Source: Scenedesmus sp. PABB004
Taxonomy: Eukaryota
Length of the DNA stretch: 64,000 nt
NCBI GenBank assembly: GCA_014905635.1
Contig: JABVCE010000030.1
Coordinates: 248,001-312,000, forward strand
Reading direction: 5' to 3'
Made by a program: the position numbers and the translations under genes
Part shown: piece after piece, positions 1 to 64,000 of the stretch
How the letters are laid out: every line of letters begins with the position of its first letter
How positions within the stretch are numbered: position 1 is the stretch's first letter
Notes under the pieces: generated by a model
What the model was told of the DNA's origin: nothing
Databases searched by the model: none
Seen by the model: only the letters and a program-made list of their open reading frames with translations

Positions 1-1449
1 CCCCGGCCCGCCCCGACCCCGCCGCGCCCCCGGCCCCGCCGCCCCGCGGGCGCCGCGCCTTGTTGGCCTTGGGCCAGAGGAAGCCGAAGATCATTTTGAT
101 CTCCTCCGCCGTCAGCGGGTACTCGCGCAGCAGGCGGCCGACATCATACTCGCGCACGAACAGCTTCAGCGGCGCCGGCGCGCCGCCGTCGCCGCCGATG
201 ACGCCGCCGGGCGCGGGCGGGCCCGGCGCCGGCGACGGCGCGGCGGCCGAGATGGCCGCCAGCAGCGCCGCCTGCTGCTCCGAGAGCGCGGCGGCGGCGG
301 CGGCCGCGCCTGGGGCCGCCTCCACCGCCTGCGCCGCCGCCGGCGCGTCCGCCGGCGCGCCGTCCGGGCCCGGCAGCGCGGGTCTGGGCGGCTGCTGCGG
401 CTGCTGCGGCTGCTGCTGCTGCTGCGGCTGCTGCTGCTGCTGCTGCGGCTGCTGCTGCGGCTGCTGCTGCGGCTGCTGCGGCTGCTGCTGCTCCTGATGC
501 TGCTGCGGCTGCTGCTGCACCGCCTGCTGCTCTCGGCCTTCCTGCTCCTGCTCCCCGCGCGGCGACGCCTCGGCCTGCTGCGGGGCCTCCTGCAGCGGCG
601 GCAGCGGCGCCGGCTGCAGCGGCAGCCGGCCGGGCGGCAGCAGCTCCGACGGCTCGCTATTCAGCGCGACCGCGGCCTCCTCGAGCCGCGACTTGCGCCG
701 CCGCGGCGCGTGCTCGGCCGGCGCCGGCGCCGGCGCGGCCGCGTGCCCGTTGGCCGCGCCGCCGCCGTCGGGGGCGGCCGCGCCGCCCGCGGCCGCCGCT
801 GCCGCGGCCTCCTGCGCCTCCGCCGCCGCCGCCATGTCGGCGAGCACGTGCGTGCTCTCCACGTGCTGCAGCGCCGTCAGGTGCGCCATGGAGTGCGTCG
901 CGGAGGCGCGCTCGCCAAGCGCCTCCTCCACCAGCCCGCCGCCGCTCGCGCCCGGCTGCGCGGCGCCCGCGTGCCAGGCGTGTGCGGTGCTGTGCCGGCG
1001 GCTGCTCGGCTCCTCGGGCGCGGGCCGGAACACGCCGAGCCCGTGCTTCTTGCCGCCGCGCCAGAAGCCGTCGTACATGGAGCCGTCGACGTAGGTCTTT
1101 ATGCCGATGCCGTCGCGCCGGCCGTCCTGCGAGCGCGCGCGGCGGCCGCGTCGGCGCGGCGCGACGCGGAGCGGCGCGGCGCGACGCGGAGCGGCGCGGC
1201 GCGGCGCGGCGCGGGAGTCCTCGCGCTCGCACACCGTACCTTCCACTCGCCGTCGTAGCGCTGCCCGTTGTGCCAGACGTAGGTGCCGAAGCCGTGCATG
1301 ACGCCGTCGCGCCACTCGCCGTCGTAGTGGCACTGGTTTGGCCAGATGCAGGTGCCGAGGCCCGACGGCACGCCGCTGCGCAGCGTGCCGTAGTAGCGCG
1401 AGCCATCGGAGCCCACGAACGTGTCCACCACAAAGTCAAGGCCCGCCAT
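1..1449 (-). CDS. MORN-repeat protein with Ala/Gln-rich linker (3' part runs off the left edge of the window)
   Basis: ATG at 1449. Exon 1449-1240 reads YYGTLRSGVPSGLGTCIWPNQCHYDGEWRDGVMHGFGTYVWHNGQRYDGEWK. After a GT-AG intron, exon 1126-59 reads DGRRDGIGIKTYVDGSMYDGFWRGGKKHGLG, then poly-Q, then LFVREYDVGRLLREYPL...WPKANK, ending at an AAG|GC donor near 58. YxGxWxxGxxHGxG is the MORN consensus. Confidence 0.85.
390..520 (-). repeat. Coding (CAG/CCG)n tract encoding poly-Q/P
   Basis: Run of ctgctgcggctgctgc on the + strand, inside exon 2 of the MORN gene. Confidence 0.85.
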
Positions 1450-2126
1450 GGCCGCCGGCCGGGCGGCCCGCCGCGGGCGGCCGGTCAGGCGCGCCGCCGC
1501 CGGCGGAGCAGCGCCGCCGCGCCGCGCGCCGCGCCGCCCGCCGGCGCCCGCCCGCCTGCAGCGGGCGTGGCGCTGGCTGGGAGAGGGGGGCGGGGCGGCG
1601 GCGCCCCTAGGGCCGTCGTCGGGACCTGGCGGGCGCGGGAGCGGGGGCGCAGCAGCGAGACAACACATCAGCGGCCTGCCGCGGCGCGGCTGGGGGCCCG
1701 GCGCTTGCAGCGCGGGGCCAGGGCGGTCCGTGGCGATCCCGGCACCCCAACACCCCCGCCAGATGGTCGGTCAGCCGCCGCTCGCGCACCTGGCGCGCAG
1801 CTCGCCTGTTCGGCCGCGCGCTCCGGCGCAGCGCCGCTCCGTCAGCCGGCCGTGCGCTGCTCCAGGCCACCGTCACACGATTGCACGTCTCTCAGCGCGT
1901 CCACGCGTCGCTGCCGCCGCGCGCGCGCGCGCCCCGCTGCTCGCCGGCGCGCCGCCGTCTGCTGTGGTCGCGCCCCGCGCGCTGCCGTGTGGTCGCTGCC
2001 TAACTGGGACGGTCGGCTGGGGCGTGGACTCGTCTGCGGCGGCGGCGGTTCACGCATCCCGCGCGTGCGCTGAGCCCCGCGGCGCAGCGCGCTGCGCCCT
2101 CGACGAGAGCCCGCGCCCGCGCCCGC

Positions 2127-5100
2127 TCACGCGGCGGCGCGCGGCGGCTCGGCCGGCGCCTCCGCCGGCGCCTCCGAGTCGGTGCCGCCGGCGTCGTAGA
2201 CGTCGTCCACGCTCGCGTGCGTGGCCCAGAGCTGCGCGTAGCGCCCGCCCGCCTCGAGCAGCGCGGCGTGGCTGCCCGCCTCGACGACGCGCCCCGCCTC
2301 GAGCACCACGATCTGGTCGCACGCCGCCGCGGTGGAGAGCCGGTGCGCGACGAAGATGCTCGTGCGCCCCGCGGCGAGGCGCGAGAGCGACTCGAGGACC
2401 TCCGACTCGGTCTTGGCGTCCAGCGCGCTCGTCGCCTCGTCAAACAGCAGGATGCGCGGCGCCTTGAGGAACGCGCTGCGCGGCGGCGGGGACGAGCGGG
2501 CGGCGGCGCTCAGCGGCGGCGGGCCGAGGAGGGGCTGTGGCCGGCTGCGCGGCCGGCCGGGCCGCGGCCGGCGGCGCCGCCGCACCGCGCGATGGCGACG
2601 CGCTGCTTCTCGCCGCCGCTGAGCTTCAGCCCGCGCTCGCCCACAAGCGTGGCGTAGCCGTCCGGCATCGCCAGGATCGCGTCGTGCACCTGCACAAGAC
2701 GCCGGCCGCGGCGGCGGCGGCGGCGGCGGCGGCGATGGCGCGGCGCACAGACCCTCAACCCTGGCGCTGGGCGGCCACTAGTCTGCGGAGTGCGGCGGCG
2801 GCGGCGGCGGCGCGCACCTGCGCGGCGCGCGCCGCGGCCTCGACCTCCTCCCGCGTGGCGGACAGGTTGCCGTATGCAATGTTGTAGAAGATGGTGTCGT
2901 TGAAGAGCACCATGTCCTGAATAAGCATGGCGGCAGGCGGGCAGGCGGGCGGGCAGGCGACACACCCACCGTGAACGCAGCGCGGCACGGACGCGACGCA
3001 CCGCGGCGTGGCGGCCAGCGCGGGACTGCGGCGCCGCGCACCTGCGGCACGCTCGCCATCGCGCGGCGCAGCGAGGCGAGCTGGAGGCCCTTGACGCTGC
3101 GCCCGCCGACAAGCACGTCGCCGCCCTCGACGTCGTAAAACCTGAAGAGCAGGCGCAGGATGGTCGACTTGCCGCTGCCGCTCGCGCCCACGACCGCGCA
3201 GCTCGTGCCGGCGGGCACCCGGAACGACACGCCCGCCAGGATGGGCGAGTCCGGCCGGTACCTGCCACCGAGGCGGCCACGGCGCGCGGGTGAGGCCCGG
3301 CGGCCGCCGCGCGGCGCGGCCGCGGGCGACCACGCGGCAGACGCGCATGCGGGGCCGAGCGAGCGAGAGAGAGAGGGAGAGAGAGAGAGAGACAGAGACA
3401 GAGAGACGCGGGCGGCACGCAGCTTCGGCGCACCGGAACGCGGCGTCCCGGAACTCGACGTCGAGCGGCCCCGCCGGCAGCGGCGCCGCGTCGGGCGCCT
3501 CGCGCAGGCGCGGCTGCTCGCGCAGCAGCGCAAACATGGCGCCCATGTCCACCAGGGACTGCTTGGTCTCGCGGTACACGGTGCCCAGGAAGTTGAGGGG
3601 CATGGAGAGCTGCGCCGGCAGCGGCGGCGCCGGGCGGACAGAGAGTCAAGCGGCGCGCGCTCGCCACAAGGCCTCGCGGGCCCCAGGCGGTGGCGGCCAC
3701 GCCGCCGCTTGATCGGTTGGCGCCGTCCCGCACGGCACACAGCACGGAGGCAGGCGCCGCGCCACACACCGCGCACCTGGAAGAGCAGCGCGTTGACCAG
3801 GACGAGGTCGCCCACGGTGTTGGTGCCGGCGGCGATGCCGCCGCACGTGAGGGCCATCGCGCCCGCGAGGCTCGCGCTGAAGATGAGCGCCTGCCCAAAG
3901 TTGAGCAGCGAGAGGCTCTGCTGCGTCTGAATGCCGGCCTCCTGCGCGGCACAGCGGCACGCGGCACGGCGGCGCAGCGGTCGGGCAGCACGGCGCTGCG
4001 CGTCGGACGCGGCGCCTCGCCCGCCCCGCCTCGAGCGCGCGCCGCCGCGGGCCCGCCCACCGACCGCGGTGTGCGGTGCCACGCCGCCCCACCTGGTATC
4101 GCGCCATGCACTCGTCATAGCGTGCGACCTCGTGCTCCTCGTTGCCGCAGTACCTGCACGGCAGGCGGGCGCGCGAGAGGGCGCGGGAGGTGGCGGGCGG
4201 CGTGCGGTGCGCCTTGCCCACCAGCACACGCACGCATCGCAAACAAAGCGCGAGCGCCGCGCCCAGCCCCGCACTTGACGGTCTCATAGTTGATGAGGCT
4301 GTCGGTCGCGCGCCCGCTCGCCGCCGCCTCGGCGCGGTTCATGTGCTTGCGAAACTCCGTGCGCCACTGCGCGGCGGCAGCAACGGCGGCGGCGCGTCGA
4401 GCGCGGCGCGCGGCGTCTCGGCGCGCGCAGGCGGCAGGCTCAAGTGCCGCGGCGTGCCGCGCGCCGCGCGTCGCGCGTCGCGCGCGCGCGCCTGCGTGAC
4501 TGAGAAGGTGAACGCGCTGTACGCGGCGACCGTGCCGGCGGTGAGGCCCGCGAGCGCGGGGCCGCACTTGGCCGCGAGGATGGCCGAGACCATCGCGACC
4601 TCAAACGCGGTCGGCGCGACGTTGAAGACCATGCTGCTCAGCGTCCAGCTGATGCCGCGCGTGCCGCGGTCGATCACGCGGTTCAGCGCGCCTGCGGTGT
4701 GTGAACGGGACGGGCATGTGTGGGCGCGTGCGTGCGTGGAGGCGCGGGCGGGGCGCGCGGCGGCGCGGGCGCGGGCGGCGCGCCGCACCCGTCTGGCGGC
4801 TGAGGTGGAACTGCAGGTCGAGGTGGTGGAGGTGGCGGAACACCTGGGCGCGGCACGGCAGCGCCGCGCGCAGGCGCGTGGGCGGGCGCGGGGGCACGGG
4901 AGCGGGCCCGCGGCGGCGGGCGCGGGCGCCGCGGGCGCGCGTGGTCACCTCGCGCGCCATGCGGCGTATGACGCTCTGCGAGACCTTGGCAAAGACGACG
5001 TTGCGCAGCTCGCCGCAGAACGCGGCGCCCGCGCGCGCGGCGCCGTAGCCGAGGACCAGCGCGAGCGGCGTGAGCTGCAGCGCGCCGAGGAAGGGCGCCG

Positions 5101-6086
5101 TCGCGGCGCCGCTGGGGTCGATGTTCAGCGCGTCGACGGCGTGCTTGAACAGGAACGGCACCTGGGGCCGGGCGGCGCGCGGCGCGTGTGCGGGGCTTGA
5201 GCGCGCGCGGTGCCGTGCGCGGGAGTTAGCGGCGACAGCGCGGCGGCGCGCGCGCGCCTGCACAGTGAGCAGCTTGGCGGCGACCAGCAGGCCGAGCGCG
5301 AGGACGATGCGACGCTTGAACTCAGGGTTGTCTGAGCCGAGCCGAGCCGAGCCGAGACGCGCCGAGCGCAGCGGGCCGGGGGGTGCGGAAGGGCGCAGCG
5401 TGAGCGAGCGAGCCGCGCGCGCCGCGCGGCGGCCAGGGCCCCGCGCCGCCCCCGCGCGCACCCTTGGGCCAGAGGTGCTGCGCCAGCGTGGCCAGGATCT
5501 CCCGGTCGCTCATGCGCTCCGCCGCCAGCTCGTAGCTCGCGGGACCGTGCTCCGTGGGGCTCGCGGGGCCGTGCGGGGGCTCCTGCTTCGTACCCGGAGT
5601 GCCCGCCAGGCTCTGGTGCGCTCGCCGCAGGTGTGCGAGCGCGCCGGCGGCGGCCTGGCCGCTGCCGAGGCCGCCCGCCAGCGGCGCGCGGCCGAGCAGG
5701 CGCGGAGGCAGCCGGTGCCATGGCTGCTGCTGCTGGTGCTGTTGGCGCTGCTGCACTCCCTGCGTCGGCCACGGCGGCAGCGGCGCGACCCTGCCGCACG
5801 CCGCTGCCGCCGCCCACTGCTGCTGCTGCTGCTGCCGCGGCACTCCCGAGAAAGACGTTCTGCCGGCACCACTGCTGCCGCTGCCGGCCCCGCAGCCGCC
5901 GCCGTCGCCGGCGCCGGCCGGCGGCGTCCGCCGCGCGTGCGCCTCCGCCCGCTGCTGCTGCCACGCGCCGCCCTGCCCCGCGCCGCCCTGCCGCGCGCCG
6001 CAAGCGGCGTGGCTGGAACCTGAAGGAGCAGGTGACGCGCCCCAGCGCGCGCCCAGCAGGCGCAGGTGGCGCGTGGCGGCGCGCAT
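2127..6086 (-). CDS. ATM3: Mitochondrial ABCB half-transporter (ATM/ABCB7 family), ~13 exons
   Basis: Basic N-terminal transit-like peptide [11 protein letters not shown]. Spliced exons give [52 protein letters not shown], Walker [10 protein letters not shown], signature [13 protein letters not shown], Walker [13 protein letters not shown] and H-loop AHRLST. Confidence 0.95.
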
Positions 6087-6419
6087 CGCCGCTGCGCCGC
6101 CGCCCTGCTGGCGCGCCCCAGGCGGGGCTGCCGGCGCCGCCGCGGGCGCGACGCAGTGCCGCGAGTCAGGGCAACCGAACGGCGGGCGCCGCTGTCCGTT
6201 CTGGGCCGCCGCCGGCGCCGCACGCGCAGCTGCTGGCGTGCGCGCCGGGGGCCTTGCGCGGGTCGCGACGAGCGCGGCAGGCGAGGGAGGCTGCTGCCCT
6301 GGACTGCTGGTGCTCGGTCACCGGCGCACGCAGTTGCCGCGCCGCACAGCCGCGGACGGCGCGCTGAACCCCCGTCAAACCGCCGCGCACGCCCCCAAAC
6401 AACACGCACACGCGCCGCG

Positions 6420-7869
6420 TCACGCGCCGCCGGGCGGGCCCCCGCCGGCGTCGGCACCCGCGTAGACGGCGACATAGTCCACCAGCATGTCCGCCGGCGC
6501 GCGGTCGGGCGCGACGCCGGGGCCGACGAGGGCGCCGCCGACGGCGGTGTTGATGATGAGATAGAAGGGCTGGTCCAGCCACGCCCCGCCGCCGGCGGCC
6601 GGCCGCGGCATCCAGTGCACGCGGCGGCCGTTGGCGAGCCACGCGACGCCGCGGCAGGACCACTCGAGCTGGTACGTCGCCCACGCGCCGCCGGCGAGCG
6701 CGCCGGGCGGCGTGTCGAGCGCGCCGCCCGACCACGCGTGCCGGCCGGTCGCGGGGTCGGCAAAGTGCGCGGTGCCAAGCACGCGGTCCTGCGTGCCCAC
6801 GTGCTCCATTATGTCCAGCTCCCCGCTCGCCGGCCACACGCCCAGCGCGCCGCACTCGGCCCGCGCCGCGACGCCGCCGCCGGGCGCGGGCGGCGCGCCG
6901 CCGGGCGCCGGCGCCGGCGCCGGCAGCGCCGGCGGCGCGCCGCCGCCGCCGCACCCCGGCGCGCCCGGCTGCGGCTGCGGCATCATCCACAGCGCCGCCC
7001 AGCGCCCCTCCGCGGCGGGCACGCGCACGCGCGCCTCGATGACCACCGCGCCGCAGGGCCCCGCGCTCGCCGCGGCGGCGGCGCCGTCGGGCGCGGCGCC
7101 GCCGGCCCGCTGCGCGAGGCTGGCCAGCGCCTGCGGTGCCGCCCACTGCAGCAGCAGGCGGCCCTTGGTGTGGAGCTTGGCGCTGCTCCACTGGCTGGCG
7201 CCGGGCGGCGCGCCGGGGTTGGCGCAGGGCTGCGGGCTCGGTGACCAGCGCGACGTGATGCGCAGCACGCTGTCGCCGGGCGCCGCGGGGTTGGGCTCGA
7301 TGCCGGCGTTGGCTGGCGAGTCAGTATAACACTGAAGCTCCCCATTGCCCCAGCCTGCGGTGCGAGGCGGGCGAGCGGCTGGTCAAACGGCGGGTGCGAG
7401 GGCGCGCGCGAGGGCCGTGCCGGCGGGTCGCAGCGCTAGCGCTGCCAGTCGCAGCGCTGCGACTGGCCGGCGGGGCCCTGGCTGAGCGCGCGCGCTCACC
7501 CCTCAGGCCGTAGCTCGAGCCGTCGCCGAGGTCAAAGGCCCACGTCGAGGCGTTGAGGGAGATGAAGTCGTCCCTGAACAGCAGGGCCATGCCCCACGTG
7601 TCCATGCGCCCCTCAGGCCAGGCGGCGGCGGTGGTGGCGCGCTGCCGCCGCGCCGCGCGCGCCGTGAGGCCGAGCGGCAGAGCGACTGCGAGGATGAGCA
7701 GCACCGCCGTCGCCGCCGCCGCCGCACACGCCCACGCGCGGCGGCGGCCGCCGAACGCGCCGGCGCTGCTCGGCCGCTGGGGCGGCCCCGCCTGCTGCGC
7801 CTGCTGCTGCGCCACCCACTGCGCGGCGGCCGCGCGCTGGCGGTCGTCCCACAGCAGGTGCCCGGGCAT
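6420..7869 (-). CDS. Glycoside hydrolase family 16 (laminarinase/beta-1,3-glucanase type), N-terminal membrane anchor, catalytic motif intact (GH16a)
   Basis: Exon ~7869-7501 has a TM segment (AVLLILAVALPLGL) and LLFRDDF...WAFDLGDG. Exon ~7354-6420 has GWGNGELQCY, IEARVRVP, WAALWMMP, WPASGELDIMEH (ExDxxE at ~6804-6821), YQLEW and DQPFYLIINTAVGG...MLVDYVAVY. Confidence 0.92.
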
Positions 7870-7920
7870 CCTTCTGCGCTCCTTCTCGACCCAGAGCAAG
7901 CGCCGCCCGGGGCGGCACCG

Positions 7921-8480
7921 CTTCGCTGAGGTGAGGGGGCGAGAGGGCGGACAGGCTGGCCGGGGGCGAGCGCAGCAGGCGCGGGCGCGCGCCGCGGCGC
8001 TGCTGCGGGACAGCCGGCTGTCCCGCAGCGCACGGCGCCGTGCGCGAGGCGCGCGAGGCGGCCGTATTGCGGGCGCCCGTGAGCATGCAAAGCGTATGGG
8101 CGGGCTGCGTGCCTGCCTCAGCGCTCGTAGCGGCCGTGGCGGGCAGCGGCGGGCTGCTACAGCCGCGCTGTCACGCCTCGCGGCTCATGCGCCGCGTCCC
8201 AGGCCCTCCCCGCCGCTCCACACACTCTCCGCGCTAGTCACACGCGAACTGTCACGCGCCAGGCCGCGCCTGACGCCCCGCCGCGAGACAGCGACACAAG
8301 CCAGCGCCGCTGCTCGGCGCGCGGCGCCCAGCGCGGAGCCAGCCGCGAGGCGCGCGAATTGGGCGTGAGGCCAGCTCACGAGCCACCTCCCGGCAGCGCG
8401 GCGCCATGAGCGACAGCGGCGGCACGCCGCGCTTCCGCTGGCAGAGCACGAGCGCCGCCGGCGGCGCGCACGAGCCGTCC
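7921..8480 (+). repeat. Direct duplication copy 1 (matches 20671-21213): GH16/GT2 intergenic promoter plus the first ~25 codons of the large GT2
   Basis: Shared blocks include gacaggctggccgggggcgagcgcagcaggc, gccgtattgc..gagcatgcaaagcgtatgggcggg, ctagtcacacgcgaactgtcacgcgccagg and atgagcgacagcggcggcacgccgcgcttccgctgg. Confidence 0.95.
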
Positions 8481-8570
8481 GGCCTGTCACGGGCGGCGCC
8501 ATCAACGCGCCAATTACCGATCGGCGATCGCCAACTCGCTCAGGGCGGTTGCCCAGCACCAGCCGCGTGA
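8406..8570 (+). pseudogene. 5' fragment of the large GT2 gene (MSDSGGTPRFRW...), truncated
   Basis: Same start codons as 21133. Similarity ends at ~8480 and the frame closes at TGA 8568-8570. Confidence 0.75.
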
Positions 8571-10680
8571 TCACTCCGCGCCGTCGGCGCCCGCACCGTC
8601 GCCGCCGCCGCCGTCCGCCTGCAGCGGGCGCGTGCACCCGCAGCCGCTGCACTCGGCCCAGCGCGGCGCGTGCTTGGCGCGCTCGCAGTGCGACATGTAG
8701 CCGCGCACGTCGGCAAAGGCCTTGCCGCAGGAGCACGCGTAGCCGCCGGCGGGGCTCGACGCGCTGCCGAGGTCGTAGCGGCAGACGTCGCACGGCGCGG
8801 GCGACGAGTGCCAGAGCCGCAGCGCGCGGAAGACCTGCCCCGCCACGAGCACGTCCAGCGCCGCGTACTTGACCTGCGGCGCCCACGCGGCGCGCGCGGC
8901 GCGGAGCGGCACTGAGCGGGGCCTCGCCACGGCTCGCAGCGGCGCCGCCGCCGCGGCGCCGGCCGGCGGTCGCTGCGCGCGCTGCGAGCGCTGCGCCCGC
9001 CGCGCGCCTGGTTGCGTGTGAGCAGGCCGGCCTCCCAGTTGCTCATGGTGACCTTTTTGCTCTTGGGCATGTGCAGGCCGAGCACGGCGCGCGCGAGGCG
9101 GGCGAGGCCGAAGCCGTCGTAGCCGAGGCCCTGCGCGACGGCCTGGAGGTCGTGGAACGACCCAAAGTCGCGCAACCCGAGGCCAAACGTGCTCTGCATC
9201 TTGGGCTCGTCGCTCGACGCCCAGCTGAACCCGACGAGCGAGACCTGCGCCGCCGGGCGGGGGGCGGGGCGGGGTCAGCACGGGCACACGCGCCGCGCCG
9301 GGGCCGGGGCAGGGCCGGGGCCGCCGCCGCCGGGCGCACCGCGGGGTCGCGCAGGAACTCGGCCAGCGCGGCGGGGAGGCGGTAGTTCATCTTGCACGTG
9401 CGCACGAGCAGCGCGAGCCGCGCGCTCGCGAGCTGCAGCATCGCGACGGGCGTGAAGCGCCGCCCAAACTCGGGGCGCCACTCGAGGTCGATCGCGACGA
9501 CTGAGTCGGCCATGCTCGCGCGCAGCGCGCCCAGCGCGGCGGGCAGGTGCACAGCGTTCTCGACCACCAGCACCTGTCGGCGAGCGCGGGCGGAGGCGAG
9601 CGCGGGCGCGTCACACGGGCGGCGCGCGCGGCGCGGCGCGGGCGGCGCGGGCGCGCGCGTGGCAAGGCGCGCAGCCCGCGCGTCCCGCGCGCGCGCCTGC
9701 AGGCCGTCCGGCAGGTTGATGCGCTCGTAGCCCTGCGCGATCTTGAAGCTGGGGATGGTGGCCAGGTCGGTGGCCATCGCGCGGCCCCAGTCGACGTGCG
9801 GCAGCTGCACCTCGCGCCCGCACCAGCCCGGCGCGTGGAGGTGCCCGCACCCCGGCGGGCACGCCGGCACCGCGACGTGCGCCGCCGCGGCGGACGCGGC
9901 CGCGCGGCCCGCCGCCGCCGCCGCGGCGCCGAGCAGGCCCGCGCCCGCCGCGGCGCCGCGGAAGAGCGCCGACGCGCCGCCCGCCGCCGCGCGCGCGGCG
10001 GGGCCGCCGCCGTCGCCGCTGCGCGCGGCCGCCGCGTCGGCGCGCGCCTGCTCCTGCTGCCCGTGCAGCTGCGCGAGCACCTGCCGCAGCCGCGCCAGCT
10101 GCGGCGGCTTGGCCTGCGCGTCGCCCGCGCCGTCCGCGGCGGCGGCGGGGTCCGCCGCCGCGTCCTCCGCGCCGCCGGCGGCGTCGCCGCCCTGCAGGCG
10201 GTCGATGACCGAGGCGAGGCTCGTGCGGGCGCGCTTGCTCGCGAGCGCGCCGCCGGCGCTCGGCGCGGCGCCCCACGCGAGCACGCCGGCGCCGTCGGCG
10301 AGCGCGGCGCCGGCGCCGCCGCCGCCGTAGCGGGCCGCCAGCAGCGCCTCGGCCGCCTTGCGCTTCGCGCTCTTGGGCCCCGCGCGGCCGCTCGGCGGCG
10401 GCCCGTCGAGCGGGCAGGAGTCGGACGCGTTGCTGCTGCTCGGCGACGGCGCGGCGGCGGCGCCGGCGGCGCCCTTGCCGCTGCCGCACGGCGGCTGTGG
10501 CGTTGCGGTGGAGAGCCGCATGCGCGGCATCGTCGGCGCGCCCGTCGTCATCGTGCCCGGAGAAGGAGGCGCGGCGGCGGCGCCCGTCTCGGCCGCGCTC
10601 AGCAGCGCCGCGCCCCACGCGCGCAGCGCGGCCAGGGAGGAGTGTCGTGCTGCTGTGGCCGCCGCGGACCGCAAGCTCAT
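8571..10680 (-). CDS. DEDDy 3'-5' exonuclease (WRN/WEX-like) with C-terminal zinc-binding region, 4 exons
   Basis: ExoI VVAIDLEWRPEF, then VAMLQLAS, ExoII GFSWASSDEPKM, KSKKVTMSNWE and ExoIII QVKYAALDV. The C-terminus reads CDVC...CSCGKAF...SHCERAKH...CSGC. Exons ~10680-9698, 9573-9339, 9244-9008 and 8873-8571. Confidence 0.88.
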
Positions 10681-11174
10681 GCGGTCGCTGCGCCCTGCGG
10701 CGGCGGCGGCAGCGGCGGCGGCAGCGGCGGCGCATCAGCGGCCGACCGGCGGCTGCCGGCGCCCGCGGCGGCGCGGGGCGGCGGCACGTCGAGGCGCCGC
10801 GCTCACCCCGAGGGCGGCAAGCTCTGGCTGGGGCGGCGGGGCGAGGGGATAGGGGGGCGCCGCGCGGACGGCGGCGGCTCGCGGGCGGCGCTGCTGCCGC
10901 GCCTGGCTCTGCGGCTGCGCCCGCTCCGGCGCGTGCTTCGGCGAGGCGCGACGAGTGTGGGCGGTGCGTGGCGCGTCCGGCTGGGGCCCGAGCGGCGCGG
11001 GTCAGGCGCGGCAGCTCGCGAGGCGGCGGCCCCGCTGCCCCCGCGCCGATCGCGGTCGAGCGCCGTAGCCCACACACGCTCCCACGACGCTCGCGACCAC
11101 GCGCAGCAGCGGCAGCAGCAGCAGACGGGCAGCGCCTTCTCGCGCGAGCAGCAGCACCAGCGCAGCAGCACGCC

Positions 11175-12445
11175 ATGCTCGCTGCCGCGCGCCAGGTGGC
11201 GCAGGCGCGGCGCGCCGGCGCGGCGCCGGCGCCGGCGCCAGCAGCCGCCGCGCGCCGGCGCCGCGCCGCGCCGCGCCCGCCGCGCGGCGCCGGCAACAAC
11301 TCGACGCCCAGCGCGCTGTACGAGGCCAAGGTGCGACGATCGCTGGGCATGCGCGCATGCAGCCGGCGCGCATGCGGCGGCGCCGCCGCGCCGGGCCCCC
11401 GCGGGCGCTGCCAACCGCTGTGGCCCGCCGCCGCCGCGGCGCGCGGCCCGCTCGCGCAGAACTACGAGAAGGTCTCGGACGCCATGTCGTCGACGGTGCT
11501 CTACGCGTGCAGCCCGGACGAGACGGTGGACCAGGGTGCGCGGCCGGCGGCAGCTGCGCGGCGCATGCGCCACACGCCGCCCACGCCCACGCCGGCCGCG
11601 CCGCCGCCGCCCGCCGCAGCGCTGGAGAAGCTGGTGCAGTACCGCATCACGGGCCTGCCGGTCGTGGACGCCGCGGGCAAAGTGGTGCGGCGCGCCCACG
11701 GGCCCGCCCGGCGCCACGCCGCGCAGGGCCGCCGCCGCCGCCGCGCGCGCCCCGCGAGCGCGCGCCGCCGGCCGCGCGCCGCCGTGCTGTGTGTGCAGGT
11801 GGGCGTGGTCAGCGACTATGACCTGCTCGCCCTGGACAAGCTGGGCGCGGTGAAGAACGACACCGCGCTCTTCCCCGCCGCGGACGAGACGTGGCAGGCG
11901 TTCAAGGAGGTCAAGCGCCTGCTCGCCAAGAGCTCCGGCAAGAAGTGAGCACCGCCGGCGCGGGCGCGAGCGGCAGCGCCGGCGAGCAGCGCGGGGCGCG
12001 GCGGCGCCGGGCGGCGCGGCGCGGGCGCGCTCACTGCGCGGGCCCGCCCCGGCGCCCGCGCGCACCCGCCAGGGTGGCCGACGTGATGACCGCGACGCCG
12101 ATCACGGTGCAGCCCGACACCGACCTGGACGAGGCCGCGACGTGAGCCTCCGCCGCGCGGCGGGCGGGCAGGCGGCCTCCGCGCTGCGCGGCAGCGCGCG
12201 GACGGGCGGTGCCAGCCCGCCGCGGCGCCGGCGGGCCGCCGCCGCCGCCGGCTCGCTGCCGCCGCGGCGCCGCCCGAGCCCACAGCCGCGCCCGCCGCGC
12301 GCCGCGCCGCAGGCTGCTGCTGGCGAAGAAGATCCACCGCCTGCCCGTGGTGGACGGGCAGGGCAAGCTCGTGGGCGTGCTGTCGCGCGGCAACCTGGTG
12401 AAGGCCGCGCTCGCGGTGCGCCGCGCGGCCGCGGAGCAGCAGTGA
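11175..12445 (+). CDS. CBS-domain pair protein (CBSX-like, probable plastid transit peptide)
   Basis: Spliced exons NYEKVSDAMSSTVLYACSPDETVDQ / ALEKLVQYRITGLPVVDAAGK / VGVVSDYDLLALD...TWQAFKEVKRLLAKSSGK / VADVMTATPITVQPDTDLDEAA / LLLAKKIHRLPVVDGQGKLVGVLSRGNLVKAAL. Confidence 0.92.
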
Positions 12446-12487
12446 CGCCGCGGCGCGCCCGCGCGCGCCGCGCCGGCGGTGCGCGGC

Positions 12488-12489
<2 letters not shown>

Positions 12490-12547
<58 letters not shown>
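12490..12547 (+). repeat. (GGC)n microsatellite in the CBS gene 3' region
   Basis: About 19 perfect GGC units. Confidence 0.95.
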
Positions 12548-12548
<1 letters not shown>

Positions 12549-14374
12549 TGCAGCGGCAGCGGCCGGCGCCGCGGCGCGCCGCGGCGCGTGTCGCGCGGGC
12601 AACCCAACCAATCAATCTGGCGAGGGGAGAGCGCATCTCTTCCGAGCGCGCGTGACGCTGCCACCCAGGCCTTGCCTGGCGGGTAACTCGTGCCCATGAG
12701 CTTGCCTCCCCCCTCGGGCGCCAGCCGCCGTCGACGGTCCCCGCCCGCACGGCGTCAGCAGTCACCCGCCGGCCGACGCCATGCGGCGGCGCCCGGCTCG
12801 CGCCGCGTGCGTCTGGTGCGGGGCCGGCGAGCTGGCGCGACCTGTGTGTTACAGCTCTGGACGCCCACGCGCCAAGCGGCGGGCGCGTGAGCGCGATTTC
12901 CTCGGGCTGGCGGGCCGCGTGCGGTGGGCGCCGCCCGGCGGGTCGCGCTGCGGCGCCACTCGGGTGATCCACAGCAGTGTCGAGCTTGACGGTCGCGATG
13001 CGATGTGCGCGGCCGGCCCGATTGGCCGCTCCGCGCTGCACATCGAGCGCCCGAGCTCGCATCGCTGGCGCGCCCTGTGTGTCGCCCACAGCGCGCCACA
13101 GCTCAGCGCCCGCGGCGAGACGCACCGGCGAGCTGAGACCGAGCTGCCGGGAGCTGCTGGCGCGCGACCGCGCGCTGCATGCGACGTCGCGCTGCGCTGA
13201 ACCTGAGCGCGTCAACGACCCCGCGGCCGCCCGCCCCTCAGCGCTCCCCGCCGGCTCCCGCGCTGCTCCCACACTGCGCCCGCTGCTCCCCGCGAGCGGA
13301 CCGACAGGCCAGCGCAGCCTCCCTCGCCGGGCGCTTGCCGGCCCGCACCCGCACCCACTCGCCGGCGGCCAGCAGGTGCGCAAGCGGCGTCGCGGGCGCG
13401 GGAGGCAGCAGGGCGTGGACCTGGCGGCCGAACGCCGGCGCCGGGGGGCAGGGGGCGGGCGGCGCACCGGCCTCGGCTAACCAGCGCCACCCGGGCGCGG
13501 GCGCTGGGGGCCCGGGCCGACGCCCCGCGCGGCGTGGGGCGCGCGCTAATGCTCCGCGCCGCCGTCGCCGCCCGCGCGCGCCTGACCGCGCGCCACAGGC
13601 GTCGGGTGTGCCCTGTCAGTGCGGGCGGCCGCGACCAGCAGCGCCCCCAGGCGCCGCCGCAGACACCCGGAGGCGCCAAGCGGCACTCGACACGCAGGCT
13701 CCTCGCGCCGGCGAGCCCACAGGTGCGCCGCGGGCGGCGAGACGCAGCAGCCAAGGCGCTGGGGCAACTGCCTGCCCCGCCCGCGCGCCGGCGGCGCGGG
13801 CGGCCGGGCGGCGTGGCGCTGCGGCCTTGGCGACGCCGGCGCGCCAGAACGCCGCGCGGGGCGGCCGGCGCGGCGGCGCGTGGCGGGGGCGCGGGCGCAT
13901 GGCGCGCACCGTCTGCTCCCGCCCGCCCCGGCGCGCCCGCGGCCCCGCGGGCGGCCGTGAGGCTGTGGCGATCCGCGGGAGGCCCCCCGCCGCGGCGGCG
14001 ACGGGCGAGGGGCCCGCGCCGCCCCGCACGGCAGCAGTCGTTGCCTCGCGCCGGGCAGGGCCGCCTGCGCCCCCGGGGGCGGGCCATCGCGGCGCATTGC
14101 CCGCCCATCAACGCGCCCTCCGCGGCCCCGGGCACCGTCCCTGACGCGCCGCGCCGCGCCGCCGCCGCCGCGCCGCGCGCCCGCCGCGCCGCGCAGGCCG
14201 CCGACAGCAGCAGCAGCGCCGGAGCGCGCAGCGTCCGCGGCGACGCGGCGCCCAGCGCGGCGGCGCACGCGGGCGACGGCCGGACGCGAGGTGCGCGCCG
14301 GAGCCCGGCGGCGCGCGAGCGCGTGAGCGCGCAGGCGCAGGCGCAGCAGCAGCAGCAGAGGCGGCGACGCAACC

Positions 14375-17214
14375 ATGTGGTGGTACATCGCCTTTAGCAT
14401 CATCTTCACGATCTATGCAGTCGACCTGCTCTTCCTCTTTATCGCCTCGCTCTTTGCGGCGGTGACGGAGCACTTTGTGCCGCACCTCAGCACCGCGGCG
14501 ACCAAGGCGCACAAAAAGGCGGCGAAGCGCGAGGCCGCGAAGCAGCAGCAGGCCGCCGCCGCGGTGCGCGCGGCCGGCAAGGATGCCGGCGCCGCCAAGG
14601 AGATGTCGATCACGGTCGACACGCGCGGGGTGAGCAGTGCCGCGCAGGCGCGGGGCTCGAGAGGCGCGGGGCGCTCCTGCCGGCAGGGGGCCGGGCGCGC
14701 GCGCGCGCGCCCCCCTGCAGACGGCAGCGGCGCCAGCGCAGCCCGGTGGGCCGGCGCGCAGCGGCAGCGGCAGCGACGGCCGCGGCGGCGCGGCAGCTGG
14801 CGGCAGCCGGCGGGGGCGCAGCGGCTGTCGGCGGCGGCCGCCAGCAGCGGCGGCGGCCGGCGGCCAGCGCGCGGCGCGGCCAGGCGGCGGCGGCCGCCCC
14901 GCGCAGCGCAGCCGCAGGGCAGCAGCAGCCGCGCCTGGGCGTTGCGCGCGCGTGCCGCGGGCCGCCCTCGGCCCTCCGCTGACCGCGCGCCCGCGCCCGC
15001 GCCGCACGTCAGAACGTGGTGCCCGACCCGCCGCTGAAGGCGCCCGGCAATGACTTCAGCTACCTCACAGACCTCTACCACGGGGAGTTCCCCAAGGTGC
15101 GGCGCGGCGCGGCGCGGGCGGGCGACAGGCAAGGCTCCCGGGCCCGGCTGGCCCTGCCTGCCACGCGCCCCGCGGCTGGGTCGGCGGCGGCGCGCGCGCG
15201 CGCGCCGGCCGGCGCGCCGACCCGCGCGCGCCGCGCCCGCCCGCGCCCGCGCGCCGCCGCGCCGCGCCCAGGTGCTGATCCAGCTGCCGATGTACAACGA
15301 GGACGCGCACTGCGACCTCATCATCCAGCGCTGCTGCAAGATCAAGTGGCCCAGCCACCGACTCCTCATCCAGGTGCGCGTCGAGGCCGGCGCGGCCAGC
15401 GGCTGGCGACTGGCCCCTGCTGCTGCGGGGGGCTGCCGGCTGCTGGCGCCGCGCGCCTGCGCTGCGCGGCCCGCCGACGCCCCCCCCCCCCCCCCCCCCC
15501 GCGCGCGCCGCGCGCGCAGGTGTGCGACGACTCGACGCGCGAGAGCGTGCGCCAGAAGGTCGACGCCGCGGTCATCACGTGCCTGGAGCAGGGGCACAAC
15601 GTGCAGCTCGTGCGCCGCGACAACCGGTCCGGCTACAAGGCGGGCGCGATGGTCGACGGCATGGCGCGCGTGGAGGACCAGGGCTTTGAGTACGTTGCCA
15701 TCTTTGATGCCGACTTTGAGCCGCCCGAGGACTTTCTGTACGCGACCGTCATCCACATGGTGCGCGACGACAACATCGCGTTTGTGCAGACCTGCTGGAC
15801 CTTCATCAACAGCGACTCCCTGCTCACCTGGTGCGGCACACACCGCACGCGCTGACGCCGCGCGGCGGCGGCGGCGGCGCTCGAGCGGCGCGGGGGGCGG
15901 CGGCGCGGCGCGGGAGCGCGGGAGCGGCGGCGGCGGCGCGGGCGCGGGCGCGGCGGCGGCGGCGCGCTGAGCGCCGCCGCTCCCCCGGCGCGGCCGCGCG
16001 ACCGCAGGGCGCAGAAGGTCGGCCTCGCGTTCCACTTTGCGGTCGAGCAGCGCGCGCGCAGCTTCCTGGGCCACTTTTTCAACTTCAACGGCACCGCGGG
16101 CGTGTGGCGCATCCGCGCCATCAACGACGCGGGCGGCTGGGAGAGCGACACGGTGGTGGAGGACATGGACCTCTCGCTGCGCGTGTACCTCAAGGGCTGG
16201 CGCAGCATCTACCTCCACGACGTCAAGTGCCCCAACGAGCTCCCCTCCACGCTCTCCGCGTACAAGACGCAGCAGTTCCGCTGGCTGAGCGGGCCGATGC
16301 AGATCGTTCGCAAGTCGTTTGCCAACATCTGGTTCAGCAAGTGCGGCCGCGCGCGCGCGCGGCCGCCGCGACTGCGCCCGCGCCCCTGCGCCTGCGCCGC
16401 GCGCCGCGCCGCGCCTCCCTCCCAGCCCTTCTCTCTCCCGCGCCCCGCTCAACCCGCGCCGCGCCCTCTCACCCCCCGCCGCGCCGCCGCCCGCGCCGCC
16501 CCGCGCAGGGACATCGGCCTGCTGTCCAAGCTCAACTGCTACTGGTTCTTCTGCCGCTACTTTGTGTTTGCGATCGTCACGATCGTCGCGCTGCTCGCGA
16601 GCCCGATCGTGCTCTGGCTCGACCCCTGGGTCTGGGGCTTCCCCACGATCTACTTCCTCGTCTCTGCCAACGTCGCGGTCGTGGTCTACCTCTACTTTAC
16701 GATCTTCTCCTACGTCTTCCTGCTCTTCAGCGTCGTGCTGGGGTACTTCAAGGTGCGCGCTGAGGCAGGGAGGCAGGGAGGGAGGCAGGCAGGCAGGGAG
16801 CGAGGGAGGGAGGCAGGGGAGAATGAGAGGAGAGAGGAGGCGGCCGCCCTTGCTTGCGCGCGGCGGCGGCCGCGGCCGCGGTCTCGGCGCGCGCGCCAGC
16901 TCTGACCCGCCGCCCCGCCCCCGCCCCGCGGCACGCGCGCGACGCGCGCGGCGCAGATGTGGGCGATGACGTCGGGCATCCTCGGGCTCAAGAAGTCCAA
17001 GTCCTGGAAGGTCACGCTCAAGTTTGCGGCCAACGACAACAACAGCTGGCTCCGCTCCTACCACAAGCCCTACACGCTCGAGCTCGCGCTCTTTGCATAC
17101 TACGGCGCCATGCTCGGCTGCAGCATCTGGTACGAGAACTGGGGCCTCACCGCATACAACGGCGTCATGTCGCTCGCCTTCCTCGTCGTCGCGTTTGGCG
17201 ACTACTTCCTGTGA
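14375..17214 (+). CDS. Cellulose synthase-like GT2 (CslA/CslC/CslK-type beta-glycan synthase), 7 exons
   Basis: N-terminal TM, then VLIQLPMYNE, QVCDDST, RRDNRSGYKAGAM, IFDADF (DxD), FNFNGTAGVWRI, TVVEDMDL, ELPSTLSAYKTQQFRW (QxxRW) and multiple C-terminal TMs. Exons ~14375-14629, 15013-15097, 15272-15373, 15520-15830, 16008-16340, 16509-16752 and 16957-17214. Confidence 0.95.
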
Positions 17215-18169
17215 GGCGGCGCGACGCGGCGCGGCGCGACGCGGCGCGAGGCGAGGCGAGGCTGTCGGCGGCGTCGTGCGCGCGCGCGCGCGCCGCGGCC
17301 CGCCGCGAGGCGCGGCGGCAGCGCGCAGGCGCGCGGCGGCGCAGGGGGCGGCGCGGCGGGCGGGCGGCGGCGGCGCGCAGCAGCAGCGCGCCGCCGCTGC
17401 GGCCCGCCGCCGCGCCGCGGGCGGCGGGCCGGGCGGGGCGCGTGTGCACCCCCGGGGGCGCGCGGAGTTGTGTGGGGCGCGCGCAGCCGCCGCTCCCCCC
17501 GCGGCGCGAGCCCGCGGGGCGACGCACTGCGCTGGGGGGGCTTTCTGACGGCCCCTCAAGACTCGTGGGCCGGCGGGGCGGCGCTAGGCCCCCTGCGCTC
17601 TCTCTCTCTCGCGCTCTCTCTCGCTCTCTCTCGCTCTCTCGCTCGTGCGCGTGGCGCGGGGAGCCCGCGCGTCCGCGTCGGGGCGTGGGCCCCAGATCGC
17701 GCCCCGCGCGCGCGCCCGCGGCGGCGGCACCGGAGCCAGCCGCCCCTCGCTCACGGGGGCGCATACGCCACCACGGCGCTGGCCATATACTCATCGGTGA
17801 CCGCCCGCGGCGGCCGACCGCGGCCGGCGCGGCGCGGCGCGGCGCGGCGCGCGTTAGCTCGACACAACGCACGGCCACGCATTGCGGCTCGCCGCGTGAC
17901 ACCCGGCGGCTGGGTTTGCGGTTAGGAACGCCAACGCACTGCTAGAGTGCCGGCCGCGAGGCGACGCCAGGCGTCGGCGCGACGCACTGCGACGAGGGGG
18001 AGGGGGTCGCGGGTGCACAGAGGCCGGCGGCGGGGCCGGCGGCGGCGGGGCTCGGGGGCTCGGGGCGCGCGCGTCGCGCGGCCCGCCCCCGCAGCCGCCG
18101 CCGCGGGCCCGCGGCGGCGGCGGCATGACTGCTGAGCGTGTGTGCGAAACAGGCGTAGGCGCGCTGCGT

Positions 18170-18174
18170 TTACA
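18170..18174 (-). terminator. TGTAA polyadenylation signal (probably for GH16b)
   Basis: ttaca on the + strand, ~540 bp downstream of the GH16b stop. TGTAA is the established chlorophyte poly(A) signal. Confidence 0.55.
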
Positions 18175-18715
18175 CATACACTTAATCGGGGGACGCGGCC
18201 ACAGCGGCGGTCCCCCGCCTACGTACTCTCGAGCAGGGCCTGTCTGGGCGGGTGTGTCGGGCGTTGGCAGGCAGGCGGCTCAGATTGCACAGAATTGCGC
18301 CTGCTGCGTGGCGCCGCACCAACGCCCCGCGGCTGGTGCGAGCCGCCCGCGCGCCGAGCGTGCTGCCCTGTCGGTGTCGGCCCGCGCCGCGCGCCCGCGG
18401 CGGCCTGCGGTCGCGGCGGCCTGAGCCGCGCGCCCGCGGCCGCCGGCGGTCGCGGCCGGGCGCACTCGAATAAGCACCACCGAGGCCGCATCTGTGTGCG
18501 CGCAAGCGAGGAATGCGAGGGCCCTGCAACTGAAACGCGACGAGCCCGCGCGCGGTGTCCGGACCGGCTGCGCGAGCGCAGCCCCGCCCTCGGCCCGCGC
18601 GCCAGCGTCAGCAACTCGGCCCCAGCCGCAAGACTCTTGAGATTGGCCCAGCAGACTCTGCCACACACACCGACCCTTCCCTCCCGCACGCTCTCTCTCT
18701 CTCTCTCTCTCTCGC

Positions 18716-20556
18716 TCACTCGCGCATGCCGTTGGGGGGCAGCAACGGCACGGCGGCGGGCGTGTCGGCCGCGGCCGCCGCCGCCGCGCCGCCGTCCGCC
18801 GTCGCGCCGCGCGCGGGCGCGGGCGCGGCGCGCGCCACGTTGGCGGTCGGCGGCGCCTCGTCGGCGGGGAAGGCGCGCAGCCAGTCGATGAGCATCGCGC
18901 TGGGGCTCAGCACGGGGTCGGGACTGCTCGGCACGAGCTGCCCGCCGACGTGGTGCGACGCCTCGATGAACATGGGCTGGTCAAACGGCCACGCGGGGAG
19001 GTCGAAGCGGCTCACGCCGTGCGCCTTGGCGCCGTCCACGCTCCAGCGCACCCAGTCGCAGCTCCACTCCAGCCGGTACACGTGCCAGTCGCCCGCGGTG
19101 TCGCCGAGGGGGTACGAGTCGAGCCCGCTCCAGCCCGGCGCGCCGCCGCCGGTGCCGTACTGCAGGAACAGCGACACGCTGGTGGAGGTCGTGACGTGCT
19201 CGGCGATGCTGATCTGCCCGCTCGCCGGCCAGAGGCCATAAGCGCCGCACTCGTCGGCGGCGGTGCAGTGGGTGCTCGCGTTGCCCGCCGCCTCGGCGCT
19301 CTGCGTCTGGGGCTGCGGCAGCAGGCGCAGCCCGCTGCGCGTGCCGGGGGCGGTGGGAAATTTGACGCGCGCCTCGATGGTGATCGCCGTGCAGTCTGGC
19401 GGCGCGCGCGCGGCACGAGCGCAGGGCGGGCGGGCGGGCGGGGTGGGCGCGTGACGGCAGCGCGCGCGCGCGCACACACGCACATGCGCCAGCGGCGTGC
19501 GCCCCCCTCTGCGCCAGCCCCACCTTGGCCGGGCACGGCCTGCGGGGGCGCAAACACGCGCTTGCCCTTGCTGCGCACGCCGCCAGAGCGCCACGCGGTG
19601 CGCACCGCGCCGTACGGCTCAGCGCCGCCGGCGCAGAGCACGGGCGGGGCGTGGTACGTCGCCGCGAGGCGCAGCACGCTGGTGGAGCTGGCATTGCGCG
19701 CGGGCGCGAGCGGGTCAGGCGCGGTGCCCGCGTTGGCGGTGAAGCTCTCAAAACACTGCAGCTCGCCGAGCCCGAAGCCCAGGAAGTTCCAGCCGCGGTC
19801 GAGGCCGTTGCCGATCTTGAAGGACCAGCTGCTGTTTGAGATGGAGCTGAAGTCGTCGTAAAAGACCTGCCGCGGCGCGGCGCGGCGCGGCGTCAGCAGA
19901 ACCAGCAGCTGGCTCTGCAGCGCGCGCGAGCCCAGCGGCTGGCCGTCCGCCGCAGCCGGCGCGCCGCGCGTCTGCGCGCGCGCCCGCGCGCGCCCCGCGT
20001 GGGCGCACCTCGGTGAGCGGCGGCACCGGCGGCAGCACCACGGGGCGCAGCAGCGCGGCCGCGGCGGCCGCGGCGGCGGCGGCGGCTGCCGCGTCTGCGG
20101 CCTCCGCGCGCTTGACCACGACAAAGTAGTAGGTGGGACCCACGACGCTGGGGACGACCACCGCGACGAGCACGGCCGCCCAGATCAGGCGCGCGCGCAG
20201 CCGGCTGGCCGGCGGCACGGGCACGTCCTTGTAGTGCACGCCCGGCTCGGGGCAGGCCGGGCCGCCTGGCGACGACGTCGGCGGCGGCGGCGCGGCGGTG
20301 GGCGCTGGGGCTGCAGCCGCTGCGCCCATACACTGGCCGTACGCTCGCGCGCTGCATGCAGCGCATGCACCCGCGCCGCGCGCGGGCGTGCCGCACCCGG
20401 GCCGCGCGGCAGGTCCAGGGCGAGGTCGGGCGGCGGGCCCTCCTCAGGAATGGCGGCGCGCGGCACGACGTCCCAGTCCTCGGAGCTCGAGAGGCTCGGG
20501 ATGGGCGCGGGCTCGCCGCCCATGTGCAGGCTGTGCGCGCTGCTGCTTGGCCGCAT
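18716..20556 (-). CDS. GH16-fold protein with N-terminal membrane anchor and degenerate catalytic motif (GH16b, probable pseudo-enzyme), ~4 exons
   Basis: TM LIWAAVLVAVVVPSVVGPTYYFVVV, then VFYDDF, GFGLGELQCF, ITIEARVKFP, WPASGQISIAEH (vs ELDIME), WHVYRLEW, FDQPMFI...VGG and MLIDWLRAF. The reading frame is intact through the splice sites. Confidence 0.88.
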
Positions 20557-20670
20557 GGCTGCGACAGCGGGCACCGCGGCGAGGCGGCGGTCGGCGCGCG
20601 CAGCGAGCAGCGCGGCCGCCCGCGCAGCGCCGGCGTGTCGCCAATTGGCTGGCGCGGCTCACCTCAGACA

Positions 20671-21213
20671 CTTCGCTGGGATGAGGGTGGCGTGAGAGCG
20701 GACAGGCTGGCCGGGGGCGAGCGCAGCAGGCGCGGGCGCGCGCCGCGGCGCTGCTGCGGGGCAGCCGTGCGCGAGGCGCGCGAGGCGGCCGTATTGCGGG
20801 CACCCGTGAGCATGCAAAGCGTATGGGCGGGCCGCGCGCCTGCCTCAGCGCTCGTAGCGGCCGTGGCGGGCGGCGGCGGGCTGCTACAGCCGCGCTGTCA
20901 CGCCTCGCGGCTCATGCGCCGCGCCCCAGGCCCTCCTCGCCGTCCCACACACCCTGCGCGCTAGTCACACGCGAACTGTCACGCGCCAGGCCGCGCCTGA
21001 CGCCCCGCCGCGAGACAGCGACACAAGCCAGCGCCGCTGCTCGGCGCGCGGCGCCCAGCGCGGAGCCAGCCGCGAGGCGCGCGAATTGGGCGTGAGGCCA
21101 GCTCACGAGCCACCTCCCGGCAGCGCGGCGCCATGAGCGACAGCGGCGGCACGCCGCGCTTCCGCTGGCGGCGCACGAGCACGAGCGCCGCCGGCGGCGC
21201 CCACGAGCCGTCC
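20671..21213 (+). repeat. Direct duplication copy 2: bidirectional promoter between GH16b (-) and large GT2 (+), plus GT2 5' codons
   Basis: Near-identical to 7921-8480. It lies mostly between the divergent ATGs at 20556 and 21133. Confidence 0.95.
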
Positions 21214-24200
21214 ACCCTCTCCCGGGGCGGCGGCAGCAGCGGCGACGGCGCTCCTCCGGCCCGGCCGGGCCAGGCCGTGCTCGAGCGCAGCGGCAATGGC
21301 GGCGCCGGCGCGCTGCCGTCCGCGGCGGACCAGCGCGGACTGCCGACCTCCTCCTCCTTCCTGACCGACCCGAACGCCGGTGAGGGGGCGGGAATGGCAG
21401 TTGGCCATTCCCGAACGGCGCCCGGGCGGCAGGGATGGCAGCTGGCGCTGGTGGCCGAGGAGCGCGCGCGGTCAACCCTCGCCCGCCCGCTGCTGCCGCT
21501 GCCGCCGCCGCTCGCCGCCGGCGGCACGCGTGCAGCTGCGCGCCGTCGCGCGCCGCCGCTGCCGCCCGCCGCGCGCCGCCGCGCGCCGCCGCCCACCGCC
21601 GCCCACCGCCCCCGGCCCACCGCCGCCGGCCCACCGCCGCCCGCCGCCGCCCGCCGCGCCGGGCCGCGCCGCGCAGGCGACGACGTCCGCAGCGCGCTCG
21701 GCACCACCAGCACCACCAGCACCAAGAAGCTCCGCGCCATCGGCGGCAACGATATCACGCTGCACTTCTTCACTTCCAAGAAGCTCGACCTCTCCAGCGG
21801 CAGCGGCGCGGGCAGCGAGGCCAGCAGCGAGCACGGCAGCGACGCCGGCGACGCGGAGCCGCCGCCGCGCGTGCGCATCAACACCCACATGTGCGCCCGA
21901 GCCGCCGCGCCGCCGCGCCTGCGTTCCGCGCCGCCGCACTGCAGCCGCGCCGCGCTGACAGCGGTCACGCCCGCCGCGCGCGTCGCCGCCGGCGCAGGTA
22001 CACGGGCGGCATGACGCTGATGGCCCTCGCGGCGGTGGCGGGCATGAGCTTCTACAACGTGAGACCTGCTCACGCCCACTGAGCAGCCGGCAGGCGCCCC
22101 TCACGCCGGCGCGCGCGCCGCCCCGGCGCGCGCGCGCGCGCGCGCCCAGCTCACCCGCGCGCCCAGCTCACCCCGCGCGCCGCCACGACCTGCCCCGCCG
22201 CGCCGCCAGGTCACGATGACCATCCTGCGCCTGAAGACGTACTACGCGGCGGTGAGGGCGCGTCGGCAGCGCTGCCGCCGCGGGGCTGCGCGCTGGTCAG
22301 CCCTGCCGCCGCCGACGACCTGGGCCCTAAACCCTTAACCCTGGTTTTGAACCTCTCAACCCCTGAACCGCCGCCCAGGTGGTGTTCATCTTCATCCCGC
22401 TCGGCATGATCTTTTTCTCCTTTGCCGTCTCCTGCGCCGTGCGCGGCGTGTTCAGCGTCATCCTCGGTGCGCGCCGGCGCTCCGCGCAGCGCGGCGCGCG
22501 GGCCCGCCCCCGGGGGCGCCAGCGTGGCGCCGGCCCTGCAACGCACCGCGCGCGTCCGGCCCTATGCAGCGCCCGGCACGGCGCGCGCGGGCGGCAGCCG
22601 CCGACCCTCGCCGCCGCCGCCGCCACCGCCGCCCGCCGCCGGCCAGGCGGCACGAGCCCGCTGGAGATCAACTCCCAGAACTTCAGCGCCATCAAGACGC
22701 CCGTGCCCAAGGGCACGGCGCTGCCGCAGATCATCGTGCAGATGCCCGTCTACAAGGAGGGCCTGGCCGAGGTCATCGCGCTCAGCTACTTCAAGTGCGC
22801 CCGCGGGGGCCCCTGCGCGCGGCGCGCCGCCGCACGCCGGCCCGCCGCAGGCTGGCCGCAGGCTGGCCGCAGCGCGCCGCGCGAGCGTGGCTGAGAGAGG
22901 CTCCGCCGCCCGCCCGCCCGCCCGCCCGCCCGGGCGCGCGCGCGCGCACACACAACCCCGCAGCGTCAAGGCGGCAATGGACTACTACGAGTCCAAGGGC
23001 GGCCGCGCCAAGTTCATCATCTGCGACGACGGCTTCCAGGCGCGCACCAGCCCCGCCGCGCAGGCGCCGCCCCTCGACTTGGAGGCGGCGCCGCCGCCCA
23101 CGCCGCGCGCGGCTGGCCGCCTCAGCTGCCGCGCCCGCACCCCCGCCCCCCACCCCCGGCCCCGCAGGTCATCCCGCCGGAGGAGGCGGTCGAGCGGTCC
23201 AACTTTTACGCCAAGCACGGCATCGCCTTTGTCGCACGCCCGCCCGCCAACCGGCGCGGCGTGTTCAAGAAGGCACGCGCCGCGGCCCGCCGCCGCGCCG
23301 CGCCGCGCGCGCCGCGCCGCGCGGCCCGCCCGAGCCGCCGGCGCTCAGCCTCTCCTCCTGTGCCGCCGCCGCACCGCTGCCGCCCCACCGCGCAGGCGTC
23401 CAACCTCAACTACCAGCTCTCGGTCAGCGATGCGATCGGGCAGGCCATGGCCGCGACGCCCGGGCTGAGCGTGCACGACGCGCTCGCGCGCGTGTGGGAG
23501 GACCGCGAGCGCGAGTTTGTCGCCGCGGGCGACCTGTCCATGGAGTCCGACTGCCTCATCCTGCTCATTGACGCGGACACCAAGGCGCGGAGGGACTCGC
23601 GCGCGCGGGGGCGGCGCGGGCGCCGCGCGGCGGCGGAGCGGGGGCGCGCCGGGCGCGGGGCAGCGCACAGGGCGCGCGGGCGGCGCGAGACGCGCGGGGC
23701 GGGGGCATACAGGGCGCGGCGCGCGCCGTGGCGTGCTGCGACGGCGTGCTGAGCGCGCCGTGGCCGCGGCACCTGCGCAGGTGCCTGAGCGCTGCATGTA
23801 CGACGTGGTCGGCGAGTTCCTGGACTCCCCCTCGGTCGCGTACACGCAGCACTACACCACGCCGTTTGACGACCAGTGCCGCAACTACTGGCGCGTCGCG
23901 GAGCCCCGCGCCGCGCCCGCGCGGGGCTCGCGCGCCGGGCGGGCCCCGCTCACGCGCCGCGCAGCTCTGCGCCCGCGCGCGCCTCATGAGCGCCCGCGCG
24001 CGCCGCCTGCCCTGCCCTGCCCTGCCGCGCGCCGCAGGGAGGCGCACGTGAGCGAGTTCACGCGGACCATCTACTTCCATGGCATCGCAGTCATGGTCGC
24101 CTACGGCGACTGCTGCCCCCTGGTGGGGCACAACGCCTTCCTGCGCTGGGAGTCCGTGCGCAAGGCGCGCTGCGCTGCTGCGAGTGCTGCGCGTGCTGCG

Positions 24201-27139
24201 CGTGCTGCGCGCTGCGCGCCGCGTGCTGCGCCGCACGGCGCTGGTGGTCGGCCGCGCCGCAGAGCCCGCTGCGGCCGCCGCCGCGGCGACACGCGCCCGC
24301 CGCGGGCGCGGCCGGCCGCCGCGCAGATCGGGTACCGCGACGAGAGCTGCCGCGAGGGCGAGACCAAGTGGTGGAGCGAGAACAGGCGCGCGCGCGCGCA
24401 GCACAGCGCGCTCGTCCTCGGCCGCCAGCGCGCTGCGCCCCCGCGCTGACACGCCGTACTTACGCGCCGCGTCCGCGCAGCGTGAGCGAGGACTTTGACA
24501 TGTACATCCGCCTCGCCAACATCGGGGCCTTTGGCCGTTACGTCATGTACACCGGTGCGCCGCCAGCCAGCACCGCACACGCAGCCGGCAGCTTGTGTGT
24601 GTGCAGCCCGCGCCGCGCCGCGCCGCGCCGCGCCGCGCCGCGCACAGACACACAGGCCACGGGCGCCGGCGCCGGCCGGGCGCGCGTGCGGCGCGCGGCG
24701 CGCGGCGCGGCGAGACGCCGCCGCGGCCCGCCGGCGCGCGCAGGGGACGAGTTCCAGGAGGGCGTGAGCCTCACCTACATGGACGAGGTCATCAAGGCAC
24801 GGCGCGGCAGCGCAGCGCGCGCAGCGCACCTCCAGCTGCGCCGCGCCGCGCCCTGGGACGTGCGCGCGCGCCGCGCCGCGCGGCGGCCGACCTGCTGCGC
24901 CGCCCTCCCCGCCGCCGCCCTCGCTGCCCCTGCAGATGAAGAAGTTTGCCTATGGTGCGCCCGGCACGCCCCGCGCTGCACGCTGCGCGCGCCGCGCGCT
25001 CGCCCCGCGTGGCGGTCCCCACCCTCCTCCCTCGCGCGCCCCTCCCCTCCCTGCTCCCTCGCGCTCCTAAACCCCCCTACACACACGCCCTACACACCCC
25101 GCTGCAGGCGCGTGCGAGATGATCTTCAACCCCTTCCGCCTCTGGCCGCTGCGGGGGCCCTTCAACCGCGGATTCACCACCTACCTGCGCAACGCCAACA
25201 TCGCGTGGTGCGGCGCGAGCAGCCGCGCCGCCGCGCCGCGCGGCAGCACCCGCCGCCGCGGCGCTGCAGCGCGCGCAGCGCGCAGCACGCCGTCGCGCAG
25301 CGCAGCACGCCCAGAGGCTCTTGCGCCGCCGCGCCGCGCCGCCGCCGCCCCCCGCAGGTACCAGAAGGCCTCCATGGTGCGCGCCGGGGGGCGCGGGGCG
25401 CCCGCCGCGGCAGGGCGCGGTGCCGCGCGCCACGGCTGCTCACGCGCCGCCGCCAATGCCGCGCTGCCCCCTCCCCCCACACACGCGCAGCTCATCTACC
25501 TCAGCTCCTACCTGGTGCGCCTGCGGCGCAGCGGCAGCGGCCCCCCTCGCGCCGCGCCCGCGCCGCCGCGCACCGCCGCGCCTCGGCGCCACCCGCGCGC
25601 CGCCGCCACACGGCTTGTCACCCACCCACCCCCGCGCCGCCGCTGCCGCCTGGCGCTTCACCTCTCTGTGCAGGCAATGGGCGCTGCGTTCTTCTACGTC
25701 ATGTTTGAGGGCATCATGAGCGTGATCGACCCCAAGGCACGCGCGGGGGACGTGGGAGGCGTGCGGGCGCGTGCGGGGACGCGTCGCGCGCGGCAGCAGC
25801 CTGCTGTGCCGCGCCGCGTGGCGCGCCGGGGCGCGGGCCGCGGGCGCCCTGACCTCCGCCGCGTGCGCAACCTCTCTTTCTGCCCCCCCCCCCCTTGCCC
25901 CCCCCCTGCCTTGTCCCTCTCAGTTCCACGACTACTTCCTCACGCGCTCCTTTGACGTCATGCTCACCTGCACCGTCGTGTTCGGCGGCCTCGGTGCGCG
26001 CGCCGCGCGCCGCGCGGCCCGAGCGTGCGCGCGCGATGCGGGCCAGCTCCAGCTCCCTGACCCCGCCGCCGCCGCGCGCCGCTGCATGCCCCCGCCCGCC
26101 CGCCCTAAACCTGACGCCCGCCCTAAACCTGACGCCCGCCCTAAATCCTGGGCAGGCACGTTCTGCGGCGGCATCTTCTACCAGTGGCGCCGCGCGGGCG
26201 CCAACCGCAAGGCCAACATCTTCCGCATCTTCTGGGACCAGGCGCGGCACCGGCGCACCGCCCCCGGGGCACCGCAGCACTGCGACCCTCCAGCAACGCC
26301 ACGCCCCGGGCGGGGCGGGCGCAGCGCGCCGCCCGCGGCCGCAGCCACGCCGCGCGCGCGGCCTGCCGGCTGAGCTGCCGCCGCGCGCTGCGCGCGCTGT
26401 GCGCTCGCAGGTCAAGTTTGTGCCCACCACGGTCCTGTTCTTCAACAGCGTGCTCTTCCCCATCACCGAGGTGCGCGCGTAGTGCTGCTGTTGTTGTTGG
26501 CGCGGGCGGCGCCGCGCGCTGCGTGCGCCGCGCGCGCGCCTGGCCGCCGCCCACGCGCCGCGCCGCCTCGTACGCGTGCGGGCACCTGCGCGCGCCGCCG
26601 CCAGGTGTGCTTCACCTACTTCTTTGGGCTCAAGGCACGGCCCTGGGGGCAAGGGGGGAACAGGGGGAGCGCGGCGCGTCGCGCCAGCCAGCCGCCGCAC
26701 CCAGCTGCGCCCGCAGCTGCGCGGCGCGAGGCTCAGCCCGCGCCCCCGCCGCGCGCGGCGCCGCCGCGGCGGCGCAGGTGGTGTGGGGCGCGACCGCCAA
26801 GGAGACGACGCGCAAGTCGTGCTGGGAGGCGCTGCGCGAGACGGTGGTGGGGTACAAGTGGGAGTACCTGCTGCTGGCCACCATCCTCGTGGGCTACAGC
26901 GTCTGCCTCTGGTACTGGCAGATCGGGACCTACCGCGGGTGCGGCAACTTGCGGCGGCCGCGCGGCGGCCAGCCCCGAGGCGGCCCGCCGGCGGCGCCAC
27001 GGCCAGGGTTGACCAACCCAGGGTTGAAACCGCCCGGCCGTGTGCGCGCGCGCGCAGGTGGGCGCTGATGCAGTACACCATCGGCCACCTGCTGGGGCCC
27101 ATCCTGCTCAACCCGCACATCATGGCGCTCGGCTGGTAG
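21133..27139 (+). CDS. Large multi-TM processive GT2 glycosyltransferase resembling a fungal GT2 family, ~25 exons
   Basis: Spliced motifs QIIVQMPVYKEGL, KFIICDDG, RRGVFKKASNLN, ILLIDADTKVPE, CPLVGHNAFLRW, KWWSENSVSEDFD, FQEGVSLTYMDEVIKMKKFAYGACEMIFNP, WGATAKE and GPILLNPHIM. TM segments at both termini. Confidence 0.9.
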
Positions 27140-27979
27140 GCGCGCCTTGGCTGGTGGGGCGGCCTCGGCAGCGGGCAGGCAGCACCTGCAGCAACCTCGC
27201 GGTCGCCAGCGCTGGCCCCGCGAGCTAGCTGCAGCTGCCCGGGAGGCGCGCAGCGCCCGTGGTGGTGTGGGACGGCTGGCCGGGCCGCGGCTGCCGCAGC
27301 CGCCCAGCCAGCGCTGGGCGGGGGCGCGCCGCGCGGCGGCGGGGGTGTTTCAGGGATGCGGGGAGCTTGGCGTTGGTGGGGGTGATCACGCGGGGGTGTG
27401 CATCCTGCTGCCCGGCCTCAGCGGGGGGCACGCTACTGTAGCACTATAGCACAACACGGCTATTGCGGCCGGGCCCTGTCCGCGCAACGGATACGCGCGG
27501 CGCGCCTGTGCGCGCACGCGCGCGGCGGCGCGGGGAGTTGCACTGGCAGTCGAGGCAGCAGCAGGTGGCGCGGGCAGGTGTGCATTGGGGTGCAGGGTGT
27601 GCAGGGGTGTGCAGCGTTTGCGCGCGGGCGCGGGAGAATAAATCATGACAGCGATGGGGATGGGGCGGCTGCTGGACGCACGGGCACACACGCGGCGCCG
27701 TCGGGGGCGAGGCTGTTGCACTCTCTCAGTTGCACGCGCGGCAGCTCCGCGGACTGCTGCAGCCATGAAAATTGGCCCGGCACCCGGTCACGCTGCGCCA
27801 TCCGACTGCCACGACGCGCGCGGAGAGGAGGCTCGCCCAGCGGCGCGCGCGCTCGGCGCACCGCCGTCGCAGGCCGAGCAGCGCGCGCGCCGCCCCCGCC
27901 GGCGTGATCACAGGCGCGCTCCGCGCTCCGCGCGCTGCGCCGCCGTCCGGCCGCGTGGGCCTGCCGCGGGCCTGGCGCC

Positions 27980-30143
27980 TCAATACTCGGCAAAGTTGGA
28001 GTGGCCCGTGTCCTTTGCGTGCGCCACCGCCTCGGCCTCGCCCTTGAGCCCGACCTGGCACACGGCGCAGCGCAGCGTGAAGTTGGCGACGTCGGTGAAC
28101 TGCCGCGCCGCGTGGCACGCCGCGACGAGCGCGTCCGCGCCCGCGCCCGCCGCCGCGGCCTCCGCGCTGCCGACCTGCGCGCTCGAGGCGCCGACGGCCG
28201 GGCAGGCGTGCGGGGCCTCGGCGCGCGCCTGCGCCCGCGCCCCCGCCAGCGGCCGTCGCAGCGCGCGTCGCGCCCCGCCCCGCCCCGGCGCAAGCGCCCC
28301 GCCCCGCCCCCGCCCCCGCGCGCGCGCACGGTGAGCACTGTGACGTCGAGCGCCTCCGGCGCGCCCTCGAACGCGGCGACCGCGAGCGCGTCGTAGTGCA
28401 GGCCATCATACAGCAGCATAACGCGCTCCCCGTAGCCAGACGCCTCGCCGTACACGTCCACGCGCTTCGTCTGCGCGCGGCGCGGGTGCGGGGCCGGGCC
28501 GGGCACGGAGCCGCGCGGGGCTGTGGGCGCGCGACGCGGGCCGGGCGGGCAGGGCTGGGCGCCAGGCGCGGGCCACGGCGGCGGCAGCCGGGCAGAGAGG
28601 CACGCGCGTGCCCCCCCCCCCCCGGGCGCTGCGGCTACGCGGGCGCGTGGTGGGCGCGTCCCACCTGGATGTCGTACGCCGCGATCTGCCGCCCGTAGTG
28701 CGCCGCGAGGATGGCCAGCTCGATGCCGCCGCCCCTGCGCCGGCACGCGGCGCGACGCGCTGGGCGCGACGCGCGCTGGCGCCGCGGGCCCCGCCTGCCT
28801 GGTGCTGCTGCGCGCTCAAGGCGGCGCCGCGTCCGCGCAGCCCCGCCCCGCCCCCAGCCAGCGCCGCTGGCCGCGCGCTGCGGCGCACCAGTGCTTGGTG
28901 TTGGTGATCCAGGCGCAGTAGTCTGCGTTCTCCTGGCCCAGGAAGCCCTCGTTGTAGGTCACTGCGCCGCGCCGCGCCGCGCCGCCGCATCGCTCGGCCG
29001 CCGCGGCCGTGCTGGCCACCGGCCGGCCCGCGGCGCGCGCGCCCCCGCGCGCCCGGCGCGGCGCGCGGCGCTGCGTGGCGCGGCGCGCACCCGGGTCGGC
29101 CGCGACGGTGTCGGCGATGACGCGGCGCAGCGCGGCCGCGCGGCCGCGGTCGTGCTCCATCACGTACCCCACCGCTGTGAAGAGGCAGCTGTTGTCACTT
29201 GGGATGACGCGCCGCGTGACCGCGCCGCCGCCGCCGGGCAGCGGCACCGAGGTCGGCGCGGGGCCCCCGCCTGCGCGTTTGCGCGCGGCGCGTGGGCAGG
29301 CGCGCCTGCCGGGGCGCGGCGCGCGGCGCGCGGCGCGGCGCGGCGCGCCTCGCCGCGCGCCGCGCGCGCCTGCGGGGGTCCGCCCATTCGCGGGCGCGGC
29401 CGGGGCGCGCGGCGGCGACGGCGGCGCTGCCGTTGACGGCTGGCTGTCGACCAGGCTGGCGGCGATGGCTGCTGCGAGCTGCGCGTCCTCGTCGTCGGCG
29501 TCCTGCGAGCGCACGCGCCAGCAGCGACGCGGCGTCAGTGGGCGTGCGGCACGGGCGGTGCCGGCGCTGGCGCCCCCGCCCCGCGCGCGCGCCGCGGCGA
29601 CCCTTCCACGCCGCTCACCAAGCCGGCCACGTCCGCCCAGGCGCCGGCGGTCGGGGCCCGGCTGCCGCGCCGCTGCCGTCGGGCGTCGCCGCCGCGGCAG
29701 GGCCTGCTGCTGCCGCTGCTGCGGCTGCTGCCGGCGCCGGCGCGCTCGGCGGCGCCGCCTTTTCCCGCACGGTCAGGCTGTCGCCCGCCGCGATGCCGAG
29801 GCTGGCGAGCGGCGCGGCTGCGTCATCCGCCTGCCGCGCAGCGGCGGCGGTGGCGGCGGCGGCGCTGGCACGCGCGGCGCAGCCGGCGGCGCCCGCGGCG
29901 GCTCGCGCCGGGCAGCGGCGGCGGCGCGCGTCCGCGCGCGCCCGTGCGCCGCCGCTTGCTCGTCGCCAGCCGGCTCACCGCGATGGGGCGCGGCGGGAAT
30001 CCGCCCAGCAGCTCCTGTCGGTCCACCGGCACGCCCAGGCGCTCCGCCACGAGCTGCTGCAGCTCCAACAGCGGCGTCGCCCCGTCCAGGCCGCCCAGCG
30101 TCGCCTGGCCGCTGCCGCCGCGCACGCGCAGGCTCCACGCCAT
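27980..30143 (-). CDS. OTU1: OTU1/YOD1-family deubiquitinase (Ub-like domain, UIM-like helix, OTU domain, C2H2 zinc finger)
   Basis: [10 protein letters not shown]...[11 protein letters not shown], then [14 protein letters not shown], catalytic [46 protein letters not shown] and CAVC...[14 protein letters not shown]. Confidence 0.92.
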
Positions 30144-30977
30144 GCCGGGCAGGGCAGGCGCAGGGGCTGCTGCGCGCCAGGCGCCCGCGGGCGGCGACGG
30201 CGGGGCAGTCGGTTGGGCGCCGCCGCTGTATGCCGCGTGCGCCGCGCAGAGCGAGCAAGGACAGCCGGGCGCAGAGGTGCGAGTGCAGGTGCGGGGATGC
30301 GGCTGCTGGTCGCATGCATGTGGGCGCTGCGCCGGACGCGGGCGCACGAGGGCGCGGCGTTTCAGCAGGCGGCCGCGGGCGGCGGGCGGCCGGCGGCGTG
30401 GCTGGGCCGCTGCCGTGTGGCCGCCATCGCCACTGACGCACCAAAGCCGTCACGGCGCGGCTGCGGGCGCGTCAAGCGGCGGGGTACGCGGCTCGCGTTC
30501 GCGCGGCGGCGAACGTGGTGACCCGGTGGAACCACGTTCGGCGTGTTGATTTGGACAGCTCCGTCCTCTGGGCGCAGCTTAGCCGCCCCGCAGCGGCCGC
30601 CGCTGGCGGCGGGTAGCTGCGCGCACGTCGGCACGGGCAACACGCCAGCGGCAGCGCCTGGGCCGCTGCGCGCGGGCGTGGGCCTCTTTGCGCACCATGA
30701 CGAGCATGCCGAGAAATGTCGCGCGATCTGCGGGCCTGCCATCGCGCCGGGCCGAGCTGCTGACTCGGTCACCCGATTCAGCTGCCCTGGCCCCGCGCGT
30801 GCCGCCGTCCCCGCCACCGCACGCGGCTAGGAGGGAGAATCCCGACGTTTTCCTACCTCTCGAGCGATCAGACAGCGCAAATCCAGCGCCCCACGCGGCA
30901 GCTCGAGCTCCGAGACCGACCCAACCGGCAATTCGCGACCGCCCCTCACGCCCCCCGACCACCCGACGACGACGACG

Positions 30978-32393
30978 ATGAAGACGGCTCTCCTCGTGCT
31001 GGCGCTGCTCGGCTGCGCCGGTGCGCGCCGGGGGAGCCGGGTGACGAGCGCGCGAGTCGGGCAATCGCCGCGCGCCGAATCCGAGCGCCAGCGCCGGGCC
31101 AGAAAAAGCGTGGCGTGTGCGTCACGTCGCGCGTGGAAGCGCTGCGCGAGCCGGAGGGGCTTTTGAGACCTTGCCTGCGGCGCGCGCCGCCAGGCTGCAG
31201 CCCTCGCCGCGAGGCTGGCCGCCGCCAGCCCTCGCCGCAACGCTGGCCGCTGCCCGGTGGCCCTCCCCGCGGCCTCCCCCCCCCCCACACACACACGCCG
31301 CCCTCCCTCTCCGCGCCGTGCCACGCCCGCAGGCCTGCAGGCCGCCGCGCAGGGCGGCTCCAGGGGCAACGCCGGGCCGGGCGCTGCGAGCTACGAACGC
31401 GATGCAAAGATAAGTGACGCACTCTCCGCCGTGCACGGCGCGATCGACAAGGCGGCGGTGGGGGCTGGGCGCAAGTCGACGACGCGCGCGACGACCGTGA
31501 GCGCCATGATGACCAACGCGGCGATCGACCAGAGCGTGACGCACGGCACGATGCAGGTCCGGCGCGCGCGCTGCGCCGCCGGGTCGGCCAGGCGACCGCA
31601 GGGCCGGCCAGCCGGCCGCCGGGCCGGCCAGCTGACTCCAGCGCTCACGCCCGCGCCGCCGCCGCGTCCCCCCGCCAGTCAATGGAGGCGCTGGCCAACG
31701 GCGCGCGGCGCCTCCTGGACGGCCGCTTTGCGCGCGGCATCGACGACCGGCTCAAGGCAACGAGCTACGAGATGTCCTCCTCCATCGGCCGCGCGGTCAC
31801 CGCCGGCACGCCCGGCGCGGCAAAGCTCGCGACGCGCACCGGCCGCGACATGAGCATCGTGGCGACCAACCCCACCACCTAGTACGCGCGCCGCCGCCGA
31901 CGGCGCTCGAGCGCCCTCGCACGCGCGCACGCGCACGCGCGCGCGTCGCGCTGCGCCGGCGCCGGCGCCGGCGCCGATCAGCGCTGGTTGGCGCGCATGG
32001 CAGGGCCGGGCGCGCGCGCGCGCGTGCGCGCGCACCGCGCCCCTGCGCTCGCCCGCGCGCGCCCGCCACGTCGCCCACCGCCCCGCGCGCCCGACCCCGC
32101 CCGCGCTGCGCGCCGCGCCGCGCTGCAGCTTCAACGTTGACCACGTCAAGGACATGCAGATGGGCGGCCGCAAGCTGCGCGGCGCCGCGGCGGCGATGCA
32201 CGCGCCCGGCTATGAGGGTATGTGGGCGCAGCAGAACACGGCCGAGGCGATCGCCGGCATCGGCTCGCACGCGACGCAGCTTGGAAGCCTCAACGCCGGC
32301 GCGGCGAGCGGCAACCTCGGCAACAGCGTGCTCATGGAGCGCATGGGCGACACCATCGCGCACCAGGCCATGGTCGACCGCCACCCGGTCTGA
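30978..32393 (+). CDS. Small secreted protein of unknown function, 4 exons
   Basis: Signal peptide MKTALLVLALLGCA. Exons ~30978-31021, 31333-31556, 31679-31881 and 32129-32393 splice in frame at GT-AG sites (TA|C rescues the apparent TAG at 31880). Confidence 0.75.
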
Positions 32394-32929
32394 TCACCCC
32401 AGGGGCCGGGCCGGCGGGGGAGGAGGAGGGGGGGAGGGGCTCGGTCGATGTGTGAGACTCGTGAGACTGGCAGGGCGACGCAGGAGAGATGATGGCTGGT
32501 TGCCGGGATGTGCCAACAGTGCGGGCACGCCCGCGCGATTGAGCTCCGGCGCACTGAGTTTTGGTCTGAGCGACACACAATGACTGTACAGCACCTCGAC
32601 TGGCACTGCACAGCGCGCCGCCTGGTTTTTGTTTGTTTGATACGGACTGCACTTCACGCGTCGCCGCGTGCGCACGGGCGTCATCCGCGCGCCAACAGTT
32701 TTGAGCCGCCGCCATCATCACGCACGCGCACCCATGCGCTGCCTGCACACACCGACTTGGGCAACAACACTGGAGGGGGTCCTGCTGACTGAGTTGCAGA
32801 GCTGGCCGGCGATGTTGGTTGCCTGCGGATGTTGGCCGCCTGCGGACTGCGGAGCTGCAGTCCGCCGCCGTACGCGTGTCTCGGCCCCCGGCACTCTGCC
32901 CAGGCAACTGCAGCCGGCAATGGCAACAC

Positions 32930-32939
32930 TTACATTACA
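32930..32939 (-). terminator. Tandem TGTAA-TGTAA polyadenylation signal of the sirtuin gene
   Basis: ttacattaca on the + strand, ~50 bp downstream of the sirtuin stop. Confidence 0.7.
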
Positions 32940-32989
32940 AGGCCGCCGCCCCAGCCAGGGGTCGGCCGCGCTGCCGCGCGCAAGCCATC

Positions 32990-33084
32990 TCAGCCGCCGG
33001 CCTCGCCGTTCGCCGCCACGGCCTCCGCAACCGACGCCTCACACGTGACGGCCGGCGCTGGCGCAGCGCCTGCAGCCACGCCCG

Positions 33085-33122
<38 letters not shown>

Positions 33123-36100
33123 GCGCCGACCGCCTCGGCGAGCGCGGCCAGGGACGCACGCAGGCCGTCCACACCGCTCGCTGCTACCCCGGGCAGCCCA
33201 GCGCCGTTGGCAGTCCCGCCGGCAGAGCCGTTGGCAGTGGCCGTGTGCTCGCCACCAGCGGCGGCTGCGTCCGGCGCTGCCCCAGGCCCAGCCGCAGGCG
33301 CGGGCGCGGGCTCGGCGGCCGGCGCCGGCTCTGCCACGGGCTCGGCGGCCGGCGCCGGCTCTGCCGCGGGCTCAGTGGTCGGCGCCGGCTCCGCTGCGGG
33401 CTCGGCCGTCGGAGCCGGCTCTGCCGTGGGCTCGGCCTTTGGCGCCGGCTCTGCCGTGGGCTCGGCCTTTGGCGCCAGCTCTGCCGTGGGCTCGGCCTTT
33501 GGCGCCGGCGCTGCCGTGGGCTCGGCGGCCGGCGCCGGCTCTGCCGCGGGCTCGGCGGCCGGCGCGGTCCCGCCCTGGGCGGCGTTGCCGTTGGCGGCGC
33601 CCCCGCCCGCAGCCGTTGCAGCGGCCTGCAGCTGCAGCAGCTGCTGCTGCTGCTGCACCTGCTGCTGCAGCTTGTGCAGCTGCTGCTCCGCCGCAACGCC
33701 CCGCGCGGTCGCGATGGCCGCTGCGACCGCGGCCGCCATCGCCGCCGCGCCCGACTGCTGCGCGCCGTCGGCGGCCGGCACCGCGCCGTTGCTGAGGCCC
33801 GCTGCGCCGCCGCCAGCGCCGGACGCTGCCGCCAGCGCCGCCGCCAGCGTCGGCGAGGGCGCGGCGCCCGGCGGCCGCACGGCCCCGTGCAGCGCCGCCA
33901 GCAGCGCGGCGCCCGGGGCGGCCTGCGCGCCCGCCGCGACGGCCTGCTGCCCGCCTCCCGGCGCGTGGCCAGGCAGCAGCACCAGCTGGCCATTCACGAC
34001 GGCAGCCTGCAGCCCGCCCGCGCCCGCCAGCTGCGCTGCCAGCGTGTGCTGGTGCTGGGCCGCCAGCGCCTGCTGGGCCGCCAGCATCTGCTGCAGCGCC
34101 GGCTGCGCCTGCTGCGCCTGCTGCGCCTGCTGCTGCAGCAGGTGCTGCTGCGCCGCGGCGGGCAGCGCCAGCGCCGCAGCGGCGGCGCTGGTCGCCTCGA
34201 CCAGCAGCTGCTGGGGCTGCTGCTGCTGCTGGGGCTGCTGGGGCTTGGCGCCGCCGCCGCTGCTCGACGACGCGCGCCCGCGGCGCGGCGGCGCCGCGGC
34301 AGCGGCGGCGGCCTCGGCGGCCTCGGCCGCCGCCGCCTGCAGCAGCGTGCGGCGCCGCTGGATGGCCGCCGCCGCCGCGGCCTCCGCCGCGGCCTTGACG
34401 TGCGCGGGCTCGGGCGCCGTGCCCGCCGTGTCGTGCAGGTGCTGCACGAGGCGAGGCAGCACGTCGTCGCTCGTGCCGCGCACGTCCAGCACCTGGCGCG
34501 GCGGCCGGCCGGGCGCGCGCCGCGTCGCGTCGCGCGCAGGCGGGCGGCAGCCCGGCGGGCGCCCGCGCGTGCCGCGCAGCCCCGGGGCCCCGCACCTTGA
34601 CGTCTTCGCGCTTGGACACGCTGGACAGCACGTTGAAGTACGCCTCATCGCTGGGGTTGACGATCACCTGCACCACCTGCTCCAGCCGGCCCTGGCTCGC
34701 GAGCGTGTGGCGCACCTGGCGCCGCGCGGCGCGGCGCGCCGCGGCGGTGAGACCCCCGGCGCGCCGCCCGCCGCCGCGCCGCGCCGTGCCGCGCGCCGCG
34801 CCGGCCACCTTTCGGAAGTACTCGGTGCTCGCGCTCTGCTCGAAGCTGATGCCGACCCACAGCACCGCGCCCGCGGCCGCGAGGTCGCCCTCGAGCCGCT
34901 CCCACACGTCTTCCGGCGTGATCGCGTCGCCCTGCTCGTCGTCGTACAGCATTACCTGCGGCCGCGGCGCCGACTGCCGTGAGAGGCCTGCCACGGCCGC
35001 AGCAGCGCCCCCCAGCCGCACGCTGCAGCGGCGCCAGCAGCAGCGCCGCGCTGCAGCCGTGCGCCGCAAGCAGTGCCGCCGCAGCGCCGCGCCTTGAATC
35101 GCATCTCGTCCTCGCGGCACGCCTCGCACGGCACGGGTCGGCTCGCGAGCATCGCCGCCATGACGCCGCCGCTCAGCGGCTGCACCGCGTGGCACGAGGG
35201 GCACACGACGTAGCTGCGGCGGCGGCGGCGGCGGCGGCATCGGCGGCGTCAGCGCGCCGGCGCCGCGGCCGCGGGGCGGCCGCGGGGCGCTGCGCGTGAC
35301 GGTGTTGCCGCGCCTGATGTTGCCGTGCATCTCGACGGTCGTGCCCTCGGGGTTGTGCTCGTGGTGCCACGTGTCCATGCCCACCACCTGCACGCGGGGC
35401 GCGGGGCGCTGGCGCGCGAGCCCCCGCCGCCGCCGGCACGCGGTGTGCGCGCGTGCTGCGCTGCGCTGCGCTGCGCGTGGACGCGTGCTGCGCTGCGCGC
35501 TGCGTGCGTGCGCCGCACCGCGGCGAGGCCGTCGATGTTGAGCGTGTAGTGGCGCTGCAGCTTGCCGAGCCGCGCGAGCTGCGCGATCGCGACGTGCCCC
35601 GGCGCCGCACGGCTGCTCTTGGCCTCGCCGTAGATCTGGGCGAAGAACGCCTGCGGCCCGCCGGCGGCGGCGCAGCGGGGTCGCGGCGGCGCGGCCGCGC
35701 GCAAGCAAACGCCGCCGCCGCTGCCGCTGTCGCTGCGCGCCGCCGCACCTGCACGTCCATGCGGCGCTGCTTGTAGAAGGGGTACGAGAAGAGCTTGATG
35801 CCGTCGGTGATCTTGAAGCGCTGCCGCGCGCGCTCGTAGAGGCCGTTCTTGGTGCTGAACATGCTCATGCCTGCGGCGGCCCGGGCGGCGGGCGGCGGCG
35901 CCGCGCTCGGCGGTGCGGCGCGCGCCCGGCGGCAGCGGCGCAGCGCGCGGCGCCCGCAACCGCCGCCGGCCGGCGGCGCGCGGCGCGCCGCCGGCGCGGC
36001 GGGGCCGGTGCGTGGGGCCCGCAGGCCCCCGGGACCACGGATCGGCCCCCCGCTGCGCGCCTGAGTTGGCGGAGAGCCCGCTCCCGCTGAACACCACCAC

Positions 36101-36287
36101 GCGCTCGCAGCTCCCGACCAGCTCCAGCAGCTGGGTGATGGCCTCCTCCGCCCTGGCGCCGGGGGGCGGGTCAGGCGGCGCCGCGGGGGCCGGGCGCCGC
36201 GGCAGCACCGGCATCACCGCCTCACCCGTCGTTGGCGCGCTTGCGCTTCCTCAGGCGGCCCCCGTAGCTGCTCCCCTCCTCCGCCAT
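32990..36287 (-). CDS. Sir2-family (sirtuin) protein with long low-complexity C-terminus
   Basis: NLS-like RLRKRKR, then VVVFSGSGLSANSG, FSTKNGLY, HYTLNIDGL, VEMHGNI, CPSC...CEAC zinc ribbon, VMLYDD and LWVGISF. Q/A-rich tail. Confidence 0.88.
33307..33565 (-). repeat. Coding 30-bp minisatellite encoding (AEPxAEPAPx)n
   Basis: About 8 units such as ggctcggcctttggcgccggctctgccgtg in the last sirtuin exon. Confidence 0.9.
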
Positions 36288-36493
36288 GGGGGGCGGGCAA
36301 GCGCTCCGCTTGCCCGCGCCGCGGCAGGTCGGCGGCGACGCCGCCGCCGCTGCTCGGCGCGTGCGGCTCGGCGCGCGCGCGGCCGGGGCCGCTGCCGGAG
36401 CTGCGGCGGCAGGTGGGGGCGCGAGGGAGTCTCGGTCTCGCGAGCGGCCGCTGCCAGGACAAGCGGGGCGCGGGGCTCGGGGCTCGCGGCGGT

Positions 36494-36555
36494 TGTGGAC
36501 CGTCCGTGGTTCAACGCCAATCGACTGTGGACCGTCCGTGGTTCAACGCCAATCG
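36494..36555 (+). repeat. Two copies of a 30-bp unit (32-bp period) containing CCAAT, upstream of the sirtuin ATG
   Basis: tgtggaccgtccgtggttcaacgccaatcg occurs at 36494 and again at 36526. Confidence 0.9.
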
Positions 36556-36558
36556 CGC

Positions 36559-37254
36559 TCACTCCGCCCGCTTCTTCGGCGCGCCGCGCCGCCAGGCCGC
36601 CCGCGCGCCGAGCGCCGCGGCGAGGCCGAGCGTCCACGCGGTGCCGCCGAACACGAGCCACCACTTGGCGGTGCAGAGCCGCGAGCCCGCCGCGGCGGCG
36701 GCGGCCCACCAGCGCCGCGCGGGCATCGGCGGCGCCGGCGCGCCGCCGCCCGCGCGCGACGCGACCAGGTGGCCCGCCACGAGCGCGAGCTGGCAGGCGT
36801 TCTCGGCCAAGTCCAGCGCGACGACGGCAGGCACCCACGCCCAGCTGCCCCGCAGCGCGCGCGCGGCGGCCGGGCCGGCCCGCGGCCCCGCCGCGCGCGC
36901 CGCCAGCGCACCCAGGCGGTTGCAGACGACCAGCAGCGCCGCGCCGTACCCCGGTGCGTACAGCACCGAGTCCAGCGCCTCCACGCCGACGTAGGCCCAG
37001 CACCCGCGCGGACCCCAGGCGGTGAAGAGGGCGTCTGCTTCGGCTGCGGTGTAGCCGCCCGTGCGCAGGTCGAGCACCGTCGCGTCGCCGCTCCAGCCCC
37101 GCGCCGCCGCCTCTGCGCGCTGCAGTGCGCCCGAGCGGGCGAAGAACGCGCTGCCGGCCAGCACGGCGGCGAGGCCGGCCGCGAGGGCGCGCCAGCTCGC
37201 GACGCTGGCGAGGCCGCTGCTGCCGCTGCCGCCCGCTCGTGTCGTCGGCCCCAT
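36559..37254 (-). CDS. Intronless multi-pass membrane protein of unknown function
   Basis: 231-aa ORF with ~4 hydrophobic segments and non-GC-driven motifs VLDLRTGGYT...WGPRG..AY...LD..LY, LDLAEN and TAKW. Confidence 0.7.
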   Translation of the reverse strand: MGPTTRAGGSGSSGLASVASWRALAAGLAAVLAGSAFFARSGALQRAEAAARGWSGDATVLDLRTGGYTAAEADALFTAWGPRGCWAYVGVEALDSVLYAPGYGAALLVVCNRLGALAARAAGPRAGPAAARALRGSWAWVPAVVALDLAENACQLALVAGHLVASRAGGGAPAPPMPARRWWAAAAAAGSRLCTAKWWLVFGGTAWTLGLAAALGARAAWRRGAPKKRAE

Positions 37255-37410
37255 GCTGCTGGCGTGACCCCGAGCTGACGGGCGGAGGCTGCTGCGTTCG
37301 CCGTGGCGGGCGCTGGGGGACTGGCGCTCGTCCCAGGCCGCGCGGCGGTTGGGGCGCGGCGGTTTTTTGGGCGCGAGTCGCGCGACCCGGCGTGCTTCAG
37401 TGCGCTGTTC

Positions 37411-37415
37411 TTACA
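37411..37415 (-). terminator. TGTAA polyadenylation signal of ARC5
   Basis: ttaca on the + strand, ~220 bp downstream of the ARC5 stop. Confidence 0.6.
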
Positions 37416-37636
37416 CGCGCTGCTTGCTCACTGCCCCCCGCCTCGTCCCAGGGCCTCACGCCCGTCATGCTGGCGCCCCGCCTGGACCTGGTGGCGCCCG
37501 TCGTCTGCCTGCTCGCTGCCCGCCGTCGCTGCCGGCATCGCTGCTCTTCACACCCCGCCCCGGGAGCTCGCCGTTGGTGCTGCTGCGTCGTCCCCTGCGC
37601 CGTCTCCGTCTCCACGTGCGCGCGCGCGCGCTCAGC

Positions 37637-43914
<6,278 letters not shown>

Positions 43915-44517
43915 CGCGGCGGGGAGAGCGGGAGGTGGTTGCGCCCGACCGAGGTGGCCGTTGCCGGGTGGGGCGACGCAGCCGGCGTGTCGACCTGCCG
44001 GGAGGTGCGGCAGAGCTATTGGCGCGGCTGGCCTCGCGCGGGGGCTGCAGCGCTGCCTGCCGCCGCGGCGGCGGCCGCTGGAAGGCAGGCGGGCGCGCAG
44101 GGCTCTGGCTGGCAACGAACTCGCTCGCCTGCGCGGCTCCGCTCACTTCAGATCGTCAGCAGTCCGCGTGACCGCGCGCCAGCCTGCCCGCGGCTCGCCG
44201 GCGCAGCACGACCCGCGCGCAGGCTCTGCGGCGCTGCGCGGCGCCATTGCGTGCCAGGTGAGCTCATGAGGACAGCCAAACACCGCGGAGCGCCCGCGGT
44301 CGGCCTGAGCGCGCGGCCAGCATGTGGCAGCAGCGGCGCCGGCGCGGCGGCAGCGGCTGTTGCACGCCAATTGGCCGCCCGCCGGCCCGTCATTGGGCAC
44401 GCCGGCGCGCTGGCCACCACGCGGCACGCGCCAGCGCGCGCCGGCCGCCGGCCCACGCGCGCGTGTGGCCGCCGCCGCTGCGTGCCGCAGGCGCTGCCCG
44501 GGGCGCGCGCGTGCGCC

Positions 44518-47500
44518 ATGAACGCGGCGCAGGCCCGGCCCACCATGCGCCCCAGCCTGGCGCGCGTCGGCCGGCTCTCGCTGCGCGCGCTGCGGGCGCC
44601 GCCGGCCGCCGCCGGCGCCGGCGGGGCGGCCGCGCCCGCGGCGGCGGCGCCGCTCGCGCCCGCGGCGGCGGCCTGCGGGCAGCTCCGCGGCGCGGGCGCG
44701 CTGCGCGGCGCGCTCGCGGCGCGGCCGCAGACGCTGCCGGCCGCGGCGCGGCGCTCGCTCGCGGCCGCGCCCCGCGCGTCGGCGGCGGCGGCGGCGCCGT
44801 CCGCGCCGGCGCCGTCCGCGCCGGCGCCGGCGGGCGCGCAGGCCAACGGCGCCGCCGCCGGCCCCGGCGCCAGCGGCGCGGCGCCGACCTTCCAGGAGGC
44901 GATCAAGCGGCTGCAGGACTTTTGGGCGGCCGCGGGCTGCGTCGTGTGGCTGCCGCACAACACCGAGGTCGGCGCGGGGACGATGAACCCCGCGACCTTC
45001 CTCAGGGTCCTCGGCCCCGAGCCCTGGAACGTGTGCTACCCCGAGCCGAGCATCCGCCCCGACGACAGCCGCTACGGCGACAACCCCAACCGCGTGCAGC
45101 GGCACACACAGTTCCAGGCGCGGGGGCCCCCGCCGCCGGCGCGGGCCCGCCGCCGCCGGCGCCGCACGCCCACCGCTGCGCCGACGCCGCCGCGCTGACG
45201 CCGCCGCCGCGCCCGCCGGCGCAGGTGATCCTCAAGCCCGACCCCGGCAACGCGCAAGAGCTCTACCTGGGCAGCCTGGAGGCGCTGGGCATCGACACGC
45301 GCGCGCACGACGTCCGGTGCGCGCCGCGGCTTGCGGCGGCCGCGCTCACAGCGCGCCCGCGCCCTGCGCCGCGCCCGCGCGCCGCGCCGCGGCGCCCGCC
45401 GCCGACGCCGGCCGCGCCCCCGCACGCGCGCCGCGCCGCGCCGCCGCAGCTTTGTGGAGGACAACTGGGAGTCGCCGGTGCTCGGCGCGTGGGGCCTGGG
45501 CTGGGAGGTCTGGCTGGACGGCATGGAGGTCACGCAGTTCACCTACTTCCAGCAGGCGCGCCGCCGCGGGGCTTGGGGCGTCGTGGCCCGGGGACTCGGG
45601 GCCGCGCGCTCGCGCGCGGGGCGCGCAGGCGGGCCGCCCTGCGGGCCGCCCGTCGACGCCGCGCTGACGCCGGGGCCGCGCCGCGCCGCGCCGCGCCGCG
45701 GCGCAGGCGGGTGGCAAGGCGCTCGACGCGCCGGCGGTGGAGATCACGTACGGCCTCGAGCGCATCCTCATGTCCCTGCAGGGCGTGAAGCACTTCAAGG
45801 ACATCAGGCGCGCCGCCGCGCTCGCCGCCCGGCCGAGCACACCCGCGCCCGCCCGCCGGCCGTGCCGCCACGCGGCGCCGGCCCCGGCGCCGCGTCGCCG
45901 CCTGCTCACTGACTCGCGCCCGCGTCTCCGCGTCCGCCGCGTCTCTCATGCACGCAGGTACGCGGAGGGCGTGACGTACGGGGAGCTGTTCCTGCAGAAC
46001 GAGTACGAAATGAGCGTGTTCAACCTGGACGAGGCCGACGTGGCCGAGCAGCGCAGCCGCTTCGCGCTCTGCGAGGCCGAGGTGCGGGGGCGCGCGCGGG
46101 CGCGGGGCGCCTCGCGGCGGCCGCCAGGGGCGGGCGCGGCGCGGGCCGCCGGACGCGCGTGTGTGGGTGAGCTCACGCGGCGCGCGCGCTGCGCTGCACG
46201 CGGCCGCAGGCGCGGCGGCTGCTGGCCAAGCGGCTGCCGGTGCCGGCGTACGACATGCTGCTCAAGTGCAGCCACGCGTTCAACATCATGGACGCGCGCG
46301 GCGCCGTCGGCGTGACCGAGCGCGCCGACTGCTTCGCGACGATGCGAGCGCTCGCGCGCGAGGTCACCGGTGCGCCGGGGCACGCGGCGCGGCGCGCGGC
46401 GCGCGGCGCGGCGCGCACGATCCGCGCCGCGCCGCCGCGCCCCGGCGGAGGAGGCGCCGCTTCCGACTCACGCCGCCCGCGCCGCCGCCCGCGCCGCAGC
46501 GCTGTGGATGGCGCGGCGCGAGGAGCTGGGGCACCCGCTCGGCGTCGTCCCCGGCCCCGCACCGGCGGGCAAGGCGCCCGCGGGCGGAGCTGTCGCGGGC
46601 CCGCCCGGCGCGGCGCCGTTTGTGCTCGAGATTGGCAGCGAGGAGCTGCCGCCCGACGACGTGCAGGCCGGCATGGCGCAACTGCGGTGCGGGCGCGGCC
46701 AGGCGCACCGCCGCGCCGCGCGGCGGCGGCCCCGCGCGCTCTCCTGGCCCGCGCGCGCGCGGCCGCCGACCGCGCACGCTCCCCTCCGCGCCCCCTCCGC
46801 AGCGAGCGCGTGCCCGCGCTGCTCAGCAAGCTGCGCCTGCCGCACGGCGGCGTCGAGGTGCACGGAACGCCGCGCCGCCTCGCGGTGCTCGTGCACGACC
46901 TCGCGGCGGCGCAGACGCCTCAGGAGTCCAAGGTGCGCGTCGCGCGCCGCCCTGCGTCCCCCGGCGGCAGCGCGCCCGCGGGCGCGGGGCGCAGCGCCGG
47001 CGCTGGGGCGCGAGACAGATGCACTGCCGCCGCTGCCGCCGCAGGTGCGCGGCCCGCCGGCCAAGGCCGCGTACGACGCGACCGGCGCGCCCAGCAAGGC
47101 GCTGGAGGGCTTCTGCCGCAAGGCCGGCGTGCCGGTCGACGCCGGTGCGCCGCGGCGCAGCATGCGCAGCGCGCCTCGCGCAGCGCAGCGCGCCCCGCGC
47201 CGCGCCGCGCGCGCTGCCGGCTGCTCAAGCAAGCACGGGCGCTGCACGCCCGCGCAGTGACGGTCGAGGCGGACGCGAAGGGCGTGGAGTATTGCTGGGT
47301 GCAGCAGGCCGACGCCGGCAAGCCCGCGGTCGAGGTGCGCCGCCCTCGCCGCGCCCGCCGCCGCGCTCGCTCGCCCCCCTTTGCACCCGCCGCCGCCGCG
47401 CTCACGGCCGCCCCGCGCGTGTGCGCGCGCAGGTGCTGGCCGCGGAGCTGCCGGGCCTGGTGGGCGGCCTGGGCTTCCGCAAGAGCATGCGCTGGAACGC

Positions 47501-49707
47501 GGCCGGCGCGGCGTACAGCCGCCCGCTGCGCTGGCTGCTCGCGCTGCACGGCGACGCGGCCGTGCGCTGTGACTACGCCGGCCTCTCCTCCGCGCCGGCC
47601 ACGCGCGTGCTGCGCAACGCCGACACGCCGGAGCTGCCCGTGCCGTCCGCGGCCGCCTACGGCGACGTGCTGCGCGGCGCGGGCATCGCGCTCGACTTTG
47701 CCGCGCGCCGCGCCGCGATCTGGGACGGCGCGACCGCGGCGGCGGCCGAGGTGCGCAGGGCCGCGGGCCGCCGGCGCGCTCTGCCGGCGCCGCGCGGCGC
47801 GTGCAAGCGGTGGCGCGCGGCTGACCCGTCATTGCCTTGCCGCGCCGCCGCGCCTGCTGCTGCCGCTGCCGCAGGTCGGCGGCGTCATCCCCGAGTCAGC
47901 GTCGGGCGAGCTGCTGGACGAGGTGGCCAACCTCGTGGAGAGCCCCACGCTCGTGCGCGGCGCGTTCGACCCCGCCTTCCTCTCCCTGCCCCAGTGAGAC
48001 CTCGCGCCGCGGCGCGGGCCGCGCCGCGCGCCGGGCCGCCGCCGGGCCGCTGGCAGGCCGCCGCCTGCGTGCGCGGCCCGCCCGCCCGGCCCCGCCCCGA
48101 TCGCTGCTGCGGCCCGCGCCCCGCCGCGCCCCGCCGCGCCGCAGGGAGGTGCTGGTCATGGTCATGCGCAAGCACCAGCGCTACTTCCCGGTCTTTGCCC
48201 CCGCCGCCGACGGCGGCGGGCTGCTGCCCGCGTTTGTCACGGTCGCCAACGGCCCCGTCGACGTCCCCGCCGTCGCGGCGGGCAACGAGGCGGTGCTGCG
48301 CGCGCGCTTCGAGGACGCGGCGTTCTTCTACCGCGAGGACCTGTCCACCACGCTCGCCGACCTCAGGTCCGGCGCGGCGCGCGCCGCGGCGCGGCGCGGC
48401 TGAGCGCCGTGCGCAGCGGCGGCCGGCCGGCATGCGCGGCGGCGCCGATGCCGACGCGCGCGCTGACGCGGCCGCCCCGCGCGCGTCGCCCCTCGCCGCC
48501 GCCGTCCGCCCAGGCCCAAGCTCAAGGGCACCATGTTCCAGAAGGACCTGGGCAGCCTGTTTGACAAGACGCTGCGCATCGAGGCGCTCGCGCCGCGCCT
48601 CGCGGCCGCGATGGGCCTCGGCGCCGCGACCGACGCCGCGGCGGCGGCGGCGGCGCTGTGCAAGGCCGACCTCGCGAGCGCGACCGTCACCGAGATGACC
48701 GCCCTCGCCGGCACGATGGGCCGGCACTACGCGCAGGCGCAGGGCCTGCCGGAGGACGTGGCGACGGCGATCTTTGAGAGCGTGCTGCCCCGCCAGGCGG
48801 GCGACGCGCTGCCGGCGAGCCCCGCGGGCGTCGTCGTCGCGGTCGCGGACCGGCTGGACAGCCTCGTCGGGCTCGTCGCCGCGGTCGGCGCGCCGAGCGC
48901 GACCGCCGACCCCTACGGCCTGCGCCGCGCGGCGTACGGCATGCTGCAGGCGCGTTCACGGGGGCGCGCGCCGGGGCGCGCGCTCGCGCGCCGGGGCGCG
49001 CGCTCGCGCGCCGCGCGAAGCCGCCGGCCGCCGCCGCAGCTGGCACATGACACGGCTGCCGCGCGCGCGCGCAGGCGCTGGTGTCCAACGGCGTGCCGCT
49101 GAGCCTGCGCGCCGCGGTCGCGCTCGCGGCAGGCGAGCAGCCCATCCCGGTCAGCGCCGAGCAGCAGGCGGCGGTGCTCGAGTTTGTGGGGCGCCGCCTG
49201 GAGCAGCTGCTGGTCGACTCGGGCGTGCCGCCCGAGGCGGTGCGCGCGGTGCTCGCCGAGCGCGGCGACGACCCCGCGCTCGCGGCGGCCACGGCGGCGC
49301 AGCTCCAGGCCGCGCTGTCGGCGGGCGAGGCCGGCGCGCTGCGGGGCGTCATGACGGCGCTGAGCCGGCCCACGCGCATCGTGCGCGGCAAGGCGGTGCC
49401 GGACGCGTCGATCGCGGTCGACCCGGCGCTGTTTGAGGCCGACGAGGAGCGCGGCCTGCACGCGGCGCTGCTCGCGACGCGCGCCGCGCTCGACGCCGCG
49501 TCGGCGGCCGCGGGCGGCGCGCCGCCGAGCGTCGACGCGTGGCTGGCAGCGGCGGGCGGGCTGGTCGCGCCGATTGACGCCTTTTTTGACAAGGTCTTTG
49601 TGATGTGCGAGGACGAGGGCGTGCGGGCCAACCGGCTCGCGCTGCTGCGCGACGTCGCGGGCGTGACGGCGGGCTTCGTCGACCTCAGCCAGCTGCCCGG
49701 CTTCTGA
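44518..49707 (+). CDS. EDD1: Organellar glycine--tRNA ligase, fused alpha+beta (bacterial-type GlyRS-2), ~15 exons
   Basis: Transit peptide, then alpha motifs [14 protein letters not shown]...[58 protein letters not shown] and EITYGLER. Beta motifs [44 protein letters not shown] and FFDKVFVM...NRLALL. Confidence 0.96.
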
Positions 49708-49719
49708 GCTCTGCGGCGA

Positions 49720-50273
49720 TGCCGGGGCGCGCACTGGCGGGCTGGCTGGCGTCGCGAGGCGCTGGCGCCGCGGCGCGCGCACGCGCGGGCGGGGCGCAGC
49801 AGTCGTGTTACGCCGTCCGCTATCCCGCCCCGCACCGCGCCGGCCGCCCGGCGCGCCGCCGCGACGCAGCAAACACGACGCTCCTGCCTCCGCGCCCGCG
49901 CGCCGGTCGCGCTCGCGCACTGGGCGCCGACCGCGCCCGCCGCCATCCAACGTGGACGGCCAGGCGCGCCCACCTGGCAGGACGCGGACAGAGCTCCGAC
50001 CCCTCTCGCTCGGGCCACCACACCGAACCGAGCGCAGCGGCCGAGGCTGCGCAGGCCGCGCCCTGAGCCCGCGCCGCCGCGGCGCCGCGAGCTCGCCACG
50101 GCCGCCGCGCACCGCCCGAGCAGGGGCCCACCAGGCGCCGCTCGGGCTGGTCTCACGCGCCCGCGCCGCCAGCCTGGAGCTGCTCAGCCCGCACCGCCAG
50201 CGCCGCCGCGCACGCCCGCGCCAGGCCGCGCCGCAGCATCGCCTCCTCGTCGCACGCGGGCGGGCCGCACGGC
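49720..50273 (+). repeat. Inverted duplication, left arm (reverse complement of 56473-57000)
   Basis: tgccggggcgcgcactggcg (49720) is the reverse complement of 56981-57000. gtcgtgttacgccgtccgctatcc pairs with ggatagcggacggcgtaacacgac, and gcagcatcgcctcctcgt pairs with acgaggaggcgatgctgc. Confidence 0.93.
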
Positions 50274-51325
50274 GCGCCGGCCAGCCAGGGCGCGGCGAGC
50301 AGCGCCGCGTCCAGCTCGCACGCCCGCCTGCGCTGCGCCGCGGCCGCGTGCAGCGCGGCCAGCTCGTCGCAGCTGCCCGCCAGCTCGTCCGCCAGCGCGC
50401 CGCTCGCCGCATCTCCCTCCCCCCGCTGCAGCGCCTGGGCGAGCTCACAGACGCGTCCGAGGTAGCGCGCGGCAGTCGCGCGCTCTGCGCCCTGCGCCGC
50501 AGCCGTGCGCTGCGCCGCCAGCGCGCCGCGTACGGCGGCCCACTCGCCGCCGTGCGACAACGGCAGCGGCCCCGCGATGCACAGCGGCATGTCGCGCCCC
50601 GCGACGCTCGGCCATACCACCCACTGCCCGCTGGGCGCGGCGCAGCGCCAGGCCTCCTGCTGCTCGCGCAGGCGGTCCAGCAGCTGCGCCTTGGCCACGT
50701 GTGCCGGCGCGCTCACCGCCGCCGGGCCGCCGCGGGCGGCCGCCCCGCGCATGCGCGGCCGCAGCAGCCGCGCCAGCTTGGCGCGCAGCGGCGCGAGGCC
50801 CCACGCGCGGCATGGCGGTGGCGACGGTGGCGATGGCGGCGGCTGAGGAGCCTGGCTTGCCGGCGAGGCCGGCTCGCCCTGGCGCAGGCGCGCCAGCTCC
50901 TGCGCCGCCGCCGCGAGGAGCTGCTGCTGCGGCGAGGCCCAGTCCCAGCCCGGCAGCGCGTCCCGCAGCGTGTCCTCGGCGATGCTCCTGAAGAGGCCCG
51001 CCCCACCGCCGCGCCGGCCGTGCTCGCTGCCGACGGCCGTCGCGGCCGCCGCGCCGCGCGCCGGGCTCGGCGCCGCCCCACTGCGCGCCGCCGGCGAGCG
51101 CGGCGAGCCGGGCGCCGGCGCCGGCGCGCGCACGACGACGACCGGCATGCGCGGCGGCGCCGCGGCAAGCTCCGGCGGCACCGGCGCGCCCCACAGCTCC
51201 AGCACGCAGCGCACGGTGGCGGCGGTCAGGCGTCGCTGGCACCCCAGCTGGGCCGGCAGCAGCCACGCGTCCGCTTCGTCCACGCGCCAGCAGAGCGCTT
51301 GCGACACGGCGCCGCCGGGTGCCAT
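50153..51325 (-). CDS. Intronless hypothetical protein (390 aa)
   Basis: ATG in good context. Trp/Leu/Glu-rich segments (LCWRVDEADAWLL, LFRSIAEDTLRDALPGWDW, QWVVWPSVAG) differ from GC-noise ORFs. No recognisable domain. Confidence 0.55.
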   Translation of the reverse strand: MAPGGAVSQALCWRVDEADAWLLPAQLGCQRRLTAATVRCVLELWGAPVPPELAAAPPRMPVVVVRAPAPAPGSPRSPAARSGAAPSPARGAAAATAVGSEHGRRGGGAGLFRSIAEDTLRDALPGWDWASPQQQLLAAAAQELARLRQGEPASPASQAPQPPPSPPSPPPCRAWGLAPLRAKLARLLRPRMRGAAARGGPAAVSAPAHVAKAQLLDRLREQQEAWRCAAPSGQWVVWPSVAGRDMPLCIAGPLPLSHGGEWAAVRGALAAQRTAAAQGAERATAARYLGRVCELAQALQRGEGDAASGALADELAGSCDELAALHAAAAQRRRACELDAALLAAPWLAGAPCGPPACDEEAMLRRGLARACAAALAVRAEQLQAGGAGA

Positions 51326-51573
51326 CGCGTTGGCGGGACGCGCGGTCGGTCAAGGAGAGGTGCCAATGGTCGCTGCTGGCACAGGGCAGGCGGGCTTTCT
51401 CGAGTGGGCGTCCCAAAGTGACGGGTGTGACCGTTTTGTGACCGTCTTGTTGACCTTGTTTGACCGGCCGCTCCCGCCCAGCCCGAGGCCCAGCGCGCCT
51501 GCCACACGCCCGAACTCGCTCTCCCTGCCCCTCGCGGCCCCAGCGCGCCCAGCGGGTCGCCCATCACAGCGCC

Positions 51574-52656
51574 ATGGACGCGGCGGCGGCGCACGCGGGC
51601 AAGGCGCAGCGCTGGCGCTCGGCGGTGTGGCGGCTGCGCCGCGGCCTGGCCACTGGGACCGTGCAGCTCGGCGGCGGCGCTGGGGCGGCGCAGCTCGATG
51701 GCGGCGGCCCCGCCGCAGACGCGGAGGCGGGCGGGGGCGCGGCGCAGCGCGCCCCGTCCGACGCGCGCCGCGGCGCTGCGCCGGGCGAGCGCGACCGGCT
51801 CGCGCCGCTCGCGTCGCTCACGCCGCTGGCGGCGGGGCACGCGTCGCTGTGCCGCGGCACGCTGGCGTCGACCAACTTCAGCATCAGCCCCTTTGTCGCG
51901 GACGACAGCCTGCTCGCCGGCACGGGCTCGAGCAGCCTCGGCGCGGGCGCCAGCTCGGGGCACATGGCCGCCGCGCTCTACGCCGGCATGGCAGCCCACG
52001 GCGCCGCCGCCGCGGGCGATGACCGCAGCTACAGCCCCTTTGCCAGCGCCGCGCCGCTGCCGCCGGTGCCGGCGGCGGCGCACCACGAGGCGGCAGCCGG
52101 CGGCGCACCGGACAGCCACGGCAGCCCGCCCGGCGGCGGAGGGCTGGGCCGGCCGTCTGCGCCGGCGCGCGGCGCGCCCGAGCGCCCGAGCTGGGGCGAC
52201 GACCTCGCGGCGTGGGCAAGGCGCTGCCCCGAGGTGATCGCGCTGGCGCTGGAGCCCGCGCTGCAGGTGCCGCCGCGCTACCGCTGCTCCGCCAGCGGCA
52301 CCAGCGGCGCCGCCAGCAGCAGCGCGCGCGGCAGCAGCGACGACGGCGGCGACGCGGCGAGGGCCGCCGCGCGGCGGGCGGCGCGCGCCGCGCGGCGCGC
52401 GGGCGCGGGCCGCACGGCCTGCGGGCTCGCCGCGGAGCCGCCCGACGACGCCGGGGCGCTGCTGGCCGAGGGCTGGGACGCCCTGCAGCGCGTGCGAGGG
52501 GGCCTGGTGGCCTACATGGTCTGCGCCCACTCGGCGCTGCCGCCCGAGGCGGACGAGGCGCAGTCGCTCGAGGCGATGCGCGCCGTGGCGGAGAAGGCGG
52601 CGGCGCTGGCAGCGGCCGGCGCGCGGTGCGTGCGGGCGCAGGGGCGAGTTAGGTGA
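51574..52656 (+). CDS. Intronless hypothetical protein (~360 aa), divergent from the previous ORF
   Basis: gccATGg start. Ordered-looking segments SWGDDLAAWARRCPEVIALALEP and LLAEGWDALQRVRGGLVAYMVC. No recognisable domain. Confidence 0.55.
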   Translation: MDAAAAHAGKAQRWRSAVWRLRRGLATGTVQLGGGAGAAQLDGGGPAADAEAGGGAAQRAPSDARRGAAPGERDRLAPLASLTPLAAGHASLCRGTLASTNFSISPFVADDSLLAGTGSSSLGAGASSGHMAAALYAGMAAHGAAAAGDDRSYSPFASAAPLPPVPAAAHHEAAAGGAPDSHGSPPGGGGLGRPSAPARGAPERPSWGDDLAAWARRCPEVIALALEPALQVPPRYRCSASGTSGAASSSARGSSDDGGDAARAAARRAARAARRAGAGRTACGLAAEPPDDAGALLAEGWDALQRVRGGLVAYMVCAHSALPPEADEAQSLEAMRAVAEKAAALAAAGARCVRAQGRVR

Positions 52657-52833
52657 CCGAGCCGGGGTGTGCGGCCAGGGCTCAAGAAAGAACCCTTGCG
52701 GCCGCGGCTGGTTACTGAGATGCAGCGGGTGGACTCTCCACAGTCGAACCCAGCCCGGGGGGCCGCGGCAGCCCTCCCCTCACGCTTTCGCGCAAACGAG
52801 AGCAGCGCCGCGCTCGCGCAGCGGTCGCCGGCC

Positions 52834-55800
52834 ATGCGCCGCCCCGCGCGGGCGGCGACGCTCGCCCTGTTCACGCTCGCGCTCGTGGCCGGCGTGCCGT
52901 GCCGCGCGCTGCCGGACCGGCGCGTCCTGGCGGCGGCGCCAGGTGCGCGGCGCCGCTGGCAGCAGCAGCGAGCGCGCCCTGGCGCATGCGGGCGCCCGGC
53001 GAGGGCGCGCTGCGGCCGGGCGCGAGGCGCGGCCTCGTCGCAGTGTGCAGGCCCGGCACCAGCGGCTGCGGCGCCGCCGCGCGGTCGCTCGCAGGCTTTG
53101 TCGACGCCGCGCGCGCCGGGTGTGACAACTTTACGCTCGATCGGTGGGAGCCGCTCCGCCCGGGCTTCCACCTCACCGTGCCCTTCGGTGCGGGCGCGCC
53201 GTGCGCTGCGCGTACGGCGCGTGGGGGCGCGCGGGCGCCGCCGCGCGCCGTGCTGCGCGGGCCGCCGGCAGCGCTTGCAGGAGCGCCTTGCTGCGCCGTG
53301 CTGCGCCGTGCTGCGCCGTGCTGCGCCGTGCTGCACCAGCCGCTGCCAGCGCTGCCAGCGCTTGCTGAGCAGCGCGGCGCCCGCGCCGCGCTGGCCGCAG
53401 GCTGGATGAACGACCCGCACGGCCTCTTCCAGCGCAACGGCACTACGCACCTCTTCTTCCAGTACAATCCCCGCAACCTCTCATGGGGTGAGTGAGCGAG
53501 TGAGCTCGCGCGCCGGCCCGCCGCTCACGCCGGCGCGGCCGCGGCGCCGCCGGGCGCTCACGCCGGCGCGGCCGCGGCGCCGCCGGGCGCAGGCGCGCCG
53601 CTGTGGGGGCACGCCGTGAGCGCGGACCTCGCGCGCTGGGCGTGGCTGCCGCCCGCGCTGCTGCCCGACGCGCCCGGCGGGCTCGACGCCGGCGGCTGCT
53701 GGAGCGGCTCCGCGACGCTGCTCGACGACGGCACGCCGGTGCTCACCTGTGCGCGCCTGGCTGCGCGGGCGGGCAGCTGCGGCTGGCTGCGCCGTGCGCG
53801 GCGGCCTGAGCTGCGCTGCGCGCCCGCGCCCGCAGACACCGCCGCCGGCAGCAGGGTGAGCGAGGTCGGGGGCTACTTCCAGCGCCAGGCGGCCGCGGTG
53901 CCGGCCGACCCGGGGCGCGACCCGCTGCTCAAGCGCTGGCGCAAGCTCGCGCGCCCCATCCTCAGCCAGGTGCCGCCGGGCGGCAGCAGCTTCCAGTTCC
54001 GCGACCCCACCGAGGCGCGCGGCGCGGTGTGGGCGGCGCTGACGTCGCCGGCCAGCCCGCGCCCGCTGCCGCGCGGGCACTACGCGATGGCGGTCGGCGC
54101 GCAGGCGTTCTGCCTCGGCGGCGCGGGCATCTTCACCGCGCCCGCCATTGAGGGCCCCTGGCGGTTCACCGGGACGCTGTTCAATCAGCTGGCGCTCGAG
54201 CCGCAGGCGCGCGCGACTGCGCGCCGCGCCGCGCCGCGCCGCGCCGCGCCGCGGCGGCCGGAGCGGACACGTCCGCGCGCGCGCCCCCCGCCCAGGCGCA
54301 CCCCGCCCGCGCCCGCGCCCGCGCCCGCACCCGCGCCGCGCCGCGCGCAGATCAACGGCGCGTGCACGAGCAGCGGCGGCGGGCCCGCGTTTGGCGGGCC
54401 GTGCGACGCGTTTGGCAGCACGTGCCGCATGTGGGAGGTCGTGGACTTCGCTGAGCTGGCGCCGGGTGCGGCGCGCGCGCCGCGACTGCGCCGCCGCCGC
54501 GCCGCGCTCGCGCGCCGCGCTCACGCGCCGCGCTCGCGCGATGTGCCGTGCTCACGTGCCCCGCGCTGGCACCGATGCTGACGCGCACCGCGCCGGCGCT
54601 CGCGGCGCGGCAGGCGTGCATGTGCTCAAGTTCAACGACCAGTCCCGGTCGCGGGGCACCTTTGCCGCGGAGTGGTACGTCCTGGGCGACGGGGACTTTG
54701 ACTACGACGCGCTGCGCCCGCCGCCGCTGTCGAGCCCCGCGCCGGCGCAGGCGCCGGCCGCGGCCGCGCCGCCGCGGCGCGCCGGCCTGACACCGCGCGG
54801 CGACGCGGGCGGCAACGCCAGCGCCGCGCCGGGCGGCGGGGCCGTCGGCGGCCGCGGCGGCGGCGGCGTGGACGACGGCGGGGCGTTTAACACGATCGAG
54901 GCGGCGCTGGTCGCCGGCACGCGGAGCTTCTTCCGGGGCGAGCTCGGCGGCAGGAAGTTCAAGCCCGCGCGCACCGGTGCGGCGGCGGCGTGCGCCAGCA
55001 CTGCGCGCCGCGCCACGCCCTGCCGCGCGCGCCCGCGCGCGCCCCGCCCGCGCCGCCGCGCGTGGCCAGCCGCGCGGCCCGACGTGCCGCGCCGCGCCGC
55101 GGGGGCTGTGTAGACTATGGCTCCCTCTACGCATCGACGATCTTCACCGCGGCCGACGGGCGGCAGATAATGTTCTCATGGATCTACGAGACCGCCGCGG
55201 GTGCGCGGCAGAGGGGCGCGGCGCGCCGCGAGGCTCTTGTTGCCGGGCGCGTCGCCGCCGGGGCCTCGACACACCGCCGCCGCCGCGTGCCGCCGCAGGC
55301 TGTGCCGACATGTGCAGCGAGCAGCTGCCGCCGGTGCTGTCGCGGATGCGCTTCAAGGGCGCGCAGGCGCTGCCGCGCGCGCTCAGCTACGACGCGGAGG
55401 CGCGGGCGCTGCGAGCATACCCGGTGCCGGAGCTGGCGGCGCTGCGCGGCGCGCAGGCACGGCCGCGCTGCGCCGCCGCGCCGCATGCGCGAGAGTGAGC
55501 GAGCTGTGCCGCTCGCCGCCCAGCCACCCGCCCGCCCGTCCGCGCCGCGCCGCGCAGGTCTACGCCGCGGCCGCCGCGCCGCTGCCGGCGCTGCCCGCGC
55601 TGCGCACGCTCGTGGCGCCCGGGTCGGCGCCCGCGCCCGGCGCGCGCGGCGCGACCGCGCGCCAGTTTGAGGTGCAGCTGCGCTTCAGCCTGGCGCCGCG
55701 GCGCGGCGCCGCGCCGCAGGGCGCCGCCGCCGGCGCGCGCGGGCCGCCGGGGCTGCGCCTCGCGCCGCACGAGTTTGCCGTCGGCGTGCGCCTCCTCACC

Positions 55801-56418
55801 GGGGGCACCACGCACGTCGACGCGTACCTGCGCGGCGCGCTCGCGGCGCGCCCCGGCGGCGGCGCCGGCGCGGCGGGGCTGCTGCTGACCGCGCTGTCGG
55901 TGTGGGTCGACCGCTCGGCGGCCGGCGGCGGGACCAACACGACCGCGCCGCCCGAGGGCGGCCCCGTGCCGCTGCCCGGAGGCGGCGGCGGCGACGGCGG
56001 CGGCGGCGGCGCGGCGCTGCCGGCGCGGGGGCTGGCGCTGTCGCTGTGGGTCGACCACAGCGTGCTGGAGCTGTTTGCGGAGGGCGGCCTCGCGCGCGTC
56101 GCGAGCAGGGTGTATCCGGACGACGATGGGGTCGCGTGGGGCCTCGCCGCGTGGGCGCTGCCGCCGGCACGCGTGCCGCCGCCGCCGCCGGCGCCGGGCG
56201 GCGACGCGTCCGGTCGTGGCGGCGGCTGGCTCCGCGCGAAGCTCGCCTGCCTCTGGTGCCGGCTGAGCGTGGGGGGCTGCGACTGCCGCTGCGGCGGCGG
56301 CGGCGACCCCGCCTGCGCGGCGGCGGCCGCCGGCGGGGACGGCGACGGCGGCTGGGAGGTGCTCGTCGACGGGAGCGTGTGGGAGCTGGGCAGCGCGTGG
56401 CTGCCGCCAGACTGCTGA
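52834..56418 (+). CDS. Secreted glycoside hydrolase family 32 (beta-fructofuranosidase/invertase-like)
   Basis: Signal peptide, then [76 protein letters not shown] and [11 protein letters not shown]...SRVYP. Confidence 0.93.
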
Positions 56419-56472
56419 GGGGAGAGGGTGAGTGGACTGCGCGGGCGGGCCGGCGCTGCAACACGCGCCACC

Positions 56473-57000
56473 GCCGTGCGGCCCGCCCGCGTGCAACGAG
56501 GAGGCGATGCTGCGGCGCGGCCTGGCGCGGGCGTGCGCGGCGGCGCTGGCGGCACGGGCCGCGCAGCTCCAGGCTGGCGGCGCGGGCGCGTGAGACCAGC
56601 CCGAGCGGCGCCTGGTGGGCCCCTGCCTGGCGGCGCGCGGCGGCCGCGGGCGGCGGCGCGGGCCCAGGGCCCGCGCAGCCTCGGCCGCTGCGCTCGCGGT
56701 TCGGTGCGGTGGCCTGAGCGATGGGGACGGAGCGGCGGCCGCGTGCTGCCAGGTGTGCGCGCCTGGCCGTCCACGTTGGATGGCGGGCGCCGGTGCGCAG
56801 TGCGTGAGCGCGACCGGCGCGCGGGCGCGGAGGCAGGAGCGTCGCGTTTGCTGCGTCGCGGCGGCGCGCCGGGCGGCCAGCGCGCGGTGCGGGGCCGGAT
56901 AGCGGACGGCGTAACACGACCGCTGCGCCCCGCCCGCGTGTGCGCGCGCCGCAGTGCCAGCGCCTCGACGCCAGCCAGCCCGCCAGTGCGCGCCCCGGCA
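56473..57000 (-). repeat. Inverted duplication, right arm: copy of the last ~40 codons plus 3' flank of ORF 50153-51325, placed just after the GH32 stop
   Basis: Reads ...[39 protein letters not shown] on the + strand, followed by the same 3' flank as the left arm. Confidence 0.93.
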
Positions 57001-57144
57001 CCGCGCGCTCCAGCCCACCTGCTGCCGCGCCCGCCCTCGCACGGGCCGCCGCGCGCCTGCTCCCCGCGCGGTCCACCCTATCTCGGCCCGATCGGGCGGC
57101 GAGTTCGCGCTGCCTGAACGCGTCGCCGCCTGACCAGGGGCCCG

Positions 57145-60100
57145 ATGGAGGCAGCAACGGGCCTGCGATGTGGTAGCACTGCGCGCCTGGGCGGCGTTCG
57201 ATCCCAGGCGGCGCGCCTGCCGGCGTCGGGCGCGCTCTTGAGCGCACGGGAGGGCGTGCGGCCCGCCAGGTGCGCGCATGGGCGAGCAATTCGGGCGCGC
57301 GCTCGACCGCACTCGAACGCTCGCCGCCCCGCGCCCTGGCGCCGCGGCGGGGCCGCCCCGCGCGGCTCCGCCTTGGCGCGGGTTGGGGCCACGTAGAGGG
57401 GCGGGCAGCGCAGCCGCCCGGCCGGCGGAGGGCTGCGGCAGCGGCACTGTGCAGTGCCACTGCTGCCGGCAGCCCTCCGCCGGGCGGGCGGCCGCGGCAG
57501 CCCACCCCGTCCCCCCCCACCCCGCCCCCGCACGCACGCCGTGCCGCGCCGCCTCACGCGGCCGCTGCCCGCTCGCCCGCGCGCCGCGCAGGGCCGGCCG
57601 CGCGCTCGCGGCCGCGCCGCGCGCGACGGTGCAGGCGCCGCCGCCGGCGGTGCCGCGCTCGGTCGCGGCGCCGCGCCAGATGCCGGCGCAGAGCGTCGCG
57701 CTGGAGCCGGTGGTGCAGGAGGCGACCGTGCACTACGGCAAGCCCCTGCGCGGCAGCCCCACGCCGCTGGGCGCGACGTACAACAAGGAGGCGGTGCGCG
57801 CGGGCGCACGGCGCGCGGGCGCGGCGCGGCGGCGGCGCCGGCAGCAGCGGCGGCAGCAGCCGACGGCGCAGCGGCAGCGGCAGTGGCCCCAGCGGCGGAG
57901 CGCCGGCAGCGGCGCCAGCGCCGGCGACGCCCGCGCCAGCGCCGGCGCCGGCGCCGCCGACCGCCGCGCCGCCGACCGCCGCCCGCCTCCGCCGCCGCCG
58001 CCGCCTGTGGCGCAGGGCGCCATCAACTTTGCGCTCACCAGCCACGCCGCGGTGGCGGTGAAGCTCGTGCTCTTCACTGAGGACGACCTCGCCTCGGTGC
58101 GCGCGCGCGCGCGTGCTGTGCGCGCTGCGCGGCGCCGCTGGGCGCTGCGCGGCGCCGCGGGTCGCTCGCCGCCCGCGCCGCGCCGCGCGCAGCAGCCGCC
58201 CACCCCCGCCCACCCCGCCCGCGCCGCGCCGCGCCGCACCGCGCCGCGCCGCGCCGCGCCGCGCCGCAGGGCAAGTCGACGCACGAGATCCTGCTCGACC
58301 CGGTCGCCAACCGCACGGGCGACGTGTGGCACATCGCGCTGCCGGGGTGCGACCCGACGCTGCTGTACGGCTACCGCGTGAGCGGGCCCAACCAAAAGTC
58401 CAACCAGCCGGGCGACGCGGGGCACAAGTTTGACGACGTGCGCGCCGCGCCGCGCCGCGCCGCAGCCGGGGCGCAGCCGCGCCGCGTGCGCGCGCGCGCG
58501 CGCGCCCGCGCCGGCGCGCCGTCTCCCTACCTCGCAACACGCACTCACGCACTCACGCACGCGCGCGCCCGCACGCGCGCCCAACGACCCACAGACGCAG
58601 GTCATTCTGGACCCGTACGCCAAGGCGGTGCTCTCGCGCCGCCGCTACGGCGAGCTCGGCCCGGCGCACCTCGACTACGCGAGCGCCGACACGCTCGGCC
58701 TCGCGCCGACGTGGCCCCAGGCCGCCGCGTTCCTGCCGCGCCCCGCGGAGGAGGCGTTTGACTGGGAGGGCGACACGCCGCTCGACACGCCGATGGAGGA
58801 CCTCGTCATCTACGAGATGCACGTCCGCGGTGCGCGCGGCGCCCCGCGCGGCGCCACCCTGCGCGCCCGCGCAGCACGCCCGCGCCCGCGGCCGCGCGCT
58901 GCAGCGACCGCGGAATGGCTGCTGAAGCAGCCGCGCGCGCGCGCGCGCGCGCGCCCCGCGCGCCGACCCGCGCCGCGCCGACCCGCGCCGCGCTGACCCG
59001 CCGCCCCCCGCCGCCGGCGCCGCCGCCGGCGCCGCCAGGCTTCACCGCGCACCCGAGCGCGCGCGTGCAGGCGCCGGGGACGTACCTGGGGCTGATCGAG
59101 AAGCTGGACTACCTCAAGGCCCTCGGCGTGAACGCGATCGAGCTCCTCCCGGTGCGGCGCCCCGCGCCGCCAGCCTCCCAGCACCCCTCGCGCGCGCGCG
59201 CGCAGGCGCAGGCGCAGCAGCCCTGGCGCCCTCGGTTTTCAGTTTTCGAACCGCGCCCGTTTGAGTTTTCAAACCAATTTCAAACCGCGCCCCTGCCCGC
59301 CGTTCAAACGCGCAGATGTTTGAGTTCAACGAGCTCGAGTACTACTCGCCCATCCCCGGCAGCACCACGGGCGAGCACCGCTTCAACTTCTGGGGCTACA
59401 GGTGCGCCGCGCGGGGTGCAAGCGCTGGCCGCTGGGGCAGGGCGGTGGCAAGGCGGCGGCCGCGGCGCGGGCCCCCACGCCTCGCACGCCCACGCCCACG
59501 CGCCCGCCCCGCCCCGCCGGTCTCCCCCTGCCGCGCGCGCAGCACGGTCAACTTTTTCAGCCCCATGGCGCGCTACAGCTTTGCCATCGCGAGCGGCGCC
59601 GACGGCTCGGCGCTGCAGCAGGAGTTCAAGCTGCTCGTGCGCGAGGCGCACAAGCGCGGCATCGAGGTGACCGCCGCACAGCCGCGCGCCGCGCCCCTCC
59701 TGGTCGCCGCCGCGGCGCGCGCCGGCGGCCGCCCCGCCGCGCCGCCGCGCCGCCCTCTGCCCCCTCCCAGCCGCCGCGCGCGCGCTCTCCCACACCCACA
59801 CCCACACCCTCTCTCCCCCTCCCCTCCCCCGCCCCGCCGCCCTCCAGGTCATCCTGGACGTTGTGTTCAACCACACCGCCGAGGGCAACGAGCTCGGGCC
59901 CACGCTGAGCTTCCGGGGGCTCGACAACCGCGTGTACTACATGCTCGCCCCGCTCGGCGAGTACTACAACTACAGGTGCGGCGGGGCGGGGCGGGGCAGC
60001 CAGGGAGGCGTTCGTGTTCGTGTTGTCACTTTTGACGTCACTTTTGCTGTCACTTTTCAAAAACGTCGCAGCACGCTTTGCGCCGCGCCGCGCCGCCGCG

Positions 60101-63100
60101 CCGACGCGTCCGTGCTGACGCGCGCGCCCCCTCCGCCCCGCCCGGACGCCGCGCCCGCGCCGCCGTGCAGCGGGTGCGGCAACACGCTCAACTGCAACCA
60201 CCCCACGGTGCGCAAGATGATCGTCGACTGCCTGCGCCACTGGGTGACAGAGTACCATGTGGACGGCTTCAGGTGCGCGGCGAAGCGGGCGCGGCAGGGC
60301 GGGCGGGCGGCGGGCTGGGCTGCGCGACGGCGCGCGGCGTGGCCAATGCGGTGTTGGTCACACTGACCAACGCCGCGCCGCCCCGCCCCTGCCGCGCGTC
60401 CAGGTTTGACCTCGCCTCCATCATGACCCGCGCCCACTCGGCGTGGCACCCGAGCCAGTCCGCCGCCGCGCCCGGCGCGGCGCCCACGGCGCTGCACAGC
60501 GGCGGCGCGGTCGTGGACGAGGCGGGGCTGATGACCGACGGCGCGGGTGCGCGCCCGCTCCCTCCCTCCCTCTGCTCGTACCGCCGCGCCGCGCCGCTCG
60601 CGCCGCCGCCGCCACCACCGCTGCCCCACCACCTCCGCCCGCCTCGACACCACCCACACCCCTGCCCCCTGCCCCGCCCCTCCCTCTCCCCTCGCCGCGC
60701 AGGCGTCGCGACCGGCACGCCCATGAGCGACCCTCCGCTTGTGGCAGCGATCAGCGAGGACCCGGTGCTGCGCAGCACCAAGCTCATCGCCGAGGCGTGG
60801 GACTGCGACGGCCTCTACCAGGTCGGGGCCTTCCCGCACTACGGCGGGCGCTGGAGCGAGTGGAACGGCGGCTTCAGGCGCGCACAGCACGCGTGGCACG
60901 CGCCGCGCCGGCCGCGCCGCGCGCCCTGCCCGCTCTCTCTCCCTCGGTGCCCCGCGCACGCCCGCACGCACACACACCACGCACACTCACACGCCACGCA
61001 AACACGCCCACGCACACCACCACGCACGCGCAGGGACACGGTGCGCCAGTTCCTCAAGGGCACCGAGGGCCCCTGGGCGGGCAACTTTGCGAGCGCGCTG
61101 TGCGGCAGCCCCAACCTCTACGCCAACCACCACCCCGCCGAGACCGACTGGTGCGCGCGCGCTGCGGCCACGCGCGGGCGCGGCGGCGGCGGGGCGCGGC
61201 GCTGCGCGGGGCGCGCGCCGTCGGCGCGCCGCGCTCACGGGGCAGCGCCGCCGCCGCGCGCCGCGCGCCGCGCGCCGCGCCAGGTGGGCCAACAACGCGG
61301 GGCGCAAGTGGCGCGGCAACCGGCCGCCGACGGCGTCGATCAACTTTGTGTGCGCGCACGACGGCTTCACGCTGGCAGACCTGGTCGCCTACAACGACAA
61401 GCACAACGACGCCAACGGCGAGGGCAACAAGTGCGCGGCGGCGGTGCACGTGCACCTCGCGCGGCGCCGCGGCGGCGCCTGGCCGCGCGCAGGGCGCCGG
61501 GCGCGCGGCGGCGCGCGCGGGCGCAGCGCTGAGCCCCGCGCCGCGCGCTGCCATGCGCGCAGGGACGGCGAGTCGCACAACCTCAGCTGGAACTGCGGCG
61601 CCGAGGGGCCGACCGACAAGCTCGACGTCAACAGGCGCGCGCCGCGCGCTGCGCCCTGAAAACCCTAGGCGGTTCAGGGCCGCCGCGGCGCGCGCCCCAG
61701 CGCACGCGCCGCGCCCGCCCCGCTGGCGCGGCCGCTGACGCCCGCCGCGGCCGCCGCCGCCCCGCGCGCGCAGGCTGCGCCAGCGCCAGATGCGCAACCT
61801 CGCGTGCGCGCTGCTGCTGAGCCACGGCGTGCCCATGCTGCAGATGGGCGACGAGTACGGCCACTCCAAGGCGCGCAGACCGCCGCGCCACGCCGCGAGC
61901 GCAGCTCTCGGCCGCGCCCCTGGCTCGCGCGCGCCCGACGCGCCGCTCCCCGCCCCGACGGCGCACGCGCCCTGACGTGCCGCCCGCCCGCGTCTGCCCG
62001 CCTCCCTCCCTCGCTGCGCCGCAGGCGGGCAACAACAACACCTACTGCCACGACTCGGAGCTCAACTGGGTCGACTGGGCGCAGGTTGAGCGCGACGAGG
62101 GCGGCTTTGCGCGCTTCATGCGCCGCCTCATCCACTTCAGGTGGGCGCGTGGGCTTGTCTGATCAACAGGGGCGGCCAGGAGCGGCAGGAGGGGAGGGAG
62201 GGGCGGCGGCAGGGGCGAGGAGGGCTGCGCACGCTCGGAGGGGGAGGCGGCTGCGGGGCGGGGCGTCGAGGGGCTGTGGGCCGCCGGCGCGCGCGCGGCA
62301 CGCGTGCACGCGGCGGCGGCGGCGGCGGCGCGGGCGCGGCCGGCGGCCCCCTGTGTGCCCACCCTCTGCCCCCTCCTCGCCCCCTCCCCCGCCAGGCACA
62401 CGCACCCCGAGCTGCGCCGCGCGAGCTACGTGAACGACAACGACGTCCAGTGGCACGGCGAGGCGGCGTTCAAGCCCGACTGGAGCGACAGCGCGCGCCT
62501 CGTGGCCTACACCGTGAAGCAGCACGGCCCCGCCGGCCCCACCGGTGCGCGCCGCCGCCGCGCTCGCCCCCTGGACTCGTCCTCCCGCGCGCCCCGAGCC
62601 CCCTGCCCTCTCGCCCCAACCTCTCCCTCCCACCCTGTGCCTCCTCACCCACTCCGCCTCCGCCCCTCTCCACCCACCCACCCACACTAAACCCTCGCCC
62701 AGGCGGCGGGCTGTACATCGCCTTCAACAGCGGCCACACGCCCAAGGTCGTCGAGCTGCCCCACTGGCACGGCCGCGCCTGGCAGGTCGCGATCGACACC
62801 GGCAAGCTCACGCCGTTTGACATCCTCGTCCCCGACGAGGAGCTCGCGCCGGAGGAGGCGCGCCAGGTGCGCGGAGGTTTAGGGTTTAGGGTTCAGCGCT
62901 CGTGCCCAGCAGGTTTAGGGCTCGTGCCCAGCAGCCGCGCGCGGCGCGGCGGCGGGGGCGCGGCACGGCCCCGCCCCCGCGCCCCCCACGACGGCCTCTC
63001 ACCACCACCCGCCTCGCCCTCCGCCCGGCCCGCGCCCTCCCCCCGCGCCGCGCAGGCGCAGCTCGCGGCGTCGATGTGGACGGCCAGCGGCTTCTATTCA

Positions 63101-63487
63101 GTGCTGCCCTGGAGTTGCGTGGTGCTGGAGAGCGTGCCGGAGCACACCGTCGCATCGCTGCGCGTGCGCGGCAAGGATGGCTCCGCCGTCGTGACCGCCG
63201 CGGCGCAGGCCAAGGCCGGCGGGCCGCTCACGCCGACGCCGGAGCAACGGACCGCGGAGCGGGTGCGGCGCGCGCCGAGCGCCGCGCGCAGCGCGCGCGC
63301 CCCTCGCCGCCAGCTCGGCGGCGCCCGCGCGCCTCGCCGCCCGCGCTCCTGCCCGCGCGCGCGCCCACGCCGCCGCCCGCCCGTGCCTGCCTGCCCGCGC
63401 GTGCAGGCCGCCAAGCGGTCCGCGCCCGCCGGGGGCTTAATGGAGGAGATTCGTGCCTCCAAGGCGGCGCAGCTGCTGCAGGAGTGA
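57145..63487 (+). CDS. ISA1: Isoamylase 1 (GH13 starch debranching enzyme), many exons
   Basis: Transit peptide exon 57145-57269, then [60 protein letters not shown] (nucleophile), LIAEAWD (acid/base), [20 protein letters not shown] and GNNNTYCHD. Confidence 0.96.
62876..62920 (+). repeat. Telomere-like TTTAGGG motifs in an ISA1 intron
   Basis: ggtttagggtttagggttcag...ggtttaggg. Confidence 0.75.
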
Positions 63488-64000
63488 GTGCCGGGGCCCC
63501 CGGGGGCGCAGGCGCGCCGCGCTGTACAGGCGGCGCGGGGCGGCGGGCGCCGCGGCCATGTATTGGGCCGCAGGCCGCCCGCGCCCGCGCGGCCGCGGCG
63601 GTGGGCCCCCGCGGCTGTGAGTGTACACTAGGCGGCGGGCGGCGCAGGCGGCGCAGGCGCGCGTGGGGGTGCAGAACAGGGGCCACCAACCAATCCCCGC
63701 CGCGCCGACGCCGGGGCGTGCGGTCGGCGGGGCGCGGCGGCGGCGCGGCGCGCCGCCGCCGCCGCGTGTGTGGGGACTGCTCTCGTGTGTGTTGCGCCTG
63801 CGCGCCGGACTGGGCGGCAGGCGCCTCCGGCGGGGCTGGGCACTGTGTGCGTGGCGTTGCTGCAGCCCGCGATTCATCCATTGAGGCGCCGCGCGCTGGC
63901 AGCGGCTCGATTTTGCGCGACGACGACGAGGCCGGCGCGCCGTGCGGCCGCGGGCGCCCCGCCCCGCGCGCGGGGCGGCGGCGGCATGTGCGGTGCCGCG

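Follow-up and report, generated by a model that had tools for sequence, protein, structure and literature searches.

A membrane-anchored GH16 gene and a GT2 synthase gene as a probable conserved pair in Scenedesmus sp. PABB004

Two genes for GH16-fold proteins (GH16a and GH16b) and two for GT2 glycosyltransferases (GT2#1 and GT2#2) lie within 21 kb in Scenedesmus sp. PABB004, raising the question of which of them, if any, act together. An earlier note on this DNA had taken all four for one co-regulated module of cell-wall beta-glucan biosynthesis, with the dead GH16 as putative accessory subunit and the active one as putative trimmer. Little is understood of green-algal walls beyond the CESA superfamily, and biomass processing of Scenedesmus and Tetradesmus is limited by walls. 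Our reading, which we consider probable though well short of certain, is that a synthase-remodeler module of two genes, one for a GH16 and one for a GT2 of the GT2#2 type, has been conserved. This part of the four-gene claim is upheld by the recurrence of the pair in Tetradesmus obliquus and in fungi and by a common 5' block, while the inclusion of GT2#1 is not, given that no tie of GT2#1 to the pair was found and that unrelated genes separate it from GH16a.

The window analysed is a stretch of 64,000 nucleotides (contig JABVCE010000030.1, positions 248,001 to 312,000), in which GC content is ~79% and stop-free introns are frequent. All four genes were recovered where they had first been placed (Table 1). 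The remainder of the window holds housekeeping genes and starch or fructan genes.

Table 1. Features of the GH16/GT2 region, in window coordinates.
Feature	Position	Strand	Description
GH16a	6420..7869	-	434-aa type II membrane protein, laminarinase-like GH16 domain, SGELDIMEH intact
GH16a exon 2	6420-7354	-	Stop included
GH16a intron	7355-7499	-	GT..AG, 145 nt
GH16a exon 1	7500-7869	-	Spliced CDS model
Copy A of 5' block	7921..8507		Begins 52 bp upstream of GH16a ATG
Dead-end copy of GT2#2 exon 1 start	8406..8570	+	MSDSGGTPRFRW..., 54 open codons, then stop
Intervening genes, outside module	9046..12442	both	ORF 9046-10734(-) and CBS-domain gene
GT2#1	14375..17214	+	Cellulose-synthase-superfamily GT2, looks CslA/C/K-like
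GT2#1 approximate exons	14375-14640, 15270-15380, 15520-15850, 16055-16370, 16510-16755, 16960-17211	+	
GH16b	18716..20556	-	PF00722 match, degenerate motif SGQISIAEH
GH16b last exon	18716 to about 19414	-	
GH16b exon	19561-19866	-	
GH16b TM exon	about 20100-20260	-	LIWAAVLVAVVVPSVVGPTYYFVVV
Copy B of 5' block	20671..21241		GH16b/GT2#2 intergenic region and first 108 nt of annotated GT2#2 CDS
GT2#2 (annotated HT031_006148)	21133..27139	+	Multi-pass PF13632 synthase, uncharacterised clade, at least 17 exons

Read across its frames, GT2#1 carries the motifs LPMYNE, FDADF, VEDMD and QQFRW, and the features of a processive GT2 (D, DxD, TED and QxxRW, with a multi-TM C-terminus) are all present. 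It matches PF13632 with 52 bits, and its top solved relative is BcsA (7.7e-11). We take it to resemble the CslA/CslC/CslK clade. GT2#1 has the motif set and length expected of this clade, which chlorophytes possess according to the excerpted text of PMC3797821; the same text gives the function of CslK as unknown. The window exons of GT2#2 also match PF13632 (Glyco_trans_2_3), with 29.3 bits, and because this family matches both proteins, the two synthases are not unrelated, contrary to what had been proposed.

The upstream sequence that GH16a and GH16b had been said to share is real: the two copies of a block of ~590 bp are identical at 539 of 595 aligned positions (91%). Just two copies occur in the window, and a search of the window found none at GT2#1. 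GH16b and GT2#2 are indeed arranged head-to-head, with 576 bp from ATG 20556 to ATG 21133 (~575 bp had been claimed), or 803 bp if GH16b starts at the alternative position 20329. Since the GH16b/GT2#2 intergenic block has been copied in front of GH16a, regulation is probably common to these three genes, as judged from sequence.

Could GT2#1 nevertheless belong with them, in one co-regulated beta-glucan cluster of both GT2s and both GH16s? The genes do all lie within 21 kb, and GT2#1 is a genuine synthase of the processive type. Against such a cluster, GH16a is separated from GT2#1 by a minus-strand ORF of high GC3, for which a Pfam search returned no match, and by a CBS-domain gene on the plus strand (about 10497-12442); GT2#1 lacks the 5' block, confined to its two copies; the GH16 neighbours recovered in T. 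obliquus are all GT2#2-type; and the remaining window consists of housekeeping and starch or fructan genes. We consider the four-gene cluster highly improbable, and regard GT2#1 as a CslA/C/K-like synthase in its own right, which happens to lie near the GH16/GT2#2 pair. A 3'-5' exonuclease identity guessed for the minus-strand ORF was dropped, Pfam giving it no support.

The two GH16 proteins are paralogs, and each has the N-terminal TM anchor ascribed to it, seen in GH16a (434 aa, from the spliced CDS) as a single helix and in GH16b as a TM exon 5' of the domain. Membership of GH16 (PF00722, beta-jelly-roll; cut-off 22 bits) follows for GH16b from its score of 27.8 bits. The GH16a ORF 6423-7268(-) scores 19.4-20 bits, under the cut-off, and its membership follows from its identity to relatives: 47-48% to the chlorophyte GH16 proteins P0001 and P0002, or 47-54% with P0042, the GH16 of T. 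obliquus, included, all three of which score 36-39 bits and match solved laminarinases at E=1e-28. The best solved matches of P0042 (2vy0, 4dfs and 3azx) are endo-beta-1,3-glucanases. The ExDxxE motif of GH16a is intact, as had been claimed (ELDIME within SGELDIMEH), and the protein appears to be a laminarinase-type GH16 resembling endo-beta-1,3-glucanases. Membership of the SKN1/KRE6/Sbg1 family (PF03935) is not indicated, given scores of 24.5 bits for P0042 and 18.1 for P0002 at a cut-off of 30; nor did a search with the PF03935 profile find a match in the window ORFs or in any of three fungal neighbour GH16s.

The motif of GH16b, rightly described as degenerate, fails ExDxxE, reading QISIAE in SGQISIAEH, so that the nucleophile E has become Q and the D has become S. 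Also missing are the nearly invariant W254, A256, W258, N379 and A381, and with the cleft tryptophans gone, the case for a glucan-binding role is weakened. The tree branch leading to GH16b is 4-5 times longer than that of GH16a (2.01 vs 0.45). Its open frame is retained, with a GC3 of 0.92-0.98 and strong codon periodicity. We regard GH16b as a recent, lineage-specific paralog rather than a conserved family; it is fast-evolving and lacks the nucleophile, and would be either a non-catalytic partner with a part in binding or trafficking, or a copy in decay.

A quite different reading assigns the GH16s to wall turnover, for instance autolysis or the release of daughter cells, with a substrate polymer that another enzyme makes; a common promoter would only co-time them with GT2#2, and GH16b would be on its way to becoming a pseudogene. 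The likeness of GH16a to endo-beta-1,3-glucanases points this way, as do the long branch of GH16b and its loss of catalytic and cleft residues. However, the membrane anchor tethers the enzyme to the membrane of its own cell, next to the synthase; GH16b has kept its open frame and high GC3; and the fungal pairing described below speaks for a tie to synthesis. We judge this reading decidedly unlikely.

The small exons of GT2#2, at least 17 of them, lie within 22403-27136 and are followed by a stop codon at 27137-27139. The protein carries the motifs QMPVYKE, FIICDDG, FKKASNLNY, LLIDADT, YTQHY, PLVGHNAF, VSEDFD and KKFAYGACE. All eight proteins of the GT2#2 type that were searched match PF13632, seven of them at 93-116 bits, and residues D166, D167, D264, D266, E370 and D371 show little or no variation among 76 such sequences. 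The stretch equivalent to the canonical QxxRW, which is missing from the GT2#2 type, reads (R/K)xxK(F/Y)AYG, and the topology is of two N-terminal TM helices, the GT domain and several C-terminal TM helices. Members of the clade, which comprises 371 representative clusters at E<=1e-30, occur in algae, stramenopile algae, fungi and bacteria; no solved structure, BcsA and CesA chains included, is related to it by sequence. An N-terminal DUF7928 (PF25550) is present at fungal loci (L013 and L033) and absent from all eight algal or protist members scanned, and the fungal DUF7928+PF13632 GT2s are homologous to the algal GT2#2 type in the GT2 domain. A literature search under the name DUF7928 found nothing.

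Linkage of a GH16 to this type of GT2 is borne out in T. obliquus, where both of two assemblies have consecutive loci in the order GT2-GH16-GT2-GT2: OEZ85_000477 (GT2), _000478 (GH16), _000479 (GT2) and _000480 (GT2) adjoin, and the same order is found at OEZ86_008908-008911. As Scenedesmus and Tetradesmus are members of a single family, inheritance of gene order could by itself account for the synteny between them. The fungal survey covered 79 metagenome loci with a fungal DUF7928+PF13632 GT2, and a GH16 occurs in the flanks of 12. Where the upstream flank reaches 3 kb or more (35 loci), it lies directly upstream in 12 (11/25 where that flank reaches 6 kb or more), and none of the 25 loci with a downstream flank of 3 kb or more has one downstream. 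The GH16-positive loci are spread over at least four clades of the GT2 tree, with no conserved gene between GH16 and GT2, and pairwise distances of the two proteins correlate (r=0.82; 45 pairs from 10 fungal loci) up to about 50% divergence. These fungal partner GH16s have a TM anchor and an intact GEIDI(M/A)E, and for one of the fungal neighbours (L070) 4dfs and 3azx are the top solved matches, with 2vy0 lower. They and the algal partners belong to different subfamilies and are not sister clades; the pairing may therefore have two origins, or one GH16 may have taken the place of another. Among distinct fungal lineages whose flanks are long enough, about half have no GH16 beside the GT2. Bacterial GT2 relatives have a GH16 within 8 kb in just one of 49 loci, and are adjoined by HlyD-type and TolC-type export genes; in viral contigs, GT2 relatives were found at two loci, neither with a GH16.

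The adjacency might reflect inherited gene order with no functional coupling, the GH16s being ordinary wall hydrolases that lie by chance beside a GT2. The algal evidence does come from two genera of one family, and many lineages of fungi, like almost every bacterial locus, lack the pairing. Yet in fungi it persists at about 50% protein divergence, always upstream (12/35 vs 0/25 downstream), and recurs in at least four GT2 clades, and the difference between fungal and algal GH16 subfamilies is hard to square with inertia alone. We therefore hold inherited order to be unlikely.

In the conserved two-gene module that we favour, GT2#2 would be a membrane-integrated, probably processive glycan synthase with DDG, DxD and ED in a cytosolic GT-A domain, which may extrude a beta-glucan, most likely with beta-1,3 links. 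The type II membrane-anchored, laminarinase-like GH16 would sit outside the membrane, possibly in physical contact with the GT2, where it may cut, branch or cross-link the nascent chain. This GH16 is duplicated in Scenedesmus sp. PABB004: GH16a retains the catalytic triad, and the nucleophile-less GH16b, head-to-head with the synthase, would serve as a non-catalytic partner or else be decaying. A bolder proposal, to which we give little credence, has the GT2#2 clade synthesise a wall beta-glucan in an obligate membrane complex with the TM-anchored GH16, the candidate products being a chlorophyte beta-1,3/1,4 or beta-1,3/1,6 glucan or the fungal beta-1,6-glucan; GH16b would then act as a chaperone in the manner of Sbg1, and GH16a would be the branching or trimming enzyme.

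Literature searches for a GT2#2-type/GH16 pair found no description, and a paper on N. crassa GH16s makes no mention of a TM-anchored laminarinase-type GH16. The pair may be an undescribed unit of cell-wall synthesis and remodelling, as gene adjacency suggests, and the conserved GH16 neighbour offers a direct handle on the function of the GT2 clade. If the two do work as one unit of synthesis and remodelling, their genes would also become candidates for the making of a polysaccharide still unassigned in fungi and algae.

Processive GT2s with a dedicated endoglucanase are familiar from BcsA/BcsZ (GH8) in bacteria, where BcsZ is periplasmic and soluble, and CESA/KORRIGAN (GH9) in plants. Those hydrolases are of GH8 and GH9, whereas a GH16 stands beside GT2#2, whose clade has no sequence match to the solved BcsA and CesA chains. 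Cps1/ZtGT2 and Tft1/CelA are fungal wall-related GT2 synthases, of which Tft1 makes mixed-linkage glucan and is 29.5% identical to HvCSLF6, according to the excerpted texts of PMC9500679, PMC5653360 and preprint 10.64898/2026.09.17.752320. A Cps1/ZtGT2 identity for the GT2#2 family was dropped, since Cps1 as described in those excerpts has one N-terminal and two C-terminal TM helices, unlike the two plus several of the family. A Tft1/CelA identity is disfavoured indirectly and by description: Tft1 aligns to HvCSLF6 in the same excerpts, whereas the GT2#2 family matches no solved chain.

Closer parallels are found among GT48 synthases. In oomycetes, according to work cited in the excerpted text of PMC13612389, GT48 and GH16 are fused in one polypeptide; synthesis is likewise coupled to a GH16, whereas the algal genes are separate, adjacent and of the GT2 type. 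The same excerpt describes Sbg1-Bgs1 of S. pombe, in which trafficking of a glucan synthase depends on a partner TM protein from the SKN1/KRE6/Sbg1 family. By analogy this might be a model for the role of a catalytically dead GH16b, although GH16b is a recent lineage-specific paralog known from genes alone. The closest known system is the S. pombe synthase-remodeler module Ghs2-Bgs3 (Nat Commun 2026, PMC13612389). There too, as excerpted, a single-pass TM extracellular GH16 accompanies a multi-pass glucan synthase, and remodelling of the nascent beta-glucan is proposed. The synthase is of GT48 and the GH16 of the Kre6/Skn1 type, whereas the algal pair combines a GT2 (PF13632) with a laminarinase-like GH16, and Ghs2-Bgs3 pairing was shown by co-purification, whereas the algal pair is known from gene adjacency. 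Should the algal pair prove to be a synthase-remodeler unit, the principle of Ghs2-Bgs3 would apply to GT2 as well as GT48 synthases, and to algae as well as fungi.

The G+C content of the window is extreme, at 74–82% (2-kb steps), so that all six frames are crowded with long open reading frames; 89 of at least 150 aa overlap the 5–29 kb region. The introns are short, and because many are stop-free and in frame, ORF lists and even deposited gene models read through them. Genes were called by codon-position G+C, Pfam matches and homology.

Features of the window (window positions; T. obliquus and other homologous proteins carry P numbers)
Feature	Position	Strand	Remarks
GH16a CDS	7869-7500 + 7354-6420	-	434 aa; two exons set by homology to P0002, a chlorophyte GH16
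Ala/Pro/Gly-rich insertion in GH16a, relative to orthologs	6812-6990		~23 residues ahead of the catalytic strand
5' block, copy A	7921-8507		stops 52 bp short of the GH16a ATG, on its upstream side
GH16b exons	TM exon; 19866-19561; last exon ends 18719	-	same build as GH16a
5' block, copy B	20671-21241		whole GH16b/GT2#2 intergenic region and first 108 nt of the annotated GT2#2 CDS
GT2#2 exons	between 22403 and 27136	+	at least 17, mapped against T. obliquus P0036 and the AT-rich homolog P0034
GH32 (fructosidase or invertase type) and isoamylase-like genes	53496-56415 and 59671-62687	+	

GH16a has a single TM helix (AAAAATAVLLILAVALPLGL) and, as the earlier note had read it, an intact ExDxxE motif (SGELDIMEH). 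Splicing of its 145-nt GT..AG intron restores the junction of DGSSYGLR with GWGNGELQCYT, and its closest homolog is T. obliquus OEZ85_000478, at 47% identity. The Ala/Pro/Gly-rich insertion may be a further unrecognised in-frame intron. The degeneracy ascribed to the GH16b motif is confirmed: it reads SGQISIAEH, and W254, A256, W258, N379 and A381, near-invariant in a GH16 alignment of 15 rows, are also missing. The GH16b frame is nevertheless open, with a third-position G+C of 0.92–0.98, which argues against an old pseudogene. The two proteins share about 39–41% identity. A maximum-likelihood tree groups the four Scenedesmaceae-type GH16s in a single clade (99/96) with GH16b as its first branch (81/83); the GH16b branch measures 2.01, that of GH16a 0.45. 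Either GH16b is an old paralog or it evolves fast. Insects provide a precedent for a non-catalytic GH16b in their catalytically dead GH16 glucan-binding proteins.

The two GH16 genes had also been noted to have the same upstream sequence, and indeed this 5' block, of which the window contains two copies, shows identity between them at 539 of 595 aligned positions. Copy B comprises an intergenic region and a CDS start, while the GT2#2 start as copied in copy A is a dead end, reaching a stop after 54 codons; the block in front of GH16a was thus either copied there from the GH16b/GT2#2 locus or made alike by gene conversion. Given how much more the GH16 proteins differ than the block does, this event is dated well after the GH16 duplication. 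The shared block suggests that GH16a, GH16b and GT2#2 may be under common regulation.

GT2#2, the large GT2 gene head-to-head with GH16b, contains the full set of conserved family motifs. One 326-aa frame is 99% identical to the GenBank protein HT031_006148 of Scenedesmus sp. PABB004, which marks the window as nuclear DNA of a chlorophyte, either this strain or one almost identical to it. That 938-aa model translates several in-frame introns and skips the exons with ICDDG and LLIDADT; two catalytic motifs encoded in the DNA are therefore missing from the annotated protein. PF13632 is the sole Pfam match of family members (8 of 8 scanned), and no solved chain matched either P0036, a T. obliquus GT2 (E up to 1), or a nine-sequence family profile (E up to 10). 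Searched against 1.84 billion representatives, the profile matched 1583 at E≤1e-3, 980 at ≤1e-10 and 371 at ≤1e-30. Named members come from stramenopile algae (Phaeothamnion, Chrysoparadoxa) and fungi (Lipomyces, Metarhizium, Kwoniella); a protein atlas gives the same distribution, plus diatoms. An N-terminal DUF7928 is found on fungal members and is absent from algal ones (8 algal/protist sequences scanned). Across 76 sequences DDG, RxGxFKKASNxN, DxD, QH, GHN and ED are invariant or nearly so, and the QxxRW position is occupied by (R/K)xxK(F/Y)AYG. By hydropathy, a pair of TM helices at the N terminus precedes a long soluble domain, and several more follow towards the C terminus, as in membrane-integrated synthases.

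The earlier note had called for a test of synteny, and the adjacency of GH16 and a GT2#2-type gene does recur in T. obliquus. There, OEZ85_000477, _000479 and _000480, all GT2#2 homologs, flank or adjoin the GH16 OEZ85_000478 (consecutive accessions on one 3.9-Mb contig), and a second assembly has the identical order (OEZ86_008908 to _008911). The three copies are sister to GT2#2 in the GT2 tree, and therefore the ancestral arrangement was likely one GH16 adjoining one GT2. Since both genera belong to one family, this linkage alone could be inherited gene order.

More distant relatives were sampled from metagenome contigs, in which 598 pattern matches yielded 522 confirmed relatives; the best 80 of these gave 79 loci, most with 30–38% identity to P0036. 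DUF7928 and PF13632 occur together on both fungal loci scanned (L013 and L033). Twelve of the 79 have a GH16 gene in their flanks; many of the 79 are just 2–5 kb long. Upstream, it is present in 12/35 loci with at least 3 kb of flank and 11/25 with at least 6 kb; downstream, in 0/25 with at least 3 kb. Collapsing identical rows leaves 11 distinct positives; a hand count of distinct negatives whose flank reaches at least 6 kb gives about 10. In the GT2 tree (FastTree) the positives are spread over at least four clades: beside Lipomyces (L042), beside Metarhizium (L058), L028, and a 26-row clade in which nine loci are positive and one with ample flank (L065) is clearly negative. Nine loci have GH16 and GT2 on one strand and three (L028, L042, L058) have them divergent, and the 2–4 kb between them holds no conserved coding segment apart from the N-terminal GT2 exon. 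These fungal GH16s share a conserved stretch on the cytosolic side and a single TM helix, and their GEIDI(M/A/V)E motif is intact. Inter-locus distances of GH16 and GT2 correlate (r=0.82; 45 pairs, 10 loci), and do so until both proteins differ by about 50%; this shows long co-inheritance, not co-evolution.

Against one conserved pair stands the GH16 tree, in which fungal GH16s form their own clade and algal ones nest among bacterial laminarinase-like sequences (sampled from GH16a matches only). A GH16 nearby in 1 of 49 bacterial and 0 of 2 viral loci also counts against pairing. The viral loci, a giant-virus MAG and a 421-kb contig (L129, L130), carry GT2 relatives of 28–32% identity. A Myxococcales MAG (L081:2553-14146) has, in order, GH16 and GH2-like genes on the opposite strand, an HlyD-type MFP (membrane-fusion) gene, the GT2 and a gene for a giant Ig/lectin surface protein; a TolC-type outer-membrane OEP gene comes after the GT2 of a deltaproteobacterial MAG (L082:7980-11784). 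The HlyD- and TolC-type neighbours are as expected for synthase-dependent exopolysaccharide. In Ruminococcaceae and Fusobacterium MAGs (L086:7716-11531, L093:7692-11609) the GT2 relative carries a fused Ser/Thr protein kinase domain and DUF5050, and a second DUF5050 gene follows.

The earlier proposal of a four-gene module thus survives in part: the GH16/GT2#2-type pairing recurs, while GT2#1, the second GT2 of the window, has no copy of the shared block, and other genes stand between it and GH16a. GT2#1 exons bear LPMYNE, FDADF, VEDMD and QQFRW; it scores 52 bits against PF13632, matches the NCBIfam CelA and PgaC models below their cut-offs, and has BcsA as top solved chain. Its motifs suggest that it may belong to the CslK group of chlorophytes, a group named in PMC3797821. 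The remaining genes (90 ORFs scanned) encode MORN, OTU1, glycyl-tRNA synthetase, GH32 and isoamylase-like proteins; no link was seen between the last two and the wall module.

The top solved matches of both algal and fungal partner GH16s are endo-beta-1,3-glucanases, and for this reason we tentatively guess that the product is a glucan with beta-1,3 links, on which the anchored GH16 would act. The N-terminal part of P0042, a T. obliquus GH16, gives a sub-threshold match to SKN1_KRE6_Sbg1 (24.5 bits; cut-off 30), a lead only.

As for known fungal GT2s, the comparisons draw on PMC9500679, PMC5653360 and preprint 10.64898/2026.09.17.752320. Cps1 was dropped as a relative, having 1+2 TM helices in the Botrytis paper against two plus several here. 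Tft1 (29.5% identical to HvCSLF6, whereas the GT2#2 family matches no solved chain) and CelA (reported absent from Cryptococcus, whereas the family has a Kwoniella protein) are set apart indirectly, by description. Our literature search found no paper under DUF7928 and no description of the GT2#2-type/GH16 pair in main texts. What appears undescribed is the GT2 clade itself, its occurrence among algae and fungi, and its conserved adjacency to a GH16; that a synthase can have its own anchored, dedicated GH16 is already known. In PMC13612389, S. pombe Ghs2, a GH16 protein with a TM segment, binds the GT48 synthase Bgs3, and branching of the nascent chain is the role proposed for it; the Ghs2 relative Sbg1 is required for Bgs1 trafficking. 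GH16b could be an Sbg1-like non-catalytic partner or, equally, a decaying copy. Ghs2–Bgs3 is the closest precedent, joining a TM GH16 to a GT48, whereas here a TM GH16 accompanies a GT2, a pairing seen as adjacency of the genes.
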